Source of the DNA: a virus
IMG/VR virus record: IMGVR_UViG_3300025141_000021
Length of the DNA: 64,000 bases
Strand: one strand, 5' to 3'
Shown here: positions 1-64,000 of the stretch, one piece after another
Layout: each line of letters starts with the position of its first letter
Position numbering within the stretch: position 1 is the first letter of the stretch
The notes under the pieces: generated by a model
Databases searched by the model: none
Seen by the model: only the letters and a program-made list of their open reading frames with translations
Told to the model about the DNA's origin: nothing
Position numbers and translations under genes: made by a program

Positions 1-3000
1 TTTTGATAAAGACTCCCATTTTTCTTTTCCATTGCCATCATATCCTTTAAGTACTTCAATTTTCATAGAAAGCCCAGAGCTTAAACGTTTAGAAGGCGGG
101 ATGGGATCAAACTCGGATGCAAGATTCTTTGTCGGCGGTCCTTTTAACTTTGTTGATAATCCGGTATTTGCCACCATTGTTGGTTGTATATCCCTTGATC
201 CATGAAGTCCATTATAAATATCTCCTTGAATTAAATTTATTAAAACATCTGCAGCTGCAAGTTCAGCATCTTCTAATTCTGCACTTTTAGATTCACATGC
301 AAATTCACACTCCGGTTCCGGATTTGGCAAGAAGTTCTCTCTTGAAAATCTTGTGCCGGGGCCCAAAAAGACTGATGCATCTAATTTTGGACCGGGTTCC
401 ACGACACTTACCCGTGGAGGGTCAGGGGCGAAACGAACTGGTTCTGTATCCCCTTCGTCGAAGCGGCGGCCTACACCTCGATCAGCCTCAGCCTTTTCTG
501 CAGCAATTTCGCGGAGCGTCTTGGCCGTATCAAGTATACGAGGTACCGCTATTGAAGCAGCCGAAAGGGTGGGATATGAGCGAACTATATTCGTGCTTTT
601 TCGGGATTTACGTGCTTTGCGACCAGGATTGATATCTGATATTGGTAGAACAATTATATTCTTTTTTGCCAATATTGCTGTTAAATTATTAACTTTATTA
701 ACTCTAGCTTGGCTATATTTACCCTTTCGGGTTTTCTTAGATCGGCTTCTTCCTTTGCCTCGCCTTGCTCCGGACATTGGTTTTTGTGGTGATTCTTTTA
801 AAGAATTATAACCTAAAGCGGCCACTTCCATTTCTTCGTGCAATTCTGCTTTTTCTTCCTTAGTCATATCTTCATCAATTAAGGAAACAGATTCAAAACC
901 ACTAAAGTTTATATTTGAGGGAGATAGGTCAGCAAATTCAGACATCTCGCCTTCTCGATTTGTTTCTTCTAGGCCAATGCGTTTCTCAATTTCTTCTTGA
1001 TCGATAATTGTAGCCCCTGTTGATCCAACGTTGGAGGCCATAGGCCCAGCAGACAGATAATCAAAGCCAGTACCAGAAGGAATATTTGAATCATAAATTT
1101 CCGAAAATCTTTTTGTTATTTTCACCAATGCCGGCGTTTTTTTAGTGGCAAATCTTGCAGGCGCAACTGGTCGATCTGCGTTATTGCTGCTTGGTCCACC
1201 TCTAAGAACCTTAATATTAAGTGTTTTTTCCAATTCTTTAATTAGATGAGATACGACTTGTACAAATGTCAATACTCCCTGCGCATTTCCATTAGCAGGG
1301 CTAATAAATATAGAAAGCTTTCTTTGAAGATTTTGCATGAGTTCTTCATTATCAGATGACAAAAAATCAAAATTTGTAATATATGCGTCAACCCACTGTG
1401 CTCTCTTTCCTTCGTGATTTTGGGTTCCATAGGTTCCTTTAAATTCTTTTGTAAATCGATTTGTTACGATATTAAAATTAGTGGCCTTTGTACATATAGT
1501 ATAATACGCATCTATTTCTGTTTTAAGCGCAGTTAGCTCAATTAGTTTCTTTTTCAAGATATCTGCGCTCTTATCTTCTATTTCAAGCTCTACTTCGTAT
1601 TTATAATACCCATCAGTTACATCACTCATTGTTCTATCTAAACAAGTAAAATGTCTAATACCTCTATTTGTTCTTTTTGCAACCTCTCTTAAACTTCCGA
1701 CTGAATCAGAAACCATATTAAGCACTAATCCGGGGGTGTCTTTTGAAACAGCAATCATGACCGGTATGCTAAGCTCTTCGTTTAAACGCTTATAATCTCC
1801 GGAGCCCGGGCTGAAAAGTTTGCCGCCCTCTATGGCATTTCCAAGTCGATTTAAAGAAGGAGTACTTTCAACTCTATATCTCATAATTTTCATTGATCGG
1901 ATCTTAATATTTTTCAGAAGCTCGAATTCCGCTTCACGACCTGATCCATATAAATGACCATAATGTGTCTGATATTTCGCAATCTTAAGCATATCAACTC
2001 CGAAAAATAAGCTAGCTTGTTCTTCGGTATTCCTTGATATCAATGCATCTTTTATATAAATATGTTTTTCGGCAACCCCTAATTTGTTGTTTTTTATCAG
2101 TTTTTTGCTTAATGGCGTGAGGGCACCTTCTAAAAGTGATCTAATTCCAAATGCGTCTTCTGAAGTTGACCCTAGGCTTAGCCTTTTAATTCTTAAGACA
2201 TCTCTAAAATCTTGTATGTTAATTGATGCTCCATCGGCCCGAGCAGTTTCTATTCTATCTGGCTTTACTATCGTATGTGCGTGCCCATCTGCCTGCACCA
2301 CCATCCAGCCAGTAATTCCATGTTTGTGGGTTGTCTCGGCCCCGTCGGCGTCGACCTCGGTTACCATCATGGCAGTGCCGGTGCCTTTGTTATCGATAAC
2401 ATATGTATGATGATGCCCATCTTCTATAGAAGTAATTCCAGTCATTGGTTCAGTGATGGTTGTCTTTCCAACAATAAAAGAATCTTCAAGTACTCTTGCG
2501 GTAAGCATTTTTCCATACATTGGTACCGGAAGCGCCTCAAGTGTCATACCAAATTCTTCCGATATTGCTTTTGTGTCCAAATATGGAATAATGTGATACG
2601 ATAAATATTTTAAATCGTCGCTCTTTCTTTTTATTGGAAACGATATATCAATTGGAATTTGGAATATTCTCACTCCGCGGGAATTGATTGTGTTTGAATA
2701 GTTGCCAAATTTTAAAGCGATATCCCCCACTCCCCCCACAACTTCTTGTGATGGATTTATCGAACGAATCCTCATATCATCATCTACGAATAATAGAGCT
2801 TGTTTTTTGTCCCGTTCTGGCAAATCTTGGATTAGATCGCGTATCCTGTTTGGGCTAAGTTCAGAAAGATTACCATTTCCTATTATTTTTAATATGCCAA
2901 GCTTAGCTTCTCTCATAAGCTTGCTGGAATACTCAGCATCGATGCTTTGAACAATTTTAAGTTTAAGATATTTGGCATACTTTCCGGTTATCCAAGATCC

Positions 3001-3150
3001 TTTGCCCTTGCGGCCAATCTTTTCTTGAAGCATTAAACTTATCATTATTAAAAGGCCGCCGTCATTAGCTGTTTCTAATACAATTTTTTCAATAGCCGGG
3101 AGCGGGGCTATGGAATTAATTAATTTTTTAAATCTACCGTTTGCAGCCAT
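1..3150 (-). CDS. Large putative virion protein (>1050 aa, truncated by window edge) with a His-rich HxH module
   Basis: Manual translation from ATG at 3150 (MAANGRFKKLINSIAPLP...) stays open to position 1 (...GKEKWESLSK). It starts 12 nt after the stop of the 315-aa gene. It is absent from the ORF track because there is no stop codon in the window. Confidence 0.85.
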   Translation of the reverse strand, partial: MAANGRFKKLINSIAPLPAIEKIVLETANDGGLLIMISLMLQEKIGRKGKGSWITGKYAKYLKLKIVQSIDAEYSSKLMREAKLGILKIIGNGNLSELSPNRIRDLIQDLPERDKKQALLFVDDDMRIRSINPSQEVVGGVGDIALKFGNYSNTINSRGVRIFQIPIDISFPIKRKSDDLKYLSYHIIPYLDTKAISEEFGMTLEALPVPMYGKMLTARVLEDSFIVGKTTITEPMTGITSIEDGHHHTYVIDNKGTGTAMMVTEVDADGAETTHKHGITGWMVVQADGHAHTIVKPDRIETARADGASINIQDFRDVLRIKRLSLGSTSEDAFGIRSLLEGALTPLSKKLIKNNKLGVAEKHIYIKDALISRNTEEQASLFFGVDMLKIAKYQTHYGHLYGSGREAEFELLKNIKIRSMKIMRYRVESTPSLNRLGNAIEGGKLFSPGSGDYKRLNEELSIPVMIAVSKDTPGLVLNMVSDSVGSLREVAKRTNRGIRHFTCLDRTMSDVTDGYYKYEVELEIEDKSADILKKKLIELTALKTEIDAYYTICTKATNFNIVTNRFTKEFKGTYGTQNHEGKRAQWVDAYITNFDFLSSDNEELMQNLQRKLSIFISPANGNAQGVLTFVQVVSHLIKELEKTLNIKVLRGGPSSNNADRPVAPARFATKKTPALVKITKRFSEIYDSNIPSGTGFDYLSAGPMASNVGSTGATIIDQEEIEKRIGLEETNREGEMSEFADLSPSNINFSGFESVSLIDEDMTKEEKAELHEEMEVAALGYNSLKESPQKPMSGARRGKGRSRSKKTRKGKYSQARVNKVNNLTAILAKKNIIVLPISDINPGRKARKSRKSTNIVRSYPTLSAASIAVPRILDTAKTLREIAAEKAEADRGVGRRFDEGDTEPVRFAPDPPRVSVVEPGPKLDASVFLGPGTRFSRENFLPNPEPECEFACESKSAELEDAELAAADVLINLIQGDIYNGLHGSRDIQPTMVANTGLSTKLKGPPTKNLASEFDPIPPSKRLSSGLSMKIEVLKGYDGNGKEKWESLSK

Positions 3151-3162
3151 TTGTTTGTTTTT

Positions 3163-4110
3163 CTACTCCTTGGTAAAAACGCTTTTCGCTTTTCTTCCTG
3201 GATGTAAGGCCCTTATTGTTTCTTTTGGTATTTCTGAATCAATCGAAACCTCCATATAATATTCAACACTAGTATTATCAGTTTCATATTCGATTTCTTG
3301 AATTTCGTTTGGATCCAATAATAAATTATTCTGTACTAAAGAAGTTCTCTTCGCAAAAGATAGGGGAGTTAATTCCTCATGAAGATCGCTTCTGGTAATC
3401 CCGGGCGTTGTTTGACCACCAGTAACATCTTCAACTTCAAAAACTTCAATATCAAAATTTTCGTTTGTAAATAATGAATTGTTTTCAAGTACTTCTAAAA
3501 TAATTCTCTCTTTAGTACCCCCCATATTAACTGAAGTACCATCATATTCAAGCTCATATTCGATATCTGCATCTAGTTGTGGGATTCTAAAGTTTGGATG
3601 TGATCCTGTAGAATAGCTAACGGAACTTGAAAGTTCTCCAGCCAAAAAATTAATTGCCCATGATGGTAAAAATTCTGAATTTAATTCAGATGTTCCCAGT
3701 GGTGCGCCCAGAATATACGCTTTCTCTGCAGTTGGTGGAGGGAGCGGCTTGGGCTCGCGGTAAACCTGATACAACGTGCTGGCACGGCGCGCGGTTCCAG
3801 GTGGGAGGGCGGGATGCTGGAGGAAGTGGCGCTTACTTACCTGCGTTTCTGCGCCAGTATATATGTGTTGTACACGAAGATTTGGAGTGTCGTCTTGAAT
3901 TCTGCCCTCTGTTGCATTCTGTGCCTCAGATACAGGCTCGGGGTCATGACCGGGAGTCAAAGTCGGCGCGCTGTATTGTATATCATACAAAATGTCATCA
4001 TCAAAAAAAGCATAATATGTTGGACGCCATTTGCCCTTGGAAAGCAAAGTTTTTCCATATTGGGTTAGCTTAATTTCAATTACTTCTTCTTTTTTATTAA
4101 AAAATGTCAT
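3163..4110 (-). CDS. Putative baseplate/tail structural protein (315 aa)
   Basis: ATGA-coupled to the 3986-aa gene. N-terminus (KLTQYGKTLLSKG...YYAFFDDDILYD) resembles tail-fibre/baseplate attachment domains; this is a weak resemblance. Confidence 0.5.
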   Translation of the reverse strand: MTFFNKKEEVIEIKLTQYGKTLLSKGKWRPTYYAFFDDDILYDIQYSAPTLTPGHDPEPVSEAQNATEGRIQDDTPNLRVQHIYTGAETQVSKRHFLQHPALPPGTARRASTLYQVYREPKPLPPPTAEKAYILGAPLGTSELNSEFLPSWAINFLAGELSSSVSYSTGSHPNFRIPQLDADIEYELEYDGTSVNMGGTKERIILEVLENNSLFTNENFDIEVFEVEDVTGGQTTPGITRSDLHEELTPLSFAKRTSLVQNNLLLDPNEIQEIEYETDNTSVEYYMEVSIDSEIPKETIRALHPGRKAKSVFTKE

Positions 4111-7100
4111 TCGTCATCAGCCGTCCTTGAAGGTGATTTTTCTTTCAACGTACTCAGTCCTTCTCGTCTACGACGCCGTCGCCCTTCCCGTTCATTGATT
4201 GTCCCATCCTCATCCACCAAGGGTTCTCCGGATTCTGGTGCCGGGCCGCGACCAGCGGTTCGAACGGGATTTTCAATTGGTTCGAAGCTTATTTCGGCAT
4301 CTATCTTAATTAGCTCAACTAACGAGAAATAATCATAGGGCCAGTTAAAACTGTAGTTTGGTACCACATCTCTTTGAGAAGCTGCATCGGCACCTTCGCC
4401 AAGCCGGAAATTAAACTTAAATCGTGAGTCATCTCGCGTATCTGCTGTCTTCGCAAAGTAGTTCTTCTTCGCCTTCTGTTTAACTTTGAAAACCATCCAC
4501 TGTAATCTACAGGGCACTCCAGTTTCTCCAAAGAATTCTCTTTCAAATAGTGGGTGATCAACTACTGCTTCAGCAGCTTGATCGGAAGTTCCTCGATCTT
4601 CAAAATCTTTGCCAATGTCTGGTGGCAGATTTTGCCATATATCAGCTAGGTCTTGTTTCGATAATGTATGTTCGAACTCAAAAATGTACATTGCAAATGG
4701 CGGAATTCTTCTATTTGTTAAGAAATCTAAACGTGGAGGAAATACATAACGCTGCATCTTCTCAAGCATGTCTTTGGTAGATTTGCTTATTGTCTCTCCC
4801 GCGGGGAGTGGTTCCTCTCCAAGTGCTATTTTAAGATTTTTTCTCTTAATGGTAAAGAAGTTACGCCTTCTGCCCTCTTCTATAAACGGAATTGCGACAA
4901 CGGCTTCGCGAATGATCTTTTCATCTGCGATCTGGCCAATCCTTTGTGGCTCATCGGGGAAACCAACAAGATCCACTAGTGAACCAGAGGCGCCACCATG
5001 CTTAACATCTTTAAGCTGCATCCATATTCCTTCACTGCCGGTACAAAGTTGTCCATATTGGTGCCACATTCCTCTAGAGGCTGTAAGTGCCGAGTTCTCA
5101 TTTGGATCAAAGCCCATAGTTTGGTCGACATTAGCAAAGTTTAATACTGGAGTTTCATATTTGCTTTGAATAACCCAAGCCTCAATTGGTGTTGAGGGAT
5201 CATCCGAAACTGTTGCGGGTCGGCCAGTCAATGCTTCAAACTGGGTCGCATTAATCTTGGCCTTTTCAAAGAAATTAATTGAAGCGGTCAATTTCATTCT
5301 CTGATCCCAGAAGCCAGTTTGGCTCTTTATATCTACAACTCGCTCCTGTACCGTAATCGACGAGCTAGCTAAAATCTCAGAAATTGAATATCTCTTACTT
5401 TCATCTGGGGAGAAATCAATCTGTGTCCAAGTTTGCACTTTTCCTTGGGCGCCTAGGCCACCGGCGCTGATTTCGGCGCCAGAGCCAGTTGCGTGGAACC
5501 ATGGAGGGCTAAATGGAGAATATGTAATTCCCTGAGTGCCGGGGCCGGCATTGGCTATGCCCGGGGCATCGGTACCGCACGGTGGGCCAAATGCAGATTC
5601 CCTATCATACATAACAGTGTCCTTGTTTCTAGACATGTATAATCTCATTGAATACGTTGTTCCGCCTATCGCCTCTACAAGATCGCTACTTGGCCTTGAA
5701 ACAAAGGTAGTAGCTCGGCCGTCTTTAAGGAAAAAGTCCATGGATTCTGCTAGGAAATTATGCATCGCCATACTATAAAGAGGCTTCGGAGCTAAGTTAC
5801 CGACACCTACGTGGTTTTTATCAGGTCGATGGTCTACAATCTTGCCGGCACCATAACCGAGTTTCACAATCGGAGTCAGCCGTCCCAAAGTTGAACTTGG
5901 GTGTGGCTCAACATCACATATGAAAGGTGCTGCTAGATATCTTTCGGGCGCTAATATAGCTTCAAATGGTAGCCGCTGATCAAACCCTACAGTAGCTATC
6001 ATCCCAGTCCCAATACCAGAATGTTTTAACAATCTAGCCTCATTGCCGTCGCCGCCGACAGAATATTCGGCCATGGATCCGGAGAAAATTATTGTCTCCA
6101 GCGCCTCTTCTCCAAGGGCTCCAGAGGCTTTCGTAGCAATTGGATAATCGACTGCAATCCCGGATTTAATTGTATTATATAAAATACCAGGAGCAATAAA
6201 TGGAGCGTAGAACGTTCTCGGATGGCCGGCCGAAGGGGCGGTAGCTCTAGAGGCTGTTGTGACCAATTGGTGTCCATATGATTTTGAAAGAAGCGTTGCT
6301 AACTGCATAGTTCTAAGCGCTGGATAAAATCCGTCATATGGAAGGAACTTGAGAAGGGCTTTGCATTCAAGCGCAATGCCTGATGGGGCATGTGTATTTT
6401 TGTGCTGTTCCCCAATATCTCCGAAATGCTCCAGGAAATCAGTATGACTGTATACCTTATAAAATTCCGATTCCAAACTGCTTGACAATTGAGATCCGGT
6501 AAGAGTAAGCATGCCTTGCGGGCCGCCCAATTGAATGGATTGTATCTTTGCGCCCTTTGGAGCAGTATTCCTATTCTCAGTATCGGCCATAAAGTTGCCG
6601 CCTTGCTCCACAACGTAAAACTCCATATGCTCGCTAATTCTAAATTCCGGAACAATTGCATATGGGTGACCCTGGCCTCTTGTAAAGGCTCGCATTTCTT
6701 CAGCATATTCTGCATAGTCTTTAGCCCAGAATGGATATTTTTTGGCTTGGTCACCAGCTTCCCAAAGTGCGTCACCAACAAACACATCCGGATTTGCTAG
6801 CGTGCCACTGGGAACTCTTCTTGCGTAAACTGGTCCCACGGCAAACTTCTTGTGCCCGGGCAATGAGGCTGAATGAGAACCAGATGACATATAGAATGTG
6901 TAATTATTCTGTAGTTCTCCTGCGCCATCTTGGCTGTGACTAAGTTCGTTAAAATAACTCTTACCGGTACGGCCCTGTGCAGGGTTGCTCTCTATCCCCC
7001 CGGCATAACTCGAACCTCTGGTTGATCCACCAGCATTGCCAACTGTATCATGCGATCCACTGCGCCACGAAGTAGCTGCCACTGTTTTTGAAACAATGCC

Positions 7101-10100
7101 GCCCCAGAGATGACTACTTGTGTTGAAATTAATTCGGGCATCGAGTGGCCATATACTCTGAGTTAAGTGAGTATAACCCATAGAGTTCGTGTGATAGATT
7201 CGCGATCTACTGGGTGTCCTTAGATTGGCTTGGCCTCTTTTATCGATATTAATCTCACTTCGATCCTGAGACCCGGTCCAATTTAGGCCTGCTCCCCCGC
7301 CTCTTTCATTGTGCCAATAGCTTACATCAAATGTTAATCTTCCTCGCGATCTAGCTTTATGTGCACTAATTTGTCGAGGGAATATTGTTTCACTATAAAG
7401 TATACCATTTACAGTAGCTCTTCCGGTATTGCTTAACTCGACCAATTCGTGCAACGATTGTTTGGATCCACAATCGGATATTCCCAGTCTGTTGTTTAAA
7501 TCGATATTGTCAAATTTAACTAAGTTGTTTGCATAAGTGTGTTTAAGGGCAAAAGAGTTTCCGCCATTGGTAATTACATGAATAAGCGGTTTAAATTTGG
7601 AAACCACCACCGATTCGCTATAATGTGCTACACCGGGACGGAGTTTCTTCGTGTGCACATTGTTGCGGTTTACAATAACAACTGGTGTTTCCATAACGCC
7701 AATAACGTTATTTCTTCTCTGCCATCGCGCAACAGGATGCTCGCCAGTTCTTATTTGCTTCCAACTAGGATATTGATATGGGCCATTCCGATGTATTAAC
7801 ACACTATTGAGAAGATCTTCTTCTCGTATGATTGGTTTATTATTTTGCCCCAATCGCCATGTCGGGCTTCTCATATTTAAAGTACCGCTGTGAGATACAG
7901 CCAAAGAAGAGAGAGGGCGAATTTTCTGCCGTTCAAAAGAACTTGTATTTTCGTAATACGTTAAAGAAGCGCCCGGGGTTCCATGAGCCAATGGGTACCC
8001 AAGAGTTGCCGCTGAGCCAGAAATAGGCTCATAAATAATTGTATTCAAGCCAACCGAATCATTGAATATATCTTTCTGGTTTAGATCGGCACGGCCAATT
8101 TTCCCAAACTTTTCTCGGGCAACCAGCATGCTGCCAGAAAAATTGACTTGTCTAAGGTTTCCGCCATGGAAGCCCTCTTGAATACCACCTCCAGAGCCAG
8201 AAACAGTTGCATCAGATCGAAGGGCCCCATTGGGTACAGCGTGGTGTCCATTACCTGACATGTCATAAAATATATTGCCGGGACTACCAGAAACAGGATG
8301 AACATCCCAAGAACCCGCACCAGAGCCATCGGTGGAATCTCTATTTGACGGATTATTAATGTCATACCCATCACCTAGGGGCCACCAAGCTACCAAATTA
8401 TCAGCTGCGGAATGCTTTGTATAATCAAATGGAGATCCGTCATTATATAATTCTGATACTTCGTCAGCTGAAAGCGCTTTATTAAAAATAACGAAATTGG
8501 AAACACTCCCAGACATGTTCAACTCTCCATATTCGGCCTCACCGCCGGCGTCGTTCTCAGCCGATCCAGCTCTACGACTGCCGGTCAGATTTCCAATAAA
8601 GCAGCCTTGGCCATGGTCGCTCATTGTAATTCCCGTACCGTGGTGAGCCACAAAGTTCTGGGTACCTTCCATTGTTGGGCTAACTGCAGCGCTATCCTTG
8701 TAGTAAGCTTGCACCGCAGGGTCGGATCCATATCCACGATTTTCATTGACAGTAATCAAGAAGTGTGTCCAATGGCCGGCCTCTAGGCCGGTTCCCTCCT
8801 TGAACTGCGACCACTTACTGTCGCCGACGGCGAAGTTCATACTTTGTGGAAAACGATTCGAGCCTTCAGCTTGGTAACTGCCAGACCCCTGTTCTCGATA
8901 ATATATCGAAAAATCGTGAGCCGAATTGGTCATGAGTTTATAGTTTCTACCAAGAACCCATAATACTGCGTTATCTCTACCTTTGTTTCCTCCGTAACGA
9001 TGCAAATAATAATTTTCTGTAAGATAGTAATAGCCGCCAATTGTAAACGAACCAGTTCCGCCGGCAATTAAATTATTCCATTTCGCAGCTGTTCCAAGAA
9101 AAATTGCTCCAGTCAAAGCGTGAGCCCATGTTCCATCTGCTCCGGCAATTCGCACATCAACATTTTCATTCGCAGTGTTGCCAGAATTAAAAGTCACACA
9201 TCTGCTGCTAAAATTTGTCCCAACTGTCACAGCAGAAGCACTTTGGAATGTAATATCTGAAGATGACGTTGCATATCCAAGAGTTGCTTCTTCAGCAGAG
9301 GCAGTAATCCAAGCGTACTGTAGATCGCTTTGTGGAATTGGGCGCTGCACAAACCAATTATCATATACTGTGCCGGTTGTTACCGTATTGGTGTCATCTT
9401 GCCACTCATCTCGGTAGCTTGCAGTGCCGTTAAATTCAAGGCGCCTTCTCGTATTTCTGTGTACCTTGTGGAAAGATGGGTAAGCAACGTAGTCATACCA
9501 AAGCGTACTGCCATAAGTGGCATCAGCGCCGAACTTGTGGCTGTGGTCCGACAGGAGCGTTCTTAGACCTCTCCGCTTGCCCAGATGGTCAAACACCCTT
9601 AACGAGCCCGTCTCGCCGCTCCCAGAGCCTCTAACGGACATGTTTCGCCATGGATAAGCATTGTATGCAGAAAACTCTTCGTGAGCAGGATCTAGATAAC
9701 CCCTTGAATTTATTTTATATCCGCCAGGAGCAGAGAAACGCTCAACAATAATGGATTTATTAGAGGCTGATCCTGTTCGTTGTGGTAGTTCGTAATCTAA
9801 ATTACCACTAAGATTCTCTGTAGTGCCTCCTATAACCGGGGGCGATTTTACTGTTATTGCTGAAGCACCTGAAGTTCCGTGAAATCGACCCATTTGATCA
9901 TGAATTGCACCATTATATGTGTCTCCTGAATCATCTCCCATCTTCCACCAAGCATGGAGATTTTTAACAAATCCAAGCGCTTTTAGGTTATGTCTTCGAC
10001 CATTGTTATAGACTTCTTTAATCTCATTGGCAGAAAGGGCTTTGCTCCAGACAGCAAAATCACACATATTTCCGGGCCAGTTGTCGTCGCCGTCATAATA

Positions 10101-13100
10101 AGAGCCAATCGTACAGAGTTCACCATCGGGTATGTCGTAAACAGTGGATCCTGCGCTACCGCCGGTACCGGACTGACTTCCATCGATATAGATTTTCATA
10201 TCCCCAGCATGACCACCTTCGTAGGTTACGACTACGTGCTGCCAAGTATCAGCCACTATGGCATTCGTCGCGCTGTCCGTAGTAGAGACGCCCCCGTAGC
10301 CGCGAATGCCAAAGCGGATCGTATCGGGCCAGCCGCTCCCCCACGTTTGCAGGTAGCGCCGTTGATTACCAAAAGCAAAGAAATAGGGGTATGTATCGCC
10401 TATAGTAGTGGGGTATACCCACATCGAAATCGAAAATGCTGCTACGGAGGCGACGGCGGAGTTTCCGCTGGTGTCACCGCCGCCAATAACTGGATCCCAG
10501 GCAGAGCCGAGACCGATGTTCACAAAATCATTGCTGCCATCAAAAAGTAGTGATTTGTGGTCAGGTGTTTCAGCAGGAAGTCTCCCGCGAGTACCAAGTG
10601 CCTCTGAACTAGTGGCAAAAGTAAAGGATTGATCCCTAAAGAACGGATCGTTTATCGATCTGCCAGAGGTCTGAACAATCTCGTAGTTTCTCGTATAGTT
10701 TCCGATCTTCGTTCTTAAAGCGGTGCCCGGGCCAGAACTGGTGGCCTGTTGAATATTGCGAATGTTTACTGGCCGCTTGGCGTATTCTGGGCGTGTGTAA
10801 ATTGCGCGAGGGCGATGGACGATTAGCGGGAACGACGGCTGGCTAGTGTCATAGCGGCCATTGGCCAATTTCGGTGCATCAGGATACGGATAATCTGCAG
10901 AAACAAAGGCGATGGCGCCGCTTCTTGCGGATTGACCGGACATAGCACCACCAACTTTTTGTTCTATTGTTCCAAATAATAGAAGCCAAGCTTCTGGTCG
11001 ATTTGAAATATCATCACTACCAGTATTGATTTCAATGTGCCTATGTTGTCGGCCACCGACATATCTTTCGGTAAACGGACCTTGCATTGGTATTTCATTT
11101 TGATTGGCATATGTGTCTGAGTGCAAGTTTGTTATTTCAGTACCCGATAAAAATCCATCAACAACTGCTCTGTTGTAGCCAGTTTTCACTGATGAACTGT
11201 ACAAACTGAATGGAACAATTAACTCGCCCTTACCAGATTCATAACTTAGGCCCTCATTGTGAACATCTAAGCCCGGGAAATTTCTACTTGCGGCCGAACC
11301 AAATGCTAATCTTCTCTTTTCGTTAGGATGGATCCATAGTTCTGATTGCCTTCCAGTGTCGACATCACTAGCAAAACTAATTTGAATATTGGCCGGAATT
11401 GTGCTAGATTCACCAGAGCCCAAGCCCGTAGGCCCATGCGGTTGAACAGAGTTAATTACATAATCTCGATTCTTATTTATCGCATAATTCGTGCCGGCAT
11501 GAAGACCCGACAACTTACGAGAAATACCGCGAACACGACGTTGCGGAGCAGATCGATCCGGCTGGGCAATCATCATCGTCTTGTTTGGAGAAAGCCCAAT
11601 GACACCGGGGCCATGACTCATATCAGAATAGAATTTATGCTTAATTCCCTTTGCCAATTCGTTATTATATGATATTGAATACTCTACGCCATCTTCAGTA
11701 CGTCTGGATTTGCGCCTATTTCCTTTTCCTTCTGGCTTAGTCTCTGCACCGGTACCAACAGCCTCAAGCTTGCCAGAGCGCCTATCGATGCTAAATGTTT
11801 TGTTACGTTTAATCCTTCGAAGATTTTGTACTTGCTTGGACATAGATGAATTTTCTTGCCCCGGAGTAATCCTAACTGACGATCCAAACTCTGCTATATC
11901 CGATACCAACCTCACAAAGCCGGTAGACATGGGCTGAGCTTGAAGAGGATCAAACGGCGGAGGTTGAAATTCCCCAAAAACATATTCGACGCCGGCATTA
12001 CCAGCGGCCTTTGATTTTACGGTTGGCGGGCCGGGGAGGGGCTGGACCCATTCAACATCTTCTGCTGAAATATTTCCATATGGGGAACCATATGCTATCT
12101 CTTCTTGAACTGGCTGATGAAAATTATTCCAATCAAAGAAACTAGTGCTACCAATATCTACTGCAATCTCGCGATCAGAAGACATACCTTCCATTGTTGG
12201 GAACTTAGTTTTGTATATATTTCTCTCTAAAATGTGGCTTTCAACAACATTTCGTAGATTTTTTGCAAAATTAGCAGAGGCTGGAATCAGCTGTTCTAAC
12301 ATCTTGCTTAATGTATCGTCAACCCATTGATAATATGTTAAATATTTATCTAAATCTGGAGTATTTCCAATTCTCTCGAAAAACAATTGTCTTAACTTGG
12401 CCAGATCCTTGTATTCACCACGATATCGATTGATTGGCTCACCGACTAAATTATTAAAATCAAGAACGGATGCAAAGAAATTTAGTATTTCTTCAGATAT
12501 AGTTTGATAAAAACTCTTTTCAAATGCAAAGGAAAGATGAACTGGCCGAGAATCTCGCGTAGAGATTTCGTCATTTCTGTCTAATAGTGATATTGTATCA
12601 TTGCTGTAAAGATTTTCCGGAAGTTGAAGTCTTTGTGTATCGATATAATCGCGGTCGAGGACACCCGCAACGGCACTTTCCGGAAAGCCATAACCTTCTG
12701 CAGTGTGTTGATACTTAGCAACTGCGCCAGCCCAATTATATCTCTCTGATGCAATGGTGCTAGAACCAGAACTGTAATCAACAGCCGTAAATTTTCCTGA
12801 TGAGTCGGACCCTGTAAGCTGTTCAAAGTTCCAATGTAGCGCAAGGGTTTCCATTTCTGGAACTTGACCATATGTTCCTCCCCAACTGCTTCCTTGAATA
12901 TTATTCTCTAATAAATAAGCACTGCGATAAGGGTGATCTGTACCGAAATTGGCGGGGTCTCTAGAGTGCGCACGGATTACGTTTCCAGAGAGCGCAGTTG
13001 TCCAATATCTAATTGATGAAATTTTAGTATCAGTGTTGCTAAGCGCTGTACCGGTAAAATTAGTTCTGTGGGCGCCGGCATATATCTTTTTATTGGATCT

Positions 13101-16067
13101 TAAGAAATAAGCTCCAGAAAGGTCATCAACCGAGCCGGTTAAGATAAACTCATTTTGTACAACACCCGCTTCAGTGTTAACGCCATAAAATTCAATACTA
13201 TAGTCACTAGTTAGGGCTCCACCAGATGCCGATCTATTCGGAGCCACCTTTTTTGGCCGCAGCGTTACTGCAAAATTCCATTTTGTGTTATCATATGTTC
13301 GCGGGTAAAGGCTTGTTGTTAGGGCGGTAAAGCTAGCAAGGGCTCCGGTTACCGGATTTGATGCGCTTAGCATAAACCGAACATTGTTTGATTCCACATT
13401 TTCCTTTAGTGCATAAACTTGGAAGTTTGCATAATCATGGCCGCCGTCTCGATTTGTATGCCACGTTGTATCGGTAGTATCATCTGGTGTTTTGGCTGCG
13501 CCGGCGATGTGAGCAGGGACATGTAGGCCGAATAAGGAGGCAGTTGTAAATGATACGCCATAATGTCCTGCAGACGTTTTCGATGCCTGTTTTGGAAATA
13601 CTACTTCCGCTTCAACAGTCATTCCCGCATCGTCTTCAACACCGGGAACGTCAAGGCCCCCAGCGCCGGAACCGGAAATATATCCTCTAGAATTTGAGTT
13701 GCTGGTATCTTTTGCCTGGTATACGGTTGCGCCAAAACTTCCAGTATTGTTAAAATCTAGATAAGTTTTTCTCGTTGTAGTTGTCCGATAGTTATCTCTA
13801 AACTCATATGTAATGTGGTCTGCGTAAAGACTAAGCTTAATTAATTCGTCACTTACGCCGAAACATCTTATAAGATTTCGAAATGATTTTTCAGTGCCTT
13901 TAGACTTATAAATGTAATTGAGGTTGTTATATATGTTCTGATAAATCAGATTTTTAATATTATGAAGGTCGTCATCGAATTCTATGTTTTCGTTTCTAGA
14001 CGATAGTTGTTCTAATATACCGGCCTCGACAAAAATCTCTGGTGTTGTCATACCTGCAGATTCTAAAAGCCTATTATTAAACGGTAGAGGTTTTGCACTA
14101 CCAGTGGCTACATATCGATATGTTGTATCTTTTATCTGTGGAAGACTTTCAATTTGAAGATATAGTGTGTCTAAATATGCGGACAATATTTGTACTAAAT
14201 TGTATAATTGATTATGTTCGTCATCCCTATCCTCTTCTATAATCCAGGTTGGAAGAGAATAATACATACTAGCATTATTATTAATATCGTGTATTGATCC
14301 CGAGTTCTTCATCTCGGCAGTAAATGTTTGTATTAATGGGTTTTCGCGACGGACGATTGGATCTTTATATTCTGTGCTGGCACTAGCTTCGTTAATAGCT
14401 GAACCGGTTGCACGTGAACTTGAATTATACCCAGTCCACGCTCCGTTTGATATACGACCAGCATAATCTAATACAACCGAATCGGTTGTGCTGTCTTCTA
14501 CAATACCTTCGTTAAATTTATAATAAACGCCCAAATCTACGTTTGCGTCTATTTCGTTGGTTCCACCGTTTACTTGTGAGAACCAATGGCGACCTATATC
14601 TTTTGAAGTTCTCTTTACTTTCCAATATCTAAATTCATCAAGCGAAGCGGACAATTTTCCATCGCCTTCGTTAATATGCTGCATGACACCGTTGGCGCCA
14701 GAAGGAGCAACTCGCAAAGCACCAATATTTGCTATTAAAGATCCGGTTACTTCTCCGAGCGTTGTACCGGCTGAAATAGTTAATTCCTGATTAAGTGCAC
14801 CAGTAACATAAAATTTCGAAATTATGTTATTACCTGATGCAATAAACGAAAAAGCGTAATGATGCCAGTTATCATCTGCAACAGAAGCAGAATTAATTGT
14901 TGTTCCAATTACTTGATTTGAAAATCCTTTTGATCCAGACTGCAGCGTTACTCTAAACGGAGATTCGTCAACGTTAGTACCACTTAATTCAATTGTAAAG
15001 CGCCCGTAGCCCGAACTAGAGGAAGCCTCTCCGTTCCAAAGATCAAATATAACCTCTTTCTGGGTTGTACCAGTGGCAAAAGCTGCTTTTTTCAACCAAA
15101 ACTCTACAGTAGATCCACCCGCTTCACGTGTTACTGCGCCAACAGATCCTGTTTCTAAACTACTGCTAAATCTTAATCTTAAGTTTGAAGCTCTATTCAG
15201 TTTTGAGTCATATATATTTGCACCAATTCGAGTGCCTGATGGGCCGGCATGTGGTCCACCTTTGACTTGAATATATTCTTTTGTGGTTGGCCGGCCATAG
15301 CCACCCTGGAAGGCGGCGCCGCCTGTGAATGCAGTGGTATCACCGGTTACATTGTTCATATTAGTAACAATTGCTGTATTGCCTGCTGCTCCAGCAGTAT
15401 CCATAGTAAGTAAAACTACCCCCGAGGATGGGTTTGTTGCAGTTATGCCTAAAGTAGCTTCACCATTAACTTCAGAAGCTAATTCAGTTGCAATGCCGGC
15501 GCCACTATTAGCAGCAGGATCCAGAGCTACTGCGCCTGCTGTAGCTACGCCATCATTATGATTGTCAACTTCAAAGGTTATTGAAGTACCATCAGCATCT
15601 ATAAGCGTTATTACTCTTTCTTCATTCGGCTTATCGCTGAATGTAAGGGTTGCAGTAGCTTTGCCGTTGGCAGCTGCGTTGGAGCCCCAGGATTGACTTA
15701 ATTGCGTTGTCCAACCAGTGGGCGAGAACAGAGCATATCCCGTTGTTCTTGGATATCTATGCTCGAATATATATTTGTCTAGATAAGATGAAGAATTATG
15801 CCAGACCAGCTTTTCATATTTTGAACCATCATATGGATATGTAACATAAATTCTTTTGATAGAATCGGCATAATACTGTTCTGCAGAGCCAAATTTTGCA
15901 AAGTTTTCAGGTTTTGAAAAGTCTACAGCCGGTAAAAACCGTTCTCTGTCAATAACTGCGGCTTCAACATATTCGGTTGCTTCAATTTCAGAACCAACCG
16001 AATCGTTGCTTTTCGCACTAGTGCTTTTTTTAACTTCTTGATTATCAAAAAGTTTCTTAATACTCAT
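4107..16067 (-). CDS. Giant baseplate wedge (gp7/P2 gpI-like) protein with four LamG/concanavalin-A-like domains (3986 aa)
   Basis: Motif IYNNLNYIYKSKGTEKSFRNLIRCFG (~13860-13930) is typical of gp7/gpI-type wedge subunits. LamG signatures: VEFWLK..WHHYAF..LDEFRYW; WNFAVTL..ISSIRYW; FDGSNDFV..SISMWV..WQHVVVTY..IYIDG..FAVWSKALS; WTHFLITV..FVIFNKALS. Lies downstream of gp25- and gp6-like genes. Confidence 0.7.
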   Translation of the reverse strand: MSIKKLFDNQEVKKSTSAKSNDSVGSEIEATEYVEAAVIDRERFLPAVDFSKPENFAKFGSAEQYYADSIKRIYVTYPYDGSKYEKLVWHNSSSYLDKYIFEHRYPRTTGYALFSPTGWTTQLSQSWGSNAAANGKATATLTFSDKPNEERVITLIDADGTSITFEVDNHNDGVATAGAVALDPAANSGAGIATELASEVNGEATLGITATNPSSGVVLLTMDTAGAAGNTAIVTNMNNVTGDTTAFTGGAAFQGGYGRPTTKEYIQVKGGPHAGPSGTRIGANIYDSKLNRASNLRLRFSSSLETGSVGAVTREAGGSTVEFWLKKAAFATGTTQKEVIFDLWNGEASSSSGYGRFTIELSGTNVDESPFRVTLQSGSKGFSNQVIGTTINSASVADDNWHHYAFSFIASGNNIISKFYVTGALNQELTISAGTTLGEVTGSLIANIGALRVAPSGANGVMQHINEGDGKLSASLDEFRYWKVKRTSKDIGRHWFSQVNGGTNEIDANVDLGVYYKFNEGIVEDSTTDSVVLDYAGRISNGAWTGYNSSSRATGSAINEASASTEYKDPIVRRENPLIQTFTAEMKNSGSIHDINNNASMYYSLPTWIIEEDRDDEHNQLYNLVQILSAYLDTLYLQIESLPQIKDTTYRYVATGSAKPLPFNNRLLESAGMTTPEIFVEAGILEQLSSRNENIEFDDDLHNIKNLIYQNIYNNLNYIYKSKGTEKSFRNLIRCFGVSDELIKLSLYADHITYEFRDNYRTTTTRKTYLDFNNTGSFGATVYQAKDTSNSNSRGYISGSGAGGLDVPGVEDDAGMTVEAEVVFPKQASKTSAGHYGVSFTTASLFGLHVPAHIAGAAKTPDDTTDTTWHTNRDGGHDYANFQVYALKENVESNNVRFMLSASNPVTGALASFTALTTSLYPRTYDNTKWNFAVTLRPKKVAPNRSASGGALTSDYSIEFYGVNTEAGVVQNEFILTGSVDDLSGAYFLRSNKKIYAGAHRTNFTGTALSNTDTKISSIRYWTTALSGNVIRAHSRDPANFGTDHPYRSAYLLENNIQGSSWGGTYGQVPEMETLALHWNFEQLTGSDSSGKFTAVDYSSGSSTIASERYNWAGAVAKYQHTAEGYGFPESAVAGVLDRDYIDTQRLQLPENLYSNDTISLLDRNDEISTRDSRPVHLSFAFEKSFYQTISEEILNFFASVLDFNNLVGEPINRYRGEYKDLAKLRQLFFERIGNTPDLDKYLTYYQWVDDTLSKMLEQLIPASANFAKNLRNVVESHILERNIYKTKFPTMEGMSSDREIAVDIGSTSFFDWNNFHQPVQEEIAYGSPYGNISAEDVEWVQPLPGPPTVKSKAAGNAGVEYVFGEFQPPPFDPLQAQPMSTGFVRLVSDIAEFGSSVRITPGQENSSMSKQVQNLRRIKRNKTFSIDRRSGKLEAVGTGAETKPEGKGNRRKSRRTEDGVEYSISYNNELAKGIKHKFYSDMSHGPGVIGLSPNKTMMIAQPDRSAPQRRVRGISRKLSGLHAGTNYAINKNRDYVINSVQPHGPTGLGSGESSTIPANIQISFASDVDTGRQSELWIHPNEKRRLAFGSAASRNFPGLDVHNEGLSYESGKGELIVPFSLYSSSVKTGYNRAVVDGFLSGTEITNLHSDTYANQNEIPMQGPFTERYVGGRQHRHIEINTGSDDISNRPEAWLLLFGTIEQKVGGAMSGQSARSGAIAFVSADYPYPDAPKLANGRYDTSQPSFPLIVHRPRAIYTRPEYAKRPVNIRNIQQATSSGPGTALRTKIGNYTRNYEIVQTSGRSINDPFFRDQSFTFATSSEALGTRGRLPAETPDHKSLLFDGSNDFVNIGLGSAWDPVIGGGDTSGNSAVASVAAFSISMWVYPTTIGDTYPYFFAFGNQRRYLQTWGSGWPDTIRFGIRGYGGVSTTDSATNAIVADTWQHVVVTYEGGHAGDMKIYIDGSQSGTGGSAGSTVYDIPDGELCTIGSYYDGDDNWPGNMCDFAVWSKALSANEIKEVYNNGRRHNLKALGFVKNLHAWWKMGDDSGDTYNGAIHDQMGRFHGTSGASAITVKSPPVIGGTTENLSGNLDYELPQRTGSASNKSIIVERFSAPGGYKINSRGYLDPAHEEFSAYNAYPWRNMSVRGSGSGETGSLRVFDHLGKRRGLRTLLSDHSHKFGADATYGSTLWYDYVAYPSFHKVHRNTRRRLEFNGTASYRDEWQDDTNTVTTGTVYDNWFVQRPIPQSDLQYAWITASAEEATLGYATSSSDITFQSASAVTVGTNFSSRCVTFNSGNTANENVDVRIAGADGTWAHALTGAIFLGTAAKWNNLIAGGTGSFTIGGYYYLTENYYLHRYGGNKGRDNAVLWVLGRNYKLMTNSAHDFSIYYREQGSGSYQAEGSNRFPQSMNFAVGDSKWSQFKEGTGLEAGHWTHFLITVNENRGYGSDPAVQAYYKDSAAVSPTMEGTQNFVAHHGTGITMSDHGQGCFIGNLTGSRRAGSAENDAGGEAEYGELNMSGSVSNFVIFNKALSADEVSELYNDGSPFDYTKHSAADNLVAWWPLGDGYDINNPSNRDSTDGSGAGSWDVHPVSGSPGNIFYDMSGNGHHAVPNGALRSDATVSGSGGGIQEGFHGGNLRQVNFSGSMLVAREKFGKIGRADLNQKDIFNDSVGLNTIIYEPISGSAATLGYPLAHGTPGASLTYYENTSSFERQKIRPLSSLAVSHSGTLNMRSPTWRLGQNNKPIIREEDLLNSVLIHRNGPYQYPSWKQIRTGEHPVARWQRRNNVIGVMETPVVIVNRNNVHTKKLRPGVAHYSESVVVSKFKPLIHVITNGGNSFALKHTYANNLVKFDNIDLNNRLGISDCGSKQSLHELVELSNTGRATVNGILYSETIFPRQISAHKARSRGRLTFDVSYWHNERGGGAGLNWTGSQDRSEINIDKRGQANLRTPSRSRIYHTNSMGYTHLTQSIWPLDARINFNTSSHLWGGIVSKTVAATSWRSGSHDTVGNAGGSTRGSSYAGGIESNPAQGRTGKSYFNELSHSQDGAGELQNNYTFYMSSGSHSASLPGHKKFAVGPVYARRVPSGTLANPDVFVGDALWEAGDQAKKYPFWAKDYAEYAEEMRAFTRGQGHPYAIVPEFRISEHMEFYVVEQGGNFMADTENRNTAPKGAKIQSIQLGGPQGMLTLTGSQLSSSLESEFYKVYSHTDFLEHFGDIGEQHKNTHAPSGIALECKALLKFLPYDGFYPALRTMQLATLLSKSYGHQLVTTASRATAPSAGHPRTFYAPFIAPGILYNTIKSGIAVDYPIATKASGALGEEALETIIFSGSMAEYSVGGDGNEARLLKHSGIGTGMIATVGFDQRLPFEAILAPERYLAAPFICDVEPHPSSTLGRLTPIVKLGYGAGKIVDHRPDKNHVGVGNLAPKPLYSMAMHNFLAESMDFFLKDGRATTFVSRPSSDLVEAIGGTTYSMRLYMSRNKDTVMYDRESAFGPPCGTDAPGIANAGPGTQGITYSPFSPPWFHATGSGAEISAGGLGAQGKVQTWTQIDFSPDESKRYSISEILASSSITVQERVVDIKSQTGFWDQRMKLTASINFFEKAKINATQFEALTGRPATVSDDPSTPIEAWVIQSKYETPVLNFANVDQTMGFDPNENSALTASRGMWHQYGQLCTGSEGIWMQLKDVKHGGASGSLVDLVGFPDEPQRIGQIADEKIIREAVVAIPFIEEGRRRNFFTIKRKNLKIALGEEPLPAGETISKSTKDMLEKMQRYVFPPRLDFLTNRRIPPFAMYIFEFEHTLSKQDLADIWQNLPPDIGKDFEDRGTSDQAAEAVVDHPLFEREFFGETGVPCRLQWMVFKVKQKAKKNYFAKTADTRDDSRFKFNFRLGEGADAASQRDVVPNYSFNWPYDYFSLVELIKIDAEISFEPIENPVRTAGRGPAPESGEPLVDEDGTINEREGRRRRRREGLSTLKEKSPSRTADDE

Positions 16068-16069
16068 AA

Positions 16070-17644
16070 TTAATCAACTCTAAACTTAAAAACATCTGGT
16101 TGCTCGACCCAATCGCCTATTGCGCCATTATAATAAGCAAATTTTATCCCATATGCGTAACCAGATTCTAGCATTGCCATATCAAAATCAAAATAGCTCC
16201 CACTAACATCAAAAGATAATTGAGTATGAAGATCGCTTCCTGTCCCATATTGTACAACAACTAGATCGTCGACAACTCTTCTAATACTATACGAGCCGCT
16301 TTCTATGATTGAGCTTTTAACTTCACTCGTAGCTACGTTGTATATGGTTGGGCTCCAGTCCTTTTTGCGTGAAAAGAGTCTAAGCCTTGCAGTTTCTTCT
16401 CTAGTATACGCATCCTTTAAATTTGTAATTGATGTGACATATCTTTGACTTGGATTGGTATTTGAAGAATCCAAAGTAATGGGCGAAATAACTCCTGTGT
16501 GATATTGGGTTGTTCCGCTGGACCATACATCAAAAAGTTTAGTTAGTGGCGTAGCCGCGGCAGTCATTGCTATTGAGGCCGAATAAACTCCAGTTGCAAC
16601 CCAGCCACCAGTTGCCGGTTGGTTGACTACCGGAACATCACCCCCAACAGACATAACCAATGCTGCACCTGAAGGTGGAAATTTGTTTCCGGAGGAGCCA
16701 GAATATAAATTAACATAAATTGGTGAGCCGGCAGCAATACCGGGGATGTCCCTAAATTGACCGCGGATATAATTGTATAAATAAAGAGTATTCAAATTAT
16801 CAGTTGGAGGGGCCAGAGAACTACTGTAATAAAAACTGCTTCGATCATCTTTCTTTGTAGAATCCCAACGAGCTTCGATGAGGGGCCTCTTAAAAAAGAA
16901 CTCTGTTGATTTACCAAAAAACTTCTTTGTATAATACGAGTACTTTGACCCCGCTGCATTATGTGGCACAGAACCAGAAGCTGTTCCCGTCGATGCTGAG
17001 AAATAAGCCTCTTGACTTGATGTAACATAAATTCCAACACCATAATTTGCTTTTGAGCCTAAATTGGCAGTATCCGTTGGCGATATTGCTGTTGAAGCAG
17101 AAAGCCATTGTTCGACAAGCTGAGTTATGTTTAGCTCTAAATCTTCATTTCCTTTGTCAAACGATATTGTAAATGATGAAGACGCATCGGTATAATAATC
17201 CCCCCCAACAGAAGTCCACGCAGTTCCACTCGTATAATTAATCCAATTGGAACCAGTAGCATTGTGTGTTTCATCCGTATACTCGTCCATATCCATTCCA
17301 TGGCCTTCGTCCCACGAACCCGAAGCAATTGCCGACACAACCAATTTTAAATTACGTGGCAAAGTTTCAGCATGTCGTGCGTTGAACATGCGTAAATAAA
17401 AGTTAACACTTCCGCTGCCTGGAATTACGCTATTGCTGCGATCTGTTGTTATATCACTAACTGGAAATTTAATTAAAATTCTAGATAATTCAGTTGAGCC
17501 CGAAGACGCTTGAGCATAAATCGAAAACGTCTCAAGGACATCGGCGCCGCCCATATTTGAGCCAGTTGCCCGAGTCGATAAATCGGTCTTATAAGCATTT
17601 GTGATTGTATTATCTTTTGTTGCGATATAACGTTTAATTGCCAT
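16070..17644 (-). CDS. Virion structural protein, possible DNRLRE/CBM-like beta-sandwich (524 aa)
   Basis: Lies between the gp6-like and gp7-like genes, TAATG-coupled to the gp6-like gene. Ser/Thr/Gly-rich. D.TI..., SRILIKF, YLRMFNA and WDEG motifs recall DNRLRE-type domains. Confidence 0.45.
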   Translation of the reverse strand: MAIKRYIATKDNTITNAYKTDLSTRATGSNMGGADVLETFSIYAQASSGSTELSRILIKFPVSDITTDRSNSVIPGSGSVNFYLRMFNARHAETLPRNLKLVVSAIASGSWDEGHGMDMDEYTDETHNATGSNWINYTSGTAWTSVGGDYYTDASSSFTISFDKGNEDLELNITQLVEQWLSASTAISPTDTANLGSKANYGVGIYVTSSQEAYFSASTGTASGSVPHNAAGSKYSYYTKKFFGKSTEFFFKRPLIEARWDSTKKDDRSSFYYSSSLAPPTDNLNTLYLYNYIRGQFRDIPGIAAGSPIYVNLYSGSSGNKFPPSGAALVMSVGGDVPVVNQPATGGWVATGVYSASIAMTAAATPLTKLFDVWSSGTTQYHTGVISPITLDSSNTNPSQRYVTSITNLKDAYTREETARLRLFSRKKDWSPTIYNVATSEVKSSIIESGSYSIRRVVDDLVVVQYGTGSDLHTQLSFDVSGSYFDFDMAMLESGYAYGIKFAYYNGAIGDWVEQPDVFKFRVD

Positions 17645-19434
17645 TAGTTAACACTACCTTTAATATCGATATCGGGAAATTTAATTTCTAAAACAACATT
17701 TTCGGGAACAGAAATTCCTCTTCCATCTGAAGAAGTTTGTTCATCTAAATTAATTGTAACACTAGAATAATTCGCTCCGCGCTTTTGTACAACCTTGACA
17801 TCAACAGCGTCTGTAACACCAATAGTCTTGTTTAATATGCTATAGATTTTAGATATTGAAAACGGTTCCCCTATATCCATGTGCCTAGATAATTCTATTT
17901 TAAGGTTATTGGCGGCATTGTTTAAAACTGTAAATCTATTGCGCTCAGCATCAACAACAATAACAAAATCAATTCCAATATTTATAATCTTTGCATCAAG
18001 AATATCAATTGTGTCATGAATCATCTTATTTTTGGTAAGCCAAACTTTCAAATTTCTCTTTATTGTGTCGTTTGTCCTTGCTAGGGTACCGCTGGATCCT
18101 TCTGAAACAACATATAAATTTAAATTTCTTTTCAATACAGCATTGTCTCTAAAAATATTGCATCTTTTGATCGATCCAAATTGTGATGGCATGGCATAAG
18201 TCAGGCTCTTGTAATCTTGTTTTGTTACAGCGCGATTTTGAGCCGCGAACGCGCCGGCGGCCCTTAATTTAATTTCTTCAATATTTGGTATACCTGAATC
18301 ACCAGTAATTGTTTCTTCGTTTGTCACCTCTAACGAAGCGGCCGCTTCGATTCTTTTTGATGCCTCTAGCGAGGATGGGTTTTCAAATTCTATTATTGGT
18401 CGGACTATATCTGTAAGAGTGCCTACCGGAGCAGTAACGCTATCTCCCACGTTTGAGCGGTATACGATTGTTAATTCTGTATTTGATGGAGAAACACCAA
18501 GTTTATCAGTTTTAAGCAATTTTACTGGATCAAAGGTTTCATCTGTGATATGTGTCTTCCCATGGATATTGAGTGCGACATTGCTTGGCTCTGCTAGCGC
18601 TTCGGTGACTAATTCTGAATCTGAACCAAACCCAAACTGCAAAAATGCTTTACCTCTTTCTCTTTCAACAATAAACCTTCTTGGGGCAATTGATGGTTTT
18701 AAAAGGGACTTAACGAAAGTTTTATCCGAATTCTTATTAATAATCTCTTTATAAATAACATCTTGCGAAAGATAGTCCACTTCATAATATTCATTTCCTG
18801 CAGCATCAACAACTGAAATTATTTCAGAAATGTTACTCGCTGGGACTTCAAGGCGAAGAAATTTTCGAAATTCCCCAACTTCAACTTGCACTCTGGCCAA
18901 TTGTCCTGATATTATTTGGCCAAAAGCCTTAATTGCATAATGTGTCGGATTGCCTGTGTCTGAATTAGCTTTTGCCACAACAACTTCATTGTTCGCATTA
19001 GCAAAATCTACATTTTCAGCTAGCGTAAAAACATTTCCACCCGTGGTTGCAAGTTCACTACCCTGCAGTAATGTTGGTGCATATATTAATTGTGGACCGC
19101 CAACTGGATCGGCTGGGACGATTATATAAAAAGTGGCTGTTCCATATGACGATGGCGCGCCTTTAAGTCTATAGCCCATTTGTCGAGCTATCCTAATAAC
19201 ATTATTATATTCTACTGCTGTGTCTAAAAATGATTCATTGGCTTGATAATCTACGTAAAATGATAAGATATCTCCAACGTAAGCAACAGTGTCAAGCATT
19301 AAAGAGCCAAAGCCGGCTTCATTAAAATCTCGAAACGTATCGGGATAATATCTTTTTGCATGTCCAACTAAATCTTCTTTAATGGATGCAAAGTCTCTGC
19401 TAGTATACCTAATCGGCACTAATTTTTTGGCCAT
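17644..19434 (-). CDS. Baseplate wedge subunit, T4 gp6 / baseplate J-like (596 aa)
   Basis: N-terminal YTSRDFASIKEDL...F.DFNEAGFGSLMLDTVAYVGDILSFYVD..ANESFLDTA..NVIRIARQMGY and later AQNRAVTKQDY are gp6-family hallmarks. Confidence 0.9.
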   Translation of the reverse strand: MAKKLVPIRYTSRDFASIKEDLVGHAKRYYPDTFRDFNEAGFGSLMLDTVAYVGDILSFYVDYQANESFLDTAVEYNNVIRIARQMGYRLKGAPSSYGTATFYIIVPADPVGGPQLIYAPTLLQGSELATTGGNVFTLAENVDFANANNEVVVAKANSDTGNPTHYAIKAFGQIISGQLARVQVEVGEFRKFLRLEVPASNISEIISVVDAAGNEYYEVDYLSQDVIYKEIINKNSDKTFVKSLLKPSIAPRRFIVERERGKAFLQFGFGSDSELVTEALAEPSNVALNIHGKTHITDETFDPVKLLKTDKLGVSPSNTELTIVYRSNVGDSVTAPVGTLTDIVRPIIEFENPSSLEASKRIEAAASLEVTNEETITGDSGIPNIEEIKLRAAGAFAAQNRAVTKQDYKSLTYAMPSQFGSIKRCNIFRDNAVLKRNLNLYVVSEGSSGTLARTNDTIKRNLKVWLTKNKMIHDTIDILDAKIINIGIDFVIVVDAERNRFTVLNNAANNLKIELSRHMDIGEPFSISKIYSILNKTIGVTDAVDVKVVQKRGANYSSVTINLDEQTSSDGRGISVPENVVLEIKFPDIDIKGSVN

Positions 19435-19457
19435 TTTTTATAAACCTCTTTGTTTTT

Positions 19458-19465
19458 TAATTAGT
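19458..19465 (-). promoter_or_regulatory. Candidate late-promoter motif ACTAATTA upstream of the gp6-like gene
   Basis: Octamer in an AT-rich intergenic gap 23 nt upstream of the ATG, followed by AGAGG. The same or a one-base-variant octamer precedes the genes starting at 33323, 59032 and 61336. Confidence 0.4.
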
Positions 19466-19482
19466 TTGGTAATTGATTAATT

Positions 19483-19890
19483 TTATTCATCAACTTCGCT
19501 TATTGAAACAAAATTCTGCTCAACAACTTCATCGAGGGGTAAAATAGCATATCTTATCGTCATTCCTAGATAATTTTGGTCAACAACAGATGGATCATCA
19601 GCAACTGAGCGAAAGAAAATTTCTTGCACACTAACAAACGGAAGATATTTTTTAGCCTGTTGTTGAACCGATTCTATAATTTTGCCGCGAGTAATACTGG
19701 TATCAAGCTCAAATAAAAAACCATGAAGGCCAACCCCGAATGTCGGATCCATAATTCGTTCACCAGGATTTGTTAAAATTAAATTCTTCATATTTTGTTT
19801 AACAAGTTCGCGATATGTTTTATTAAGCCCATATGCGCCATCTGTTGGCGTAATCTGTAGTGGTAATTTTGGCGAAAGTCCTGTAGCCAT
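19483..19890 (-). CDS. Baseplate wedge/sheath initiator, T4 gp25-like (135 aa)
   Basis: VKQNMKNLILTNPGERIMDPTFGVGL..FLFE is the gp25 family motif. AGGAGG SD at 19898-19903, 7 nt from the ATG. Confidence 0.92.
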   Translation of the reverse strand: MATGLSPKLPLQITPTDGAYGLNKTYRELVKQNMKNLILTNPGERIMDPTFGVGLHGFLFELDTSITRGKIIESVQQQAKKYLPFVSVQEIFFRSVADDPSVVDQNYLGMTIRYAILPLDEVVEQNFVSISEVDE

Positions 19891-19928
19891 TTAATACCCT
19901 CCTGTAATATATATTAAGCACATGAAGA

Positions 19929-22900
19929 TTACTCGCAAGGTTCTACTGGATCACCGGTAGAAGTGGACAGATTTGCTGCGCGTCGGGCCTCTTCCTTTTC
20001 TCGCGGCTCTAAGAAGCCCAATAGAAGATATATAAAGCCAAATGGTCCGAGAGGGGGGCCAAATCCTAGGAACAAATCGATTGGGCCCAGTAAAATCTGT
20101 AATTTCTGCATGTTCATCTTATCTTGTAGCCACTCATCAATATTATAATCTTCAATGTCGTCGATCAATGTCATCGCCTCATCAACTAAAGCTTTAATTG
20201 CCGGTGGCAGTGGCGGGAGCTTTCCTGTTTTACCATTCCAAGTTGGAGAACATGCCATTACTGCTTCTACGGCAACGTTAATTCCCTGTTGTGCTTCATC
20301 ATAAGTGTTTGCTGCGTTATCCAAAGTGTCTATTGCTGCTTCGGCCACATCTGCTGCCATTGCTCGGGTTTTTTTAGCTTCTTCAAGTGCTTGTCTCAAT
20401 ATTTTTTCAATAATTGTGCGTATTATTCTCGCAATAATAACGTTTGGAGACAATATCTCTGCCAAGCTCTTAATAATCATCAACGGGGTCATAATGATCA
20501 TCTTCGCAATTTCGCCCGCCATGGCTCCTCCGGGAGCGAAGTCGGGTACAGTCGTTGCGTTTCTATCGGCACAAGCTTTCATACCAGCATTGCCACCACT
20601 TTCTACTATTGATTGGTCTTCATAGCGATAATCGGCGCCGAACAATATTGCTTCTAATAATTGCTTTAAATTTATTCTTGTTCCTTCAAATGCAAAACCT
20701 TGAGAAGCTTCTATTGTTTGAACCGCCATTAGCATCGTCGGTAATTGCTGTGCCAGATTAATATCAAAACAGTTCTTGAACAAAAAGTTATATTCTGGTG
20801 TTGCAACCATATCGTTTATAAGATTATTAATTGCATCAGCGCCGTTCCAGTTATTACTATAGATAAGGCTTTGATCGAATTCGGTCTCAACTTCTATTAA
20901 CGGAATTGGATGCATATTTTTCTCTGTTGTTACTGTGGTCGCGGGTTCCTCGGATGGAATAATGTTGACCACCGTCGGGGTTTGTTCGCCAGTAAGGACA
21001 CGCCGAAGATCTCCTTGAGGAGTAAAGAAGCCCGGGCGATCAGAACGTGAGCGAGCGCCCACTTGGATTACATACCACCAATTATCGTTAACGTCTTTTG
21101 CCATAATTCCGTTTTGCCACTCTGCTTTGCCAGAAAACTTTGGGCCAGTCAGATGTTTAAACAGCCAATCGTTTGCATGTTTAAATCCACCGCCATCTGG
21201 ATTATTAACATCTAAATGCTTAAGCAGAGTCAGCATGTCCTGCCTGCGCATTGCCGGCTGGACTACGTGATGCTCAGTGAGCGGCGGCGCACCGTGCGCT
21301 GCCGTGCCGACACCCAGCACTTCCGGCATTGCAGTAATTTTCATTCTCTTCCAGCCCATTCTATGGTCGCCGTATTGGTCGAAGGCGCCCATACCCCCGG
21401 GGATCATATTGCCGTGCATCGCTTGGTAATCGGCCGGATTGCCTGCTGCCCCAATTGGTACGAACGAATTACCATGAGCGCCGCTCGAGTTGTCGGTGAG
21501 GTGCGATTTTGCCCAGCCCACTGCCTCATATCTGGCCTGCATGCTGCCGCCGCTCGGCAGTGGGCTGGGGCCAAGCCGATCATTCGTCACTTCGCTTGGC
21601 CGGCCAACGGGGCCGGCTTCTGGGCCGTTAGCAAATGGACCAACATCATAATCTCCTACATTGCCGAGCGAGCTGTCTCCAATCGTCATAGTCTCGTTTC
21701 GCGTGTGATTAGGATCTCCAGTCGGGTTCTCGGGCGTGGGGTAGGGATTGAAAAGTCTTAAATCTCGATGCCAACTTTTAGCTTTATATTTTTTATCGTC
21801 GCCGCGGACCTGTTTATAATATATTGGTACAACCAGTGCATAAAAAGTATCGTTATCGCCGCCCTCTTCGGCACCAAAGTCTCGATATATACTTTCATTG
21901 CCTGTTATAACTACAGTTGAATTACCGCCAATTTTCTGGTTCGCATATTCTCTCCAAAAAAATGCTTTCTCAAATACTGTTTGTTTAACTTTCTCATTTG
22001 GGTGGTAATGATTTATTAGATTGCCGGCTCGGAAGGGGAAAGCCTTTCCACCACCATTGAGTCCTACATGCCGCTGATTGCCGAAGTCGACTGAGGTGAG
22101 GGGAGGTACAAGCTGCTGGGCATCCCATGAGTACATTGAATATTCTGGAATATTGGACGGAGGTATCCAAACTAATCTTAATCCCCAGCGCCAATCATCG
22201 AAATACTCTGCAAATTTTGTTTTATCTGTAAGGTCATGAACCTCCTGAGAAAAGGCTCCCGGTAAAACATCCAGTGCAAACGAGGGCGAGTTGAGACGGA
22301 AACCCTGTATATATCGCTGCCATGCGCCCGGGCTAACACAGCCGACATAAGGGCAACCAACGTTGTGACTGTTCCTGTCGGAGTAGGTGCTGAGGCCGTC
22401 GACCGTCTCGTTCATAAATGTCTCGTGTCGATTTCGGAAGGGTATTACCCGGGCAACATCCTGCTCGATGATCGCTGTCTGCGATGAGTGGCTCATGATG
22501 TCGGACCAGCCGGCGCTAGTTCTATCGTAAAACGCTCTCAGGCTTGTTTCAGTCCATGTCGGAGTGTTTTCCGGGGCCGAGCCGGGCATGCCATCGACCA
22601 TTCCTGCATCAACAATGCGTATATATTTTTGTAAAGCAAAAGTACCACCATGCTTTGCAAGCAAGGGCAGATCATAGCCTTTTGCTTTGGCATCATCCAA
22701 AAACTGACTAATTGTTTGGCCAACCCACCAGGATGGAAGACTTCTTAAATAATCTTGTGGCGCCGTGAGCGGATTAACTGCAATTGGGGCGCCGGTGGAG
22801 ATTTTTGCATTAGTAACCATCCTCTCAACATCATCGGCTATATCCAGCAACTGTTCGTCCATTATTGTTATAACTGCAGAATCTAAGGCATTTTGATCGG

Positions 22901-25900
22901 TTGATAGGCTAACTGCGCCGGAAGAAAGCGAACGTGAAGTATCTAAAGTAGTTCGGAGTTCATTGACCAGTTCTTTAAGAGTGCCGTTTTGCATTGCAAG
23001 GGCAAATTGTGCAATATGACTATAAAATGCAGAAGGTATCATCTGTGTCGATTTCATGCCCCTACCTGATCTAAGATTCTTCATTTTATTTAAGATTAGC
23101 GGCTTAATGAGATCTGCAAATCCCGCGGCTGTCGGATCATTTCTTAATTTAAATGTGCCTAATTGAGTATTTCCTCCCGTTGTTGTTATCACACTTTTAA
23201 TTGCAGGATCTGAAAACATAAATATACCTTTAACCGAAAAGTCTAAACAATATAAACGTATAACAGCTTTAACAATTGCTCCTACAACCTCTGATGCGAG
23301 ATTATCCTCGCATGGATCATCATGAAAATTTTGCTTAGCTCCTTTAAGCAGCGCTGGAATATCTAATAATTTTCCCGGGGCGCCGGGTGGACACTCATAT
23401 GATCCAAAGAAATCTAATTTATCAAGCGCCCCTGGTTGGAGAAGTGGTAAGTTTTTTAAACGCTCGGCTTCTTGTCGTATAAATTTTAAGTATAATCCGT
23501 GATAGCCGCGGCTCATATGTTTGGCTTTATAGGCAGAGGTCCCGCCCATCGGGGCCGGCCCGCAAATATAAGAATTGATTCCATTCATTATCCGAATATC
23601 ATGCGTCGTGACGGGGTTTTCGTGGGCGTATTTAAGATTAAATGCATTCTTCCATTTGTTTTTTACAAATCTGGCAAAATCTAGAACTTTTGTATTACGA
23701 TTTCTCAAGCTTTCATCAGAGATATCGGTGCCGGGTGACGCCTCAGTAGTGCCTGCTAACGCTTGATACCATGATTGTGCTTCGAAAGCTGATCTTCTTT
23801 CTTGGAACCAATAATTCGACAAGAATTGTCCGTCGGCATTATAAAATTGAAGGGCTTGACTGAGTGGCCTGACGTTGAGCGGGCCGCTGGTCAACAATGT
23901 CAGCTCCATTCTCTTCGTGCCCTTAACAAGTAAACTATAGCGGTCAGTGATCCAGTTAGCGTCCGCCGTGCGGGCCGATCCTAGACGGGCTCGATGTTCT
24001 AACAAATTCGCTTGGCGGGCACTGCCGGCGGATGTTGATGTCGACGCTGTGCGTATAAAAGACATTGCCTCCAACATCTCTCTTTGCTCTTTAAACGGAT
24101 CAAAGTTTTTCCTTTGTATCCTGCCAAAATTATCTGCTGTTATTGTTTCATACTCAGCCTCGATATCAGCTATCATTGAATACGGGGCTAAATAATATTT
24201 TGTTGCAACCATTGCTGGGGAAGAGATGACAATTGGGTTTTCAAGATCGATGTTGAAGATGGAATTGATTGTGATCCATAGGGGCCAGCCAACAACCGGG
24301 TCCGGGCCATCGCCGGGATTGGGGGTACCCACAGCGCCGGTGGTGACAACCTCGCCGGCGTTCAAAATTGTTCCATCGTCTTCCCACCTACCATGAGGCC
24401 AGTCAATTGTTTCTTCTAAGATCTCGACCTTCTGAACGGTGCCCGCTTCGACGTTTCCGTCAGCGTCTTTAGTGCCGTTCAGGGCCGACATGAGCACTCC
24501 CCCGCCTTTTTCTATTTCTAAGGCCTGTTGTTTGCAGCGTGCGATTCTGCGCATATGTCTTTCTAGGGGGTATAGGTTGCCTGATGCATCCTTATCAGCA
24601 GCGCGGGATTGGAACTTGTGTCCTGCGGGCGCTGGCTTAAGGGCGGTGGGATCGCCACCCGGTGGAATGACTTTGCCGGTCTCGATGAGACCACCAGTGC
24701 CATGGAGGTCATCCGGAAACCAGCCAAGATATGTCAATGGAACGAAGACAAGCGTTTGACTTCGATCTGGGCCCAGGAGTTGATTAAGCGGATTGTCGTA
24801 GTCTACTGCGCCTTCTCGTCCAGTTCCAAATACTTCAGCCAATTCGGCATCAAAGGTCATTGCCGGGGCATCAAACAAAACCTTCATTGTTTGGTCGACC
24901 ATGTGTGCAATTGAAGGTATCTCTGCTGGAGCGCCAGGAATCCTAGCTATACACCCAGAGGCCGCGTCTTCAACCGCTTCCAATGGATTAGTGCTGAGAA
25001 TATCGGCTATTGAATTTACATTATCCATAAGCTCTTCTGTTCGTGGATCGGGGAAGGGCCTTGGCACCGGTGTACAAACCGGGCCTCCTCGGATATCCAA
25101 TTCTTCTGCCGCTAGCGTAATCGCATCGCACAATTCTGGATCAACGTTAACTCCCAAAGATTTAAAGAAGTCCGCTATGTTGTTGGTATTTAAGAAAAAG
25201 TCACATTGTGGGGGACTCAAACGCGGATCAATGTCGTTTTGTTCGAAATACAATCGTATGTTTTGTAAAGTTCTGGGGCCTGGTTCGCCTTTTAGCAATT
25301 CGCAAATTTGTGAAGGCGTGAGGAATTTTGATATATCGCCCAATATTTTTGGGCCATTCTCGGCCACAGCGGCTTTTGCTTCAGGGTCTAATCCTATATC
25401 ATCGTCAAGCCAATGGGGGTCCGTATTACCAGTATCAACCAAGTCGTTCATATCTTCTGTGCCTGGCTCCGGAGATGCCGCGGCCAAACAGGCTTCCAAT
25501 AATTGTGTTAATACTTCAAGCAATATCCGAATAATGGTCTGGATTATCATTTTTTTAATGGCTTCTTCAATTTCTTCCATCGCCATTTTTTTAATGTCTA
25601 ATACTGGCAACTTTGGAATAAACATTGAGGGAGTTATTGGCGGGAGATGTTGACCAAATCGATCCTTAATGCCCGCAAAGCTTTCAACCATGGCTGCGGC
25701 ATTTTCTGCAGTCTCCATAGCCGAATCGGCAATTGATCTTACGTTATTTACCATATCTGTTGGATTTGGCAGATCGCCGGCTTCTATGCCAGCGTTAGGA
25801 ATTTGTGCCAAAAGACATTCCATTGCCATGGCGGCAATTTGTTGAAGTCCATATTTATTTAGAATTTGGTCATAGGTGACCATTATTTTCTCCATGGCCT

Positions 25901-27683
25901 TACGTGCCTTTTCGATCTTCTCCATTCCCTTTTGTAAGGCCTCTGGTGCAGTATTAATCTGCTCCACCATTTCTTTTCTAGATAAATTCTTTTTGCTAGC
26001 TTTCTTTTTAAATGCTATGCCAGCTTTCTTTCTTCTTCTTTCTTCTTTTTTCTTTGACGCCCGTGTTTTGTGAGGTGTCGCTTTTTCGTCATTTTTGCGC
26101 AGCGTCTCATCAGTGCTTTCTTCACCGGGGGTCGACCATTTAATTTTAACTAGAGGATATATAAATCTTTGAATAAACATTTCCCAGTTGTTGCCAAATT
26201 CAGTATTTGGCTTTGGGTGGAGGTATCCGTCTATTAACTTAGTATGTTGAATTAACGTATGTGTACGAGCACTTATGTCTCTTAATTTTTTGGCTCCTGG
26301 AGTATTAAAGCCGTGTTCTGACGATCTTTCAAATAAGGCCTGTTCATTCAGTACGGTGCTTACATTCTTTTTTAAAATTAGGAATTCAAGATCATGATTT
26401 CCTGAAAGTCCAAGTTCTAATTCTGAATCGGCCGGCATCGGCCAAACTCCAAATTTTTCTAATGCACTTCTAAATTTTGGAAGATATTGTTCATATCGGT
26501 CCACTTCTTGGCTCATATCCAAGCTTCCAACATCTAGGCCATCGCTTTTTGCGCTTTCTACCTTGCTATGGATTCTTCCCATGAGCTTGGCAACTCTTTC
26601 AACTCTCTGGTGCATGCGCTGGGGGTCAAGGTCGAGTTGTCCGCTAACATCAGGATCCAACTCTTCTGCAGTAAGTGTTAAAATATGTTCTGCCCCAACA
26701 CGATTGCGAACATCATTGGCGTTGGAAGTGATAAGGCTTGGTATGCCATCAAGTTCTAGAGCAGAGATCTTAAGCAATACATATGTCACATCTGAAAGAT
26801 ATGCGTCTTCGTTAACAATTGAAACTTTTGTTTTGAGAACTTCTAAATCAATGCCAGAAGTATCTTTGTTAAAATGTGAAAGAAAATTATCTCTAGCCGC
26901 TTCTTGTGCCTGCGAATATAATATTTCAAGATCTTGTGAGGATGGGCCGGCCCTCGGCGCAGTATGTGTATACCAATAATCTGGTTGTTGGTTGTTCTCC
27001 TGGCCATTCCATCCCTTTGCGGGGCCCCATGGATTTGGATCATGTGTTGTCCAGTCCATGGACTGGATCAACTGCCAGCCTCCAAGTTCGTCGACGGCGG
27101 TGACAGGCACTTTTACAATTACATGTACCCATACTGCATCGGTACCACAAGCAAAATTTCCAGTTTGTGACCAGCTTAAAGCGATATCTCTAGCTTGTCC
27201 TCCATCCCAGGAAAGATTGTTTGATGGATTGGGTTCGGGATTTTCTGGCCCATACCATTCGCTAACGCCCTGGCGGGTATTGGCCGGAATTTCAATGGGT
27301 GTCGATGTTCCGGGAAGAGTATAAGCGGTGGTGGCGCGTTCAACGGTCATCTGCCAAAACGTGGCAGAGTTAACTAAATCTGGAGCCTTGGCTTCATCTT
27401 TATTTTGAGATCTTAATATGCTTTTGATCGCATCGAGTTTGGCATTATTAATTGCCTCTTCCGCGGATCCAACAAGACCAAAGGTTGGTACGTCGCTGCC
27501 GCCGGCTCTGCTATGCCACTGGGTCTCTGTAGTACCATCTTGCCTTTCTGCATCGGCAGCGCTACGTATTCTTATTGCTTTTCCGGTCGCGACATAATCA
27601 TCTCCAAGCGTTGTTGGATCTTTAAACCTTGTTAAGTCATACGGCGTTTGTTCGTTTGCGGCATTTTCTGGATATTGTGGCAT
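19929..27683 (-). CDS. Giant hypothetical virion protein (2584 aa)
   Basis: Uninterrupted ORF between the spike and gp25-like genes. Largely helical, with coiled-coil, Lys-rich and hydrophobic segments. No catalytic motif recognised. Confidence 0.75.
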   Translation of the reverse strand: MPQYPENAANEQTPYDLTRFKDPTTLGDDYVATGKAIRIRSAADAERQDGTTETQWHSRAGGSDVPTFGLVGSAEEAINNAKLDAIKSILRSQNKDEAKAPDLVNSATFWQMTVERATTAYTLPGTSTPIEIPANTRQGVSEWYGPENPEPNPSNNLSWDGGQARDIALSWSQTGNFACGTDAVWVHVIVKVPVTAVDELGGWQLIQSMDWTTHDPNPWGPAKGWNGQENNQQPDYWYTHTAPRAGPSSQDLEILYSQAQEAARDNFLSHFNKDTSGIDLEVLKTKVSIVNEDAYLSDVTYVLLKISALELDGIPSLITSNANDVRNRVGAEHILTLTAEELDPDVSGQLDLDPQRMHQRVERVAKLMGRIHSKVESAKSDGLDVGSLDMSQEVDRYEQYLPKFRSALEKFGVWPMPADSELELGLSGNHDLEFLILKKNVSTVLNEQALFERSSEHGFNTPGAKKLRDISARTHTLIQHTKLIDGYLHPKPNTEFGNNWEMFIQRFIYPLVKIKWSTPGEESTDETLRKNDEKATPHKTRASKKKEERRRKKAGIAFKKKASKKNLSRKEMVEQINTAPEALQKGMEKIEKARKAMEKIMVTYDQILNKYGLQQIAAMAMECLLAQIPNAGIEAGDLPNPTDMVNNVRSIADSAMETAENAAAMVESFAGIKDRFGQHLPPITPSMFIPKLPVLDIKKMAMEEIEEAIKKMIIQTIIRILLEVLTQLLEACLAAASPEPGTEDMNDLVDTGNTDPHWLDDDIGLDPEAKAAVAENGPKILGDISKFLTPSQICELLKGEPGPRTLQNIRLYFEQNDIDPRLSPPQCDFFLNTNNIADFFKSLGVNVDPELCDAITLAAEELDIRGGPVCTPVPRPFPDPRTEELMDNVNSIADILSTNPLEAVEDAASGCIARIPGAPAEIPSIAHMVDQTMKVLFDAPAMTFDAELAEVFGTGREGAVDYDNPLNQLLGPDRSQTLVFVPLTYLGWFPDDLHGTGGLIETGKVIPPGGDPTALKPAPAGHKFQSRAADKDASGNLYPLERHMRRIARCKQQALEIEKGGGVLMSALNGTKDADGNVEAGTVQKVEILEETIDWPHGRWEDDGTILNAGEVVTTGAVGTPNPGDGPDPVVGWPLWITINSIFNIDLENPIVISSPAMVATKYYLAPYSMIADIEAEYETITADNFGRIQRKNFDPFKEQREMLEAMSFIRTASTSTSAGSARQANLLEHRARLGSARTADANWITDRYSLLVKGTKRMELTLLTSGPLNVRPLSQALQFYNADGQFLSNYWFQERRSAFEAQSWYQALAGTTEASPGTDISDESLRNRNTKVLDFARFVKNKWKNAFNLKYAHENPVTTHDIRIMNGINSYICGPAPMGGTSAYKAKHMSRGYHGLYLKFIRQEAERLKNLPLLQPGALDKLDFFGSYECPPGAPGKLLDIPALLKGAKQNFHDDPCEDNLASEVVGAIVKAVIRLYCLDFSVKGIFMFSDPAIKSVITTTGGNTQLGTFKLRNDPTAAGFADLIKPLILNKMKNLRSGRGMKSTQMIPSAFYSHIAQFALAMQNGTLKELVNELRTTLDTSRSLSSGAVSLSTDQNALDSAVITIMDEQLLDIADDVERMVTNAKISTGAPIAVNPLTAPQDYLRSLPSWWVGQTISQFLDDAKAKGYDLPLLAKHGGTFALQKYIRIVDAGMVDGMPGSAPENTPTWTETSLRAFYDRTSAGWSDIMSHSSQTAIIEQDVARVIPFRNRHETFMNETVDGLSTYSDRNSHNVGCPYVGCVSPGAWQRYIQGFRLNSPSFALDVLPGAFSQEVHDLTDKTKFAEYFDDWRWGLRLVWIPPSNIPEYSMYSWDAQQLVPPLTSVDFGNQRHVGLNGGGKAFPFRAGNLINHYHPNEKVKQTVFEKAFFWREYANQKIGGNSTVVITGNESIYRDFGAEEGGDNDTFYALVVPIYYKQVRGDDKKYKAKSWHRDLRLFNPYPTPENPTGDPNHTRNETMTIGDSSLGNVGDYDVGPFANGPEAGPVGRPSEVTNDRLGPSPLPSGGSMQARYEAVGWAKSHLTDNSSGAHGNSFVPIGAAGNPADYQAMHGNMIPGGMGAFDQYGDHRMGWKRMKITAMPEVLGVGTAAHGAPPLTEHHVVQPAMRRQDMLTLLKHLDVNNPDGGGFKHANDWLFKHLTGPKFSGKAEWQNGIMAKDVNDNWWYVIQVGARSRSDRPGFFTPQGDLRRVLTGEQTPTVVNIIPSEEPATTVTTEKNMHPIPLIEVETEFDQSLIYSNNWNGADAINNLINDMVATPEYNFLFKNCFDINLAQQLPTMLMAVQTIEASQGFAFEGTRINLKQLLEAILFGADYRYEDQSIVESGGNAGMKACADRNATTVPDFAPGGAMAGEIAKMIIMTPLMIIKSLAEILSPNVIIARIIRTIIEKILRQALEEAKKTRAMAADVAEAAIDTLDNAANTYDEAQQGINVAVEAVMACSPTWNGKTGKLPPLPPAIKALVDEAMTLIDDIEDYNIDEWLQDKMNMQKLQILLGPIDLFLGFGPPLGPFGFIYLLLGFLEPREKEEARRAANLSTSTGDPVEPCE

Positions 27684-27691
27684 ACTTTATT

Positions 27692-28666
27692 CTAATTCGT
27701 GCTATTAAAGCGGCTATTGATGTATTTTGCGCCGGCTTGTGATAGATAATTTGTTCGAAAGTTTATTAAATTTGTTCGATTTAGTGTTAATTGCACCATT
27801 CCCTGTTGTAACAAATTAACACAAGATTTAATTCCCACAGCCATAACAATCGGAGATGGAGTTGTTGTTAAGCCAAAGAATGGTGAATGATGCCAATGAT
27901 TTTGGATTGCATTATTATATTCCATCTGGGTTGTGAGAATCGTATCCACCAAGCCATTTAACGTTTCTACTTGTTGAGCTAATACTTCAATTGCTTCAGC
28001 AAGATTTTTCCCTTTTACTAGCGGCTGCAGTTCATATACTGTTGATTTTGCACCTGGAGCCATCGGATCAAATTGTAAATCGGTATAATTTCCTGCAATT
28101 AATTCAATTCCTCCCACGGAATTTAAAGATGCCCCTTGAGAATTTTTAGCGTCTCCTTTTGTCACGATTTTAATCGTCTCTCGACCAACTATTCTAACGT
28201 GATCTGCTTTTAGTGCAATTGCTGATCGAGGAGCCTCTTCTCCGGAGGGCAATTGTGATGTCCCAACATTACCCGGCACTATCTTAAAGTTGGTGTCAAT
28301 TTGGGTTTTCTGGCTTATATAAATTCTAGCAGCGTCTGAGTGATAAAAACTTCCGTCTTTATCAACATCGCAAAAAACAGGATCAACAATAACATCAGAT
28401 TTTGGTTCTGGACCCATTCTACCGACAACAATGTCAATTGAGCCGGCTTGAGTGTCGCCTCTTCCTCCGTAGCCGCTAGCGAAGCTTCGTGGGCGATCAC
28501 GGCCTAATACAATCCAACTATTGTTTTCGCCCTCGATTATCTTTTCGCAAGGAGCCTTATCAAATAAAGGTATCGGCTCAGCGAGTTTGTCACATTCTAT
28601 TCCTAATAATTCCGGATTTGTTGGTGGGCCGTCGTCGCCAAAATTGCTAGCTTTTTTACTTACCAT
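27692..28666 (-). CDS. Baseplate central spike (gp5 C-terminal / gpV-gp138-like) with HxH tip motif (324 aa)
   Basis: Beta-helix-like stretch (IVLGRDR, ARIYISQKT, AIALKADHVRIVGRETIKIVT), then a coiled coil and QNHWHHSPF (27887-27898). Sits in the baseplate module. Confidence 0.6.
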   Translation of the reverse strand: MVSKKASNFGDDGPPTNPELLGIECDKLAEPIPLFDKAPCEKIIEGENNSWIVLGRDRPRSFASGYGGRGDTQAGSIDIVVGRMGPEPKSDVIVDPVFCDVDKDGSFYHSDAARIYISQKTQIDTNFKIVPGNVGTSQLPSGEEAPRSAIALKADHVRIVGRETIKIVTKGDAKNSQGASLNSVGGIELIAGNYTDLQFDPMAPGAKSTVYELQPLVKGKNLAEAIEVLAQQVETLNGLVDTILTTQMEYNNAIQNHWHHSPFFGLTTTPSPIVMAVGIKSCVNLLQQGMVQLTLNRTNLINFRTNYLSQAGAKYINSRFNSTN

Positions 28667-28674
28667 AATTCCCT

Positions 28675-31600
28675 CTAATTAAACGTGGCGTCCCACACTG
28701 CGCCGAAGAAGCCCTCTCCAGCTGCCTTCTCTTCAGTGAATCTTCCAGACCAGCCAAGATTTTCACGGCGTTCTTCTTCCGCGGCTTTGGCGGCTTCGGC
28801 TTCTTCCGCTGCGCGGAGTGCGGCTGCGTCTGCAGCTGCTTTATTTCTTGCCGCGGCTTCCCTATCAGCTTTTTCACGCCATGCTTGTGACTTTTCGGCG
28901 TGATCAGGAAGATCAGCAGCCGACATGACGACACAGAACCCGCCGCCGGTGACCTTTGTTGGTTTGCTGCGTATCGACCCGTCGGACGTGGGGCCCCAGT
29001 TGTTGTGGGGTGTGAAGGGAATGGGCTTGCCATATGGATTATTGTTTCCGGCCCAACGCCAGGCCGGATGTTCGCCCGTGCCGTTCCATATTTTGGAGGG
29101 TAGCTTATAGGCGCCGGCTTTATGGAACGTCATGACCTGGCCAGACTTCTTGTTTGTATTATCACCGCGGGGTCCAGATGGACTATCCGGGCCGCGAAGA
29201 TAGGAAATGTGGATCCAAGTAGGCGCAAATTTATCGACGCCGGCGGCGCCGTTGCTGCTTTCTAGAATAAGCTGACCAAATGGAAGCCCGCTTTCTGCAA
29301 TCCAGTGAAAAACCTCTGCAACTGCAGCTAATGTCGCGCTGTCTTTGCGGAGGGCGTATTTGTCGCCGTATACACCGGTGTCGGGTCGTCCGTAGCCGGT
29401 GGCATATTCCTTTGGCACGATCCATATGTCTGCCGCTTGACCGTGATTGTGTTGTGAGCTTGCAACGCCATTGACTGCAGTATTGTGTGCGATAGATCTC
29501 AAGGCAGAATTAATTAACAGAGTGTTGCCAAACTGTTCTTTAATTGGCTCCAATAATTCTCTCACAAGATTTCGAAAATCTACAATTCGACCTGGCGGAT
29601 CAAGATCCTTGCCGGTGGTCGATTTTGTTGTGGTTTTTGCCTCCCATTGATTACACTCTTTATAAATTGTAGTCGACCCAAATTTTCTTTTATCTGGGCC
29701 AGACTCTTCTGGGCTAATTTGCAATTTTGCGAACTTCGGTAATTTGAAATCATCTGGAAATTTATGGCCAATTACTGGATTATCTTTGCAATCGCCTTTG
29801 GAACACGTTGAGCATGAACAATCTTCTCTAGGGGGCCAATAGCCTTCATTACAAACTCCGACTGATTTGTCGATATGTTGTTTTAATGATTTCTTGGCTT
29901 CTTCGCATTCTTCACATTTTTGTTCAGCTTGGCCTGTTCCTTTTGGCACTTGATTTTCTGCAGTGGTGGCCACAGGTGTTGCGGTGGGATAATCTGAAGC
30001 AGTCGAGTCGACTGGGCGTACTTTTGCTAAAAATGCCGCGGCAACCCACGCGCCGCCTTCTGGAATATCATGTAGATTACCAGCTTGGCTAGCGTCCCAT
30101 TTAATTATACCTTGATCATCCGGTGCTGGCTTTTCTGCTCGGTCAAAATGATACCACATATCATTACCACCCACCGCGTAGCCTTTTTGCGCATGGCCCG
30201 TCATGCGTAGCTTGGTTTTTCTAGGAAGGGAGTTCCATGGCGGTTCCGATTTGGCGCCCAGTGGGCCGCCGGCTGGAGGAGCAACTTTTCTTATATTCAT
30301 CATTCCAAATTGCTTTTTTACGTTTATGAAATTAAAGCGACCGATATGTTGCAGCATTGTTTCTAGGTTAATGGCCTTGTGGCGCGCCTGGGCAAGGGCT
30401 GCCTCCCAGTAGCCCACGCAGAAGCCGCTAGCCGTTTCCGCGGTCTCCATGGCGAGGTCAAATTGATCGAGTGTGCTCAGTGTATCCATATAAAAATCGT
30501 TGTTTTCTCCAAGCCCAAAGCCTTCTATCTCATTATCAACCTCGGCCCGTATGCCTGAAGCCAACTCAAGCAAGGCCTGTATCTGGCCGGCCTGATCGGT
30601 AGATTTACTGAGGCCTTGTTCCGCGGCAGGGATATTTCGAAAACCAGATTGCGCAATTTGCTCTTTCATATCAGCAACGTCTTGACTCATCTCAGAAATA
30701 ATTGTATTTATTTCATCAGTTTTTTCTCGCATACTAGGAATAGCAGATTGTACAATATAAATAAATGCCTGTTGTTCGAGAACTGTCAGCTGAGAAACTT
30801 CTTCGGAGAGCATTCCTTCAATTGAAGCTATTTCATCTTCTAAGTCGGTGAAGGTATCATCAGAATCTAAAGATGCATCGTTAACGTCGATACCTGCGTC
30901 CTCAAGCTCTCCTGGCAATTGAGCTGCTTCGGCTGCGTCGTCGTCGAGGACTTGTGATACTTCACTAGCAGAAGTTTGTACATCAGTATCTGGATTGACT
31001 AGGGGCTCCTCCTCGGATTGAAAAAGTTCTGCGAGTAATGTCTCTGTAGCGCTCCTTTGCGCCATCCAATCTCCATCCGGTACCACAGGAAGGCTTGCGG
31101 CATCGCCATGCAGATGTTGTTGCTCGCCGGCCATAAAAGCGGTTCGAGCGGGTGAGTCTCCTTCTGGAGCAGTTGCTTGTGTTTTGTAGGGACAAGGTGG
31201 TTCAATATCTTCACACTCAAATGTTGTTTTGGGTGGTTCTTCATCTATAATCCCAGTCCACACACCAGAATCAAACTCGGTCTTAGAATCGAACTTTACT
31301 TCAACCGTCTGGCCAGCAATTGGCTTTGGTAAGTGTGGCCACTTTGCTGTAAAAACGGGATACATATCTATAATCTTATTGGTTCTCATAGCCGCATCGC
31401 TTGTATCGCCTGGAACCGGCAAGCATTCTGGATGCGGAAGTACCTGTCCCTGCAGTTCGGGAATAAATACTTTAATTCTTGCTAAGGCTTTACTAAATCG
31501 AATTTTTTTAAGCCACCTTCCATGAGGCATATCTGGGGCAAAACTATCTTTTGTCCACTCTGGCTCAACCCTTAAAATAAGTCCCGTATAAGTTGTGCCC

Positions 31601-31755
31601 AGATCAATGTCGTTCTCATTTTTATAATGATCATGAACAATACTTTGCCACGTACTGGCTACGTCTGCATGGGGATCATATTGTTTAGTAAATCTCTTTC
31701 GACGACGACGAGACACTTCTGGTGCTTTAGGTAAAAAGGGTTTTTTCTTAGCCAT
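28675..31755 (-). CDS. Baseplate hub-associated protein: gp5-like OB-fold, acidic coiled coil, Cys cluster and Peptidase M15 domain (1026 aa)
   Basis: M15 motifs NSALRS..N.AVNGVASSQHNHGQAADI and WIHISY (~29190-29620). N-terminal GLILRVE..ARIKVFIPE..GQTVEVKF resembles the gp5/VgrG OB fold. Confidence 0.7.
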   Translation of the reverse strand: MAKKKPFLPKAPEVSRRRRKRFTKQYDPHADVASTWQSIVHDHYKNENDIDLGTTYTGLILRVEPEWTKDSFAPDMPHGRWLKKIRFSKALARIKVFIPELQGQVLPHPECLPVPGDTSDAAMRTNKIIDMYPVFTAKWPHLPKPIAGQTVEVKFDSKTEFDSGVWTGIIDEEPPKTTFECEDIEPPCPYKTQATAPEGDSPARTAFMAGEQQHLHGDAASLPVVPDGDWMAQRSATETLLAELFQSEEEPLVNPDTDVQTSASEVSQVLDDDAAEAAQLPGELEDAGIDVNDASLDSDDTFTDLEDEIASIEGMLSEEVSQLTVLEQQAFIYIVQSAIPSMREKTDEINTIISEMSQDVADMKEQIAQSGFRNIPAAEQGLSKSTDQAGQIQALLELASGIRAEVDNEIEGFGLGENNDFYMDTLSTLDQFDLAMETAETASGFCVGYWEAALAQARHKAINLETMLQHIGRFNFINVKKQFGMMNIRKVAPPAGGPLGAKSEPPWNSLPRKTKLRMTGHAQKGYAVGGNDMWYHFDRAEKPAPDDQGIIKWDASQAGNLHDIPEGGAWVAAAFLAKVRPVDSTASDYPTATPVATTAENQVPKGTGQAEQKCEECEEAKKSLKQHIDKSVGVCNEGYWPPREDCSCSTCSKGDCKDNPVIGHKFPDDFKLPKFAKLQISPEESGPDKRKFGSTTIYKECNQWEAKTTTKSTTGKDLDPPGRIVDFRNLVRELLEPIKEQFGNTLLINSALRSIAHNTAVNGVASSQHNHGQAADIWIVPKEYATGYGRPDTGVYGDKYALRKDSATLAAVAEVFHWIAESGLPFGQLILESSNGAAGVDKFAPTWIHISYLRGPDSPSGPRGDNTNKKSGQVMTFHKAGAYKLPSKIWNGTGEHPAWRWAGNNNPYGKPIPFTPHNNWGPTSDGSIRSKPTKVTGGGFCVVMSAADLPDHAEKSQAWREKADREAAARNKAAADAAALRAAEEAEAAKAAEEERRENLGWSGRFTEEKAAGEGFFGAVWDATFN

Positions 31756-32043
31756 TTACTCCGTTTCCTTGTTCAATATATCAAATATCTCGTCTTTGTC
31801 CTCTTCAGTGAGGTTAACCTTGACATTTGCCTTCTTTTGTATAAGAGCAGCAACCTTTACTAGCTGTTCATTGGAACGCTGCAAGGTTTCAACATATTTT
31901 GCAGCAACAGGCCCAACTTCTCGATGGCGTTCTTCAGCAGCCCTTAAATAAACAACCAAATCAGTCAATAGCGTTGCAGTTATTGCCCTGTCCTCGCGAA
32001 TATTTTTAATTGCTTCTTCAAGATATCCATCTAATTTTTTCAT
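31756..32043 (-). CDS. Hypothetical helical protein (95 aa)
   Basis: Coupled to both neighbours; coiled-coil-like; no motif recognised. Confidence 0.7.
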   Translation of the reverse strand: MKKLDGYLEEAIKNIREDRAITATLLTDLVVYLRAAEERHREVGPVAAKYVETLQRSNEQLVKVAALIQKKANVKVNLTEEDKDEIFDILNKETE

Positions 32044-32771
32044 GTTTCGCCCTCATCCCATTTAGCTTTAAAAACTCGGTATTTAATTCTCATTTTGTTG
32101 AGATTGTTAACAACCTGTTTTGTGTTTAATCCGGTAATCTCTCTTATATATAAATAAATAGCTTTTTTGTTAAAAATTTCAATGCTATCAGTGTTCTTAA
32201 GTAATATTTTAACAGCTTCAAACACTTTTTTCTCATTCTCTTTTAAAACGCCGGTATCCCAAGAATCTATTTCTGTCCACAAATATTGCCAGAACTCATC
32301 TCTTTCGCGATCTAAAATATAAGTGTTATATGTGGACATGTGCTCATTCTCTAATTCTTTAGAGAGATCTTCGAAATATACTTCTTTTCTGCTTTTTGTT
32401 GCATTCTTTTTGACCTGATGGATAAACCAGTTTTTGGTCACAACACTAAAATACGAAAAGGCTTTCGAGCCTTTACTCGGATCGAATTTGTCTAGTATCG
32501 TTGTAAGCCAAATCTTGCACTCTTCTTTAAGAGAGTCGATGTTTGGTAGGGTAGTAAATTTATATGTATAAATGATTTTATCGACCATCTCGTCAAACAC
32601 GGGGCCGATATATTTAATATAAAGCTCTGTTCGAACTTTTATATCTTTTGTGCGCGCATATTCTACAATTGCATCTTCGTGCACTTTTGTAAAATAATAA
32701 TTTCCGCTTCTTTTGCGGCGCGTTCCTCTTCTTTTACGACGCGTCTTCGGTGGCGTCGGTGGTTTCGTCAT
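32040..32771 (-). CDS. Phage RNA polymerase sigma factor, T4 gp55-like late sigma (243 aa)
   Basis: Sigma region-2-like LDKFDPSKGSKAFSYFSVVTKNWFI and C-terminal helix-turn-helix-like IYLYIREITGLNTKQVVNNL. Directly upstream of the structural module. Confidence 0.7.
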   Translation of the reverse strand: MTKPPTPPKTRRKRRGTRRKRSGNYYFTKVHEDAIVEYARTKDIKVRTELYIKYIGPVFDEMVDKIIYTYKFTTLPNIDSLKEECKIWLTTILDKFDPSKGSKAFSYFSVVTKNWFIHQVKKNATKSRKEVYFEDLSKELENEHMSTYNTYILDRERDEFWQYLWTEIDSWDTGVLKENEKKVFEAVKILLKNTDSIEIFNKKAIYLYIREITGLNTKQVVNNLNKMRIKYRVFKAKWDEGET

Positions 32772-33075
32772 TCAATATCTCCCCTTTAACTTCTTCTTGC
32801 GTCAGGGAATATATGTCTTCATAGTCTCTAATCATATCAACTATTTCTTTAGAATGTGAAATCAGGTTTTGCAATGTTTCATCACCATAAAATGTTTCCA
32901 TTTGATACATTGATTCAATGTGTTCTGCGTAATTACCAAGCCGTTCCTGTAAATCGCCAATATTGTCAGATACATATAACAGCTTTTTTAAAATAGCCTT
33001 GATATACCAAAAAGAAAGAATATTTAATAATATTGAGATTGTACAGATAGTAGAAACGACAAATAACGTATTCAT
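32734..33075 (-). CDS. Hypothetical membrane-anchored coiled-coil protein (113 aa)
   Basis: Hydrophobic N-terminus (LFVVSTICTISILLNILSFWYI) followed by a coiled coil. Confidence 0.6.
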   Translation of the reverse strand: MNTLFVVSTICTISILLNILSFWYIKAILKKLLYVSDNIGDLQERLGNYAEHIESMYQMETFYGDETLQNLISHSKEIVDMIRDYEDIYSLTQEEVKGEILNDETTDATEDAS

Positions 33076-33323
33076 GTTTTATATTCCCTTGAACGCAAAT
33101 TCTTTTTCTCTTTGCGTATATCTTCCCGGGTTTCTTCAATAAAAGTTTTTATTTTATCACCCGGCTGCGAAGCCGCTGACTGTCTTTTTTTTGTTAATAT
33201 CGCAGGAATTCTATTTAGAGTTTCTGCGCTGCAGTCTTCGCACTTTGTTAAACGTTCGCTCATAGAATGAACGACTTCTAACACACTTTCGCACTCATTA
33301 CACTTATAGGTGTATCGAGGCAT
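33072..33323 (-). CDS. FmdB-family zinc-ribbon protein (83 aa)
   Basis: MPRYTYKCNEC...CEDC matches the MPxYxYxCxxC...CxxC pattern. Confidence 0.85.
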   Translation of the reverse strand: MPRYTYKCNECESVLEVVHSMSERLTKCEDCSAETLNRIPAILTKKRQSAASQPGDKIKTFIEETREDIRKEKKNLRSREYKT

Positions 33324-33325
33324 AA

Positions 33326-33535
33326 TTAGTCTGTAGCTTTCTTGGTTTCTTCCTGCTTGAATTGATTTTTAGGAATTTGCACAATAGGCGGGTTAACGAT
33401 AATTAATTCGTTTTGACTAGGCCCATCTGGCACAAATTCCATTGCCTTCAATACAGGAACAATATCAGACTGTTCCATAAGACTCTTTTGCAGAGCCATC
33501 ATAATAGCACCAAGTGCTTCGTCGCTTAATTTCAT
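33326..33535 (-). CDS. Hypothetical protein (69 aa)
   Basis: ATGA-coupled to gmd; plausible composition. Confidence 0.65.
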
Positions 33536-34512
33536 AATTTTCTCCTTATATCTTTTAAATCGGCGTCATACATCATTTTGGCCAATTCTTCGAAATTAAC
33601 TTTTGGTTCCCAATTAAGCTTTTTTTTGGCTTTGGTTGGATCTCCTAATAAATATGGCACTTCATGCGGGCGAAAAAGCCTTGCATCAATGCTAATATAT
33701 TTATCTGGGCTTCCTAAGCCAGCATAATCAAAAACACATTCTAAAAATTCTTTTACTGTGTAACTCTTGCCAGTGGCGATTACATAATCGTCTGGATTAT
33801 CTTGCTGTAACATTAGCCACATAGCTTCTGTATAGTCTCCAGCAAAACCCCAGTCTCGTCGTGCATCTAGATTTCCCAAATGCAGTTTATCCTGTAACCC
33901 CAACTTAATCCTTGCCGCGGCAATGGTTATTTTCCTTGTGACAAACGTTTCTCCTCGTCTGGGGGATTCGTGATTAAATAATATTCCGCTAGAGGCATGA
34001 AGATTATAACTTTCACGATAGTTTCTTATAAGATTGTGTGCGAACACCTTTGCACAAGCATATGGTGATGCTGGGCAGAAAGGTGTTTCCTCGTTGAATG
34101 GAGGCAGAGGATTATCGCCATACATTTCAGATGACGATGCTTGATAAAATTTAGCCTCCGGGCACATTTGTCTATATGCGTTCAACAATCTAAGAGTTCC
34201 CATGGCTATTGAATCGACAGTTTCTTCGGATACATCAAACGACACTCTCACATGAGACTGTGCCGCGAGATTATATATTTCATCTGGATAATAATTTTTC
34301 AACAATCTCCAAAAACATCCGGCATCGTGTAAATTGCCATATTCAAGCGTGAATCTTGTATCATTAAATATATTATCAATTCTGTCGGTCGTGATAAGAG
34401 AGGTCCTTCTCTTAACTCCAATGACATTATATCCCTTTGATAGTAAAAGTTCTGCAAGATATGAACCATCTTGGCCAGTGACGCCGGTGATTAAAGCAGT
34501 TTTATTTTTCAT
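33532..34512 (-). CDS. gmd: GDP-mannose 4,6-dehydratase
   Basis: [81 protein letters not shown]. Confidence 0.97.
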
Positions 34513-35395
34513 TATACCACCTATAGGTTTTTAAAACACCTTCTGCGAATGATGTGAAATTAAATCCATAAATTAATTCAAGAAGGCGTCGATTGGTTCC
34601 GTCTTTGCGATGTTGTCCTTCAAAGTTTCCGTTAAATTTAAATTTCACATCTTTTCCTGTCTGTTCTCGCAACATTTCGCACATCTGGCGTATTGAGAGG
34701 TTTTCCTCCGGAGCCACGATCAATGGAAGCTCTGAGGTGTGGTTCTCTAATAGTTCTGGAATTATCTGGCACAAATCATCAACATATAATTGTTGTCTCA
34801 GCGGCTTTCCAGTTCCCCACATGTTGATTATATCACCATTTTTTGCTTCGGTTAACTTTCTTATTAGAGAGGGAACGAAGTGCGATGTTTTGTAATTGAA
34901 ATTATCTCCAATGCCGTATACGTTGGAAGGGCAAAAACATGAATAATCTACTCCATATTGTTCTCTATAGGAAAGCGCCTGAACGTGTAGATTGCGCTTG
35001 GTGAATCCATAGGCAAAATTGGTTTTTACCGGAGGGCCCTTAAAAATATCTTCTTCAGTAAAGGGGTATTTTTCAACTTTGTCCGGAAACGCACAAGTGC
35101 TCAATGAAGCCAAAATTCTCCTAACACCAGATCTATACGCGCAGTGAATTAAGTTTGTGTTGATCATCGTGTTGATATAAAAATATTCAGCTTGTTTGCT
35201 GACATTATCAAATATTCCACCCACTCTGCCTGCCAAATGTATCACAGCCTCGGGGCGAAAGTCACTAAACATCTGTCTACATTCTTTTGCAGACGTTAGA
35301 TCATACATATTTGAAGATACATATGTCCAATCTGGCTTGACCAGTTTAAGTCGACTGCCAACGAAGCCGGTACCTCCTGTCACTAAAACTGTCAT
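34502..35395 (-). CDS. fcl: GDP-L-fucose synthase family (GDP-4-keto-6-deoxymannose epimerase/reductase)
   Basis: [55 protein letters not shown]; adjacent to gmd. Confidence 0.85.
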
Positions 35396-36459
35396 CTTCT
35401 TAATGATTTCCGTTCCTGGTATCGCTTAAGATACAAATCAAATAACTCTGGCCAACGCTTTTTAACCGCTTTATCAAAGTCTTCCATCATGTGAAATGAT
35501 TTGTCTTTTCTATGAAACTCCATATCTTTATTATCAACAGTGTTTGTTACATATGCTGAATTATGACCGCCATTCATTCGTCTATATTTTTCCGCGCTTC
35601 TATTTTTATGAAATTCAAATTTATCCATCAATTCGTTTAGTCTCGCAAGACTATGTTCGTTTAGCATGTCCATTGATTTTATCAAGCTCTCAAGCGTTTC
35701 TTTTGGCTTCAGGATTAAGTCTTCATAGTGTACAATAGTTTTATAGCCTTCGTGCTCGTGGTATCTTCTAATTAACGTAATATAACCTCCAGAATTAGCA
35801 TCAAATGCATTCTTCATAGTATCATCTTCGCTAGGGTTAAATTTAAAAGCCTCCATTCTCTCTGCAAGCCCGGGATCATTTCTAATCATAACTTCTTTAT
35901 AGTTTCTAAGTAACAAAATCACTTTTTTATAAGAATGCTTAACTTTGTTCTCTTCATAAAGCCACTCGTGCCGTTTAAGCAATATTGGAGAATTTTTAAT
36001 GTATTCTTTAAAAAATGGAGAATCTATATGACTATGAACTACCGGGATTGCACCTTTATCAAGAAATATTGGTTTTGAAGGTGTCTCAAAGCCTAACATA
36101 TGATAGTCTGGTCCCAATGTTGGTCTTTCTGTTATAAACTCAATGCAATATCGAAGCCATGTACTTCCAGAACGCGGGTAGGACAATAGAAGAAATTCTG
36201 CATCCCCGGGTGAAAAGTTGTCTACCATAATTTTTTTACCAACCAGAAACGCGTCGAGGTCGCGACCCAGTTCTTGTTTCTTTTCCTTGCATGAATGATG
36301 TATCGAATGTAATCTGTGACATAACTGACATCTTACTAAAAATGTTTTACACGGTCGATGTCTTGAGTGTGTCTGATTACACATGTGACATCTTCTCAAT
36401 CTAGTCGCCTTTCTGAATTCTATGACTATCTTCGTCAAAATGTTGAGTTGAAAACTCAA
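35392..36459 (-). CDS. Sulfotransferase-family protein with N-terminal duplicated Cys/His motif
   Basis: PAPS 5'-phosphate loop LLSYPRSGSTWLRY, plus LLRN and VHYEDL. Start is uncertain (ATG 36459, TTG 36399 or ATG 36384). Confidence 0.75.
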   Translation of the reverse strand: MSFQLNILTKIVIEFRKATRLRRCHMCNQTHSRHRPCKTFLVRCQLCHRLHSIHHSCKEKKQELGRDLDAFLVGKKIMVDNFSPGDAEFLLLSYPRSGSTWLRYCIEFITERPTLGPDYHMLGFETPSKPIFLDKGAIPVVHSHIDSPFFKEYIKNSPILLKRHEWLYEENKVKHSYKKVILLLRNYKEVMIRNDPGLAERMEAFKFNPSEDDTMKNAFDANSGGYITLIRRYHEHEGYKTIVHYEDLILKPKETLESLIKSMDMLNEHSLARLNELMDKFEFHKNRSAEKYRRMNGGHNSAYVTNTVDNKDMEFHRKDKSFHMMEDFDKAVKKRWPELFDLYLKRYQERKSLRR

Positions 36460-36757
36460 ATAATTCCGAGGGTTCTAGAGCAATCATCTGATGTCTCAGA
36501 CCTCTATATACATGAAAATTTTGTCCAGGCTCTAAAGTAACTTCTTGAGCTGCTGCGATATTGTCTTCATCAGAGAATTTAACAATCATTTTCCCAGACT
36601 GTAAATAAAAAACCTCATCCTTCAATTTATGGTAATGCCACGAACATCGCTTGCCCTCATTAAAATATAGCAGTTTACCACAATATTCTGGTTTGTTAAC
36701 AATCCAGCGCTCATGACCCCAGCCTTTTTCAACATATTTTATGGGGATTCCTACCAT
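36401..36757 (-). CDS. Cupin, mannose-6-phosphate isomerase / sugar isomerase type (118 aa)
   Basis: KGWGHE, CSWHYHKLKDEVFY and GLRHQM cupin motifs. Confidence 0.8.
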   Translation of the reverse strand: MVGIPIKYVEKGWGHERWIVNKPEYCGKLLYFNEGKRCSWHYHKLKDEVFYLQSGKMIVKFSDEDNIAAAQEVTLEPGQNFHVYRGLRHQMIALEPSELFEFSTQHFDEDSHRIQKGD

Positions 36758-37584
36758 ACTGTCTTTCCGCCATCAATGACCATGTTTTCGCCTGTCATAT
36801 AAGAACTGGCGTCAGAACACAAAAATACTATGGCACCTTTGTATTCATCAAGGCGCGCCATACGATTCATTGGAATAATAGATGATAGTTTCTTTACGAA
36901 CTCTTTTGGGTGGTTATTGTATACACCTGTTGGGCTTAAGCAATTAACTCTGATGTTCTTCTCTGCAAAATAAACTGCCAAGTATTTTGTCATTCCAATT
37001 ATCGCCCACTTAGCGGCCGAATAGGTAATCGGTTTAACGTTCTGCCTGTTTTCAGCAACACCATCTTTACGATATAGTCTTTGGTCGGGCGCAATAACAC
37101 CTAAATCTGATGAAATGTTCAAAATAACGCCACCGCCCTGTTTAAGCATCCTGTTTCCGACTATCTGAGAACAAAAGAACGTTCCATTTAGCGCAGCGTT
37201 GATGCCCTCAAACCAATATTCTGGAGACATAGTTTCAAATCTCGAATCAGGAGTTAGACCGCCACCCTTCTTAACCTTTGGATCCTTTGCGGCATTATTA
37301 ATGAGAATATCAATTTTCTCACAAAACCCGACAACAGTCTTGACTGACAATGGGTCCGCAACATCCATATGAAACGCGGCGGCCGATCCTTTTCCATATT
37401 TGTTATTTAATTCAGCTGCTTTCTCGGAGACCCTGTCTAAATGATGATCTGTTAATATCACCCTGCCTCCATATTCAATTATTGCTGCAGCATGCTGTGG
37501 GCCAAGTAGACCTCCAGCGCCCGTAATTAATGCAGTTCGACCGGTCAGATCGAAAACGTTATTGTTCATAATATATCCTTTCAA
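36751..37584 (-). CDS. SDR oxidoreductase, PtmA-like (277 aa)
   Basis: ITGAGGLLG, LINNAA, YSAAK and IRVNCLSP. Resembles SDRs found in nonulosonate loci. Confidence 0.85.
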   Translation of the reverse strand: MKGYIMNNNVFDLTGRTALITGAGGLLGPQHAAAIIEYGGRVILTDHHLDRVSEKAAELNNKYGKGSAAAFHMDVADPLSVKTVVGFCEKIDILINNAAKDPKVKKGGGLTPDSRFETMSPEYWFEGINAALNGTFFCSQIVGNRMLKQGGGVILNISSDLGVIAPDQRLYRKDGVAENRQNVKPITYSAAKWAIIGMTKYLAVYFAEKNIRVNCLSPTGVYNNHPKEFVKKLSSIIPMNRMARLDEYKGAIVFLCSDASSYMTGENMVIDGGKTVW

Positions 37585-38323
37585 AAATGTCTTTGTGTAA
37601 TAAAATTGTGTTTATCTCGTTACCAGATTTTCCTCTAGCTGTTTGTAGTGTATACACGCCATTATAGCCGTGTGATTTTAAATATTTAAATATCATTTTG
37701 AAGTCTGTATCACCAGATGTTGGAAAGACCGTTTGGGCTTCATGTGTTCTGTCTTTTAAATGTACGTTTCTAATGTATTTCCCTATTTTTGCAATGTATT
37801 CTTCATGATTATAGCCACATGAAGTAATATTTCCAGTGTCATACGTCACATAAAAGTTGTTTGAAAGCTCTAATATTTCTAATAATTTGTCAGCTTCTAG
37901 TTCTGCTTCAAATAGAAATCCTATTGTAGGGAAATTTTCACTCATACTTTGCATTACCTTGCCAAAAGCGTGTCTTTGGTTGTCATCTGACATATCACTT
38001 TCTTCTAGCAAAGGAATGGTAATATATCTAATGTTATTCCTAAGCGCTGCAGTGCAAATTGGTATTAGGTTTCTCTTCAAATATTTTTTATCGTGAATAC
38101 CGGAATCGACCAAATTGTCAGCACATATAGAATGTATCGGATAATCTAAAGCCGATTCAAAAAATATAGGATTTGTTGAAAACGATTTCTTTGTAATAAT
38201 CCATTCAACATGATTAAGATTCATGTTGTCTAATAAATCAAACTCTCTTCTCCAATTTTTTGGACACTCTTGAAAACCTTCGGTTGGTGTCGACAACCTT
38301 CCCTGGATTATTCCGACTTTCAT
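37559..38323 (-). CDS. Sugar-phosphate isomerase/epimerase, xylose-isomerase-like TIM barrel (254 aa)
   Basis: MKVGIIQGRLS, FEAE, YDTGN, VHLKDR and GDTDF metal-binding motifs. Confidence 0.8.
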   Translation of the reverse strand: MKVGIIQGRLSTPTEGFQECPKNWRREFDLLDNMNLNHVEWIITKKSFSTNPIFFESALDYPIHSICADNLVDSGIHDKKYLKRNLIPICTAALRNNIRYITIPLLEESDMSDDNQRHAFGKVMQSMSENFPTIGFLFEAELEADKLLEILELSNNFYVTYDTGNITSCGYNHEEYIAKIGKYIRNVHLKDRTHEAQTVFPTSGDTDFKMIFKYLKSHGYNGVYTLQTARGKSGNEINTILLHKDIFERIYYEQ

Positions 38324-39294
38324 TCTTTATCCTTAAACTCATAAGGTGAAGGCAAATTGCTATTTTTTACGCTCTGTGAGTAGTCTTTTATCTGCTGGGC
38401 GATATCTACGCCCACATTGTCGCTCCAAGCGCTTAGAAGGCCGCTGGTGACCTCTCCTGGGGTACCAGGACCAATGTTCTGGCCATTCAGCTTAGTAACC
38501 GGCAGCAAACAGAAGGGGGTGCCCGTCATAAATGCTTCATCAGCCATCATTACATCGTATGGCTCAATGTTTTTTTCAACACATTCGAGACCAAGCTGTT
38601 CTGAGAGTTCGAATATATATTCTCTGCTTACACCTCTGAGAACGTTTCTTCCTTCTGGTGTTAAAATTCTACCATCTTTGACAATGAAAAAATTATCCCC
38701 GGTTCCCTCGGCAATATAACCATCTGGATCCAGAAGCAAGGCCCAATTATCTTCACCGGCAAATTGAGAAACTTCAATGTTTGCCATAAGGTAGTGAATT
38801 CTACTTCTATTTTTCACTTTCGGTTCTAGCAATTGCGCCGGGATCGCCCGTTGAGAAGGGATTACGGCATTGATACCTTTATCAAATAAATGACCCATCG
38901 ATGATACTGTCCAACGAAGAGGAAAATCAGCGATAATAATGTTTGGGCCCTTGTGCATACCAAGCACTTCCTCATAAAGAGAAAGAGTTCCACGAGACAC
39001 ATCAATCATAATGCGATGTTCATCATCGTCTTGAAAATGGGGATCATTAATCTCAATAGTTTTGTAAACCGCTTCTTCCATTTCATCGATTGTCATTTTG
39101 ATCGGAATACGAACATATTTTATCGATGCGTATAATCGTTCTAAGTGTTCGCGAAGTTTAAACTGTTTTTTGTTAAACGATCTCGTCATTTCAAAAACCA
39201 TATCACCAAACATCAAAGCAGAATCATAGATTGATATCTTTGCTTCGCTCTCTGGCACAAATTCGCCATTAAAGTAAACTAACCTATTACTCAT
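38320..39294 (-). CDS. PLP-dependent aminotransferase class IV (IlvE/Dat-like, 324 aa)
   Basis: VYFNGEFVP..AKISIYDSALMFGDMVFE, HLERL, KNRSRIHY, EGTGDNFF, LRGVSR, EAFMTGT. Confidence 0.9.
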   Translation of the reverse strand: MSNRLVYFNGEFVPESEAKISIYDSALMFGDMVFEMTRSFNKKQFKLREHLERLYASIKYVRIPIKMTIDEMEEAVYKTIEINDPHFQDDDEHRIMIDVSRGTLSLYEEVLGMHKGPNIIIADFPLRWTVSSMGHLFDKGINAVIPSQRAIPAQLLEPKVKNRSRIHYLMANIEVSQFAGEDNWALLLDPDGYIAEGTGDNFFIVKDGRILTPEGRNVLRGVSREYIFELSEQLGLECVEKNIEPYDVMMADEAFMTGTPFCLLPVTKLNGQNIGPGTPGEVTSGLLSAWSDNVGVDIAQQIKDYSQSVKNSNLPSPYEFKDKE

Positions 39295-39965
39295 CCCAAT
39301 TCCTTAAACTTGTATATAAATTCACACATTTTTAAATCATCCATATCGTCGATTTCATGAACTTTCCAATTGTCCATTAAAGAATATCCGATATTGCCGC
39401 CCAGTCTGTTGTTGTATCTGTTTATTGTTCTTGTTCTAAACACATATATTGATCCATTTTCAATCAATTGTCCGCTTAGTTCTTGTCTTCGTTTTCTATT
39501 TTCGAAATTAAAGTTTAAACTTCGAGGAGTTCCTGCCCTGTTGCATGTCCACAAACATAGGTCTTTTGCCTCAACTGCAGAAAAAACTGAATCTAAAGAA
39601 TTGTTGACCAATGTCTCAATCGCATTGTCTATATCTTTTGGTTCTCTTAACGGAGAAGTCGGCTGTAAAAACACAACTGTGTCAATATCGTCGATTTCAT
39701 TAATAGCGTGTAGCAGGGCAGTTTCAGAAGAAGAAATATCTTGTGCTAGTATTTCTGGTCTCAATATTAAATTGGCGCCGTAATCTTTTGCAACGGTTAA
39801 TATTTCTTCATCATCAGAAGATACGTATACTTTATTGCCGTATTCTGATGCTTTTGCTTGTTCTATAGAGTGTGCCAATAGCGGCTTACCTGCAAAATCA
39901 ATGATATTTTTTCTTGGTATGCCCTTGCTTCCGCCGCGGGCTAAAATAACTGTTGCGGTTTTCAT
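39291..39965 (-). CDS. neuA: Acylneuraminate (nonulosonate) cytidylyltransferase
   Basis: ILARGGSKGIPRKNI, FLQPTSPLR, ENGSIY, EIDDMDD. Confidence 0.92.
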   Translation of the reverse strand: MKTATVILARGGSKGIPRKNIIDFAGKPLLAHSIEQAKASEYGNKVYVSSDDEEILTVAKDYGANLILRPEILAQDISSSETALLHAINEIDDIDTVVFLQPTSPLREPKDIDNAIETLVNNSLDSVFSAVEAKDLCLWTCNRAGTPRSLNFNFENRKRRQELSGQLIENGSIYVFRTRTINRYNNRLGGNIGYSLMDNWKVHEIDDMDDLKMCEFIYKFKELG

Positions 39966-41194
39966 TCCAAAAATCGTTTTGCTGCTTCGAATATTTCTTC
40001 ATACGCATTATCTTCAAGATAGAGCTTTGGGCTGAAAGCGTGATGGTACCACGTTGTTTCTTCCGGAGGCATTTGGCCAGTCTGTCTTTTGTGATGATCT
40101 TTCATACCATATGGCCACCATTCCTCATTATATTTATCGGGAACATTGCCCGATAAAAATCTCTCATAACGACCAACACAAGAAGAAGGTCCAAGATCGA
40201 AACAAAATTCATTAAAATTGGTCATAAACTGTTTCTGTTCTGACGAATGTTCGACGAGATCATAAGTTAATGCTTCATATGGGAGGAACTTCCATCTTTT
40301 AAATATTACTGATGTGGTTTCTGCTGGCATCCAATCAACAATCTCGGTTTTTTGTTCTTGATAAAATTCTTCTTTATCCCAGTCAAAATCAACCGGCATT
40401 ACATTACAGCTGGTGACATTACAAAAAACTAAATTTTTCTTCATGGCTGCAGCCATCGGCCAAAAGCCAGCATCACAAGAAATAAACAATTTGCAATTTT
40501 GAATTAAAAACAGATAATCTTCGATTGTCCACCGTGGTTCTCCATCGTCATCAAGATACTTTGACAAATCGATTAAATTTTTGTGTTGATGATCTGCACC
40601 AAATTCGAATCTCGTATATCCGCCAGGAAGAGCTTTTTGTCTTTTATCTCCCAATTTAACAACTTTATATCCCATATTAGCATATGTAAGGGCTAATTTG
40701 TGGAAAGCCTCTGGATCTACAAATCTCTCTTGATCAAACTCGGAACCATCAATTCTCTTCCACCAAGTGCCCTGTTCTCTATGAAATATAAGTATTGCAT
40801 CCTTTGGCAGCTTAAGATGGTTTTCATAATTCTCTTCATCGAATTTTAACGTTATGTCTGGTGCACCGGACAAGCTTGACCACGTGGAAGGATATGCTTC
40901 TCGGCCATTTTCTTGTGTAAAGTCAGGATAAGCATCTGGCATTATAATGTCTTTTATCTCAATCCTCTTTTCATTGTCTTTCGTCTTGGAAGTGAAAAAC
41001 TTAATATTCTCTGGCTCAACGCCAGGTATGCATAAAACAAAAGACCTTTGAAATTCATGCTCAACATAAATTTCAACATTTTTAGGATTTATGTCCTTCC
41101 TAGCTAAATGTTTTGCTAGCGCAATAGTTTGTTCTATTGAATTTCCTATTGAATTTTCATGGCGCCATATTCCAAATTTTAATTTTTTTTCCAA
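39962..41194 (-). CDS. Putative glycosyltransferase (TIGR04372-like, 410 aa)
   Basis: ILIFHRE, GYKVVKLGD and LFLIQNCKLFISCDAGFWPMA resemble GT-B/GT9-like C-terminal motifs; glycan-locus context. Confidence 0.5.
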   Translation of the reverse strand: MEKKLKFGIWRHENSIGNSIEQTIALAKHLARKDINPKNVEIYVEHEFQRSFVLCIPGVEPENIKFFTSKTKDNEKRIEIKDIIMPDAYPDFTQENGREAYPSTWSSLSGAPDITLKFDEENYENHLKLPKDAILIFHREQGTWWKRIDGSEFDQERFVDPEAFHKLALTYANMGYKVVKLGDKRQKALPGGYTRFEFGADHQHKNLIDLSKYLDDDGEPRWTIEDYLFLIQNCKLFISCDAGFWPMAAAMKKNLVFCNVTSCNVMPVDFDWDKEEFYQEQKTEIVDWMPAETTSVIFKRWKFLPYEALTYDLVEHSSEQKQFMTNFNEFCFDLGPSSCVGRYERFLSGNVPDKYNEEWWPYGMKDHHKRQTGQMPPEETTWYHHAFSPKLYLEDNAYEEIFEAAKRFLE

Positions 41195-42183
41195 AACTTA
41201 TATATTCCTTTCTCAAGTTCGTATTCTGGCCAAACAAATCGTGGACGGTTGGGTTGTGTAAGAGCCCAATTCCACATTTTTGTTAGACCCTCTGGTAAAT
41301 CGGTTTTATGTTCAAAGCCAAGTAGCGATACTGATTTTTCCCACGTACTCCATGCGTGTTTAGCTTCATGTCGTTGTTCCAAATATATCGGCCTAATATT
41401 AACATCTGTAACTTCAATAAGTATATTACATGCTTCTTCAATTGTATACTCTTTAATGCCACCTAAATTAATAGTTTGATCTATGCAATTATCATTTTGG
41501 GAGGCATACCAAAAAGGCACCACTGAATCATCAACATAGCTAAACGCTCTTTTTTGTTGTCCATCTCCAAAAATAGTTGGCTGCTGTTCATTAATAATTT
41601 GATACATCCAAATTCCTAGGACATTCCTATATTTATCCCAAATATTTTGGTTTCTGCCATAAAAATTATGTGGTCTAACTATCGTGTATTTTAAACCATG
41701 TTGGTCATAAGCAATTTTAAGATCTTGTTCGACCGAAAACTTCGCAACCCCATATGGATCTATGGGGGTTTGTTGCATATCTTCGTCAAATGGGGGCTCG
41801 TGTCTGTCTCCATATACAGACATAGAACTAGCGAATACAAATCTGTTCACATCATATTTAATACTACAATTAATCAGATTTGCAGATGCAACCAAATTAT
41901 TTATATAATTGTGTCTTCTTAGGAATGGACTAAGCCCCTCTGCAGCATATGCGGCAAAATGATAAACGATATCTGGCCTTTCTTTTTTAAAAAGAGTGTC
42001 AAGCTCTTTTTCTGCAGTTGCTAAATCCAATTTATAAAATACTGCTTCTTTATTAACATTCTCTATATATCCACCACTAAAATCATCAATCCCAACTACT
42101 CTTATACCTGGTTTATTTTCAATAAGCCAATCTGTTAGTCTGGAACCAAGCAGGCCTGCAATTCCTGTTATTAGTACTTTCAT
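41179..42183 (-). CDS. NAD-dependent nucleotide-sugar epimerase/dehydratase (334 aa)
   Basis: ITGIAGLLG, YHFAAYAAEG, ASSMSVYG, PYGVAK. Confidence 0.9.
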   Translation of the reverse strand: MKVLITGIAGLLGSRLTDWLIENKPGIRVVGIDDFSGGYIENVNKEAVFYKLDLATAEKELDTLFKKERPDIVYHFAAYAAEGLSPFLRRHNYINNLVASANLINCSIKYDVNRFVFASSMSVYGDRHEPPFDEDMQQTPIDPYGVAKFSVEQDLKIAYDQHGLKYTIVRPHNFYGRNQNIWDKYRNVLGIWMYQIINEQQPTIFGDGQQKRAFSYVDDSVVPFWYASQNDNCIDQTINLGGIKEYTIEEACNILIEVTDVNIRPIYLEQRHEAKHAWSTWEKSVSLLGFEHKTDLPEGLTKMWNWALTQPNRPRFVWPEYELEKGIYKFWKKN

Positions 42184-42620
42184 GTTTTTTGTTTCTGTTG
42201 CGATAATCCGGCCATAATTTTATCAATATTGTTTTTATTGATCGATCTTTCTTCGTTAGCCTTTCTCATCCTTTTAGCATGTGTTATAAGACTGTTAATA
42301 TCCGGCTCATCGGAAGTAATCTCTGCTAATACACCTCTATCAGACTCTCCAACTAAAATGTCATTTACAACCAATTGTTCTAATTCCTCTACAACGTCAC
42401 TAGATTTAAATGTCCGCTTTTCTGCCAAATAATCGTATTCGCCACTTTTAAGGCATTTCTCAAAAAGATTGGCCACTCTTCCCTTAATTTCATTTATCAC
42501 CACTTCTTGGTGTTGTGCTTTCTCAGTATCTCCATCTTTTTCAAAAAAGAAAAGCTTAATCCTCTCGGAAATTAATCTATCGAACAGAGCCGATAATGTA
42601 TCAAGATTGGTTATCATCAT
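42180..42620 (-). CDS. Hypothetical helical protein, possibly DUF4254-like (146 aa)
   Basis: DTLSALFDRLISERIK repeat-like helical motif; glycan-locus context. Confidence 0.5.
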   Translation of the reverse strand: MMITNLDTLSALFDRLISERIKLFFFEKDGDTEKAQHQEVVINEIKGRVANLFEKCLKSGEYDYLAEKRTFKSSDVVEELEQLVVNDILVGESDRGVLAEITSDEPDINSLITHAKRMRKANEERSINKNNIDKIMAGLSQQKQKT

Positions 42621-42629
42621 AATATTTTC

Positions 42630-43853
42630 CTATATAAATTCTTTATGTTTTAGGCGCTCGCTGACCTGTTCCTTCTTTAGATTAAGTTCTTCAATATAGG
42701 CGTCTTTTTGTTTTTGATCCATGTTTTCCATAGTCTTCCAAATTTCCCAGACTGCCTTGTTGCTTTCGTGAGGTTTGCAGAGATTGGTGCAGTTTAGAAA
42801 CCGCTCTTTTTTCTCAATTTGGTCCATTACTCTTCTTCTAGATGTCAGGTCTTCCCATATTTCTTTGAACGATTTCCCGTCATGTAGCGAACCATAACTA
42901 TATTGTTTCCAACCTCTATGATTCGTGCAGACATATACGTGTCCATCGGCCCCAACACAGGGCTGAATTTGTGAGCCCAAACATTTTTTATAATTTCTTC
43001 CAAAATTAGTCCTATCGTTTTCTAAATCTTCTAGTTTATATCCGTTAACCTCAAACCTGTCTCCAAGAATTTTCTTTGCTTTTCTCAATCTTGGTTCGAC
43101 TTTGTGGTCCCAAAATTCGGCGGCGCGTTGAACCCCTCCATCTTCGCGAATTATTATCTCGGGCTTGTATTGGCAGTAAGTTATATCAAATTGTGAAAAG
43201 AACTCAGCAAATTCAATAATCTCGTGATAGTTTTCAGGAGATATAACATATCCAATGCCAATATCTATTTTCTTATTATTTTTATTATTAACTTCAATCA
43301 ATTTGTTTAGGTTTTCGATCATTTTGTCCCAGCCTTGATTTTTCTTGGCTCTCCGAACACTATCGTAAGTTTCTTTTGTACCGCAGTCGACTGAAAATCT
43401 AACCCATGTCATATTGTGAACCATGGTTTCGAATAAATCCCACCTATCAAGCAAAACACCATTGGTAAATATGCCCATCTTAATACCGTTTTGTCCGCAA
43501 TACTGTATAGCTTCTTTGAGGTGTTTGTTTAAGGTTGGTTCTCCGCCACCGGTCCAGTTAATCGCCCTAACCCCCATTTCAGCAAAATCTCTACAAAGGC
43601 CCATTAATGTTTCTCTAGGCATAAGCGCTCTAGAAAATGTTTCTGTATTCTTTGCTTTTTCAAAATGGATGTAGGATGAAAGACAAAAACTGCACGCCTG
43701 ATTACATGCGTTGCTTGGATCAACCTCTACTAACACCGGGGCGGAACATCCGGTTTCTAAATGTTCTATAACTCTATCAACGTTGGCAATAATTTTTGCT
43801 TGTGGATTGAATATGTTGGTTTCTGTATTTAAAATGTCTTTTATTTTTTTCAT
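42630..43853 (-). CDS. Radical SAM enzyme with SPASM/twitch domain (407 aa)
   Basis: CNQACSFC (CxxxCxxC), WTGGGEP, and C-terminal C..SQIQPCVGADGHVYVC...CTNLC. Confidence 0.92.
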   Translation of the reverse strand: MKKIKDILNTETNIFNPQAKIIANVDRVIEHLETGCSAPVLVEVDPSNACNQACSFCLSSYIHFEKAKNTETFSRALMPRETLMGLCRDFAEMGVRAINWTGGGEPTLNKHLKEAIQYCGQNGIKMGIFTNGVLLDRWDLFETMVHNMTWVRFSVDCGTKETYDSVRRAKKNQGWDKMIENLNKLIEVNNKNNKKIDIGIGYVISPENYHEIIEFAEFFSQFDITYCQYKPEIIIREDGGVQRAAEFWDHKVEPRLRKAKKILGDRFEVNGYKLEDLENDRTNFGRNYKKCLGSQIQPCVGADGHVYVCTNHRGWKQYSYGSLHDGKSFKEIWEDLTSRRRVMDQIEKKERFLNCTNLCKPHESNKAVWEIWKTMENMDQKQKDAYIEELNLKKEQVSERLKHKEFI

Positions 43854-44539
43854 ACTTCCACCTCCATTAACTTTTGCAAATCCATCGTTATGTTAGTTGG
43901 CATTGATTCGTGATATAATTTATCCGATGGTTTAACCGCCCCATTGGTGCGCCGAGCTAGCTCAAACATTGTTTTTGATTCGGTACCCACGTTGTATACG
44001 CCACGAGAATTGTTGTCTATCAGCTTTATAATAATTGAAGCTATGTTATCAACATAATCAAAATTGCCTTTTTGGCTTGTCCACGCCTTATCATAGGGAA
44101 ACGGCCTAGGTTTATAGCTTGTTCGTATCAACAAATAATCATCGCTCTTCAATTGGACATGTGCGTCACTCAATAATTTCGTATATCCATACCAATTTCT
44201 ATTGTGTACCGGCACATCATTTTCAGATGCGTTTTCTATAGAGTTGGTATATACAAAATCCGTGCTAATATGTACTAGTGCTGCTGAATGTTCATTACAT
44301 AAATCTACTAAATCTGAAACGGCTTTGTAATTGATGTCCCAATGTGTTTGCCTGTCTTTACTATAAACATCAACATGTCCTATACAGTTTACAATAACAT
44401 CAAATTCTTTTAAATATTTTTTATAACTATTTGGATATCTAAAGTCGATTTTATCCTTTTTTCTGCTTACATAGTCCCAGCCAGTTTGTCGATAAATTTC
44501 AGAACCAAGCAAGCCGTCACCCAATATAAGCTTTCGCAC
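43850..44539 (-). CDS. dTDP-4-dehydrorhamnose reductase (RmlD)-like SDR (229 aa)
   Basis: ILGDGLLG, VNCIG, HISTDFVY, YGYTK, GVYNVG. Confidence 0.75.
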   Translation of the reverse strand: MRKLILGDGLLGSEIYRQTGWDYVSRKKDKIDFRYPNSYKKYLKEFDVIVNCIGHVDVYSKDRQTHWDINYKAVSDLVDLCNEHSAALVHISTDFVYTNSIENASENDVPVHNRNWYGYTKLLSDAHVQLKSDDYLLIRTSYKPRPFPYDKAWTSQKGNFDYVDNIASIIIKLIDNNSRGVYNVGTESKTMFELARRTNGAVKPSDKLYHESMPTNITMDLQKLMEVEV

Positions 44540-44549
44540 AATATTCCCC

Positions 44550-45377
44550 CTAGTACTTCCTTAGCTTCTCTCTAATTGGTATTTCTGTTTCCATCACTCG
44601 TTTTTCCGAGCTTCCCAGAGCAGCTTCAACTGTCCGAATATCTCTTACAAGGCGCGCAACGTCATCAAGCTCAATTGATGCCGCCTGATCTGAGCCATAC
44701 ATTGTTCTATCAAGAGTAATATGTCTCTCCAAAGAGGTAACGCCTAATGCGACAGCAGCAGCAGAAACAATCCGGCCAGTCTCGTGACCACTGTATCCAA
44801 CATTACACCCAAATTGTTCTCTTAAGGTGTTAATCACGCGCAAATTTGCATTTTCATTTTTCATTGGATAGGTGCTGTTACAGTGCATCAATTCAAATGG
44901 GCAATTTGCTTCCTTAAAGATGTTCACTGCGGATTCAATTTCTTCCAGAGTACTCATTCCTGTAGAAATAAATGTATGTTTTCCCTCTTCTGCAATCGTT
45001 TTCAACAACTCAGTGTGAGTAAGCATTGCTGATGCGACCTTGTTATATCTCAGGTTATACTGCCGCAAAAACTTCTGACTTCCAACATCCCATGCAGAAG
45101 CTAACCATTCAATTTGTTTTTCTCGACAATAACGATCAATTTCGTTATATTCTTTTTGAGTAAATTCAAGGCCAAATTTTTGATCTCGATTCGTGGTGCC
45201 CCATGGGCTCTGCCGTGGGCGGTCTAGCTCTTCTTTGGTATACACATCGCTGATGGTTCGCTTTTGAAATTTAACTGCATCACAGCCTGCTTTAACTGCA
45301 CCGTCGATTAATTTTTTAGCAACGTTAATATCTCCGTTGTGATTAATCCCAATTTCTGCGATAATAAATGTTGTCAT
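44550..45377 (-). CDS. neuB: N-acylneuraminate/nonulosonate synthase, short form lacking the C-terminal SAF domain (275 aa)
   Basis: IIAEIGINHNGD, DAVKFQKR, KVASA, ISTGMST, MHCNSTYP, GYSGHE, ERHITLDRTMYGSDQAASI. Confidence 0.92.
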   Translation of the reverse strand: MTTFIIAEIGINHNGDINVAKKLIDGAVKAGCDAVKFQKRTISDVYTKEELDRPRQSPWGTTNRDQKFGLEFTQKEYNEIDRYCREKQIEWLASAWDVGSQKFLRQYNLRYNKVASAMLTHTELLKTIAEEGKHTFISTGMSTLEEIESAVNIFKEANCPFELMHCNSTYPMKNENANLRVINTLREQFGCNVGYSGHETGRIVSAAAVALGVTSLERHITLDRTMYGSDQAASIELDDVARLVRDIRTVEAALGSSEKRVMETEIPIREKLRKY

Positions 45378-46342
45378 AATAGTTCTCCCTTTTCGAATTC
45401 ATGATACCATGTTTCTTTGTTTAAATTAATGATTTTTGTTCCTCGTAGCCTTGCACTCTCGTCCAATATCCTTAAATCATTTTTTAAGTTATGGGCCAGC
45501 CTACTCCAATCATTATTTACTGGAACAGGCACATCTTCATTTTCTGCATATCCCTTTCCATAGTCCAAATCCATTCCCGCTATATAGATGGGGTTGCACC
45601 CCATTATGATAGCAAATGCAATTGCGTGCAAAGCCACCGTATCTCCTGTACTGTAATGTTGCTCGTGGCCACAAGTTGATTGTAATACCTCTTGGATTGT
45701 TAGTCGAGCATTTTTTGAATCTGCAAAAATCAAATCCGCGGGCCTGGTTACAACTTTCCACAACTCTTGTATCATTATTTCTCGGTTTTGGATGCGTTCA
45801 CAACATTCAGCAGGGACAAGAATGTTATTTTCTTGTCTGGGTAGCGCAAATCCAGCGCCATCTTTATACCTGGGTGGCTGCCACATTGCAATATTATTGC
45901 CATATTCTGCAAAATCGTGATTATCCTCTTTTGTGTTGTGTTCATAAAAACTTTGCAGAATTTGTGTGCACGTGTGTCCCTTAAAATGCCTTTGGTCATA
46001 TCCAATATAATCACATTTTAGATTATTTTCTATAAAGCTATAGCTAGTCTTATCTACTGTATCGGCAAAAAATACTGGAACGTTAGACTTATTCATAATT
46101 TCCGTATAAGTCTTTATTGTATCAACCGTACTAGCTAACACCCAATAGTCTGGTTCAGAATCAAAGAAATCAAACCAATTGTTAAGTGAAAATCTTATAA
46201 GCTTTTTCTGGTTTTGCAAATCTAGAATTTTATCTTTAACAGAATTTAAACTTGGGCCGTGGCATGCTATAACAGCCGGTAGCCCCGTACACTGATCAAC
46301 TATATCTTCTATGTCAAGTGATTTTGTTTTCTTTTTTACCAT
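45374..46342 (-). CDS. Maf/DUF115-like putative nonulosonate transferase (322 aa)
   Basis: AVIACHGPSL and TGDTVALHAIAFAIIMGCNPIYIAGMDL match the Maf/MptE-like fold; ATGG/ATGA-type coupling to neuB. Confidence 0.7.
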   Translation of the reverse strand: MVKKKTKSLDIEDIVDQCTGLPAVIACHGPSLNSVKDKILDLQNQKKLIRFSLNNWFDFFDSEPDYWVLASTVDTIKTYTEIMNKSNVPVFFADTVDKTSYSFIENNLKCDYIGYDQRHFKGHTCTQILQSFYEHNTKEDNHDFAEYGNNIAMWQPPRYKDGAGFALPRQENNILVPAECCERIQNREIMIQELWKVVTRPADLIFADSKNARLTIQEVLQSTCGHEQHYSTGDTVALHAIAFAIIMGCNPIYIAGMDLDYGKGYAENEDVPVPVNNDWSRLAHNLKNDLRILDESARLRGTKIINLNKETWYHEFEKGELL

Positions 46343-47286
46343 ACGAATTTATTTTTATAGTATTTCACTATATCTCCAATCTCTTTATCAAATATCTTTT
46401 TAGGTTTCCAGCCCAGTTTTCTTAATTTTTCATCGTTAAGTGCGTAACGAACATCTTGTCCTTGGCGAACATAAGAAAGATCGATATGAGATTTCCAATC
46501 CTCATCTGAGCCATAATATGCTTCAATTATTTTCTTAACCGTATCGATGTTTTTCTGTTCATAGCCTCCGGCAACGTTGTATATTTCGTTAACCGTGCCA
46601 GAATCTATAATTGTCATTACCGCTTCTGCGGTATCATCCGCATGTAGCCAGTTTCTCACTGGAGTTCCATTGTTGTGAAGGCGGATTTTCTTATCTCGAT
46701 TGAAATTCTTCACAGTCAGGGGAATTAGCTTTTCTGGATATTGGCTAATTCCATAATTGTTCGTTGGGCGTATGATTACATAATCAATATCATACGTTCT
46801 CGCCCAAGCTAACACAAGCATATCTGCTGCAGCTTTGGCTGCTGAATAAGGATTGCTCGGCTTTAATAAGTCCGTTTCAAAATGTATTCCCTCTTCAATA
46901 TCTCCGTATACTTCGTCAGTACTAAAATGAAGAAGAATTGGTCTTGAATTTACATTTGTTGGTTTAAGCCTTATCAAATCCAGAATATTCTTGGTGCCCA
47001 GTACGTTGCTTGCCATAAATTCATCACTTTTAATAATGCTATTACCAACGTGAGATTCTGCAGCCGTATTTATGACATAATCACAATCATAAAGATGCGT
47101 TAATTTGCTAATATCTTCTTTATCAAACCTAAAATTATCATATTGTACAAACTCATTTAATAATTCAAGATTTGCCGCATATGTGCACTTATCAATACCA
47201 TATACCATCCACCCTCTTTGTAAACATTTTCTTGTCACATAAGAGCCAATAAAACCTAGGCATCCCGTTACATATACAATTTTCAC
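46336..47286 (-). CDS. rmlB: dTDP-glucose 4,6-dehydratase
   Basis: VTGCLGFIG, DKCTYAA, AAESHV, HFSTDEVYG, PSNPYSAAKA, NNYG..QYPEKLIP, RNWLHADD. Confidence 0.9.
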   Translation of the reverse strand: MKIVYVTGCLGFIGSYVTRKCLQRGWMVYGIDKCTYAANLELLNEFVQYDNFRFDKEDISKLTHLYDCDYVINTAAESHVGNSIIKSDEFMASNVLGTKNILDLIRLKPTNVNSRPILLHFSTDEVYGDIEEGIHFETDLLKPSNPYSAAKAAADMLVLAWARTYDIDYVIIRPTNNYGISQYPEKLIPLTVKNFNRDKKIRLHNNGTPVRNWLHADDTAEAVMTIIDSGTVNEIYNVAGGYEQKNIDTVKKIIEAYYGSDEDWKSHIDLSYVRQGQDVRYALNDEKLRKLGWKPKKIFDKEIGDIVKYYKNKFVW

Positions 47287-48635
47287 TATTTAATGTTTCC
47301 AAAAAAATGGTCCGCAACATCCTTTATATAAGAAAGCTTCTCGCGGGTTATCCCCGAATAGGTTCCAAGAAACATTGAGTTTGTTGTAACCAAGTGGGCT
47401 ACGGGGAACCGTTCTGACAAATTATCATATTGTTTGGCCAAATGTCGATAGCCGGGATGGTAAAGGATGTTTCCGGAAAAGTAAGATCTCGTCTGTATTT
47501 TGGCTGCTTCAAAATGGGATACAAAATCTTGACGTTCAAAAGATGCGTCAGGTTTTATCGTCATTAAGAAGGCAAACCACGATGGATCAGCCTTCTCGGT
47601 AGCTTTCGGCAAATACATATATTCTTCATATGGGGCGAAAATCTCACTCAGGGCTTCAAAGTTTCTTTTACGGCCGGCGTGTAAATCATCTAGCTTGTGA
47701 ATCTGTTCCAAGCCAATCGCCGCTTGTAAATCTAGCGGCTTAATGTTGTAGCCAATTTCATCGAACACATATCTGTGGTCGTATGTGGTTTCTTTTAATC
47801 CAGGCAGCCAATTCTTAAATCTGTTGCCGCAAGCTGTGGCACAAGTTACATTTCCTGGCTTGAATGAGTTACAATAACATGCTCTGCCCCAATCTCGGAA
47901 ACTAGAAACAACTTTTCTAATTCTCGATGAGTTCGTTGCAACAAATCCTCCCTCACCCATTGTCATGTGGTGCGCTGGAAAAAATGAGCAAGAAGATAAG
48001 ACACCATAAGAGCCCAGCAGCTTGCCGTCATATGTAGAACCAAGAGCATCGCAAGTATCTTCTAGGAAAACTAGATTATATTTTTCAACCAGTCTCATTA
48101 AACGATCCATATCGGGAGGGTTGCCCAAAACATGCGCAAACATAATGCCTCTAATAGAAGGATCGTCTTTTAGGGCCTGTTCAACTTCATCCAAATTTGG
48201 ATTTAAATCCGGCAATGAGACATCAACAAACACAGGAGTAAAACCATTTTGTATAATAGGGTTAACTGTCGTTGGAAAACACACAATAGGTGTGATTATC
48301 TTGTCTCCTGGCTGAAGTCGATACCGGTCGGGCATGTTTCTAGAAGTTAATGCTGCTACCATCAACAGATTCGCAGAGCTTCCTGAATTGGTTAGTACTC
48401 CATCGTCACAACCCATATGTTTGGCAAACTCAACTTCGAATTCTCTCCCCTTTTTGCCATAAATCAGCCATCCACCCAACAGTGTTTCAACAGCGGCGAC
48501 ATATTCATCGCTATCAAACATTGGTCCGGAATATGCCAGCCAATCTTCGCCAGGGGTCCAGCTTTCATTTTCTTGTTTTGTTTCAATATACTCTTTCACT
48601 AAAGAAAGAATTTGTTCTTTACTTGGTGTAGCCAC
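47286..48635 (-). CDS. rfbH: NDP-4-keto-6-deoxyglucose 3-dehydrase (E1, DdhC/RfbH)
   Basis: DegT fold with His in place of the PLP lysine (SFFPAHHMTMGEGG) and an Fe-S Cys cluster (SFRDWGRACYC...C...C..RF); EDTCDALGS. Confidence 0.88.
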   Translation of the reverse strand: MATPSKEQILSLVKEYIETKQENESWTPGEDWLAYSGPMFDSDEYVAAVETLLGGWLIYGKKGREFEVEFAKHMGCDDGVLTNSGSSANLLMVAALTSRNMPDRYRLQPGDKIITPIVCFPTTVNPIIQNGFTPVFVDVSLPDLNPNLDEVEQALKDDPSIRGIMFAHVLGNPPDMDRLMRLVEKYNLVFLEDTCDALGSTYDGKLLGSYGVLSSCSFFPAHHMTMGEGGFVATNSSRIRKVVSSFRDWGRACYCNSFKPGNVTCATACGNRFKNWLPGLKETTYDHRYVFDEIGYNIKPLDLQAAIGLEQIHKLDDLHAGRKRNFEALSEIFAPYEEYMYLPKATEKADPSWFAFLMTIKPDASFERQDFVSHFEAAKIQTRSYFSGNILYHPGYRHLAKQYDNLSERFPVAHLVTTNSMFLGTYSGITREKLSYIKDVADHFFGNIK

Positions 48636-49461
48636 TTAATACCTCTTTAATCCCGCCCTCTAATCCTATTAAATCTAGATCGAGTTCGTTCAATTTGCTG
48701 CAATTGCCGGTGTAGCAGTTTTCTAAACCGGCATTCTCTATTATAACATCAACATTCCTGTTTGTCAAATATCTAACTTTGTTTACTATATTTTTCAATG
48801 TCAACTTTTGGTTGTAACACACATTTAGATCCTTGGGTAATTCTTGTTTGTCGAAATTGTCGATATAGTATACTAATATAGTATACAAATCTCCAACATA
48901 AATGTAATCCATTTTTTTATTTTGGTGTATTGCTACTGAAGCTTCGGCCAAACAGCTTAGCATTGCGCTTTTAATCATTCTCGATGATTTTTCGTGTATG
49001 CCAAAACATCCAAAAACTCTCAAATTTACAATATTCCCGCCATATGTTGATATCTCTCTTGCAATTAGGTTTTTTGCTGATCCATAATAGTCGCCAGGCC
49101 AGTTATTAAATAATTCGAATTCGTCTGCATTTTCTATGGGTGTGGACCGGTCAAATTCTGCTCCACTGCCAAAATTAATCATTAATTTAAATTTGTCTGC
49201 TTGCTTCTGCAGATTCGAAAACATTGATATGTTGGCAACAAAATCTTCAAAAGTATCGACGGCGCCGCGGGTGCCTCCTTGAATGGCAGTATGTAGCACT
49301 ATATCAATATCATTTCTAGCAAAAAAATTTTCTACATGTTGATGATTGGTAACATCTAGACTTTTTTTATTGGTTGCATGTATAACGTGTGTTGTATTTT
49401 TAAATCTGGATATGAGTTCTTTACCCAGGAAGCCATTGCAGCCAGTAATTAAAATATTCAT
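48619..49461 (-). CDS. NAD-dependent epimerase/reductase (dideoxyhexose synthase-like, 280 aa)
   Basis: ITGCNGFLG, INFGSGAEF, YYGSAK; adjacent to rfbH. Confidence 0.8.
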   Translation of the reverse strand: MNILITGCNGFLGKELISRFKNTTHVIHATNKKSLDVTNHQHVENFFARNDIDIVLHTAIQGGTRGAVDTFEDFVANISMFSNLQKQADKFKLMINFGSGAEFDRSTPIENADEFELFNNWPGDYYGSAKNLIAREISTYGGNIVNLRVFGCFGIHEKSSRMIKSAMLSCLAEASVAIHQNKKMDYIYVGDLYTILVYYIDNFDKQELPKDLNVCYNQKLTLKNIVNKVRYLTNRNVDVIIENAGLENCYTGNCSKLNELDLDLIGLEGGIKEVLSGYTK

Positions 49462-49934
49462 CTCTTTAAATTCATATAGCGCGGTCGATCATCGTATAGA
49501 AATTCACTAAACATTGATTCTAACTCTTCGTCTGTTTCCGGATGAGAAACAACTATATTATCAAATACAGACATAATCCTTTTGTCATCCGAAGCCCAAT
49601 GAGAAAACCCTAAATAACCATAATCTTGATTACGGCCGCCTCCAACAAGCTTAACTGGTATTTTTTCATGGTCCAAATAGTTTCTTATAATCTCAAATGG
49701 GCGATATAACAGAAACGGTGTAATTGAGTATACAATTGGAATTTTTCCTTCCATCGCGAAGCCAGTCGCCATGCCCATCATCAACTGTTCTGACGAACCA
49801 ACATTACAAAACTGCTTTGGATAGTCTCTTCGCACATTGTCCCACAAACCATATCCTAGATCTCCGGTTAAAAGAAACAGGCTTTCGTTTTTTGCCATTT
49901 CATCGTATAAAAGCTTGCTGAAATGTCTTCTCAT
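49458..49934 (-). CDS. Transketolase-like pyrimidine-binding subunit (158 aa)
   Basis: LLTGDLGYG, NVGSSEQLMMGMATGFAMEG, RPFEIIRN, GFSHWASDD. The third transketolase domain is absent. Confidence 0.88.
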   Translation of the reverse strand: MRRHFSKLLYDEMAKNESLFLLTGDLGYGLWDNVRRDYPKQFCNVGSSEQLMMGMATGFAMEGKIPIVYSITPFLLYRPFEIIRNYLDHEKIPVKLVGGGRNQDYGYLGFSHWASDDKRIMSVFDNIVVSHPETDEELESMFSEFLYDDRPRYMNLKR

Positions 49935-50578
49935 TGTTTCAACATCCTAGACGCTAGTTTATAGTCTTCTTCGTCCATTACGTGATAGTGGGCGTTTAAA
50001 CCTTTCAAGAACGGAAAATGTTCAACGGTTGTATGCCAAATATCAATTGAGGGCAAGAAAGCTTTAAGTCTCTTAATAAGATACTCAGTATCAACTTCAT
50101 CATATGCAGCATAGCCATTTACATTAACATAAACCTTGATATTTTCTATTTTGTTCTCGTGAATAAACCTAAGAGCTTCCCAAATTGAACCTTCTGCGCA
50201 TTCCCCATCACTTATTAGACAATGTACGATTCTGTTTTTGTTTGCCATTGCCCTTCCAACCGCGATAGTTAGGCCCAACCCCAGGCTACCAGTTGAACAA
50301 TAGATTTCGTTTTCTTCATCTCGATGAGGGTGGCCGCCGTGTTTATTAAATAATTCTTCAGCGTCAATGCCGTGATATTTTTCAATTGCAGCGTATAGTG
50401 CCAAAGCAGCATGCCCAGAAGACAGAATGAAGATATCATCATCAGCTTTGTTTTTAAAAATATCATCAACTATCATTAGGCTTGAAAAATAGCTACCTAA
50501 GTGAGATAATTTGTATTTATAGGCAATATCTAAAACACGACGTTTTAAGAAGGGTTGATGGTCCATCTCTCTCTCCAA
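49931..50578 (-). CDS. Transketolase-like TPP-binding subunit (215 aa)
   Basis: SHLGSYFS, ILSSGHA, STGSLGLG, SDGECAEGSIWEAL (TPP-binding GDG-like motif). Confidence 0.88.
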   Translation of the reverse strand: MEREMDHQPFLKRRVLDIAYKYKLSHLGSYFSSLMIVDDIFKNKADDDIFILSSGHAALALYAAIEKYHGIDAEELFNKHGGHPHRDEENEIYCSTGSLGLGLTIAVGRAMANKNRIVHCLISDGECAEGSIWEALRFIHENKIENIKVYVNVNGYAAYDEVDTEYLIKRLKAFLPSIDIWHTTVEHFPFLKGLNAHYHVMDEEDYKLASRMLKQ

Positions 50579-51294
50579 TAGGTCTGTATCATATCATCAT
50601 AATTTATACCTTCGCGATGCACATTCCACGTAGCCTGATGTTCGTGCCATCTGTAATGATATCCCAGCCATCTATCACAAGGGTATATAAAGACATCATG
50701 ATCGGCCAATTGACAATATAGATCATAGTCTGCTGCACCACCATATTTTTCTGGATTTGTATTTAGTAAATTATCATCATATAATTTTCTACTGTATATC
50801 ACAGTTGGGGTGTTTACTGGGCACTTTTTAAGTAACAAGGTCTTAAACTCTTCCATTGTTGTATAATAATGTCCAATGTCACCAACTGGTGCTTCTTCAG
50901 CGCCGCGAACTCCCCTAATAGGGCTTTGAAACGTAATTACCTGCTCCGGAGCAGACATTATATATTTCATACAGTTTTCAATATATAAGGGGTGAAGATA
51001 ATCGTCCGCACCCATAACCGTAAAGTAATCGCCATTGGCGTGGTCTAGTCCAACGGCCTTTGGTTCATCCCAGCAGTTTGGGTATATATTTGGTGCGTAA
51101 TCGATTATTAATTCTGGATGTAATTTAAACAGGTCTTTAACAATATCAACGCTTTGGTCTTTGCTTTCATTATCAACAAAAATCACTTCAACATTTGAAT
51201 AGGTTTGCTCTAATGCTGAACGAACACATTTATCAATCCATTTTTCTGCATTATAACATGGTATGATTATCGATACTAATGGATTCACTTCCAA
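50545..51294 (-). CDS. Glycosyltransferase family 2 (249 aa)
   Basis: VSIIIPCYNAEKWI, FVDNESKD, MGADD, ADYDL. Confidence 0.92.
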   Translation of the reverse strand: MEVNPLVSIIIPCYNAEKWIDKCVRSALEQTYSNVEVIFVDNESKDQSVDIVKDLFKLHPELIIDYAPNIYPNCWDEPKAVGLDHANGDYFTVMGADDYLHPLYIENCMKYIMSAPEQVITFQSPIRGVRGAEEAPVGDIGHYYTTMEEFKTLLLKKCPVNTPTVIYSRKLYDDNLLNTNPEKYGGAADYDLYCQLADHDVFIYPCDRWLGYHYRWHEHQATWNVHREGINYDDMIQTYWRERWTINPS

Positions 51295-51581
51295 TCCTCT
51301 GTGTTCATTGCTTTGTCACATATGAATAAATCATAATATGGCTTATTAACTCTTAAGTCGTGATGCTTAACACCCCAATCTGCCAATTGTTTTCGTGTTA
51401 ATTCGTTATAATCGATTTTTGTTATACTTCCCCTGGCAGTCCAATAAATTATTGTATGACCCTCGTCGTACAGCTTATTCGCTTTTTCAATATTTTCTTT
51501 TATCGGCCACGCTAAGTTATATTGTCTTTTTCCAGCTGGATAATGGCAGATTGTTTCATCAATGTCAATATAGATCACCAT
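51285..51581 (-). CDS. Minimal capless HAD-superfamily phosphatase (98 aa)
   Basis: Motif I DIDETI, motif II WTARG, motif III NKP, motif IV FICDK. Confidence 0.8.
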   Translation of the reverse strand: MVIYIDIDETICHYPAGKRQYNLAWPIKENIEKANKLYDEGHTIIYWTARGSITKIDYNELTRKQLADWGVKHHDLRVNKPYYDLFICDKAMNTEDWK

Positions 51582-52480
51582 TTCTCTAACATGCTTTCTG
51601 CTCTAGTAATATATGAATGTCTTTTGCTCACATATTCTCTGTTTTTCTCTTTAATCTCGCTTAAATCCTTGTTTATCCATTCTGCCACTAATTCAAACAT
51701 TTCTTCTGGCGTAGCGGCCGTCGGTACATCGGGAAATAAATTTTCTAACTGTGTTACTTTATCACTTATTAAGAATCCTGTTAAGCCTAGCGATTTGAAC
51801 GTTCTCTCGTTTGTGTCAAACCCCAATTGCCTCTGATATGCGTCGTGTATGTTAATTGCAATTTTGGTATTATAGAGTATTGTGTTTTCTTGCCAATGCG
51901 CTAAATTGTTATTAACAAAGAACCCACAGTTGAGATCACTATCTTTAAATTTTGAGAAGTGATCGACCATTATCTGGTATTTTTCATTAAATCCATTATT
52001 CGCAATTCCTCCGATAAAACATATATCAAACAATATATCATTTGGCATTGGTTTGTAGTTTACGGAATCAAATGCTAATGGTATTGTTTTTACATTTTTC
52101 CATTCATTGTGATATCCCTTTAAATCGCTGAATGTCCATTTGTAGACATTGTCTATTTCATTGAGGTGTTTTCTGGTTTCTGGATTACAAAGGCTTATAA
52201 AATTAGAGTGATTTCCCCAATGTCCCGGGAACAAGGTTGGCTGTACAAATAAATAAGCATTGTTCGCACCTTCTAATATTCGCAATGTTTTCATATTAAC
52301 ATCTGCGTCTGTTGCCATTACATAATAATCGGAGTCCTGGGGGATGGCGCCTAGTTCTCTGTAATACTCAACATCAAATCCTAATTTAGACCATGCAGAC
52401 GCATAACCAGTATATATCCACTTGCCGGCATTATGTAAATGCTCTTTTATATAAATTTTCATTTGAAATAGTCTCCACAA
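51575..52480 (-). CDS. CgeB-like / GT-B glycosyltransferase (301 aa)
   Basis: LAFDS, DICFIG, KIAINIH, NERTFKSLG..GFLISD. Confidence 0.75.
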   Translation of the reverse strand: MWRLFQMKIYIKEHLHNAGKWIYTGYASAWSKLGFDVEYYRELGAIPQDSDYYVMATDADVNMKTLRILEGANNAYLFVQPTLFPGHWGNHSNFISLCNPETRKHLNEIDNVYKWTFSDLKGYHNEWKNVKTIPLAFDSVNYKPMPNDILFDICFIGGIANNGFNEKYQIMVDHFSKFKDSDLNCGFFVNNNLAHWQENTILYNTKIAINIHDAYQRQLGFDTNERTFKSLGLTGFLISDKVTQLENLFPDVPTAATPEEMFELVAEWINKDLSEIKEKNREYVSKRHSYITRAESMLEKW

Positions 52481-53628
52481 TTACAATTGTTTGCAAAAAA
52501 ATCTTTTGTCTCTTTATTAAAAGTGTCAATCCATTTTTTCTCTAGTTTTGCAAAATCTTCTTGTTTCTGTCTTCCAAAATCATCACAATAATGCCAAACT
52601 TTTATCTGTTTTCCCTCTGAGGTAAACAGTTTATTATCATCCACGTAATATTGCTTTATAAAGTCAATATCTTTTTTAGTAGCAATTGAGTTGATTAAAA
52701 TTTCAGCACTATTCTGTTTGGCTAATTCTGTTAATACATTTTCTTGAGATCTGTGAGACCGAACATTATAAATAATGTCTTTATTTGTAATTTCTGGTAT
52801 CGATATTTTTGGTCTTTTCATGTTTTTTGAGAATAAATCTAAATTTACTTCCCCTATATCTTTGTTTTCTAAATCTGGACCATACCCGGCAAATAAACAA
52901 AAATTTAAAGACCCTTGTTCATAATAATTGTTTATAAACCCCATTGGTATTTTATTATCAAATCTTTTATCTAAAACCGTAGTTTGAAAACAAAAATCTA
53001 CTACATGTTTCAGAAGCGTTAAATTATTAAAACAAACAACATCAGCGTTTAAATGTAAAAACTGAAACTTATATGCATCAGGATTTGTTATAATATGTGC
53101 ATGCTGCTGAGCAGTCTCCTGTTTATCGCTATTAATATTTTGATTTATGTCAAAAATATTTTCTAAATATGGATTTGGATTGTAAAGATTATAACCAGCT
53201 GGGTAAGAACTTGCGTCTTTTTCGACAAGAATTGGACTTATATAGGCCGGGGGCCCCGACGGGCGGTTCTTATCTGCGGGAATGAGCAATGGATAATTGA
53301 AATCTAACGTTGCTATAGCATCGCTTTCGTCATCATCAACAAATTCGCTTAAACGAGCACAAGTTATTGTGTCAGCGCCTAGAATTATAACTTTTTCATA
53401 CCCCCCGCAAATAGAAAAATGACAAGCTAAAGAAAATTTAATATATCCATGTGATATTAAACTAGCCATAGGGGCTATAGTGCCGGCAAGATTATTGACA
53501 TAATTATAAAAATTACAAACAAGTGTGTCAATCTCTGGATGAAATTTAATGAAACTGTGTCCAGCATTAAGTGCTAGCTTTTCAAATCTTATATCTGAAT
53601 AATATATTACACAAAGAGTTTTCCTCAT
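52459..53628 (-). CDS. Hypothetical protein, possible GT-A glycosyltransferase (389 aa)
   Basis: IILGADT, LNADV, EQGSLN and VWHY recall GT8-like motifs; glycan-locus context. Confidence 0.4.
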   Translation of the reverse strand: MRKTLCVIYYSDIRFEKLALNAGHSFIKFHPEIDTLVCNFYNYVNNLAGTIAPMASLISHGYIKFSLACHFSICGGYEKVIILGADTITCARLSEFVDDDESDAIATLDFNYPLLIPADKNRPSGPPAYISPILVEKDASSYPAGYNLYNPNPYLENIFDINQNINSDKQETAQQHAHIITNPDAYKFQFLHLNADVVCFNNLTLLKHVVDFCFQTTVLDKRFDNKIPMGFINNYYEQGSLNFCLFAGYGPDLENKDIGEVNLDLFSKNMKRPKISIPEITNKDIIYNVRSHRSQENVLTELAKQNSAEILINSIATKKDIDFIKQYYVDDNKLFTSEGKQIKVWHYCDDFGRQKQEDFAKLEKKWIDTFNKETKDFFANNCNCGDYFK

Positions 53629-54542
53629 GAAGACATAATCTTATTTAGAATAGAGCTTAACCGAATTTTGGATTCATGTTCTCGCATGAATCTCTCATGG
53701 CCGCGAGATGCAATGTCTTGTAACAATTGTTCTCGTTGTAAGAGAAATTTTATTTTTTCAAAAAGTTCAATTGGGCCTTCAAATGTTATTATTTCTTTGT
53801 CTGGGGCGAAAAACTCTTCTATGTCTTCAGTATATTCTGTCATCAAGAGCGTTTTTGCAGCAGGGACCTCAAAAACCCTGGCTTTTATCTGTGTTGAGGA
53901 TTCAATTGCGTTTGTGTTTTTGCTAAAATTTAGGGCTATCTTTGAACTAGAGTGGAGCCAAGTCATATCTTCATGAGCTAGCCCATAAAAATATTCCATA
54001 TTCACACCTTGCTTTTTCAAATAATCAGTATACCACTCCCTATCAGAATTTGGTCGGCCACAAAATGTAACATCAAGATTCTTTTCAGCATGTTGAGGAT
54101 ACAAATCTATGTTTGCGTGCCAGCCTCCTAACAAAATATTGTTATATCCAATGTCCTTGAACTTTTTAATATATCTCTTTTCTGGAGTTGAACATACAGT
54201 AAAATTCGAACATACCTGGCTTGAAAACGTATCAAATCTCCAAGTATCGTCACAAAACCAATTAAACGTTCTGGTTCTTCCAGATTCGGTTTCTTTTATA
54301 ATATCTTCCCACGGTTCGTGAGGAGTTAATCCTGTATCCCCGGTCATACAACAGAAAATTAAATCAGGCTTAATCCGTTCAATAATACTGTTTAAATCTT
54401 TTTCTTCTGGGTCGACCGTATCATAAAAATATACATCATGGTTTAGACTCATAAGAGGAATGTATACGTTCCAATAACCTCCGTCCAGCCGCGGTCGACC
54501 TCCATGAACCAGGGTTTTATTATGTACTAATATTATTTTCAT
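53625..54542 (-). CDS. CgeB-like / GT-B glycosyltransferase (305 aa)
   Basis: NWFCDDTWRF, DVTFCG, KIALNFS, KARVFEVPA..TLLMTE. Confidence 0.8.
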   Translation of the reverse strand: MKIILVHNKTLVHGGRPRLDGGYWNVYIPLMSLNHDVYFYDTVDPEEKDLNSIIERIKPDLIFCCMTGDTGLTPHEPWEDIIKETESGRTRTFNWFCDDTWRFDTFSSQVCSNFTVCSTPEKRYIKKFKDIGYNNILLGGWHANIDLYPQHAEKNLDVTFCGRPNSDREWYTDYLKKQGVNMEYFYGLAHEDMTWLHSSSKIALNFSKNTNAIESSTQIKARVFEVPAAKTLLMTEYTEDIEEFFAPDKEIITFEGPIELFEKIKFLLQREQLLQDIASRGHERFMREHESKIRLSSILNKIMSS

Positions 54543-55387
54543 TATTCAAGCTGGTTTAGTATTGTATTTGGAATTTCTTTACGCTTGTTCTTCATTACTT
54601 CTATAAGAGGCTTTCCCTTTAATTTAAACCATGGTTCGCTAGTGGCGCCAACTAGTTGATTTGTTATAACAGACATGCCGGCCATACGAGCCTCAATAAC
54701 AAGTCTTGACAACGTCTCTGGCGTTTTTGGAAAAAAGACAAGACCCTTATTAGAGCTTAGCTTGTCAAGAAAGCTATGGTAATCTGGAGAACGTATCAAA
54801 TTATATTTAAATTTATTGGCCACGCAATATCTTATTGCTTCTCCTGTATTTTTGTGGGGTATACTCGAATCTAATATTGCAAAACTGTCACTCTTTTCTT
54901 TAGAGGAAAGCTCTTCAAGCTTTTCTAATGCTGCAATACTCCAAATATTTCCACCAAGATTAACTATATTATCAAGTTCCAAATTCTTTTTGACTATTGA
55001 TGCATGAAAAGAGGATTGACAAAATATTGCCTTGGCATTTTTGTAGAAATCCTTATTTATTATCTCTTCCGGAGGAGCATGAAAATATGAGAAATCTGCT
55101 GGATTTCTTGTTGTTAAATATTTATGGTCATGTTCATAAATTGCATATTTGGCTTTTTTTGACAAAATTTCTTTGCACGGCTCATTTAATCCTAAAAAAT
55201 TTGCAATTATATATGTTTTGTCTAAATTGTCAGCTATTACGTCTGGTGTAAGAGCTTGGGAATTGATTTTCGCTATATCATGGTCAGACGCTGCAATGTG
55301 CTGTATGAATTCTTCGTTATTTAATTCGCCGCCGCCTAAAACGCCTTGCTCAACAAAAACGTCCGCTACAAAAATTAATTTCATCAA
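54542..55387 (-). CDS. Putative glycosyltransferase (GT4-like, 281 aa)
   Basis: GGGELN, YEHDHKY, PETLSRLVIEARMAG. Confidence 0.6.
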   Translation of the reverse strand: MMKLIFVADVFVEQGVLGGGELNNEEFIQHIAASDHDIAKINSQALTPDVIADNLDKTYIIANFLGLNEPCKEILSKKAKYAIYEHDHKYLTTRNPADFSYFHAPPEEIINKDFYKNAKAIFCQSSFHASIVKKNLELDNIVNLGGNIWSIAALEKLEELSSKEKSDSFAILDSSIPHKNTGEAIRYCVANKFKYNLIRSPDYHSFLDKLSSNKGLVFFPKTPETLSRLVIEARMAGMSVITNQLVGATSEPWFKLKGKPLIEVMKNKRKEIPNTILNQLE

Positions 55388-56652
55388 TCATGAACCTGCG
55401 CATTCAAACTATTCATCCACTCATCAACATTGAAAACCTCTTCTTTGTGAATTGCATCGGCAAATTGCTTATATTTCTGCTCTGCCGTAAAATTTTCTAA
55501 TATGTGCGCTTGCAAGTTTCTTGCCATTGAGGCAAATCGAGGATATGCCTTAAAAACCTCTCGAAGCCTTGATTTGTAAGATTTTTCATCCGCAAAACAC
55601 CACTTTGAATCTGGTTGTAATACACCGTCCCAATGTGCTTCTGGTTGTATTGGCTGTAAAATATAATCAACTTTTGCAAAAAGCGGCTTTTTCTTGATTT
55701 TCTTTGTTTTCTTATTCCTAATTGGTGCATATAAAAAGTCACATTGGCCACTCCAATTTGGAGAAACTACAGGTACCCCATTATATGCAGCCTCAAATAT
55801 TGGCAAACCAAAGCCTTCTCCGTGGGCCAGGGTTACAAAGGCCTTTACTTGTTTGTGTTTGTATAGGGCTGTCATTTCTTCATCTGACATTGCTCCATGC
55901 AAAACATAAACCTTGCATTTTCTATCAGAATATGGCGCCAATAAATTTCTAACTTGAATCTGGGTTGCTTCGCGGTCCATTGTACAATTATTCGCAGTGT
56001 TCATTTTAAGTATTAAGCCGACTTCGTCATCTTTAAACTCTTCGACAAACCAACGAATTGTATTTTCTACATTTTTTCTGGGGCTCCATTGGGCAACAGC
56101 CAAATAATTGAAATCGTAGTCAAACTTTATATCTAAATCTGCCGGCTCAAAATTCCTAATTGGGTAATTAACGACCTCAACCGGCGTTTGGCACTTGAAT
56201 TCAGGTGTAACTTCTCCAGTTTCATTATTGGTCGCTTCATAGCTTGTATTATCAAATCCATATTTTGCATGCTCGGAAACAACGATAATTTTGTCCATTA
56301 TATTTGATTTTTCTACCCAGACTGGTGCAATCTTTGTTGTTTCAATTCCAGCAGTATAGCCAACGTTATAAGGCGCTAGCGGTTCCCACTCGTTGGGGAT
56401 GGTAATTTGTAACGATATATCAAAAGTGCCCCCTTTGCTGGTGTGTTCTATTGTCTTTGCCAATAAGCTATCTATCCAGCGGCGTTCCTCATTGTCTTCA
56501 TACATCCATCCAGTTTTTCCCCATGGGGTTGCCAATAAATATATGTCAAATCTTTCTTCATGGGCTCTTAAAGAGCGCAATGCAAATCGAGTTTGTTCAC
56601 CATAACCAGAACGCGAAAGCGCGGGGCCTCGTACTATTATTTTCTTTCTCAT
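55384..56652 (-). CDS. Glycosyltransferase family 4 (422 aa)
   Basis: SGYGEQTR, RKN, HGEGFGLPIFEAAYNGVPV..WSGQCDF. Confidence 0.88.
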   Translation of the reverse strand: MRKKIIVRGPALSRSGYGEQTRFALRSLRAHEERFDIYLLATPWGKTGWMYEDNEERRWIDSLLAKTIEHTSKGGTFDISLQITIPNEWEPLAPYNVGYTAGIETTKIAPVWVEKSNIMDKIIVVSEHAKYGFDNTSYEATNNETGEVTPEFKCQTPVEVVNYPIRNFEPADLDIKFDYDFNYLAVAQWSPRKNVENTIRWFVEEFKDDEVGLILKMNTANNCTMDREATQIQVRNLLAPYSDRKCKVYVLHGAMSDEEMTALYKHKQVKAFVTLAHGEGFGLPIFEAAYNGVPVVSPNWSGQCDFLYAPIRNKKTKKIKKKPLFAKVDYILQPIQPEAHWDGVLQPDSKWCFADEKSYKSRLREVFKAYPRFASMARNLQAHILENFTAEQKYKQFADAIHKEEVFNVDEWMNSLNAQVHD

Positions 56653-56653
56653 T

Positions 56654-57916
56654 TTAAGCCTCTTTCAACCGCCAGCCCTTGTAATTTTTTCTATTTTCCC
56701 AAGAACCCCTTTCTTCATGAATTTTTAACATGGTGTTAACCCATGTTTTGCCAAATTCTTCAAAATTATAATTTTTGTTTAAATGTTCTTTGCCTTTCTT
56801 GCCTAGTTCTTTTCGTTCTTCTGGGGTCATGTTGTGTATTTTTAATAAAGCGTCAACAAAGACTTCTTTGGATATTCTATCTTCATAAATGTATGGCACT
56901 TCTTGAGATCCTATTACGGCTTTTGAGGTGGGCTCTATTCCTACCCCAAACCACTCTTTCCCGTCGGTTACTTGTTCCTGTAGTCCGCCAGTCATGTTTA
57001 CAATAACCGGGGTTTCACAAGATAAAGATTCTAACGTCGCAAGGCCGAAACCTTCTGCATCAGAAATATTAACTGTGCAATCAGACATATTGTATAACAT
57101 TGATAAATTTTCCGGTGGTACCTTCTGTTGTGAAAATAAGACCTCTCCGTTAGTTAATCCCAATTCGTTAATGATTGCCTGTAAATCTTGACCATGCTGA
57201 TCTCCGATATCTGTATGCATTATCAATGTTGCTTTGTCTTTCCCGACGATATCCAGAAAATCCTTAAACCACCAAATAACAGAACCACTTTGTTTGCGTC
57301 TAGCATTTCTATTATTCCAGAAAAATACCGTCTTTTCCAAAGAGGCCTCTCCCAAAGTTTCTTTTCTAAATCCAGTGGCATCGTCATCGTCAATCGGCTT
57401 AAATATGTTGGGATTTACAGCATGAGGAATATATTTACATTCTATGTCTGGCGCTACGGTTGTCACAATGTCATAAGTAACTTTTGATATTGTTGCGATA
57501 AAATCGTTTGAATCATAGAATTTCTTGTTAAACATTGGATATGGGTAATTGTCCCATACATGATAATAAACCATTGGCATTAGCGGACGAATTTCATCCT
57601 CAATTTGCCACAACCATCCCCAAAACCTAGGATCGGTCATAAACCAAAGAATGTCTGGTCGTTCTGTGCGAATAAGTGACCGGACCGAATCGTGGTTACC
57701 ATATCCATCAATGGGAAATATAATCCAATCGTCGCCATATTCTTCAGTTTTAACTGGATTATAATCTTGGTGGGTTATTGCTCCGCCAAAACTTATTACT
57801 TTAAATTTTCCACTTTTCAATAACGCCTCAATAATATATTTAGATTGAGTTCCAACACCAGATGGTGAGAGCGGATGATCACTTAATGTGAATATTTTTA
57901 TTTTTTTTTCTGTCAT
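56654..57916 (-). CDS. Glycosyltransferase family 4 (420 aa)
   Basis: SGVGTQ, NRNARRK, AEGFGLATLESLSCETPVI..TGGLQEQV. Confidence 0.9.
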   Translation of the reverse strand: MTEKKIKIFTLSDHPLSPSGVGTQSKYIIEALLKSGKFKVISFGGAITHQDYNPVKTEEYGDDWIIFPIDGYGNHDSVRSLIRTERPDILWFMTDPRFWGWLWQIEDEIRPLMPMVYYHVWDNYPYPMFNKKFYDSNDFIATISKVTYDIVTTVAPDIECKYIPHAVNPNIFKPIDDDDATGFRKETLGEASLEKTVFFWNNRNARRKQSGSVIWWFKDFLDIVGKDKATLIMHTDIGDQHGQDLQAIINELGLTNGEVLFSQQKVPPENLSMLYNMSDCTVNISDAEGFGLATLESLSCETPVIVNMTGGLQEQVTDGKEWFGVGIEPTSKAVIGSQEVPYIYEDRISKEVFVDALLKIHNMTPEERKELGKKGKEHLNKNYNFEEFGKTWVNTMLKIHEERGSWENRKNYKGWRLKEA

Positions 57917-57924
57917 GATTTTTC

Positions 57925-58686
57925 CTAGGGGCAGTCTTTCGTCTCATTAAAAGCACAATTTCTGCAAGAAGTGCGCTTTTTAACGTAATTCTGTTTACCA
58001 ATATTGTAAAGCGCTTTCGTTAAAAATTTAAGGGCGTTATCAGTTTTTTTAGGACCACTGGTTACGCGGAAGAATTCAACCTTGTCTTTTTTGGCAGTTC
58101 TCTTAAGTAACGCAAAGTGTGTTTCGACATCTTTTGGTTCTATGTTGTGTTTAATACAGAAAAAGTGCTTGTATAATGTTAGTTGATAGGTCACTATCGG
58201 ATTAGCCCGTCTTCGCGTATCCCACCCCCATGAAGTGGTTTTCCAGTCTACAATATGATATTTGCCATCATTGGTTTTAATAACCGCGTCTATATATCCT
58301 TTGAAATTGATATTTTCATTTATTGGCACCATTAATTTTTCTTCACTGGAAATCACTTCGAAGTCAGTGAAATATTCTTTAAGGGCCGGCTCTATCTCTG
58401 GAAGGAGAGACAATCCTTGCGGAATCATCTCTATTGCTCGTTCTAGATTAAACTCTACCTTATCACTTTCTAAAAGCTTAAGTGCTTTTTTAAAGCGTGT
58501 AACAAATTCGTCACCGGCGTCTATTTGTTCTTTCAGAAGCTTTTTTTCGCATACATCGTGAATAGCAGTGCCAAATGCGGTATATTCATTGCCCTTAAAG
58601 GCTTTAATACCGTCGATGTATACAAGTTTATGGTAGAACGGGCAAAAATCCCAATTCTTGAGTTCTGAATATGATATATGCGGCAA
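57925..58686 (-). CDS. PD-(D/E)XK nuclease, Cas4/AddB-like with putative Fe-S staple (253 aa)
   Basis: ISYSEL..FCPF, GTAIH, GYIDAV, IVDWKT, QLTLY, C-terminal CRNCAFNETKDC. Confidence 0.85.
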   Translation of the reverse strand: MPHISYSELKNWDFCPFYHKLVYIDGIKAFKGNEYTAFGTAIHDVCEKKLLKEQIDAGDEFVTRFKKALKLLESDKVEFNLERAIEMIPQGLSLLPEIEPALKEYFTDFEVISSEEKLMVPINENINFKGYIDAVIKTNDGKYHIVDWKTTSWGWDTRRRANPIVTYQLTLYKHFFCIKHNIEPKDVETHFALLKRTAKKDKVEFFRVTSGPKKTDNALKFLTKALYNIGKQNYVKKRTSCRNCAFNETKDCP

Positions 58687-58687
58687 A

Positions 58688-59032
58688 CTAGCCTTCTTTC
58701 GTTTTATTTACTCTGGTGGATTTTGATTTACTTGGTTTTTTAACGCTTTTAGCGCTTTTCTTTTTTTCGGGTATGTTTATTTCAAAAACCCATTGGCCTT
58801 TCGACGCATTTAAGACAAAGTTTTTAACAACACATCCTTGTATACATGCACCCACATCGTAACCTTGGGCTCTCAAATATGCTGCGGCGCAGCCCTCACT
58901 TGCTATTATTTTATCAGAGCCCGGGCTAAGTGTCAAGCTAATTACCGCCACAGATTGGGGATTAGCAGAGTTAGCGGTATATCTCTCTTCTATTTTTACT
59001 TCAAAGGGCAGGTATCTAGGTTCAACGTTCAT
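58688..59032 (-). CDS. Hypothetical protein with basic C-terminal tail (114 aa)
   Basis: Fills the gap between neighbours; preceded by ACTATTTA at 59066-59073. Confidence 0.6.
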   Translation of the reverse strand: MNVEPRYLPFEVKIEERYTANSANPQSVAVISLTLSPGSDKIIASEGCAAAYLRAQGYDVGACIQGCVVKNFVLNASKGQWVFEINIPEKKKSAKSVKKPSKSKSTRVNKTKEG

Positions 59033-59036
59033 TTTG

Positions 59037-59759
59037 CTATATCCTCGCGATATTATCTATCTTAATAAATAGTTGTGGGCTCACTTTTTGAAGATACCGC
59101 GGATCATCTGTATAATATCCTTCGAAGCCATTGGCAAAGTATTCACGCAAAGAAGTCGCCGCATAGGGAGATAAAAATAACCCCATAGTCAAAGCAGTAA
59201 GAGACGGATATCCAATTTCTTTGTATAAGAAATTATCAAATTCAGATGAATACTCCGAATTCATGAAAGGTTCTAGAGGAAGTTCATAACCCTCTGCCTT
59301 TAATATATCAAACAATCTTTTCCGTTTTCCCAAAAACTCTTTTTCAATTGCTCCATCCATATATATGTCCGTACCATAAGCCTCTTCAATTGCGTGTGCC
59401 AATTCGTGAATAATATTTTCAATCATTTGTTCTTCGCTGTGTTGTAGATTTGTCAAATAAAGAGCGCCATCTTTATAAAGTGCCTGAAGTTCTCTTTCAG
59501 CTAATTCTTCGAATCTTCCCACATAAATCATATCAATTTCTTTAGCTAGTTGGAGTGGTACTGTGTTTTCAACTTCCCCTAAAACGGCCGCTAAATCAAT
59601 ATTCTCTGGCATAGGATCTTTGACATATACATATATGTCTCCAAAGAACGTGTACTCTTGTCGTTCTCTGAGCGTTTTTTCAAACGAATAACGGATATAC
59701 CTAATTGTTTTTATCCTGTTTGTTTGATTCTCGCATGAATTTTTGTCCTTCTTCTGCAT
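59037..59759 (-). CDS. Zincin-like HExxH metalloprotease-fold protein (240 aa)
   Basis: IIHELAHAIEE and downstream SPYAATSLREYFANGFE (third-ligand Glu). Start uncertain. Confidence 0.65.
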   Translation of the reverse strand: MQKKDKNSCENQTNRIKTIRYIRYSFEKTLRERQEYTFFGDIYVYVKDPMPENIDLAAVLGEVENTVPLQLAKEIDMIYVGRFEELAERELQALYKDGALYLTNLQHSEEQMIENIIHELAHAIEEAYGTDIYMDGAIEKEFLGKRKRLFDILKAEGYELPLEPFMNSEYSSEFDNFLYKEIGYPSLTALTMGLFLSPYAATSLREYFANGFEGYYTDDPRYLQKVSPQLFIKIDNIARI

Positions 59760-60003
59760 CTGATAATCCTTGGTGATATCCTCTTATCCAATTTTCTTCT
59801 GCCACAACCATTAAAAATTCCGGAAATTCCTTTGCCATCGTATCGATGACCATTTCAACCGTAACCTTATCCTCTTCTGGCTGTTGTGTCTCTCCAACAT
59901 AATTAACCAGCCATTCCTTAAGTGGAGTATTTTTTTGTACTTTTTTATCCAAATAGGGATTTTCTAATTCTTTCTCTGTCTTTTCAAGTTCTTTTATGTC
60001 CAT
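59701..60003 (-). CDS. Hypothetical acidic protein (~100 aa)
   Basis: Start taken at ATG 60003, 4 nt after the phoH stop, rather than the track's 60018. Confidence 0.65.
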   Translation of the reverse strand: MDIKELEKTEKELENPYLDKKVQKNTPLKEWLVNYVGETQQPEEDKVTVEMVIDTMAKEFPEFLMVVAEENWIRGYHQGLSDAEEGQKFMRESNKQDKNN

Positions 60004-60007
60004 TGCT

Positions 60008-61336
60008 TTATAATACACGAGAAGCTAAAGTTGCTACCTTGCTTCTCTCTCCTTTCTGAAGTGTTATGTGCCCTGATATATCGTGAGCTTTTAATTTTTC
60101 TACAGCGTATGTTAGCCCATTAGAGAACTCATCAATATAAACACTATCAATTTGTTCAATATCTCCAGTTAAAATAACTTTCGTTCCCTCGCCAACTCTT
60201 GTAATAATAGTCTTTAATTCGTGACTTGTTAAGTTTTGTGCCTCATCGATTATGATATATGCATTAGAAATTGAACGTCCACGAATATAGGTCAGCGCCT
60301 CAATTTCAACCACACCGCGATCCATATAGTCTCTTAGCGTTATTTTATCATTTCCCATTAAGAATTGAAGATTATCTTGAATAGGCATTAGCCAAGGAGA
60401 CATTTTTTCTTCCAACGTGCCGGGAAGAAAGCCTATATCCTTTCCCAAAGGCTGAACCGGACGAGAAACAATTAAACGAGTATACACTTGTGCCACACCG
60501 GTTATATCTTCCAAAGTTTGTTGTAAGCCGGCTGCGATTGCACAAAGCGTTTTTCCAGAGCCCGCTTTCCCGACTAAACTAACAATTGGAATCGCTGGAT
60601 CCATTAATAAGTCCATTGCAAATGATTGTTCTTTGTTCCTTGCTTTGATATTCCAAACTCCTTTTTTAAAATTTGCAACTTTCTTTAATGGTTTGTTTTG
60701 GCCAGCATACCGAGCCAATGCTGACTTTTTTTCATTAGAATTAGAAACGAGCATTAAAAATTGGTTTGGATAAAATTGAGCCAAACCTGTTTCATCTAAA
60801 CAAACCTTTTCATTATCATAAAATTGATCTACAAATTGATCATCGACAAGAACAGTTGTATGGCCTTTATATAATTCAGTTCGTTCTCTTATAACGTGGC
60901 TTGGTTCATAATCTTCGCTTTGTAATCCAAGAGCATTACATATAACCCGCATGTTAACATCGTTTGAGACTGCAATTACTTTTCTTTTAGGATTATCGTT
61001 TTGTTCTGATAATGCTGTCGCGACAATCATATGGTCTGGTATCGACAAATCCAGATCTGCCGGTAGATTTAAGGATTCAAATCCGCGAACCCTAATAATA
61101 CCAAAACCCTTGCCAAGCCTAACTCCGTTTCCTAAGTTTCCTTTTTGCCGAAGATTGTCCAACGTTCGAATGGTTAGTCGGGCGTTTAAACCTACAAGGT
61201 CTTGTCGCTTTTTGTGTTTATCAATTTCTTCTAAAACTTTGAGTGGGATTACAATGTCATTGTTCCCGTATGAATGAATTGAACTGGCATCTGTCAAATA
61301 GACACTAGTGTCTAGAACATAGGTCTTTTTTGCCAT
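60008..61336 (-). CDS. phoH: PIN-PhoH (PhoH2/YlaK-type) protein
   Basis: PIN motifs YVLDTSV and DHMIVA..SNDVNMR; Walker A GKAGSGKT; IRGRS; IIIDEAQN; TGDIEQID. Confidence 0.93.
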   Translation of the reverse strand: MAKKTYVLDTSVYLTDASSIHSYGNNDIVIPLKVLEEIDKHKKRQDLVGLNARLTIRTLDNLRQKGNLGNGVRLGKGFGIIRVRGFESLNLPADLDLSIPDHMIVATALSEQNDNPKRKVIAVSNDVNMRVICNALGLQSEDYEPSHVIRERTELYKGHTTVLVDDQFVDQFYDNEKVCLDETGLAQFYPNQFLMLVSNSNEKKSALARYAGQNKPLKKVANFKKGVWNIKARNKEQSFAMDLLMDPAIPIVSLVGKAGSGKTLCAIAAGLQQTLEDITGVAQVYTRLIVSRPVQPLGKDIGFLPGTLEEKMSPWLMPIQDNLQFLMGNDKITLRDYMDRGVVEIEALTYIRGRSISNAYIIIDEAQNLTSHELKTIITRVGEGTKVILTGDIEQIDSVYIDEFSNGLTYAVEKLKAHDISGHITLQKGERSKVATLASRVL

Positions 61337-61345
61337 CAGATATAA

Positions 61346-61645
61346 TTAGTCACTTTCATCTAAATAATACACGTTCCCTTCTTGCCTGGGGCCAGAATGG
61401 TCATAATCATTTAATGTAAAGTCTTCCAACTCTTCTTCAATGGCTTCCCAAGGCAAGGGAATCAGGCCGGCTTCGTTCAATGCCACTGCATGCATAACAA
61501 TCTCGTTATTAATGTCCCACATCTTTGCATGTAAAACTCCAAGGTCACGGCGAAAACGAAAAACCCATATGATAGTTGCAGCAGTCAAAAAAAGCTGTGC
61601 TACCCCATATAATATTAAAAAAAATAAAATTAAATTAGTATCCAT
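61346..61645 (-). CDS. Hypothetical membrane protein (99 aa)
   Basis: N-terminal hydrophobic helix LILFFLILYGVAQLFLTAATIIWVF. Confidence 0.6.
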   Translation of the reverse strand: MDTNLILFFLILYGVAQLFLTAATIIWVFRFRRDLGVLHAKMWDINNEIVMHAVALNEAGLIPLPWEAIEEELEDFTLNDYDHSGPRQEGNVYYLDESD

Positions 61646-62175
61646 TATTCCCTTTCATATTGTCTAATTGCTTCAAACAACATTATATTCGCTGTTTGTG
61701 AAGTATTTAAGCAGTATCCTACTCCCGGCATTGGTATATACACTACCTCAGACCTTCGAAGAATCTCAGGGGGAACTCCAGTCTCTTCGTTACCAACGAC
61801 CAAGCAAACAGGGCGAGTAAAATTGAAATTATAAGAAGATAGGGGTCTTGCACCTTCCTCCAACTCGCCAGATACAATTTGTATTCCCTCAAGCTGCGCG
61901 TGAGTAAGGAATTCTGATGGATTAGAAAATTGAATAATTTCAACATAATCTACTAACGACCCAGAAGTTGTTTTTACGCGAGACCGGTCAGGTATGTGTC
62001 CAATAACATAAAGCCGTTCTGCACCAAAGCAAGCAGCACTCCTAATAAGATACCCAAGGTTATCATCAACGCGGAAATTGATAGCGCAGAGACTAATCGG
62101 ATACTTCTTGGCATTTTTAAGTTTTTTATCATATCGTTGTCTTCTAGTATTTTCTCTCACTACCAGACTATCCAT
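61645..62175 (-). CDS. SPOUT (SpoU/TrmH/TrmL) RNA 2'-O-methyltransferase
   Basis: N.GYLIRSAACFG, VVGNEETGV, IPMPGVGYCLN motifs. The true start may be GTG at ~62160, overlapping the upstream stop. Confidence 0.88.
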   Translation of the reverse strand: MDSLVVRENTRRQRYDKKLKNAKKYPISLCAINFRVDDNLGYLIRSAACFGAERLYVIGHIPDRSRVKTTSGSLVDYVEIIQFSNPSEFLTHAQLEGIQIVSGELEEGARPLSSYNFNFTRPVCLVVGNEETGVPPEILRRSEVVYIPMPGVGYCLNTSQTANIMLFEAIRQYERE

Positions 62176-62579
62176 TCGCTAGCAAAATTTCCATCATTAT
62201 CCTCTGTTACGAATTCAATATCGTAAATGTTGTCGCAGTCAACTAAAGTGCTGGTAAACTGATAGCCGTATTGTCCTTGGCCATTGGCATACAGATAGTA
62301 TGTCCAGATATCATACCCGTAATACTCATAAATGTTAACTTCGACACTATAAATATTATTATAACCGCCTGTTGAATCAACATCGGCATAAAACTCCCAT
62401 ACCGACGAATCAGTATAGTATCCATATTCATGTGTGCAATATATATCTGCATGTTCGATCCAGACATGATCACTGTATGTATTATGTGGGGCGCCTGTTG
62501 TGTCGGTATATGTATCGTCGACAATAATATAACAGCCGCTCAAAAGACTAGCGAGGACAAAAGTAAAAATATTCTTCAT
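62160..62579 (-). CDS. Putative lipoprotein (139 aa), Tyr/Asp-rich
   Basis: MKNIFTFVLASLLSG-C lipobox. Start placed at ATG 62579 because the track's start (62594) lies inside the promoter. Confidence 0.75.
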   Translation of the reverse strand: MKNIFTFVLASLLSGCYIIVDDTYTDTTGAPHNTYSDHVWIEHADIYCTHEYGYYTDSSVWEFYADVDSTGGYNNIYSVEVNIYEYYGYDIWTYYLYANGQGQYGYQFTSTLVDCDNIYDIEFVTEDNDGNFASEWIVW

Positions 62580-62585
62580 ATTAAT

Positions 62586-62614
62586 ATTATACATCTTCTG
62601 TGTTTAGATGTCAA
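62586..62614 (-). promoter_or_regulatory. Consensus sigma70 promoter
   Basis: TTGACA (62614-62609), 17 nt spacer, TATAAT (62591-62586), with a T-tract upstream of the -35. Confidence 0.85.
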
Positions 62615-62628
62615 TAAAAAATGATGTT

Positions 62629-62704
62629 TGGTGAGCCATGAGGGACTCGAACCCCCAGCCGATGGATTAAAAGTCCACTGCTCTACCCGTTGAGCTAATG
62701 GCCC
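62629..62704 (-). tRNA. trnK: tRNA-Lys(UUU), CCA encoded
   Basis: GGGCCAT/ATGGCTC acceptor stem, GCTC/GAGC D-arm, GTGGA-CTTTTAA-TCCAT anticodon arm, GGGGG-TTCGAGT-CCCTC T-arm, ACCA end; 76 nt. Confidence 0.95.
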
Positions 62705-62723
62705 GTTTTCCAAACATTAATAA

Positions 62724-62854
62724 GCCTCCCAGCACCGGTTCTGCTCTGACGACTTCCCAGCTGTGACAAGTCGGGTTTGTCACGAACATCAGCGTCATAT
62801 TCCGATCACGGCATGGATCTTAAGGCGAACACTACTTCGCCGCTGCGCGGAGGC
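62724..62854. ncRNA. Candidate structured ncRNA (multi-branched, ~131 nt), family unknown; probably minus strand by context
   Basis: Closing stem GCCTCC/GGAGGC enclosing TGACG/CGTCA, GTGACAA/TTGTCAC and GGCGAA/TTCGCC stems. GC-rich, in the only sizeable intergenic gap, directly 5' of tRNA-Lys. Confidence 0.55.
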
Positions 62855-62863
62855 AGGTAAATA

Positions 62864-63169
62864 TTATTGAATTGGTTTGAGCGGGGCAACGCCGGTCGGT
62901 ACTTCTCCAGAGACCATTCCACCATGTTTTGCAATAACACTATTAACCACATGTGTGGGAACATAACCATACACGGTCTCAGTGGGCCGAGACTGATCTT
63001 CAGCCCATTCAATGATAAGTTCTTCGCGCTGAGATGGAAACCCAACTTCAACTTGAGTATATTTATCTGCTTCGTTGATACGTGGGCTACAATAAGCTCC
63101 CTCATTAGCTTGTACAGACATCGTAAATCCATCTTTACAAACAATTTTCTTATTTCGCTTTATTAGCAT
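62864..63169 (-). CDS. Hypothetical phage protein (101 aa)
   Basis: IVCKDGFTMSVQA..AYCSPR..VEVGFPS is a pattern I associate with small phage proteins; GTG/ATG-type coupling to the upstream gene. Confidence 0.7.
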   Translation of the reverse strand: MLIKRNKKIVCKDGFTMSVQANEGAYCSPRINEADKYTQVEVGFPSQREELIIEWAEDQSRPTETVYGYVPTHVVNSVIAKHGGMVSGEVPTGVAPLKPIQ

Positions 63170-63344
63170 TTTTCTTTCTCTTTTCGTAACTTTTTTGTGC
63201 TATTCCGCCGAAGGCGCCGCTATCTCCAAGAATATCGAGTAGCTCTTCATCTATAATTTCTCGTCGGATATTGTTTTTATCAACTTTAACATATCCTTTA
63301 TCAGTCTTTACAACCATATACTCATGCATATATCTCTTTGGCAT
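63150..63344 (-). CDS. Hypothetical protein (64 aa), C-terminus paralogous to neighbour
   Basis: TAATG-coupled; shares LGD.GA..G.AQ.SYE.RKK with 63344-63601. Confidence 0.65.
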   Translation of the reverse strand: MPKRYMHEYMVVKTDKGYVKVDKNNIRREIIDEELLDILGDSGAFGGIAQKSYEKRKKNANKAK

Positions 63345-63601
63345 TATTTCTTTTTTCTTTCTTCGTAGGATTCCTGCGCCTGTCCAGCCAGTGCGCCAAT
63401 ATCGCCCAAAAAATCTCGTAGTGTTTCATCGCCTCTCTTGTTTCCCGTAAAATGTTTCGGACCAACACGCATCGCATCCGGTGCATTAGGCATATGCCCG
63501 GTTTTCATGTTCTCGCGGATCTCCTTGTCGGTGTTGCCGTATGGCGACCACCATCCCCCACCGGGTTGCAAGATTTTTCCGTCTGCATTCATTACACTCA
63601 T
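63344..63601 (-). CDS. Hypothetical protein (85 aa), C-terminus paralogous to neighbour
   Basis: AAGGA SD just after tRNA-Leu; shares a C-terminal motif with the 64-aa gene. Confidence 0.7.
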   Translation of the reverse strand: MSVMNADGKILQPGGGWWSPYGNTDKEIRENMKTGHMPNAPDAMRVGPKHFTGNKRGDETLRDFLGDIGALAGQAQESYEERKKK

Positions 63602-63617
63602 GTTATTTCCTTATCTT

Positions 63618-63703
63618 TGGTAGGAGAGGCGGGATTCGAACCCGCAAGCCCGCACGGGCGGCAGATTTTGAGTCTGCTGTGTATACCGTTCCACCACTCT
63701 CCC
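63618..63703 (-). tRNA. trnL: tRNA-Leu(CAA), type II, CCA encoded
   Basis: GGGAGAG/CTCTCCT acceptor stem, GCAGA-CTCAAAA-TCTGC anticodon arm, GCCCG-TG-CGGGC variable arm, GCGGG-TTCGAAT-CCCGC T-arm, ACCA end; 86 nt. Confidence 0.96.
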
Positions 63704-63704
63704 G

Positions 63705-63995
63705 CTATAAATCGCTTAGTTTTCTACTAAAATTGATTTTAGGTTGTAGGTTCTTTCCTGAACGGATCCAGCCAAACTCATCTTTTCGGCTATTCCAATC
63801 TACAAACAGCTCTCCCTCTGTTGTATCCAAATCCAGTTCAACTTTATCTGGAAACTGATTTGTGTTTGTTACTCTCAAATACTCGATGCCGCCATTAACT
63901 GACACTTTGCCACAACTGCATGTTCTGTGATCATGCCTGGTCCGAGAAAATAGAATATCTTGGCATGCCTTACATTGGTATGCTTTAATAATCAT
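63705..63995 (-). CDS. Small Cys-rich (zinc-ribbon-like) phage protein (96 aa)
   Basis: CKAC...HDHRTCSCGKVSVNGG; its stop is 1 nt from the tRNA-Leu 5' end. Confidence 0.7.
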   Translation of the reverse strand: MIIKAYQCKACQDILFSRTRHDHRTCSCGKVSVNGGIEYLRVTNTNQFPDKVELDLDTTEGELFVDWNSRKDEFGWIRSGKNLQPKINFSRKLSDL

Positions 63996-64000
63996 TAAGC

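Follow-up and report, generated by a model that had tools for sequence, protein, structure and literature searches.

The region at positions 33,532-57,916 of the window (the whole 64,000-nt stretch analysed), derived from an uncultured marine T4-like phage of ~190 kb, is with a probability of about 0.9 one allele of a hypervariable glycan-biosynthesis locus located at a fixed place in the genomes of a very abundant marine T4-like clade. Related phages carry other sets of such genes at this place, following two conserved glycosyltransferases (GTs), which points to a variable glycan made inside the cell.

Genomic location and integrity of the island

The island consists of 28 contiguous ORFs of at least 98 aa, all on the minus strand, as are all features given below, which overlap or abut each other in an unbroken array (ORF listing); the earlier note was right about contiguity and common orientation but had counted 26 genes. 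The upstream border is formed by a PD-(D/E)XK nuclease gene (57925..58686; PF12705, E 4.5e-18; PHROG exonuclease). The downstream anchor (32040..33535), kept in genomes G001-G005, includes a 69-aa ORF occupying an apparent 208-nt gap after the GDP-mannose 4,6-dehydratase (Gmd) gene, an FmdB zinc ribbon protein, a 113-aa single-TM protein and a late-sigma-like gene (32040-32771; PHROG 234, E 8.5e-5) followed downstream by baseplate genes, which agrees with the previously noted position of the island upstream of the late sigma and virion genes. Two perfect sigma-70 consensus promoters lie within the island, one just upstream of the E1 gene (48740..48768; 12/12 match with TG) and the other at 53503..53531, and three such sites were found in the window against 0.05 expected. 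Judging from the sequence only, these strong host-type promoters suggest early transcription.

The GC content of the island is 36-38% compared to 45-47% in the structural genes, as might result from a bacterial O-antigen locus being fused to phage DNA during assembly. The likelihood of such an artefact is negligible: the early region upstream of the island is equally low in GC, the strand and the tight gene packing run on over both island borders, the architecture recurs in 160 loci, in five complete genomes and in two cultured phages, and the GT4a and Maf-like proteins of the window are encoded on 11-13 contigs, the longest of which has 191,895 bp. A misassembled bacterial locus is ruled out by synteny in the relatives.

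The slot in related phages

The same slot, extending from the PD-(D/E)XK nuclease to the late sigma gene and containing glycan genes, was seen in five near-complete relatives (92-100% complete) and 160 IMG/VR loci. The islands of the five genomes are 12.9-24.3 kb long, and the present one is 25.2 kb. Conservation is confined to the pair of GT4 genes at the nuclease end; the other 1,534 ORFs form 351 clusters, 181 of them singletons, and the remainder of the slot is thus a pool of ~350 families swapped as cassettes. One of these, composed of genes for a GT2 enzyme, a ThDP pair, an SDR, E1 and a dehydratase, recurs in different islands, the GT2 and TPP pair being found together in loci L224, L240, L206 and L134. 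Conservation drops away from the anchor in the order GT4a, GT4b, the 281-aa protein and the CgeB-like GT, which is the pattern expected of inner-to-outer assembly.

The nuclease-GT4-GT4 order is also present in the nearest cultured relatives (~30-35% identity), Flavobacterium phage immuto and Microcystis phage Mel-JY01, the nuclease adjoining GT4a in both of them as well as in the closer relatives. The same neighbourhood of GT4a and nuclease is found in phages of Flavobacterium and Microcystis, plus a 484-kb uncultured phage, and in Rhodothermus phage RM378 a GT4a homologue adjoins an exonuclease-like gene.

Glycosyltransferases at the conserved end

GT4a (56654..57916; PF00534), a retaining GT-B glycosyltransferase, is the most conserved island gene, being present in 75 of the 80 nuclease-anchored loci and in thousands of metagenome clusters, the best 120 of which share 65-71% identity with it, so its conservation exceeds that of the baseplate wedge (~50%). 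A further Pfam match is to the GT4-conflict family PF20706. The AF2 model (pLDDT 89.7) matches sucrose-phosphate synthase, chlorovirus B736L, MshA and BshA with VIA Z-scores of about 35, and sequence matches include BshA and B736L (E 8e-6). The structural tie with B736L (Z 35.1) speaks for a virion acceptor, and the small soluble acceptors used by the closest solved neighbours except B736L speak against it. GT4b (55384..56652; PF00534), found in 73 of the 80 loci, is a distant paralogue of GT4a (22% identity over 165 aa).

These are followed by a semi-conserved, virus-only 281-aa protein (54542..55387; 27 of 80 loci; Atlas structure rows TM 0.90-0.98) with no match in the Pfam search, whose fold recurs fused to GT2/GT1 domains; a CgeB/YkvP-like glycosyltransferase (Glyco_trans_1_2; 53625..54542; PF13524, 86 bits); a 389-aa protein (52459..53628) with a weak GT-A (GT8/Nucleotid_trans) lead and no Pfam match, represented in virus-only clusters (Atlas features 0.95-0.96); and a second CgeB-like glycosyltransferase (51575..52480; PF13524, 43.6 bits). 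The CgeB domain of spore-crust glycosylation in two of the transferases is another observation in favour of a virion acceptor. A 98-aa protein (51285..51581), recurrent in islands (37-39 loci), gives a faint HAD-phosphatase lead (TIGR01689, E 0.009; PF25109, E 0.045).

The transferases number seven to nine, namely two GT4, two CgeB-like, one GT2, one TIGR04372/GT9-like and one Maf-like enzyme, with the 281-aa and 389-aa proteins as the remaining two candidates; the earlier note had given about 8-9.

Sugar-donor pathways and finishing enzymes

Each of the enzyme functions previously named was borne out at the family level with Pfam and NCBIfam. Curated cut-offs are exceeded by Gmd (33532..34512; TIGR01472, 454 bits, cut-off 415) and the E1-type NDP-4-keto-6-deoxyhexose 3-dehydrase RfbH/DdhC (47286..48635; NF011936, 478 bits, cut-off 423). 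Several other proteins are clear family members below equivalog cut-offs: the Fcl-like epimerase/reductase, RmlB-like 4,6-dehydratase, NeuB, PseF-like cytidylyltransferase, MptE/Maf-like protein, both transketolase halves, radical SAM enzyme and sulfotransferase.

At this level of assignment, the soluble enzymes would make unusual donors from host GDP-mannose, NDP-glucose, PEP, CTP and probably PAPS. The first, a GDP-6-deoxyhexose, could be produced by Gmd and the Fcl-like GDP-4-keto-6-deoxyhexose epimerase/reductase (34502..35395; NF047922, 179 bits, below cut-off). The second, a 3,6-dideoxyhexose, may be made by the NDP-hexose 4,6-dehydratase (46336..47286; TIGR01181, 290 bits, cut-off 365), E1, which aligns end to end with Yersinia E1 3bcx (E 7e-107) and retains the Cys cluster and the PAHH motif, an NDP-sugar SDR reductase/epimerase (48619..49461; PF01370, 87 bits) and the split ThDP pair, represented by transketolase-like pyrimidine-binding (49458..49934; PF02779, 53 bits) and ThDP-binding (49931..50578; PF00456; NF004559, 96 bits) halves, a two-carbon branch possibly being added. 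The recurring cassette begins with the GT2 gene (50545..51294; PF00535, 93 bits). The third donor, a CMP-nonulosonate, would require the short-form NeuB-family synthase (44550..45377; PF03102, 245 bits; PDB 6ncs, E 3e-42; TIGR03569, 262 bits, below cut-off), which lacks the C-terminal SAF domain, and the PseF/NeuA-like CMP-sugar cytidylyltransferase (39291..39965; PF02348, 95 bits; TIGR03584, 137 bits, below cut-off).

A stand-alone Maf/GT42-type CMP-nonulosonate transferase domain (45374..46342; PF01973, 46.7 bits; AF2 pLDDT 93) resembles residues 258-509 of Maf 5mu5 (VIA Z 14.1), as well as MptE (12.2) and Cst-I/Cst-II (12.1). As only the catalytic domain is present and the glycan-acting GT42 sialyltransferases score nearly equal, this protein gives no indication of a protein acceptor.

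The other genes code for a short RmlD-like SDR (43850..44539; PF04321, 74 bits), a radical SAM enzyme (42630..43853; PF04055, 73 bits; weak PDB matches to SkfB and BlsE), a 146-aa protein (42180..42620; ORF listing) with no family match and no homologue among the sampled loci, an NDP-sugar epimerase/dehydratase SDR (41179..42183; PF01370, 158 bits), a 410-aa putative glycosyltransferase (39962..41194; TIGR04372, 32 bits, cut-off 45; PF01075, E 0.028), a class IV (IlvE-like) aminotransferase (38320..39294; PF01063, 154 bits), a xylose-isomerase-like TIM-barrel isomerase/epimerase (37559..38323; PF01261, 38.8 bits), a classical SDR oxidoreductase (36751..37584; PF13561, 134 bits), a cupin recurrent in islands (36401..36757; PF07883; 30-37 loci, identity up to 78%) and a sulfotransferase (35392..36459; PF00685, 28.7 bits, cut-off 22) with a homologue in huge phage LR756508. 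Neither a nucleotidyltransferase supplying GDP-mannose or NDP-glucose nor an E3 reductase to partner E1 is encoded in the island, which therefore draws on host precursors and is not the self-contained system it was taken for.

Absence of membrane components

No matches to Wzx, Wzy, ABC-transporter or phosphoglycosyltransferase families were found in the island (Pfam/NCBIfam), and none of its proteins has more than one hydrophobic segment or is an integral membrane protein. Proteins with at least three hydrophobic helices are absent from the islands of the five complete relatives and from the 1,534 ORFs of the relatives' loci (160 edge segments). The lack of export, polymerase and initiating-transferase genes reported earlier thus extends to about 1,500 ORFs in relatives. 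The use of a host carrier and exporter is compatible with these missing proteins since GTs acting on undecaprenyl intermediates are also soluble or peripheral.

Putative target of the glycan

A virion protein is the best of several readings for the acceptor, although its chances are put slightly short of even. Assembly would take place in the cytoplasm and start with the two conserved GT4 enzymes priming a conserved acceptor encoded by the phage; semi-conserved transferases would then extend the glycan, whose acidic outer part would be completed by variable transferases together with the Maf/GT42-like enzyme and the sulfotransferase. With a virion protein as the acceptor, the product would coat the particle surface, and glycan diversity might result from selection on this exposed structure. 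A phage-borne acceptor is suggested by GT4a being kept across phages whose hosts have unrelated envelopes. No Ser/Thr-rich acceptor tract was found in the virion proteins of the window, the capsid gene being located outside it.

A somewhat improbable alternative is host-envelope remodelling, in which phage donors and peripheral transferases act on host lipid-linked O-antigen, capsule or glycoprotein intermediates and the host initiating transferase, flippase and polymerase carry the product out, so that the altered surface blocks superinfection or stops progeny from sticking to debris. This has been proposed for the P-SSM2, cyanomyophage and pelagimyophage clusters (PMC1079782, PMC7824862, PMC7029224), and the reading of similar islands in print as host O-chain modification speaks against a virion target. 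The island shares its enzyme families with O-antigen loci, the early sigma-70 promoters are compatible with action before lysis, and hypervariability is equally expected of a structure that competing phages see. Nevertheless, the two primer transferases are conserved among phages infecting hosts of three phyla, whose envelopes are unrelated; flippase, polymerase, ligase and initiating transferase genes, which in bacteria accompany O-antigen cassettes, number zero among the ~1,500 sampled ORFs; and a strictly lytic phage would be investing 13-25 kb for a gain confined to one latent period.

It is unlikely that metabolism or defence is rewired through a soluble or lipid-anchored glycoconjugate, such as a small-metabolite glycoside or a decoy, or through glycosylation of non-virion phage or host proteins. 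The top solved neighbours of GT4a, sucrose-phosphate synthase, MshA and BshA (Z 34-35), act on small soluble acceptors, and the BshA sequence match and PF20706 are further points for this reading, but Z gaps of 4-5 between GT4 members define no acceptor. Moreover, seven to nine transferases including a capping nonulosonate transferase, together with a sulfotransferase, imply an oligosaccharide rather than a simple glycoside, and hypervariability at the locus level is typical of exposed structures.

DNA hypermodification, with mono- or oligosaccharides put on modified bases as in T4, RB69 and MT/TET-linked clusters, would fit the nuclease-adjacent position of the island in the early region, and LPS-enzyme-related phage GTs are known to put sugar chains as long as trisaccharides on DNA (bioRxiv 10.1101/2023.12.21.572611; PMC13326640). 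However, in DNA of immuto, which has the same nuclease-GT4-GT4 island, LC-UV-MS revealed canonical dA, dC and dT and fdPreQ1 in place of dG, with no sugar adduct (PMC10516641). In the five complete relatives, searches for a ThyA-family hydroxymethylase/hydroxylase, TGT/DpdA and Tet_JBP gave no match, the one for TET being run without a positive control, and no DNA methyltransferase or TET domain was found in the island (Pfam). DNA glycosylation is therefore highly improbable, given the immuto result and the lack of ThyA-family enzymes in the relatives. Immuto, from which this evidence derives, is only 30-35% identical, which is a limitation of the case for the virion reading.

Comparison with known systems

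This kind of system is already known: reports of large "LPS-like" clusters in marine T4-like phages go back to 2005, and the island is not the undescribed system once proposed. These clusters of up to 24 sugar and glycosyltransferase genes, read as host-surface modification (PMC1079782, PMC7029224, PMC7824862), are likewise polymorphic, combine NDP-sugar enzymes with GTs in lytic myophages and differ in content among close relatives, and their role is putative. Unlike the present island in its nuclease-late sigma slot, they are located in the tail-fibre host recognition cluster; the present phage belongs to a different clade, with immuto and Mel-JY01 as its nearest cultured members, and its island has the fixed two-GT4 anchor, the nonulosonate/Maf-like branch, the E1 and ThDP branch and the sulfotransferase. 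The steady absence of membrane components was checked here, and those papers contain no report of it.

According to PMC12619734 (citing Freeman et al. 2023), mycobacteriophages decorate capsid and tail-tube proteins with their own cytoplasmic GTs, which is the only proven phage precedent for virion glycosylation; there, one or two transferases, no sugar-nucleotide pathways and known acceptor tails are described, compared to 28 genes and a putative acceptor here.

Flagellin islands with Maf similarly have a NeuB-type synthase, a cytidylyltransferase and an MptE/Maf-fold transferase side by side, and the catalytic domain of Magnetospirillum Maf (PDB 5mu5) is the best structural match (Z 14.1). 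However, at 322 aa compared to 632 aa the phage protein has no counterpart of the N- and C-terminal domains of Maf, GT42 sialyltransferases reach Z 12.1, and the phage island has no PseB/C/H/G, LegB/C/H/G or flagellin genes. With the O-antigen CDP-3,6-dideoxyhexose (ddh/rfb) loci it shares E1 above the cut-off with the Fe-S cysteines kept, the 4,6-dehydratase, which is nearer RmlB than DdhB, and cassette hypervariability, but not the DdhA nucleotidyltransferase, E3 reductase or Wzx/Wzy/WbaP.

Chloroviruses and giant viruses build capsid glycans with soluble sugar-nucleotide enzymes (including Gmd) and GTs, without host ER or lipid carriers. GT4a resembles B736L of chlorovirus PBCV NY-2A (PDB 3oy2) over 369 residues, although the hosts of these viruses are eukaryotic, the role of B736L is putative and other GT4 enzymes tie with it. 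The Bacillus subtilis spore crust (cge/sps; PMC13577073) also carries a cytoplasmically made nonulosonic-acid glycan on a protein shell, assembled with CgeB-type GTs and SpsE/NeuB; the CgeB domain occurs in two island proteins and the island NeuB matches SpsE 1vli, though the crust belongs to a bacterial developmental system and the likeness is in logic and domain families, not orthology. What is new in the present locus is the conserved anchor, the mix of pathways and the argument for a phage-borne acceptor.

Genomic context

The window is a single long minus-strand phage gene array. Upstream of the island (33532-57916, minus strand) are genes coding for a PD-(D/E)XK nuclease and PhoH and some small genes; downstream come the late sigma gene (gp55-like), the baseplate genes (gp6-like and gp25-like) and the genes of two giant proteins and of a 1,026-aa protein in which a lysin/peptidase domain was recognized. 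The gp6-/gp25-like baseplate PHROGs, the late-sigma-like gene and PhoH represent the backbone of a T4-like myophage. The giant proteins, 3,986 aa (4107-16067, minus strand) and 2,584 aa (19929-27683, minus strand) in length, are encoded on either side of the baseplate genes; the former is widespread (74 sampled loci) and the latter has few homologues (8 sampled loci). The 1,026-aa protein (28675-31755, minus strand), whose gene lies a short way downstream of late sigma, may be a tail-associated lysin; its residues 714-880 form an endolysin/peptidase-like domain (PHROG 894), and it occurs in just 3 of the sampled loci.

A megablast search of GenBank phages with the island and the first 25 kb returned no match at the DNA level, so the phage is known solely from metagenomes, where the window's own proteins are encoded on contigs as long as 191,895 bp. 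The nearest cultured phages by protein are Flavobacterium phage vB_FspM_immuto (hereafter immuto) and Microcystis phage Mel-JY01, with identities of about 30-35%. Genome-wide gene checks were made on five relative genomes of 168-203 kb with a completeness rating of 92-100%, in place of the window's own genome.

An earlier note on this DNA had raised the possibility of a bacterial locus joined to phage DNA by misassembly. Such an artefact was excluded because the synteny of the slot recurs across the relatives, and the island's low GC content is also found in the upstream early region, which leaves this explanation a negligible probability. Two GC regimes are seen across the window (1-64000): most of the structural genes (4-12 kb and 20-32 kb) are at 45-47%, the island and early region at 36-39%.

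Three perfect sigma-70 promoter sequences (TTGACA-N17-TATAAT) are located at 62586-62614, 53503-53531 and 48740-48768, all on the coding (minus) strand, with 0.05 expected in the window, and the latter two lie inside the island. Judging by their match to the consensus, they probably serve as strong early phage promoters, which suggests early transcription of the island by the host RNA polymerase. The T4 late-promoter motif TATAAATA occurs at 12 sites, none of them ahead of island genes, and the motif ACTAATTAT at 2 sites vs 1.2 expected; neither is informative as to timing.

Gene content of the island

The island was previously described as 26 contiguous genes; the contiguity is correct, and the number is 28 abutting or overlapping ORFs. 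A previously unlisted 69-aa ORF (33326-33535, minus strand) fills the apparent gap between the Gmd and zinc-ribbon genes, with 72-74 aa ORFs at the same place in two of the relative genomes (G001 and G004). All the enzyme functions named before are backed by Pfam and NCBIfam: Gmd and E1 (NDP-4-keto-6-deoxyhexose 3-dehydrase, RfbH/DdhC) pass curated equivalog cut-offs, and assignment is to the family only for the Fcl-like reductase, RmlB-like dehydratase, NeuB, PseF-like cytidylyltransferase, the two transketolase halves, the radical SAM enzyme and the sulfotransferase. NeuB is short and has no SAF domain. Family support as glycosyltransferases was obtained for seven island proteins, two unknowns of 281 aa and 389 aa being leads only.

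E1 scores 478 bits on NF011936 (cut-off 423) and can be aligned over its full length with the Yersinia enzyme (3bcx, E 7e-107); both its cysteine cluster and the active-site motif PAHH are retained. The 3,6-dideoxyhexose branch thus shares with the CDP-3,6-dideoxyhexose pathway a 3-dehydrase with putative Fe-S cluster cysteines, whereas the DdhA cytidylyltransferase, DdhB and E3 (the reductase partner of E1) of that pathway were not found in the island, which contains neither a glucose-1-phosphate nucleotidyltransferase nor a ferredoxin-reductase-type protein. The island dehydratase fits the dTDP model (290 bits) better than the CDP model (78 bits). The suggestion that the system is self-contained does not hold, as a nucleotidyltransferase that would supply GDP-mannose or NDP-glucose is missing from the island, as is the E3 partner of E1, and precursors and reductants must come from the host.

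The Maf-like protein matches PF01973 (the MptE/Maf catalytic domain) with 46.7 bits against a cut-off of 34.6. As a PDB sequence search with this protein gave no match, its structure was predicted (pLDDT 93). The best VIA match of the model is the Maf central catalytic domain (Z 14.1), with 198 residues aligned to residues 258-509 of 5mu5 at an rmsd of 3.7, in the central domain only; MptE (Z 12.2) and the GT42 sialyltransferases Cst-I/Cst-II (Z 12.1) score within 2 of Maf. The protein is 322 aa long, its approximately 180 metagenomic relatives being put at about 290-320 aa or, more widely, 280-350 aa, and the N- and C-terminal domains that flank the catalytic domain in Maf, a protein of about 600 aa, are missing. 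By size and by this central-domain alignment, the predicted model is that of a stand-alone CMP-nonulosonate transferase domain, which has the catalytic domain in common with Maf-type flagellin glycosylation but not the terminal domains. Taken alone, it is no argument for a protein acceptor, since Cst-I/Cst-II take glycan acceptors.

The reported absence of Wzx, Wzy, ABC and initiating transferase functions was borne out, none being matched among the island families. There is no PF02397 or PF00953 match in the island, and each of its proteins has at most one hydrophobic segment. A multi-TM initiating phosphoglycosyl transferase of the WbaP/WecA type was found neither in the island nor among 1,534 ORFs of the relatives, not one of which has three or more predicted helices, and the search for a flippase, ABC transporter, polymerase or ligase in the island and the relatives yielded no Pfam or NCBIfam match and no multi-TM ORF.

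The slot in related genomes

Eighty nuclease-anchored and 80 sigma-anchored loci were fetched from IMG/VR. The synteny survey proposed earlier shows that the slot is syntenic in related genomes while the content of the cluster differs. The distance from nuclease to sigma gene is 12.9-24.3 kb in the five near-complete genomes vs 25.2 kb in the window; the sigma gene is not reached in any of the 62 nuclease-anchored loci that extend at least 9 kb downstream. At the nuclease end, conservation is limited to two GT4 glycosyltransferase genes, GT4a (56654-57916; 75 of 80 loci) and GT4b (55384-56652; 73 of 80), and the sigma end keeps a zinc-ribbon protein and one with a single helix. The genes in between fall into 351 clusters including 181 singletons, and most genes lack a counterpart when complete islands are compared. 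Conservation decreases away from the anchor in the order GT4a, GT4b, the 281-aa protein and the first CgeB-like transferase. A cassette consisting of GT2, the split transketolase-like ThDP pair, an SDR, E1 and a dehydratase recurs. NeuB is present in 25 of the 160 segments and nearly missing from GenBank phages apart from LR756508.1 (3 records).

The annotation of immuto contains the order nuclease, GT4a, GT4b, variable genes, with 13 glyco genes, and Mel-JY01 has the same order. LR756508.1, a 484-kb uncultured "huge phage" (region 296000-340000), shares the nuclease-GT4a order with the window, followed by homologues of the sulfotransferase, Fcl, Gmd, NeuB and the 98-aa protein within about 23 kb. 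A GT4a homologue also occurs in Rhodothermus phage RM378, with no annotated sugar-pathway genes in the fetched region; GT4b was undetected there by tblastn, so GT4a alone is demonstrated in this phage. Public metagenomes contain thousands of GT4a clusters (built at 90% identity), and the best 120 of these share 65-71% identity with it, so that GT4a is better conserved than the baseplate wedge; the clade ranks with the most abundant myophages of the ocean. When the GT4a fold was compared with viral models, the matches were generic viral GT4s only.

In G003 (L246:2030-4054) and G005 (L249:2054-3997), GT4b is extended at the C-terminus by about 250 aa and reaches 647-674 aa; fusion with the 281-aa protein was considered and has no BLAST support. 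The moraphage lineage, described in PMC12619734 as having four core glycosyltransferase groups, was also considered, and a link to this clade was not established.

Putative target of the glycan

Several indirect observations point to a phage-borne acceptor, namely the conservation of the priming enzymes across phages of Bacteroidota and Cyanobacteria, with GT4a also in the Rhodothermus phage, the lack of membrane steps throughout, the conservation gradient and the tie of GT4a with chlorovirus B736L (Z 35.1). The virion is accordingly favored as the target, if at slightly less than even odds. Against it count the solubility of transferases acting on lipid-linked acceptors, which would suit modification of the host envelope, the less likely target, and the equal likeness of GT4a to enzymes whose acceptors are small and soluble (Z 34-35), which would suit some other conjugate, considered less likely still. 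Nor was an acceptor-like tract found: Ser/Thr-rich tracts are absent from the eight virion proteins of the window, the capsid gene lying outside it.

DNA as the target is highly improbable. Glycosylated DNA is known to arise by way of either a ThyA homologue or a methyltransferase with TET, and the island has neither a ThyA homologue nor a C5-methyltransferase with TET. PF00303 (ThyA) was matched in none of the five complete relatives, the control genomes being matched, and TGT/DpdA is absent from all five; PF12851 (Tet_JBP) was likewise matched in none, a search run without a positive control that counts for little. The nucleosides of immuto, as determined by LC-UV-MS, carry no sugar: dA, dC and dT are canonical and dG is replaced by fdPreQ1 (PMC10516641). 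Since all dG in immuto is 7-(formylamino)methyl-7-deazaguanine (PMC10516641) and the five marine relatives have no TGT/DpdA, DNA modification differs inside the wider group.

The slot may be regarded, with a probability of roughly one in three, as a phage "serotype locus" for a cassette-diversified virion-surface glycan. The two GT4 enzymes would prime the glycan on a structural protein, assembly would be wholly cytoplasmic with no lipid carrier or exporter, and cassette exchange among at least about 350 gene families would diversify the product with acidic nonulosonates, branched 3,6-dideoxy sugars and sulfate. If true, this would be a viral counterpart to O-antigen diversity and would answer a twenty-year-old question on the purpose of "LPS genes" in marine T4-like phages, whose sugar-gene clusters have been noted since 2005 and routinely labeled "LPS" or auxiliary metabolic genes, never being put to the test. 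The fixed place, the two-enzyme anchor, the lack of membrane machinery among about 1,500 genes and the sugar-free DNA of immuto make the question directly testable. Hypervariable, acidic, possibly sulfated glycans on virions would bear on adsorption, particle stickiness, grazing and decay at sea, and glycan-coated virions would imply a large reservoir of soluble rare-sugar enzymes.

Comparison with known systems

This kind of system is already known from the 24 "LPS" genes of P-SSM2 (PMC1079782), from the polymorphic glycosyltransferase clusters of cyanophages and pelagimyophages, read as host-surface modification (PMC7824862, PMC7029224), and from mycobacteriophages, whose virion glycosylation is proven according to work cited in PMC12619734. 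Wzx/Wzy- or ABC-dependent O-antigen and capsule loci likewise combine NDP-sugar modification genes with several glycosyltransferases and vary between strains, but their initiating transferase, flippase or transporter, and polymerase or ligase were not found here. In the mycobacteriophage type the glycans sit on capsid and tail proteins. The polymorphic clusters of marine T4-like phages share both the backbone and the syntenic variation in content; new with respect to all of these are the clade, the fixed slot with its two-GT4 anchor, the mix of pathways, the consistent lack of membrane machinery and a testable argument as to the target.

Follow-up and report, generated by a model that had tools for sequence, protein, structure and literature searches.

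Comparative analysis identifies a 131-nt element on the minus strand of a phage-like sequence window (62724-62854; the window is the whole stretch of 64,000 nucleotides that was analysed) as a putative conserved, pseudoknotted small RNA gene of a clade of uncultured large phages. About 20 distinct homologues, 92-174 nt in length and drawn from uncultured phage and metagenome contigs, indicate that it belongs to a real RNA family, despite the unremarkable folding energy of the single sequence. The fold, the strand, the family and the membership of a tRNA operon are established by this comparison, and we infer a discrete transcript. The element is best explained, with a probability of roughly 0.55, as a stable small RNA which acts in trans and which is predicted to be released by tRNA processing.

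Unexplained small RNAs have been known in phage tRNA clusters since the species 1 and 2 RNAs of T4 were described, and the presence of such a structured RNA in a tRNA cluster is therefore not new in itself. What is new is a pseudoknotted family which has no match in Rfam and for which the comparative support is unusually clear. The natural variants, the fold backed by covariation and a 92-nt minimal form, found in L032 and L074, mean that the family can now be taken into assays of cleavage, RNase P action and structure probing. Should the RNA prove to be catalytic or to bind a host factor, it would reveal a means by which large phages control the supply of their own tRNAs; should it do neither, there would still be good grounds for proposing a new Rfam family.

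Location and relatives of the element

The element ends 19 nt upstream of the 5' end of tRNA-Lys(UUU) (62629-62704, minus strand), its downstream neighbour, which was recognised by both ARAGORN and Rfam (71 bits). The spacer between the two (62705-62723, minus strand) is AU-rich, and its length, which an earlier reading of the window made from the sequence alone (hereafter the sequence-only reading) had given correctly, varies from 3 to 28 nt in homologues. On the opposite side, the stop of a conserved 101-aa ORF precedes the element by 9 nt. Every long ORF in the window lies on the minus strand, and the G+C content of the element is about 55%, against roughly 30-45% for the flanking genes. 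The element had also been described as the only sizeable non-coding gap; within the window this holds for gaps of at least 90 nt which lack a minus-strand ORF of at least 50 aa, once the two tRNAs are set aside.

The window sequence alone does not establish a structured RNA. The minimum free energy of the minus strand is -46.6 kcal/mol (z -1.48) and was equalled by 18 of 200 shuffles, while that of the plus strand is -45.6 kcal/mol (z -2.05). Perfect 6-bp helices number five, compared with a mean of 1.9 in shuffles, 8% of which match this count. A folding energy no better than that of shuffled sequences had been named beforehand as counting against the element, and the value for the minus strand comes close to this; it is the covariation among homologues which supports the structure instead.

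Homologues were sought by several routes. With the 101-aa ORF (62864-63169, minus strand) as query, 29 related viral loci were retrieved, three of which matched part of the element in a local search. The ORF itself has no Pfam or PHROG match; besides being conserved in these viral loci, it is also conserved in cultured phages of Curvibacter, Vibrio, Acinetobacter and Pseudomonas. Pattern scans keyed to a conserved hairpin (hairpin A, described below) recovered true relatives in viral and metagenome contigs. A covariance model, R1, confirmed members at 47-95 bits: relatives found by pattern scored 78-95 bits, and the divergent additions L001 and L129 scored 47 and 67 bits, respectively. Chance loci carrying hairpin A alone did not exceed 31 bits. 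Three further scans of viral contigs, in which hairpin A or the insert length was relaxed, added only L001/L101 and L129.

Beyond these contigs, a blastn search of 50,697 deposited phage genomes with the window region and with the L085 element returned tRNA matches only. The pattern scan of 185,579 prokaryote genomes gave two matches, both to hairpin A alone and at the chance level of 21-26 bits, and a full-text literature search on conserved sequence strings gave nothing relevant. A single copy of the element is present in each phage genome or contig that carries it, among them G001, a complete genome of 203,859 bp with terminal repeats. Some relatives possess the same tRNA array without the element, and in the gaps examined (L005, L016 and L025) small ORFs occupy the slot, so the element is dispensable in some genomes.

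Conserved fold and covariation

Alignments A1 and A3 are unambiguous at both ends. In A3, standard pairs make up 96.5% of cells, against 84.8% when partners are shuffled and 40-51% when strands are slid by one to three columns. Compensatory changes were found in 13 of the 25 pairs, a number reached by none of 500 shuffles, and the figures for A1 are similar. All the stems listed in the sequence-only reading are present in the window; the alignments separate those which belong to the family core from those which do not.

The outermost helix, P1, is formed by GCCUCC (62849-62854) and GGAGGC (62724-62729) on the minus strand, as are all the parts described here. It is 7 bp long in most members and 6-7 bp across the family, and six of its seven pairs show compensatory changes, which confirms the closing stem seen by the earlier reader as a core helix. 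Its 5' strand is followed by a bulge or junction of 3-4 nt (GCG in the window, 62846-62848; GUU in most homologues), the first G of which is invariant. Next comes P1b, a 4-bp helix which had been overlooked: CAGC (62842-62845) pairs with GCUG (62730-62733) in 100% of cases and is invariant except for a change from G-C to G-U in the L034 type.

Hairpin A (62824-62841) consists of a GGCGAA/UUCGCC stem and a 6-nt loop, GUAGUG. The stem had been rightly picked out and belongs to the core. It is nearly invariant and covaries only through L001, where GGCGGG/CCCGCC replaces two A-U pairs with G-C; this near-invariance is partly a matter of ascertainment, since most search patterns required hairpin A. 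The middle bases of the loop are variable, and pairing of the loop with the linker or with the 3' junction, sought by eye, showed no consistent covariation. A linker of 4-8 nt leads to hairpin B (62804-62819), in which a GAUC stem (62816-62819/62804-62807) encloses an 8-nt loop, CAUGCCGU, which opens with an invariant C and A. This stem had been judged weak; it is instead the best-supported helix of all, with four of four pairs covarying on both sides.

The loop of hairpin B also provides the 5' strand of a second feature missed by the sequence-only reading, a pseudoknot in which GCCG (62809-62812) pairs with CGGU (62734-62737). These strands are paired in 100% of cases and occur as GCCG/CGGU, GCCA/UGGU and GCUA/UAGU, with a conserved G-U at one end and three pair types at the last position. 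Hairpin B and the loop-to-3' pairing have no nucleotides in common, and together they have the classical H-type pseudoknot geometry, in which the loops measure 3 nt and 1 nt and the third is the long insert. The 3' end of the element is thus an uninterrupted strand (62724-62737) shared by three helices, with CGGU engaged in the pseudoknot, GCUG in P1b and GGAGGC in P1. It is preceded by a purine-rich junction, GCAGAAC in the window (62738-62744), with a family consensus of approximately CGAR-N-U and a GA dinucleotide in all members. This junction may make minor-groove contacts with hairpin B.

Between hairpin B and the junction lies a variable insert, 59 nt long in the window (62745-62803) and 18-100 nt in homologues, which cannot be aligned across the family. 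It contains the remaining stems of the sequence-only reading. The TGACG/CGTCA stem covaries within the nearest subgroup of the window (L064, L068 and L067) and has no such support beyond it, while the GTGACAA/TTGTCAC hairpin is present in the window and absent from L067.

The insert also holds the helix on which a switch had been proposed, CGACUU/AAGUCG, which would compete with two inner stems and give the RNA two mutually exclusive states. The 6-bp alternative does exist in the window. However, shuffled sequences contain about two such helices by chance, this one lies in an insert that most homologues lack or replace by another sequence, and the 3'-side changes of L068 are explained by compensation which preserves the primary stem. 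A helix at chance level which is not conserved offers no evidence for two exclusive states, and a two-state RNA is highly improbable.

The alignments also bear on strand and coding capacity. Approximately 41 G-U cells would become A-C mismatches if read from the plus strand, which places the RNA on the minus strand, like the tRNAs. A coding interpretation of the overlapping ORFs of 43 and 35 aa was excluded by the variable length of the insert and by base-pair covariation.

Genomic setting and possible function

The usual order of the array is tRNA-Leu(UAA or CAA), element, tRNA-Lys(UUU), tRNA-Arg(UCU) and tRNA-Ile(UAU). In the window, the upstream member of the array is tRNA-Leu(CAA) (63618-63703, minus strand; ARAGORN and Rfam), with three small ORFs between it and the element; small ORFs lie in the corresponding place in a few relatives. 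The next tRNA on the 3' side is Met, Gly or Thr in some members. L001 has tRNA-Leu, the element and then an ORF, and the L034 type shows a promoter, tRNA-Met, a tiny ORF, the element and the next promoter; in this type, an additional outer helix and a U7 run close off the element. In L085, a strong near-consensus promoter stands just upstream of tRNA-Leu. These varied neighbours and the placement of promoters mark the element as a module in its own right within the tRNA transcription unit, with no fixed neighbour.

The tiny ORF between tRNA-Met and the element (L002 1604-1675, corresponding to L034 ~8479-8550) would encode a hydrophobic peptide. In the window, a perfect sigma-70 consensus (TTGACA, 17 nt, TATAAT; 12/12 matches) is located at 62586-62614 on the minus strand, between tRNA-Lys and a 144-aa ORF, and a new transcription unit therefore seems to start directly behind tRNA-Lys. 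The 144-aa ORF has no relatives in viral contigs.

The sequence-only reading had offered a riboswitch-like leader as one interpretation. A riboswitch or attenuator at this site would let a ligand or signal control read-through into the downstream tRNA or tRNAs, with P1 and a U-run serving as terminator. About half of the members (L055, L059, L075, L081, L001 and the L034 type) do carry a run of 5-7 U directly after P1, and the knotted core with conserved unpaired bases resembles an aptamer. On the other hand, the U-tract is missing from the window, L085, L084, L067 and L068; in the window, P1 is followed by UUAUUAAUG, the terminator scan was negative, and an intrinsic terminator was rejected there. 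L001 and the L034 type have neither a downstream tRNA nor a consistent expression platform, no alternative pairing is conserved, and no riboswitch family was matched. Variable spacers and the inconsistent U-run argue both against an attenuator and against any precise cis role on the downstream tRNA, and a leader is accordingly very unlikely.

A cis role towards the upstream neighbour deserves more weight. The element could be a processing module, a possibility also raised by the sequence-only reading: either a new self-cleaving ribozyme or a mimic of an RNase P substrate, which cuts at its own 5' edge and frees the 3' end of the upstream tRNA-Leu or mRNA. In at least ten homologues only 4-8 nt separate the CCA of tRNA-Leu from P1, and a structured, GC-rich trailer at this distance would presumably otherwise block exonucleolytic 3' trimming. 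The knotted core, with its invariant bulge G, the CA of loop B and the GA of the 3' junction, is combined with a dispensable peripheral hairpin. Furthermore, theta ribozymes, which are minimal HDV-like ribozymes reported from gut phages, adjoin phage tRNAs, often tRNA-Leu, and have been proposed to process tRNA 3' trailers (PMC10879173). Like the element, they are pseudoknotted and are found within a few bases of phage tRNA 3' ends.

Several features nevertheless oppose a processing module. No Rfam ribozyme family was matched at E<=10, the order of strands is unlike that of HDV, pistol or hammerhead ribozymes, neither boundary is marked by a conserved nucleotide, and the upstream neighbour is an ORF rather than a tRNA in the window and in several relatives. 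When an HDV-like or theta fold was looked for specifically, no partner for the upstream spacer of L074 was found by eye and no Rfam match was obtained. In the nested double pseudoknot of HDV-like RNAs, the P1 strand at the 5' terminus pairs internally and P2 closes to the 3' end; their 5' end thus pairs with the middle of the molecule, whereas in the element covarying helices join the 5' end to the 3' end. Processing in cis is rather unlikely on this balance. The more specific proposal, a new class of catalytic or RNase-P-recruiting RNA whose cut at its own boundary matures tRNA ends, and which in large marine phages would parallel the theta ribozymes without being related to them in structure, is unlikely as well, and slightly more so.

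The preferred reading of a stable trans-acting RNA would operate as follows. The element would be co-transcribed with the tRNAs of the operon; RNase P would generate the 5' end of the following tRNA, and RNase P, RNase E or exonucleases would act behind the preceding one. The excised RNA would be 90-175 nt long, with both ends shielded by the GC-rich terminal helix. It would then act in trans as a folded molecule, whether by catalysis, as a decoy or by binding protein, the last of which appears probable. Action by base pairing, as in antisense RNAs, is unlikely because no single strand longer than about 4 nt is conserved. The rnaC and rnaD genes of T4 offer, by analogy, a precedent for a small stable RNA in a tRNA cluster. 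The stable-RNA reading is weakened by the unremarkable folding energy of the single sequence, by the lack of the element in some relatives, and by the fact that highly conserved nucleotides at the junctions and a knotted core whose peripheral hairpin can be exchanged are just as typical of ribozymes and aptamers.

One particular trans role would be that of a decoy or anti-defence RNA, which binds or distracts a host nuclease or sensor targeting tRNAs, e.g. tRNA-Lys(UUU), and so protects the phage tRNA supply. The tRNAs around the element always serve A/U-ending codons (Leu UAA/CAA, Lys UUU, Arg UCU, Ile UAU), its neighbours in the window include a SpoU methylase and a PIN-PhoH protein, and its terminal helix, at 7 bp, is as long as an acceptor stem. 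Against this, the element lacks a T-arm, a D-arm and any loop resembling an anticodon loop, searches with ARAGORN and with the tRNA model of Rfam were negative, and the 6-nt loop of hairpin A has variable middle bases. The argument is drawn wholly from context, and a decoy is considered distinctly unlikely.

Comparison with known RNAs and neighbouring genes

The suggestion of a novel phage RNA in the sequence-only reading is borne out by Rfam 15 as well as by the strong covariation of the family: no match to the element was obtained at gathering thresholds, at E<=10 in 451 nt, or at E<=5 in seven homologous loci. The model RF04354 (Plastid-ycf2) gave matches of up to 44 bits antisense to phage tRNAs (62631-62704, plus strand; also in L060, L074, L081 and L084); these are sub-threshold artefacts which could mislead permissive scans. 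As for tRNAs, ARAGORN and RF00005 detected only tRNA-Lys and tRNA-Leu in the window and nothing at 62724-62854 at E<=10.

The closest parallels in position are the T4 genes rnaC and rnaD (species 1 and 2), annotated as small stable RNAs, which likewise lie within the tRNA cluster of a phage, on the same strand as the tRNAs and a few bases from them. Homology to them was rejected: with filters off, the best R1 hit in the T4 tRNA region reached 6.6 bits and did not fall on rnaC or rnaD. In addition, rnaC ends in a tRNA-type T-arm, which the element lacks, and neither T4 RNA is known to contain a pseudoknot.

Other conserved, unexplained structured RNAs linked to phage tRNA genes include GOLLD and further large, ornate RNAs. 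GOLLD is about 800 nt long and constitutes an Rfam family, whereas the members of the present family measure 92-174 nt and match none. Functional RNAs can also be freed from tRNA precursors by tRNA-processing nucleases, as in the case of 3'ETS-leuZ in E. coli. Such spacer-derived RNAs are short, largely unstructured sponges; the element, in contrast, is knotted and has no long conserved single strand.

Further candidates were considered and set aside. A fluoride (crcB) riboswitch came into question because hairpin A resembles its P1, and no Rfam riboswitch was matched at E<=10. An RNase P core likewise had no Rfam match: in E. coli RNase P RNA the 3' strand of P4 lies between the 3' strands of P2 and P1, while the 3' strand of the pseudoknot here lies inside P1b and not between P1b and P1. 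HDV-like folds (permuted ones included), pistol, twister and hammerhead ribozymes, 5S rRNA, Y RNA and the K-turn were dropped, as no tool supported them.

Some neighbouring genes of the window, all on the minus strand, may be recorded here. Just downstream of the tRNA/RNA cluster, the segment 60008-62175 encodes a PIN-PhoH fusion of 442 aa and an RNA methyltransferase of the SpoU family (176 aa). Just upstream of tRNA-Leu, at 63705-63995, lies the gene for a 96-aa protein with a DUF7695 match and CxxC-type motifs. Finally, two giant ORFs occupy positions 4107-16067 (3986 aa) and 19929-27683 (2584 aa).
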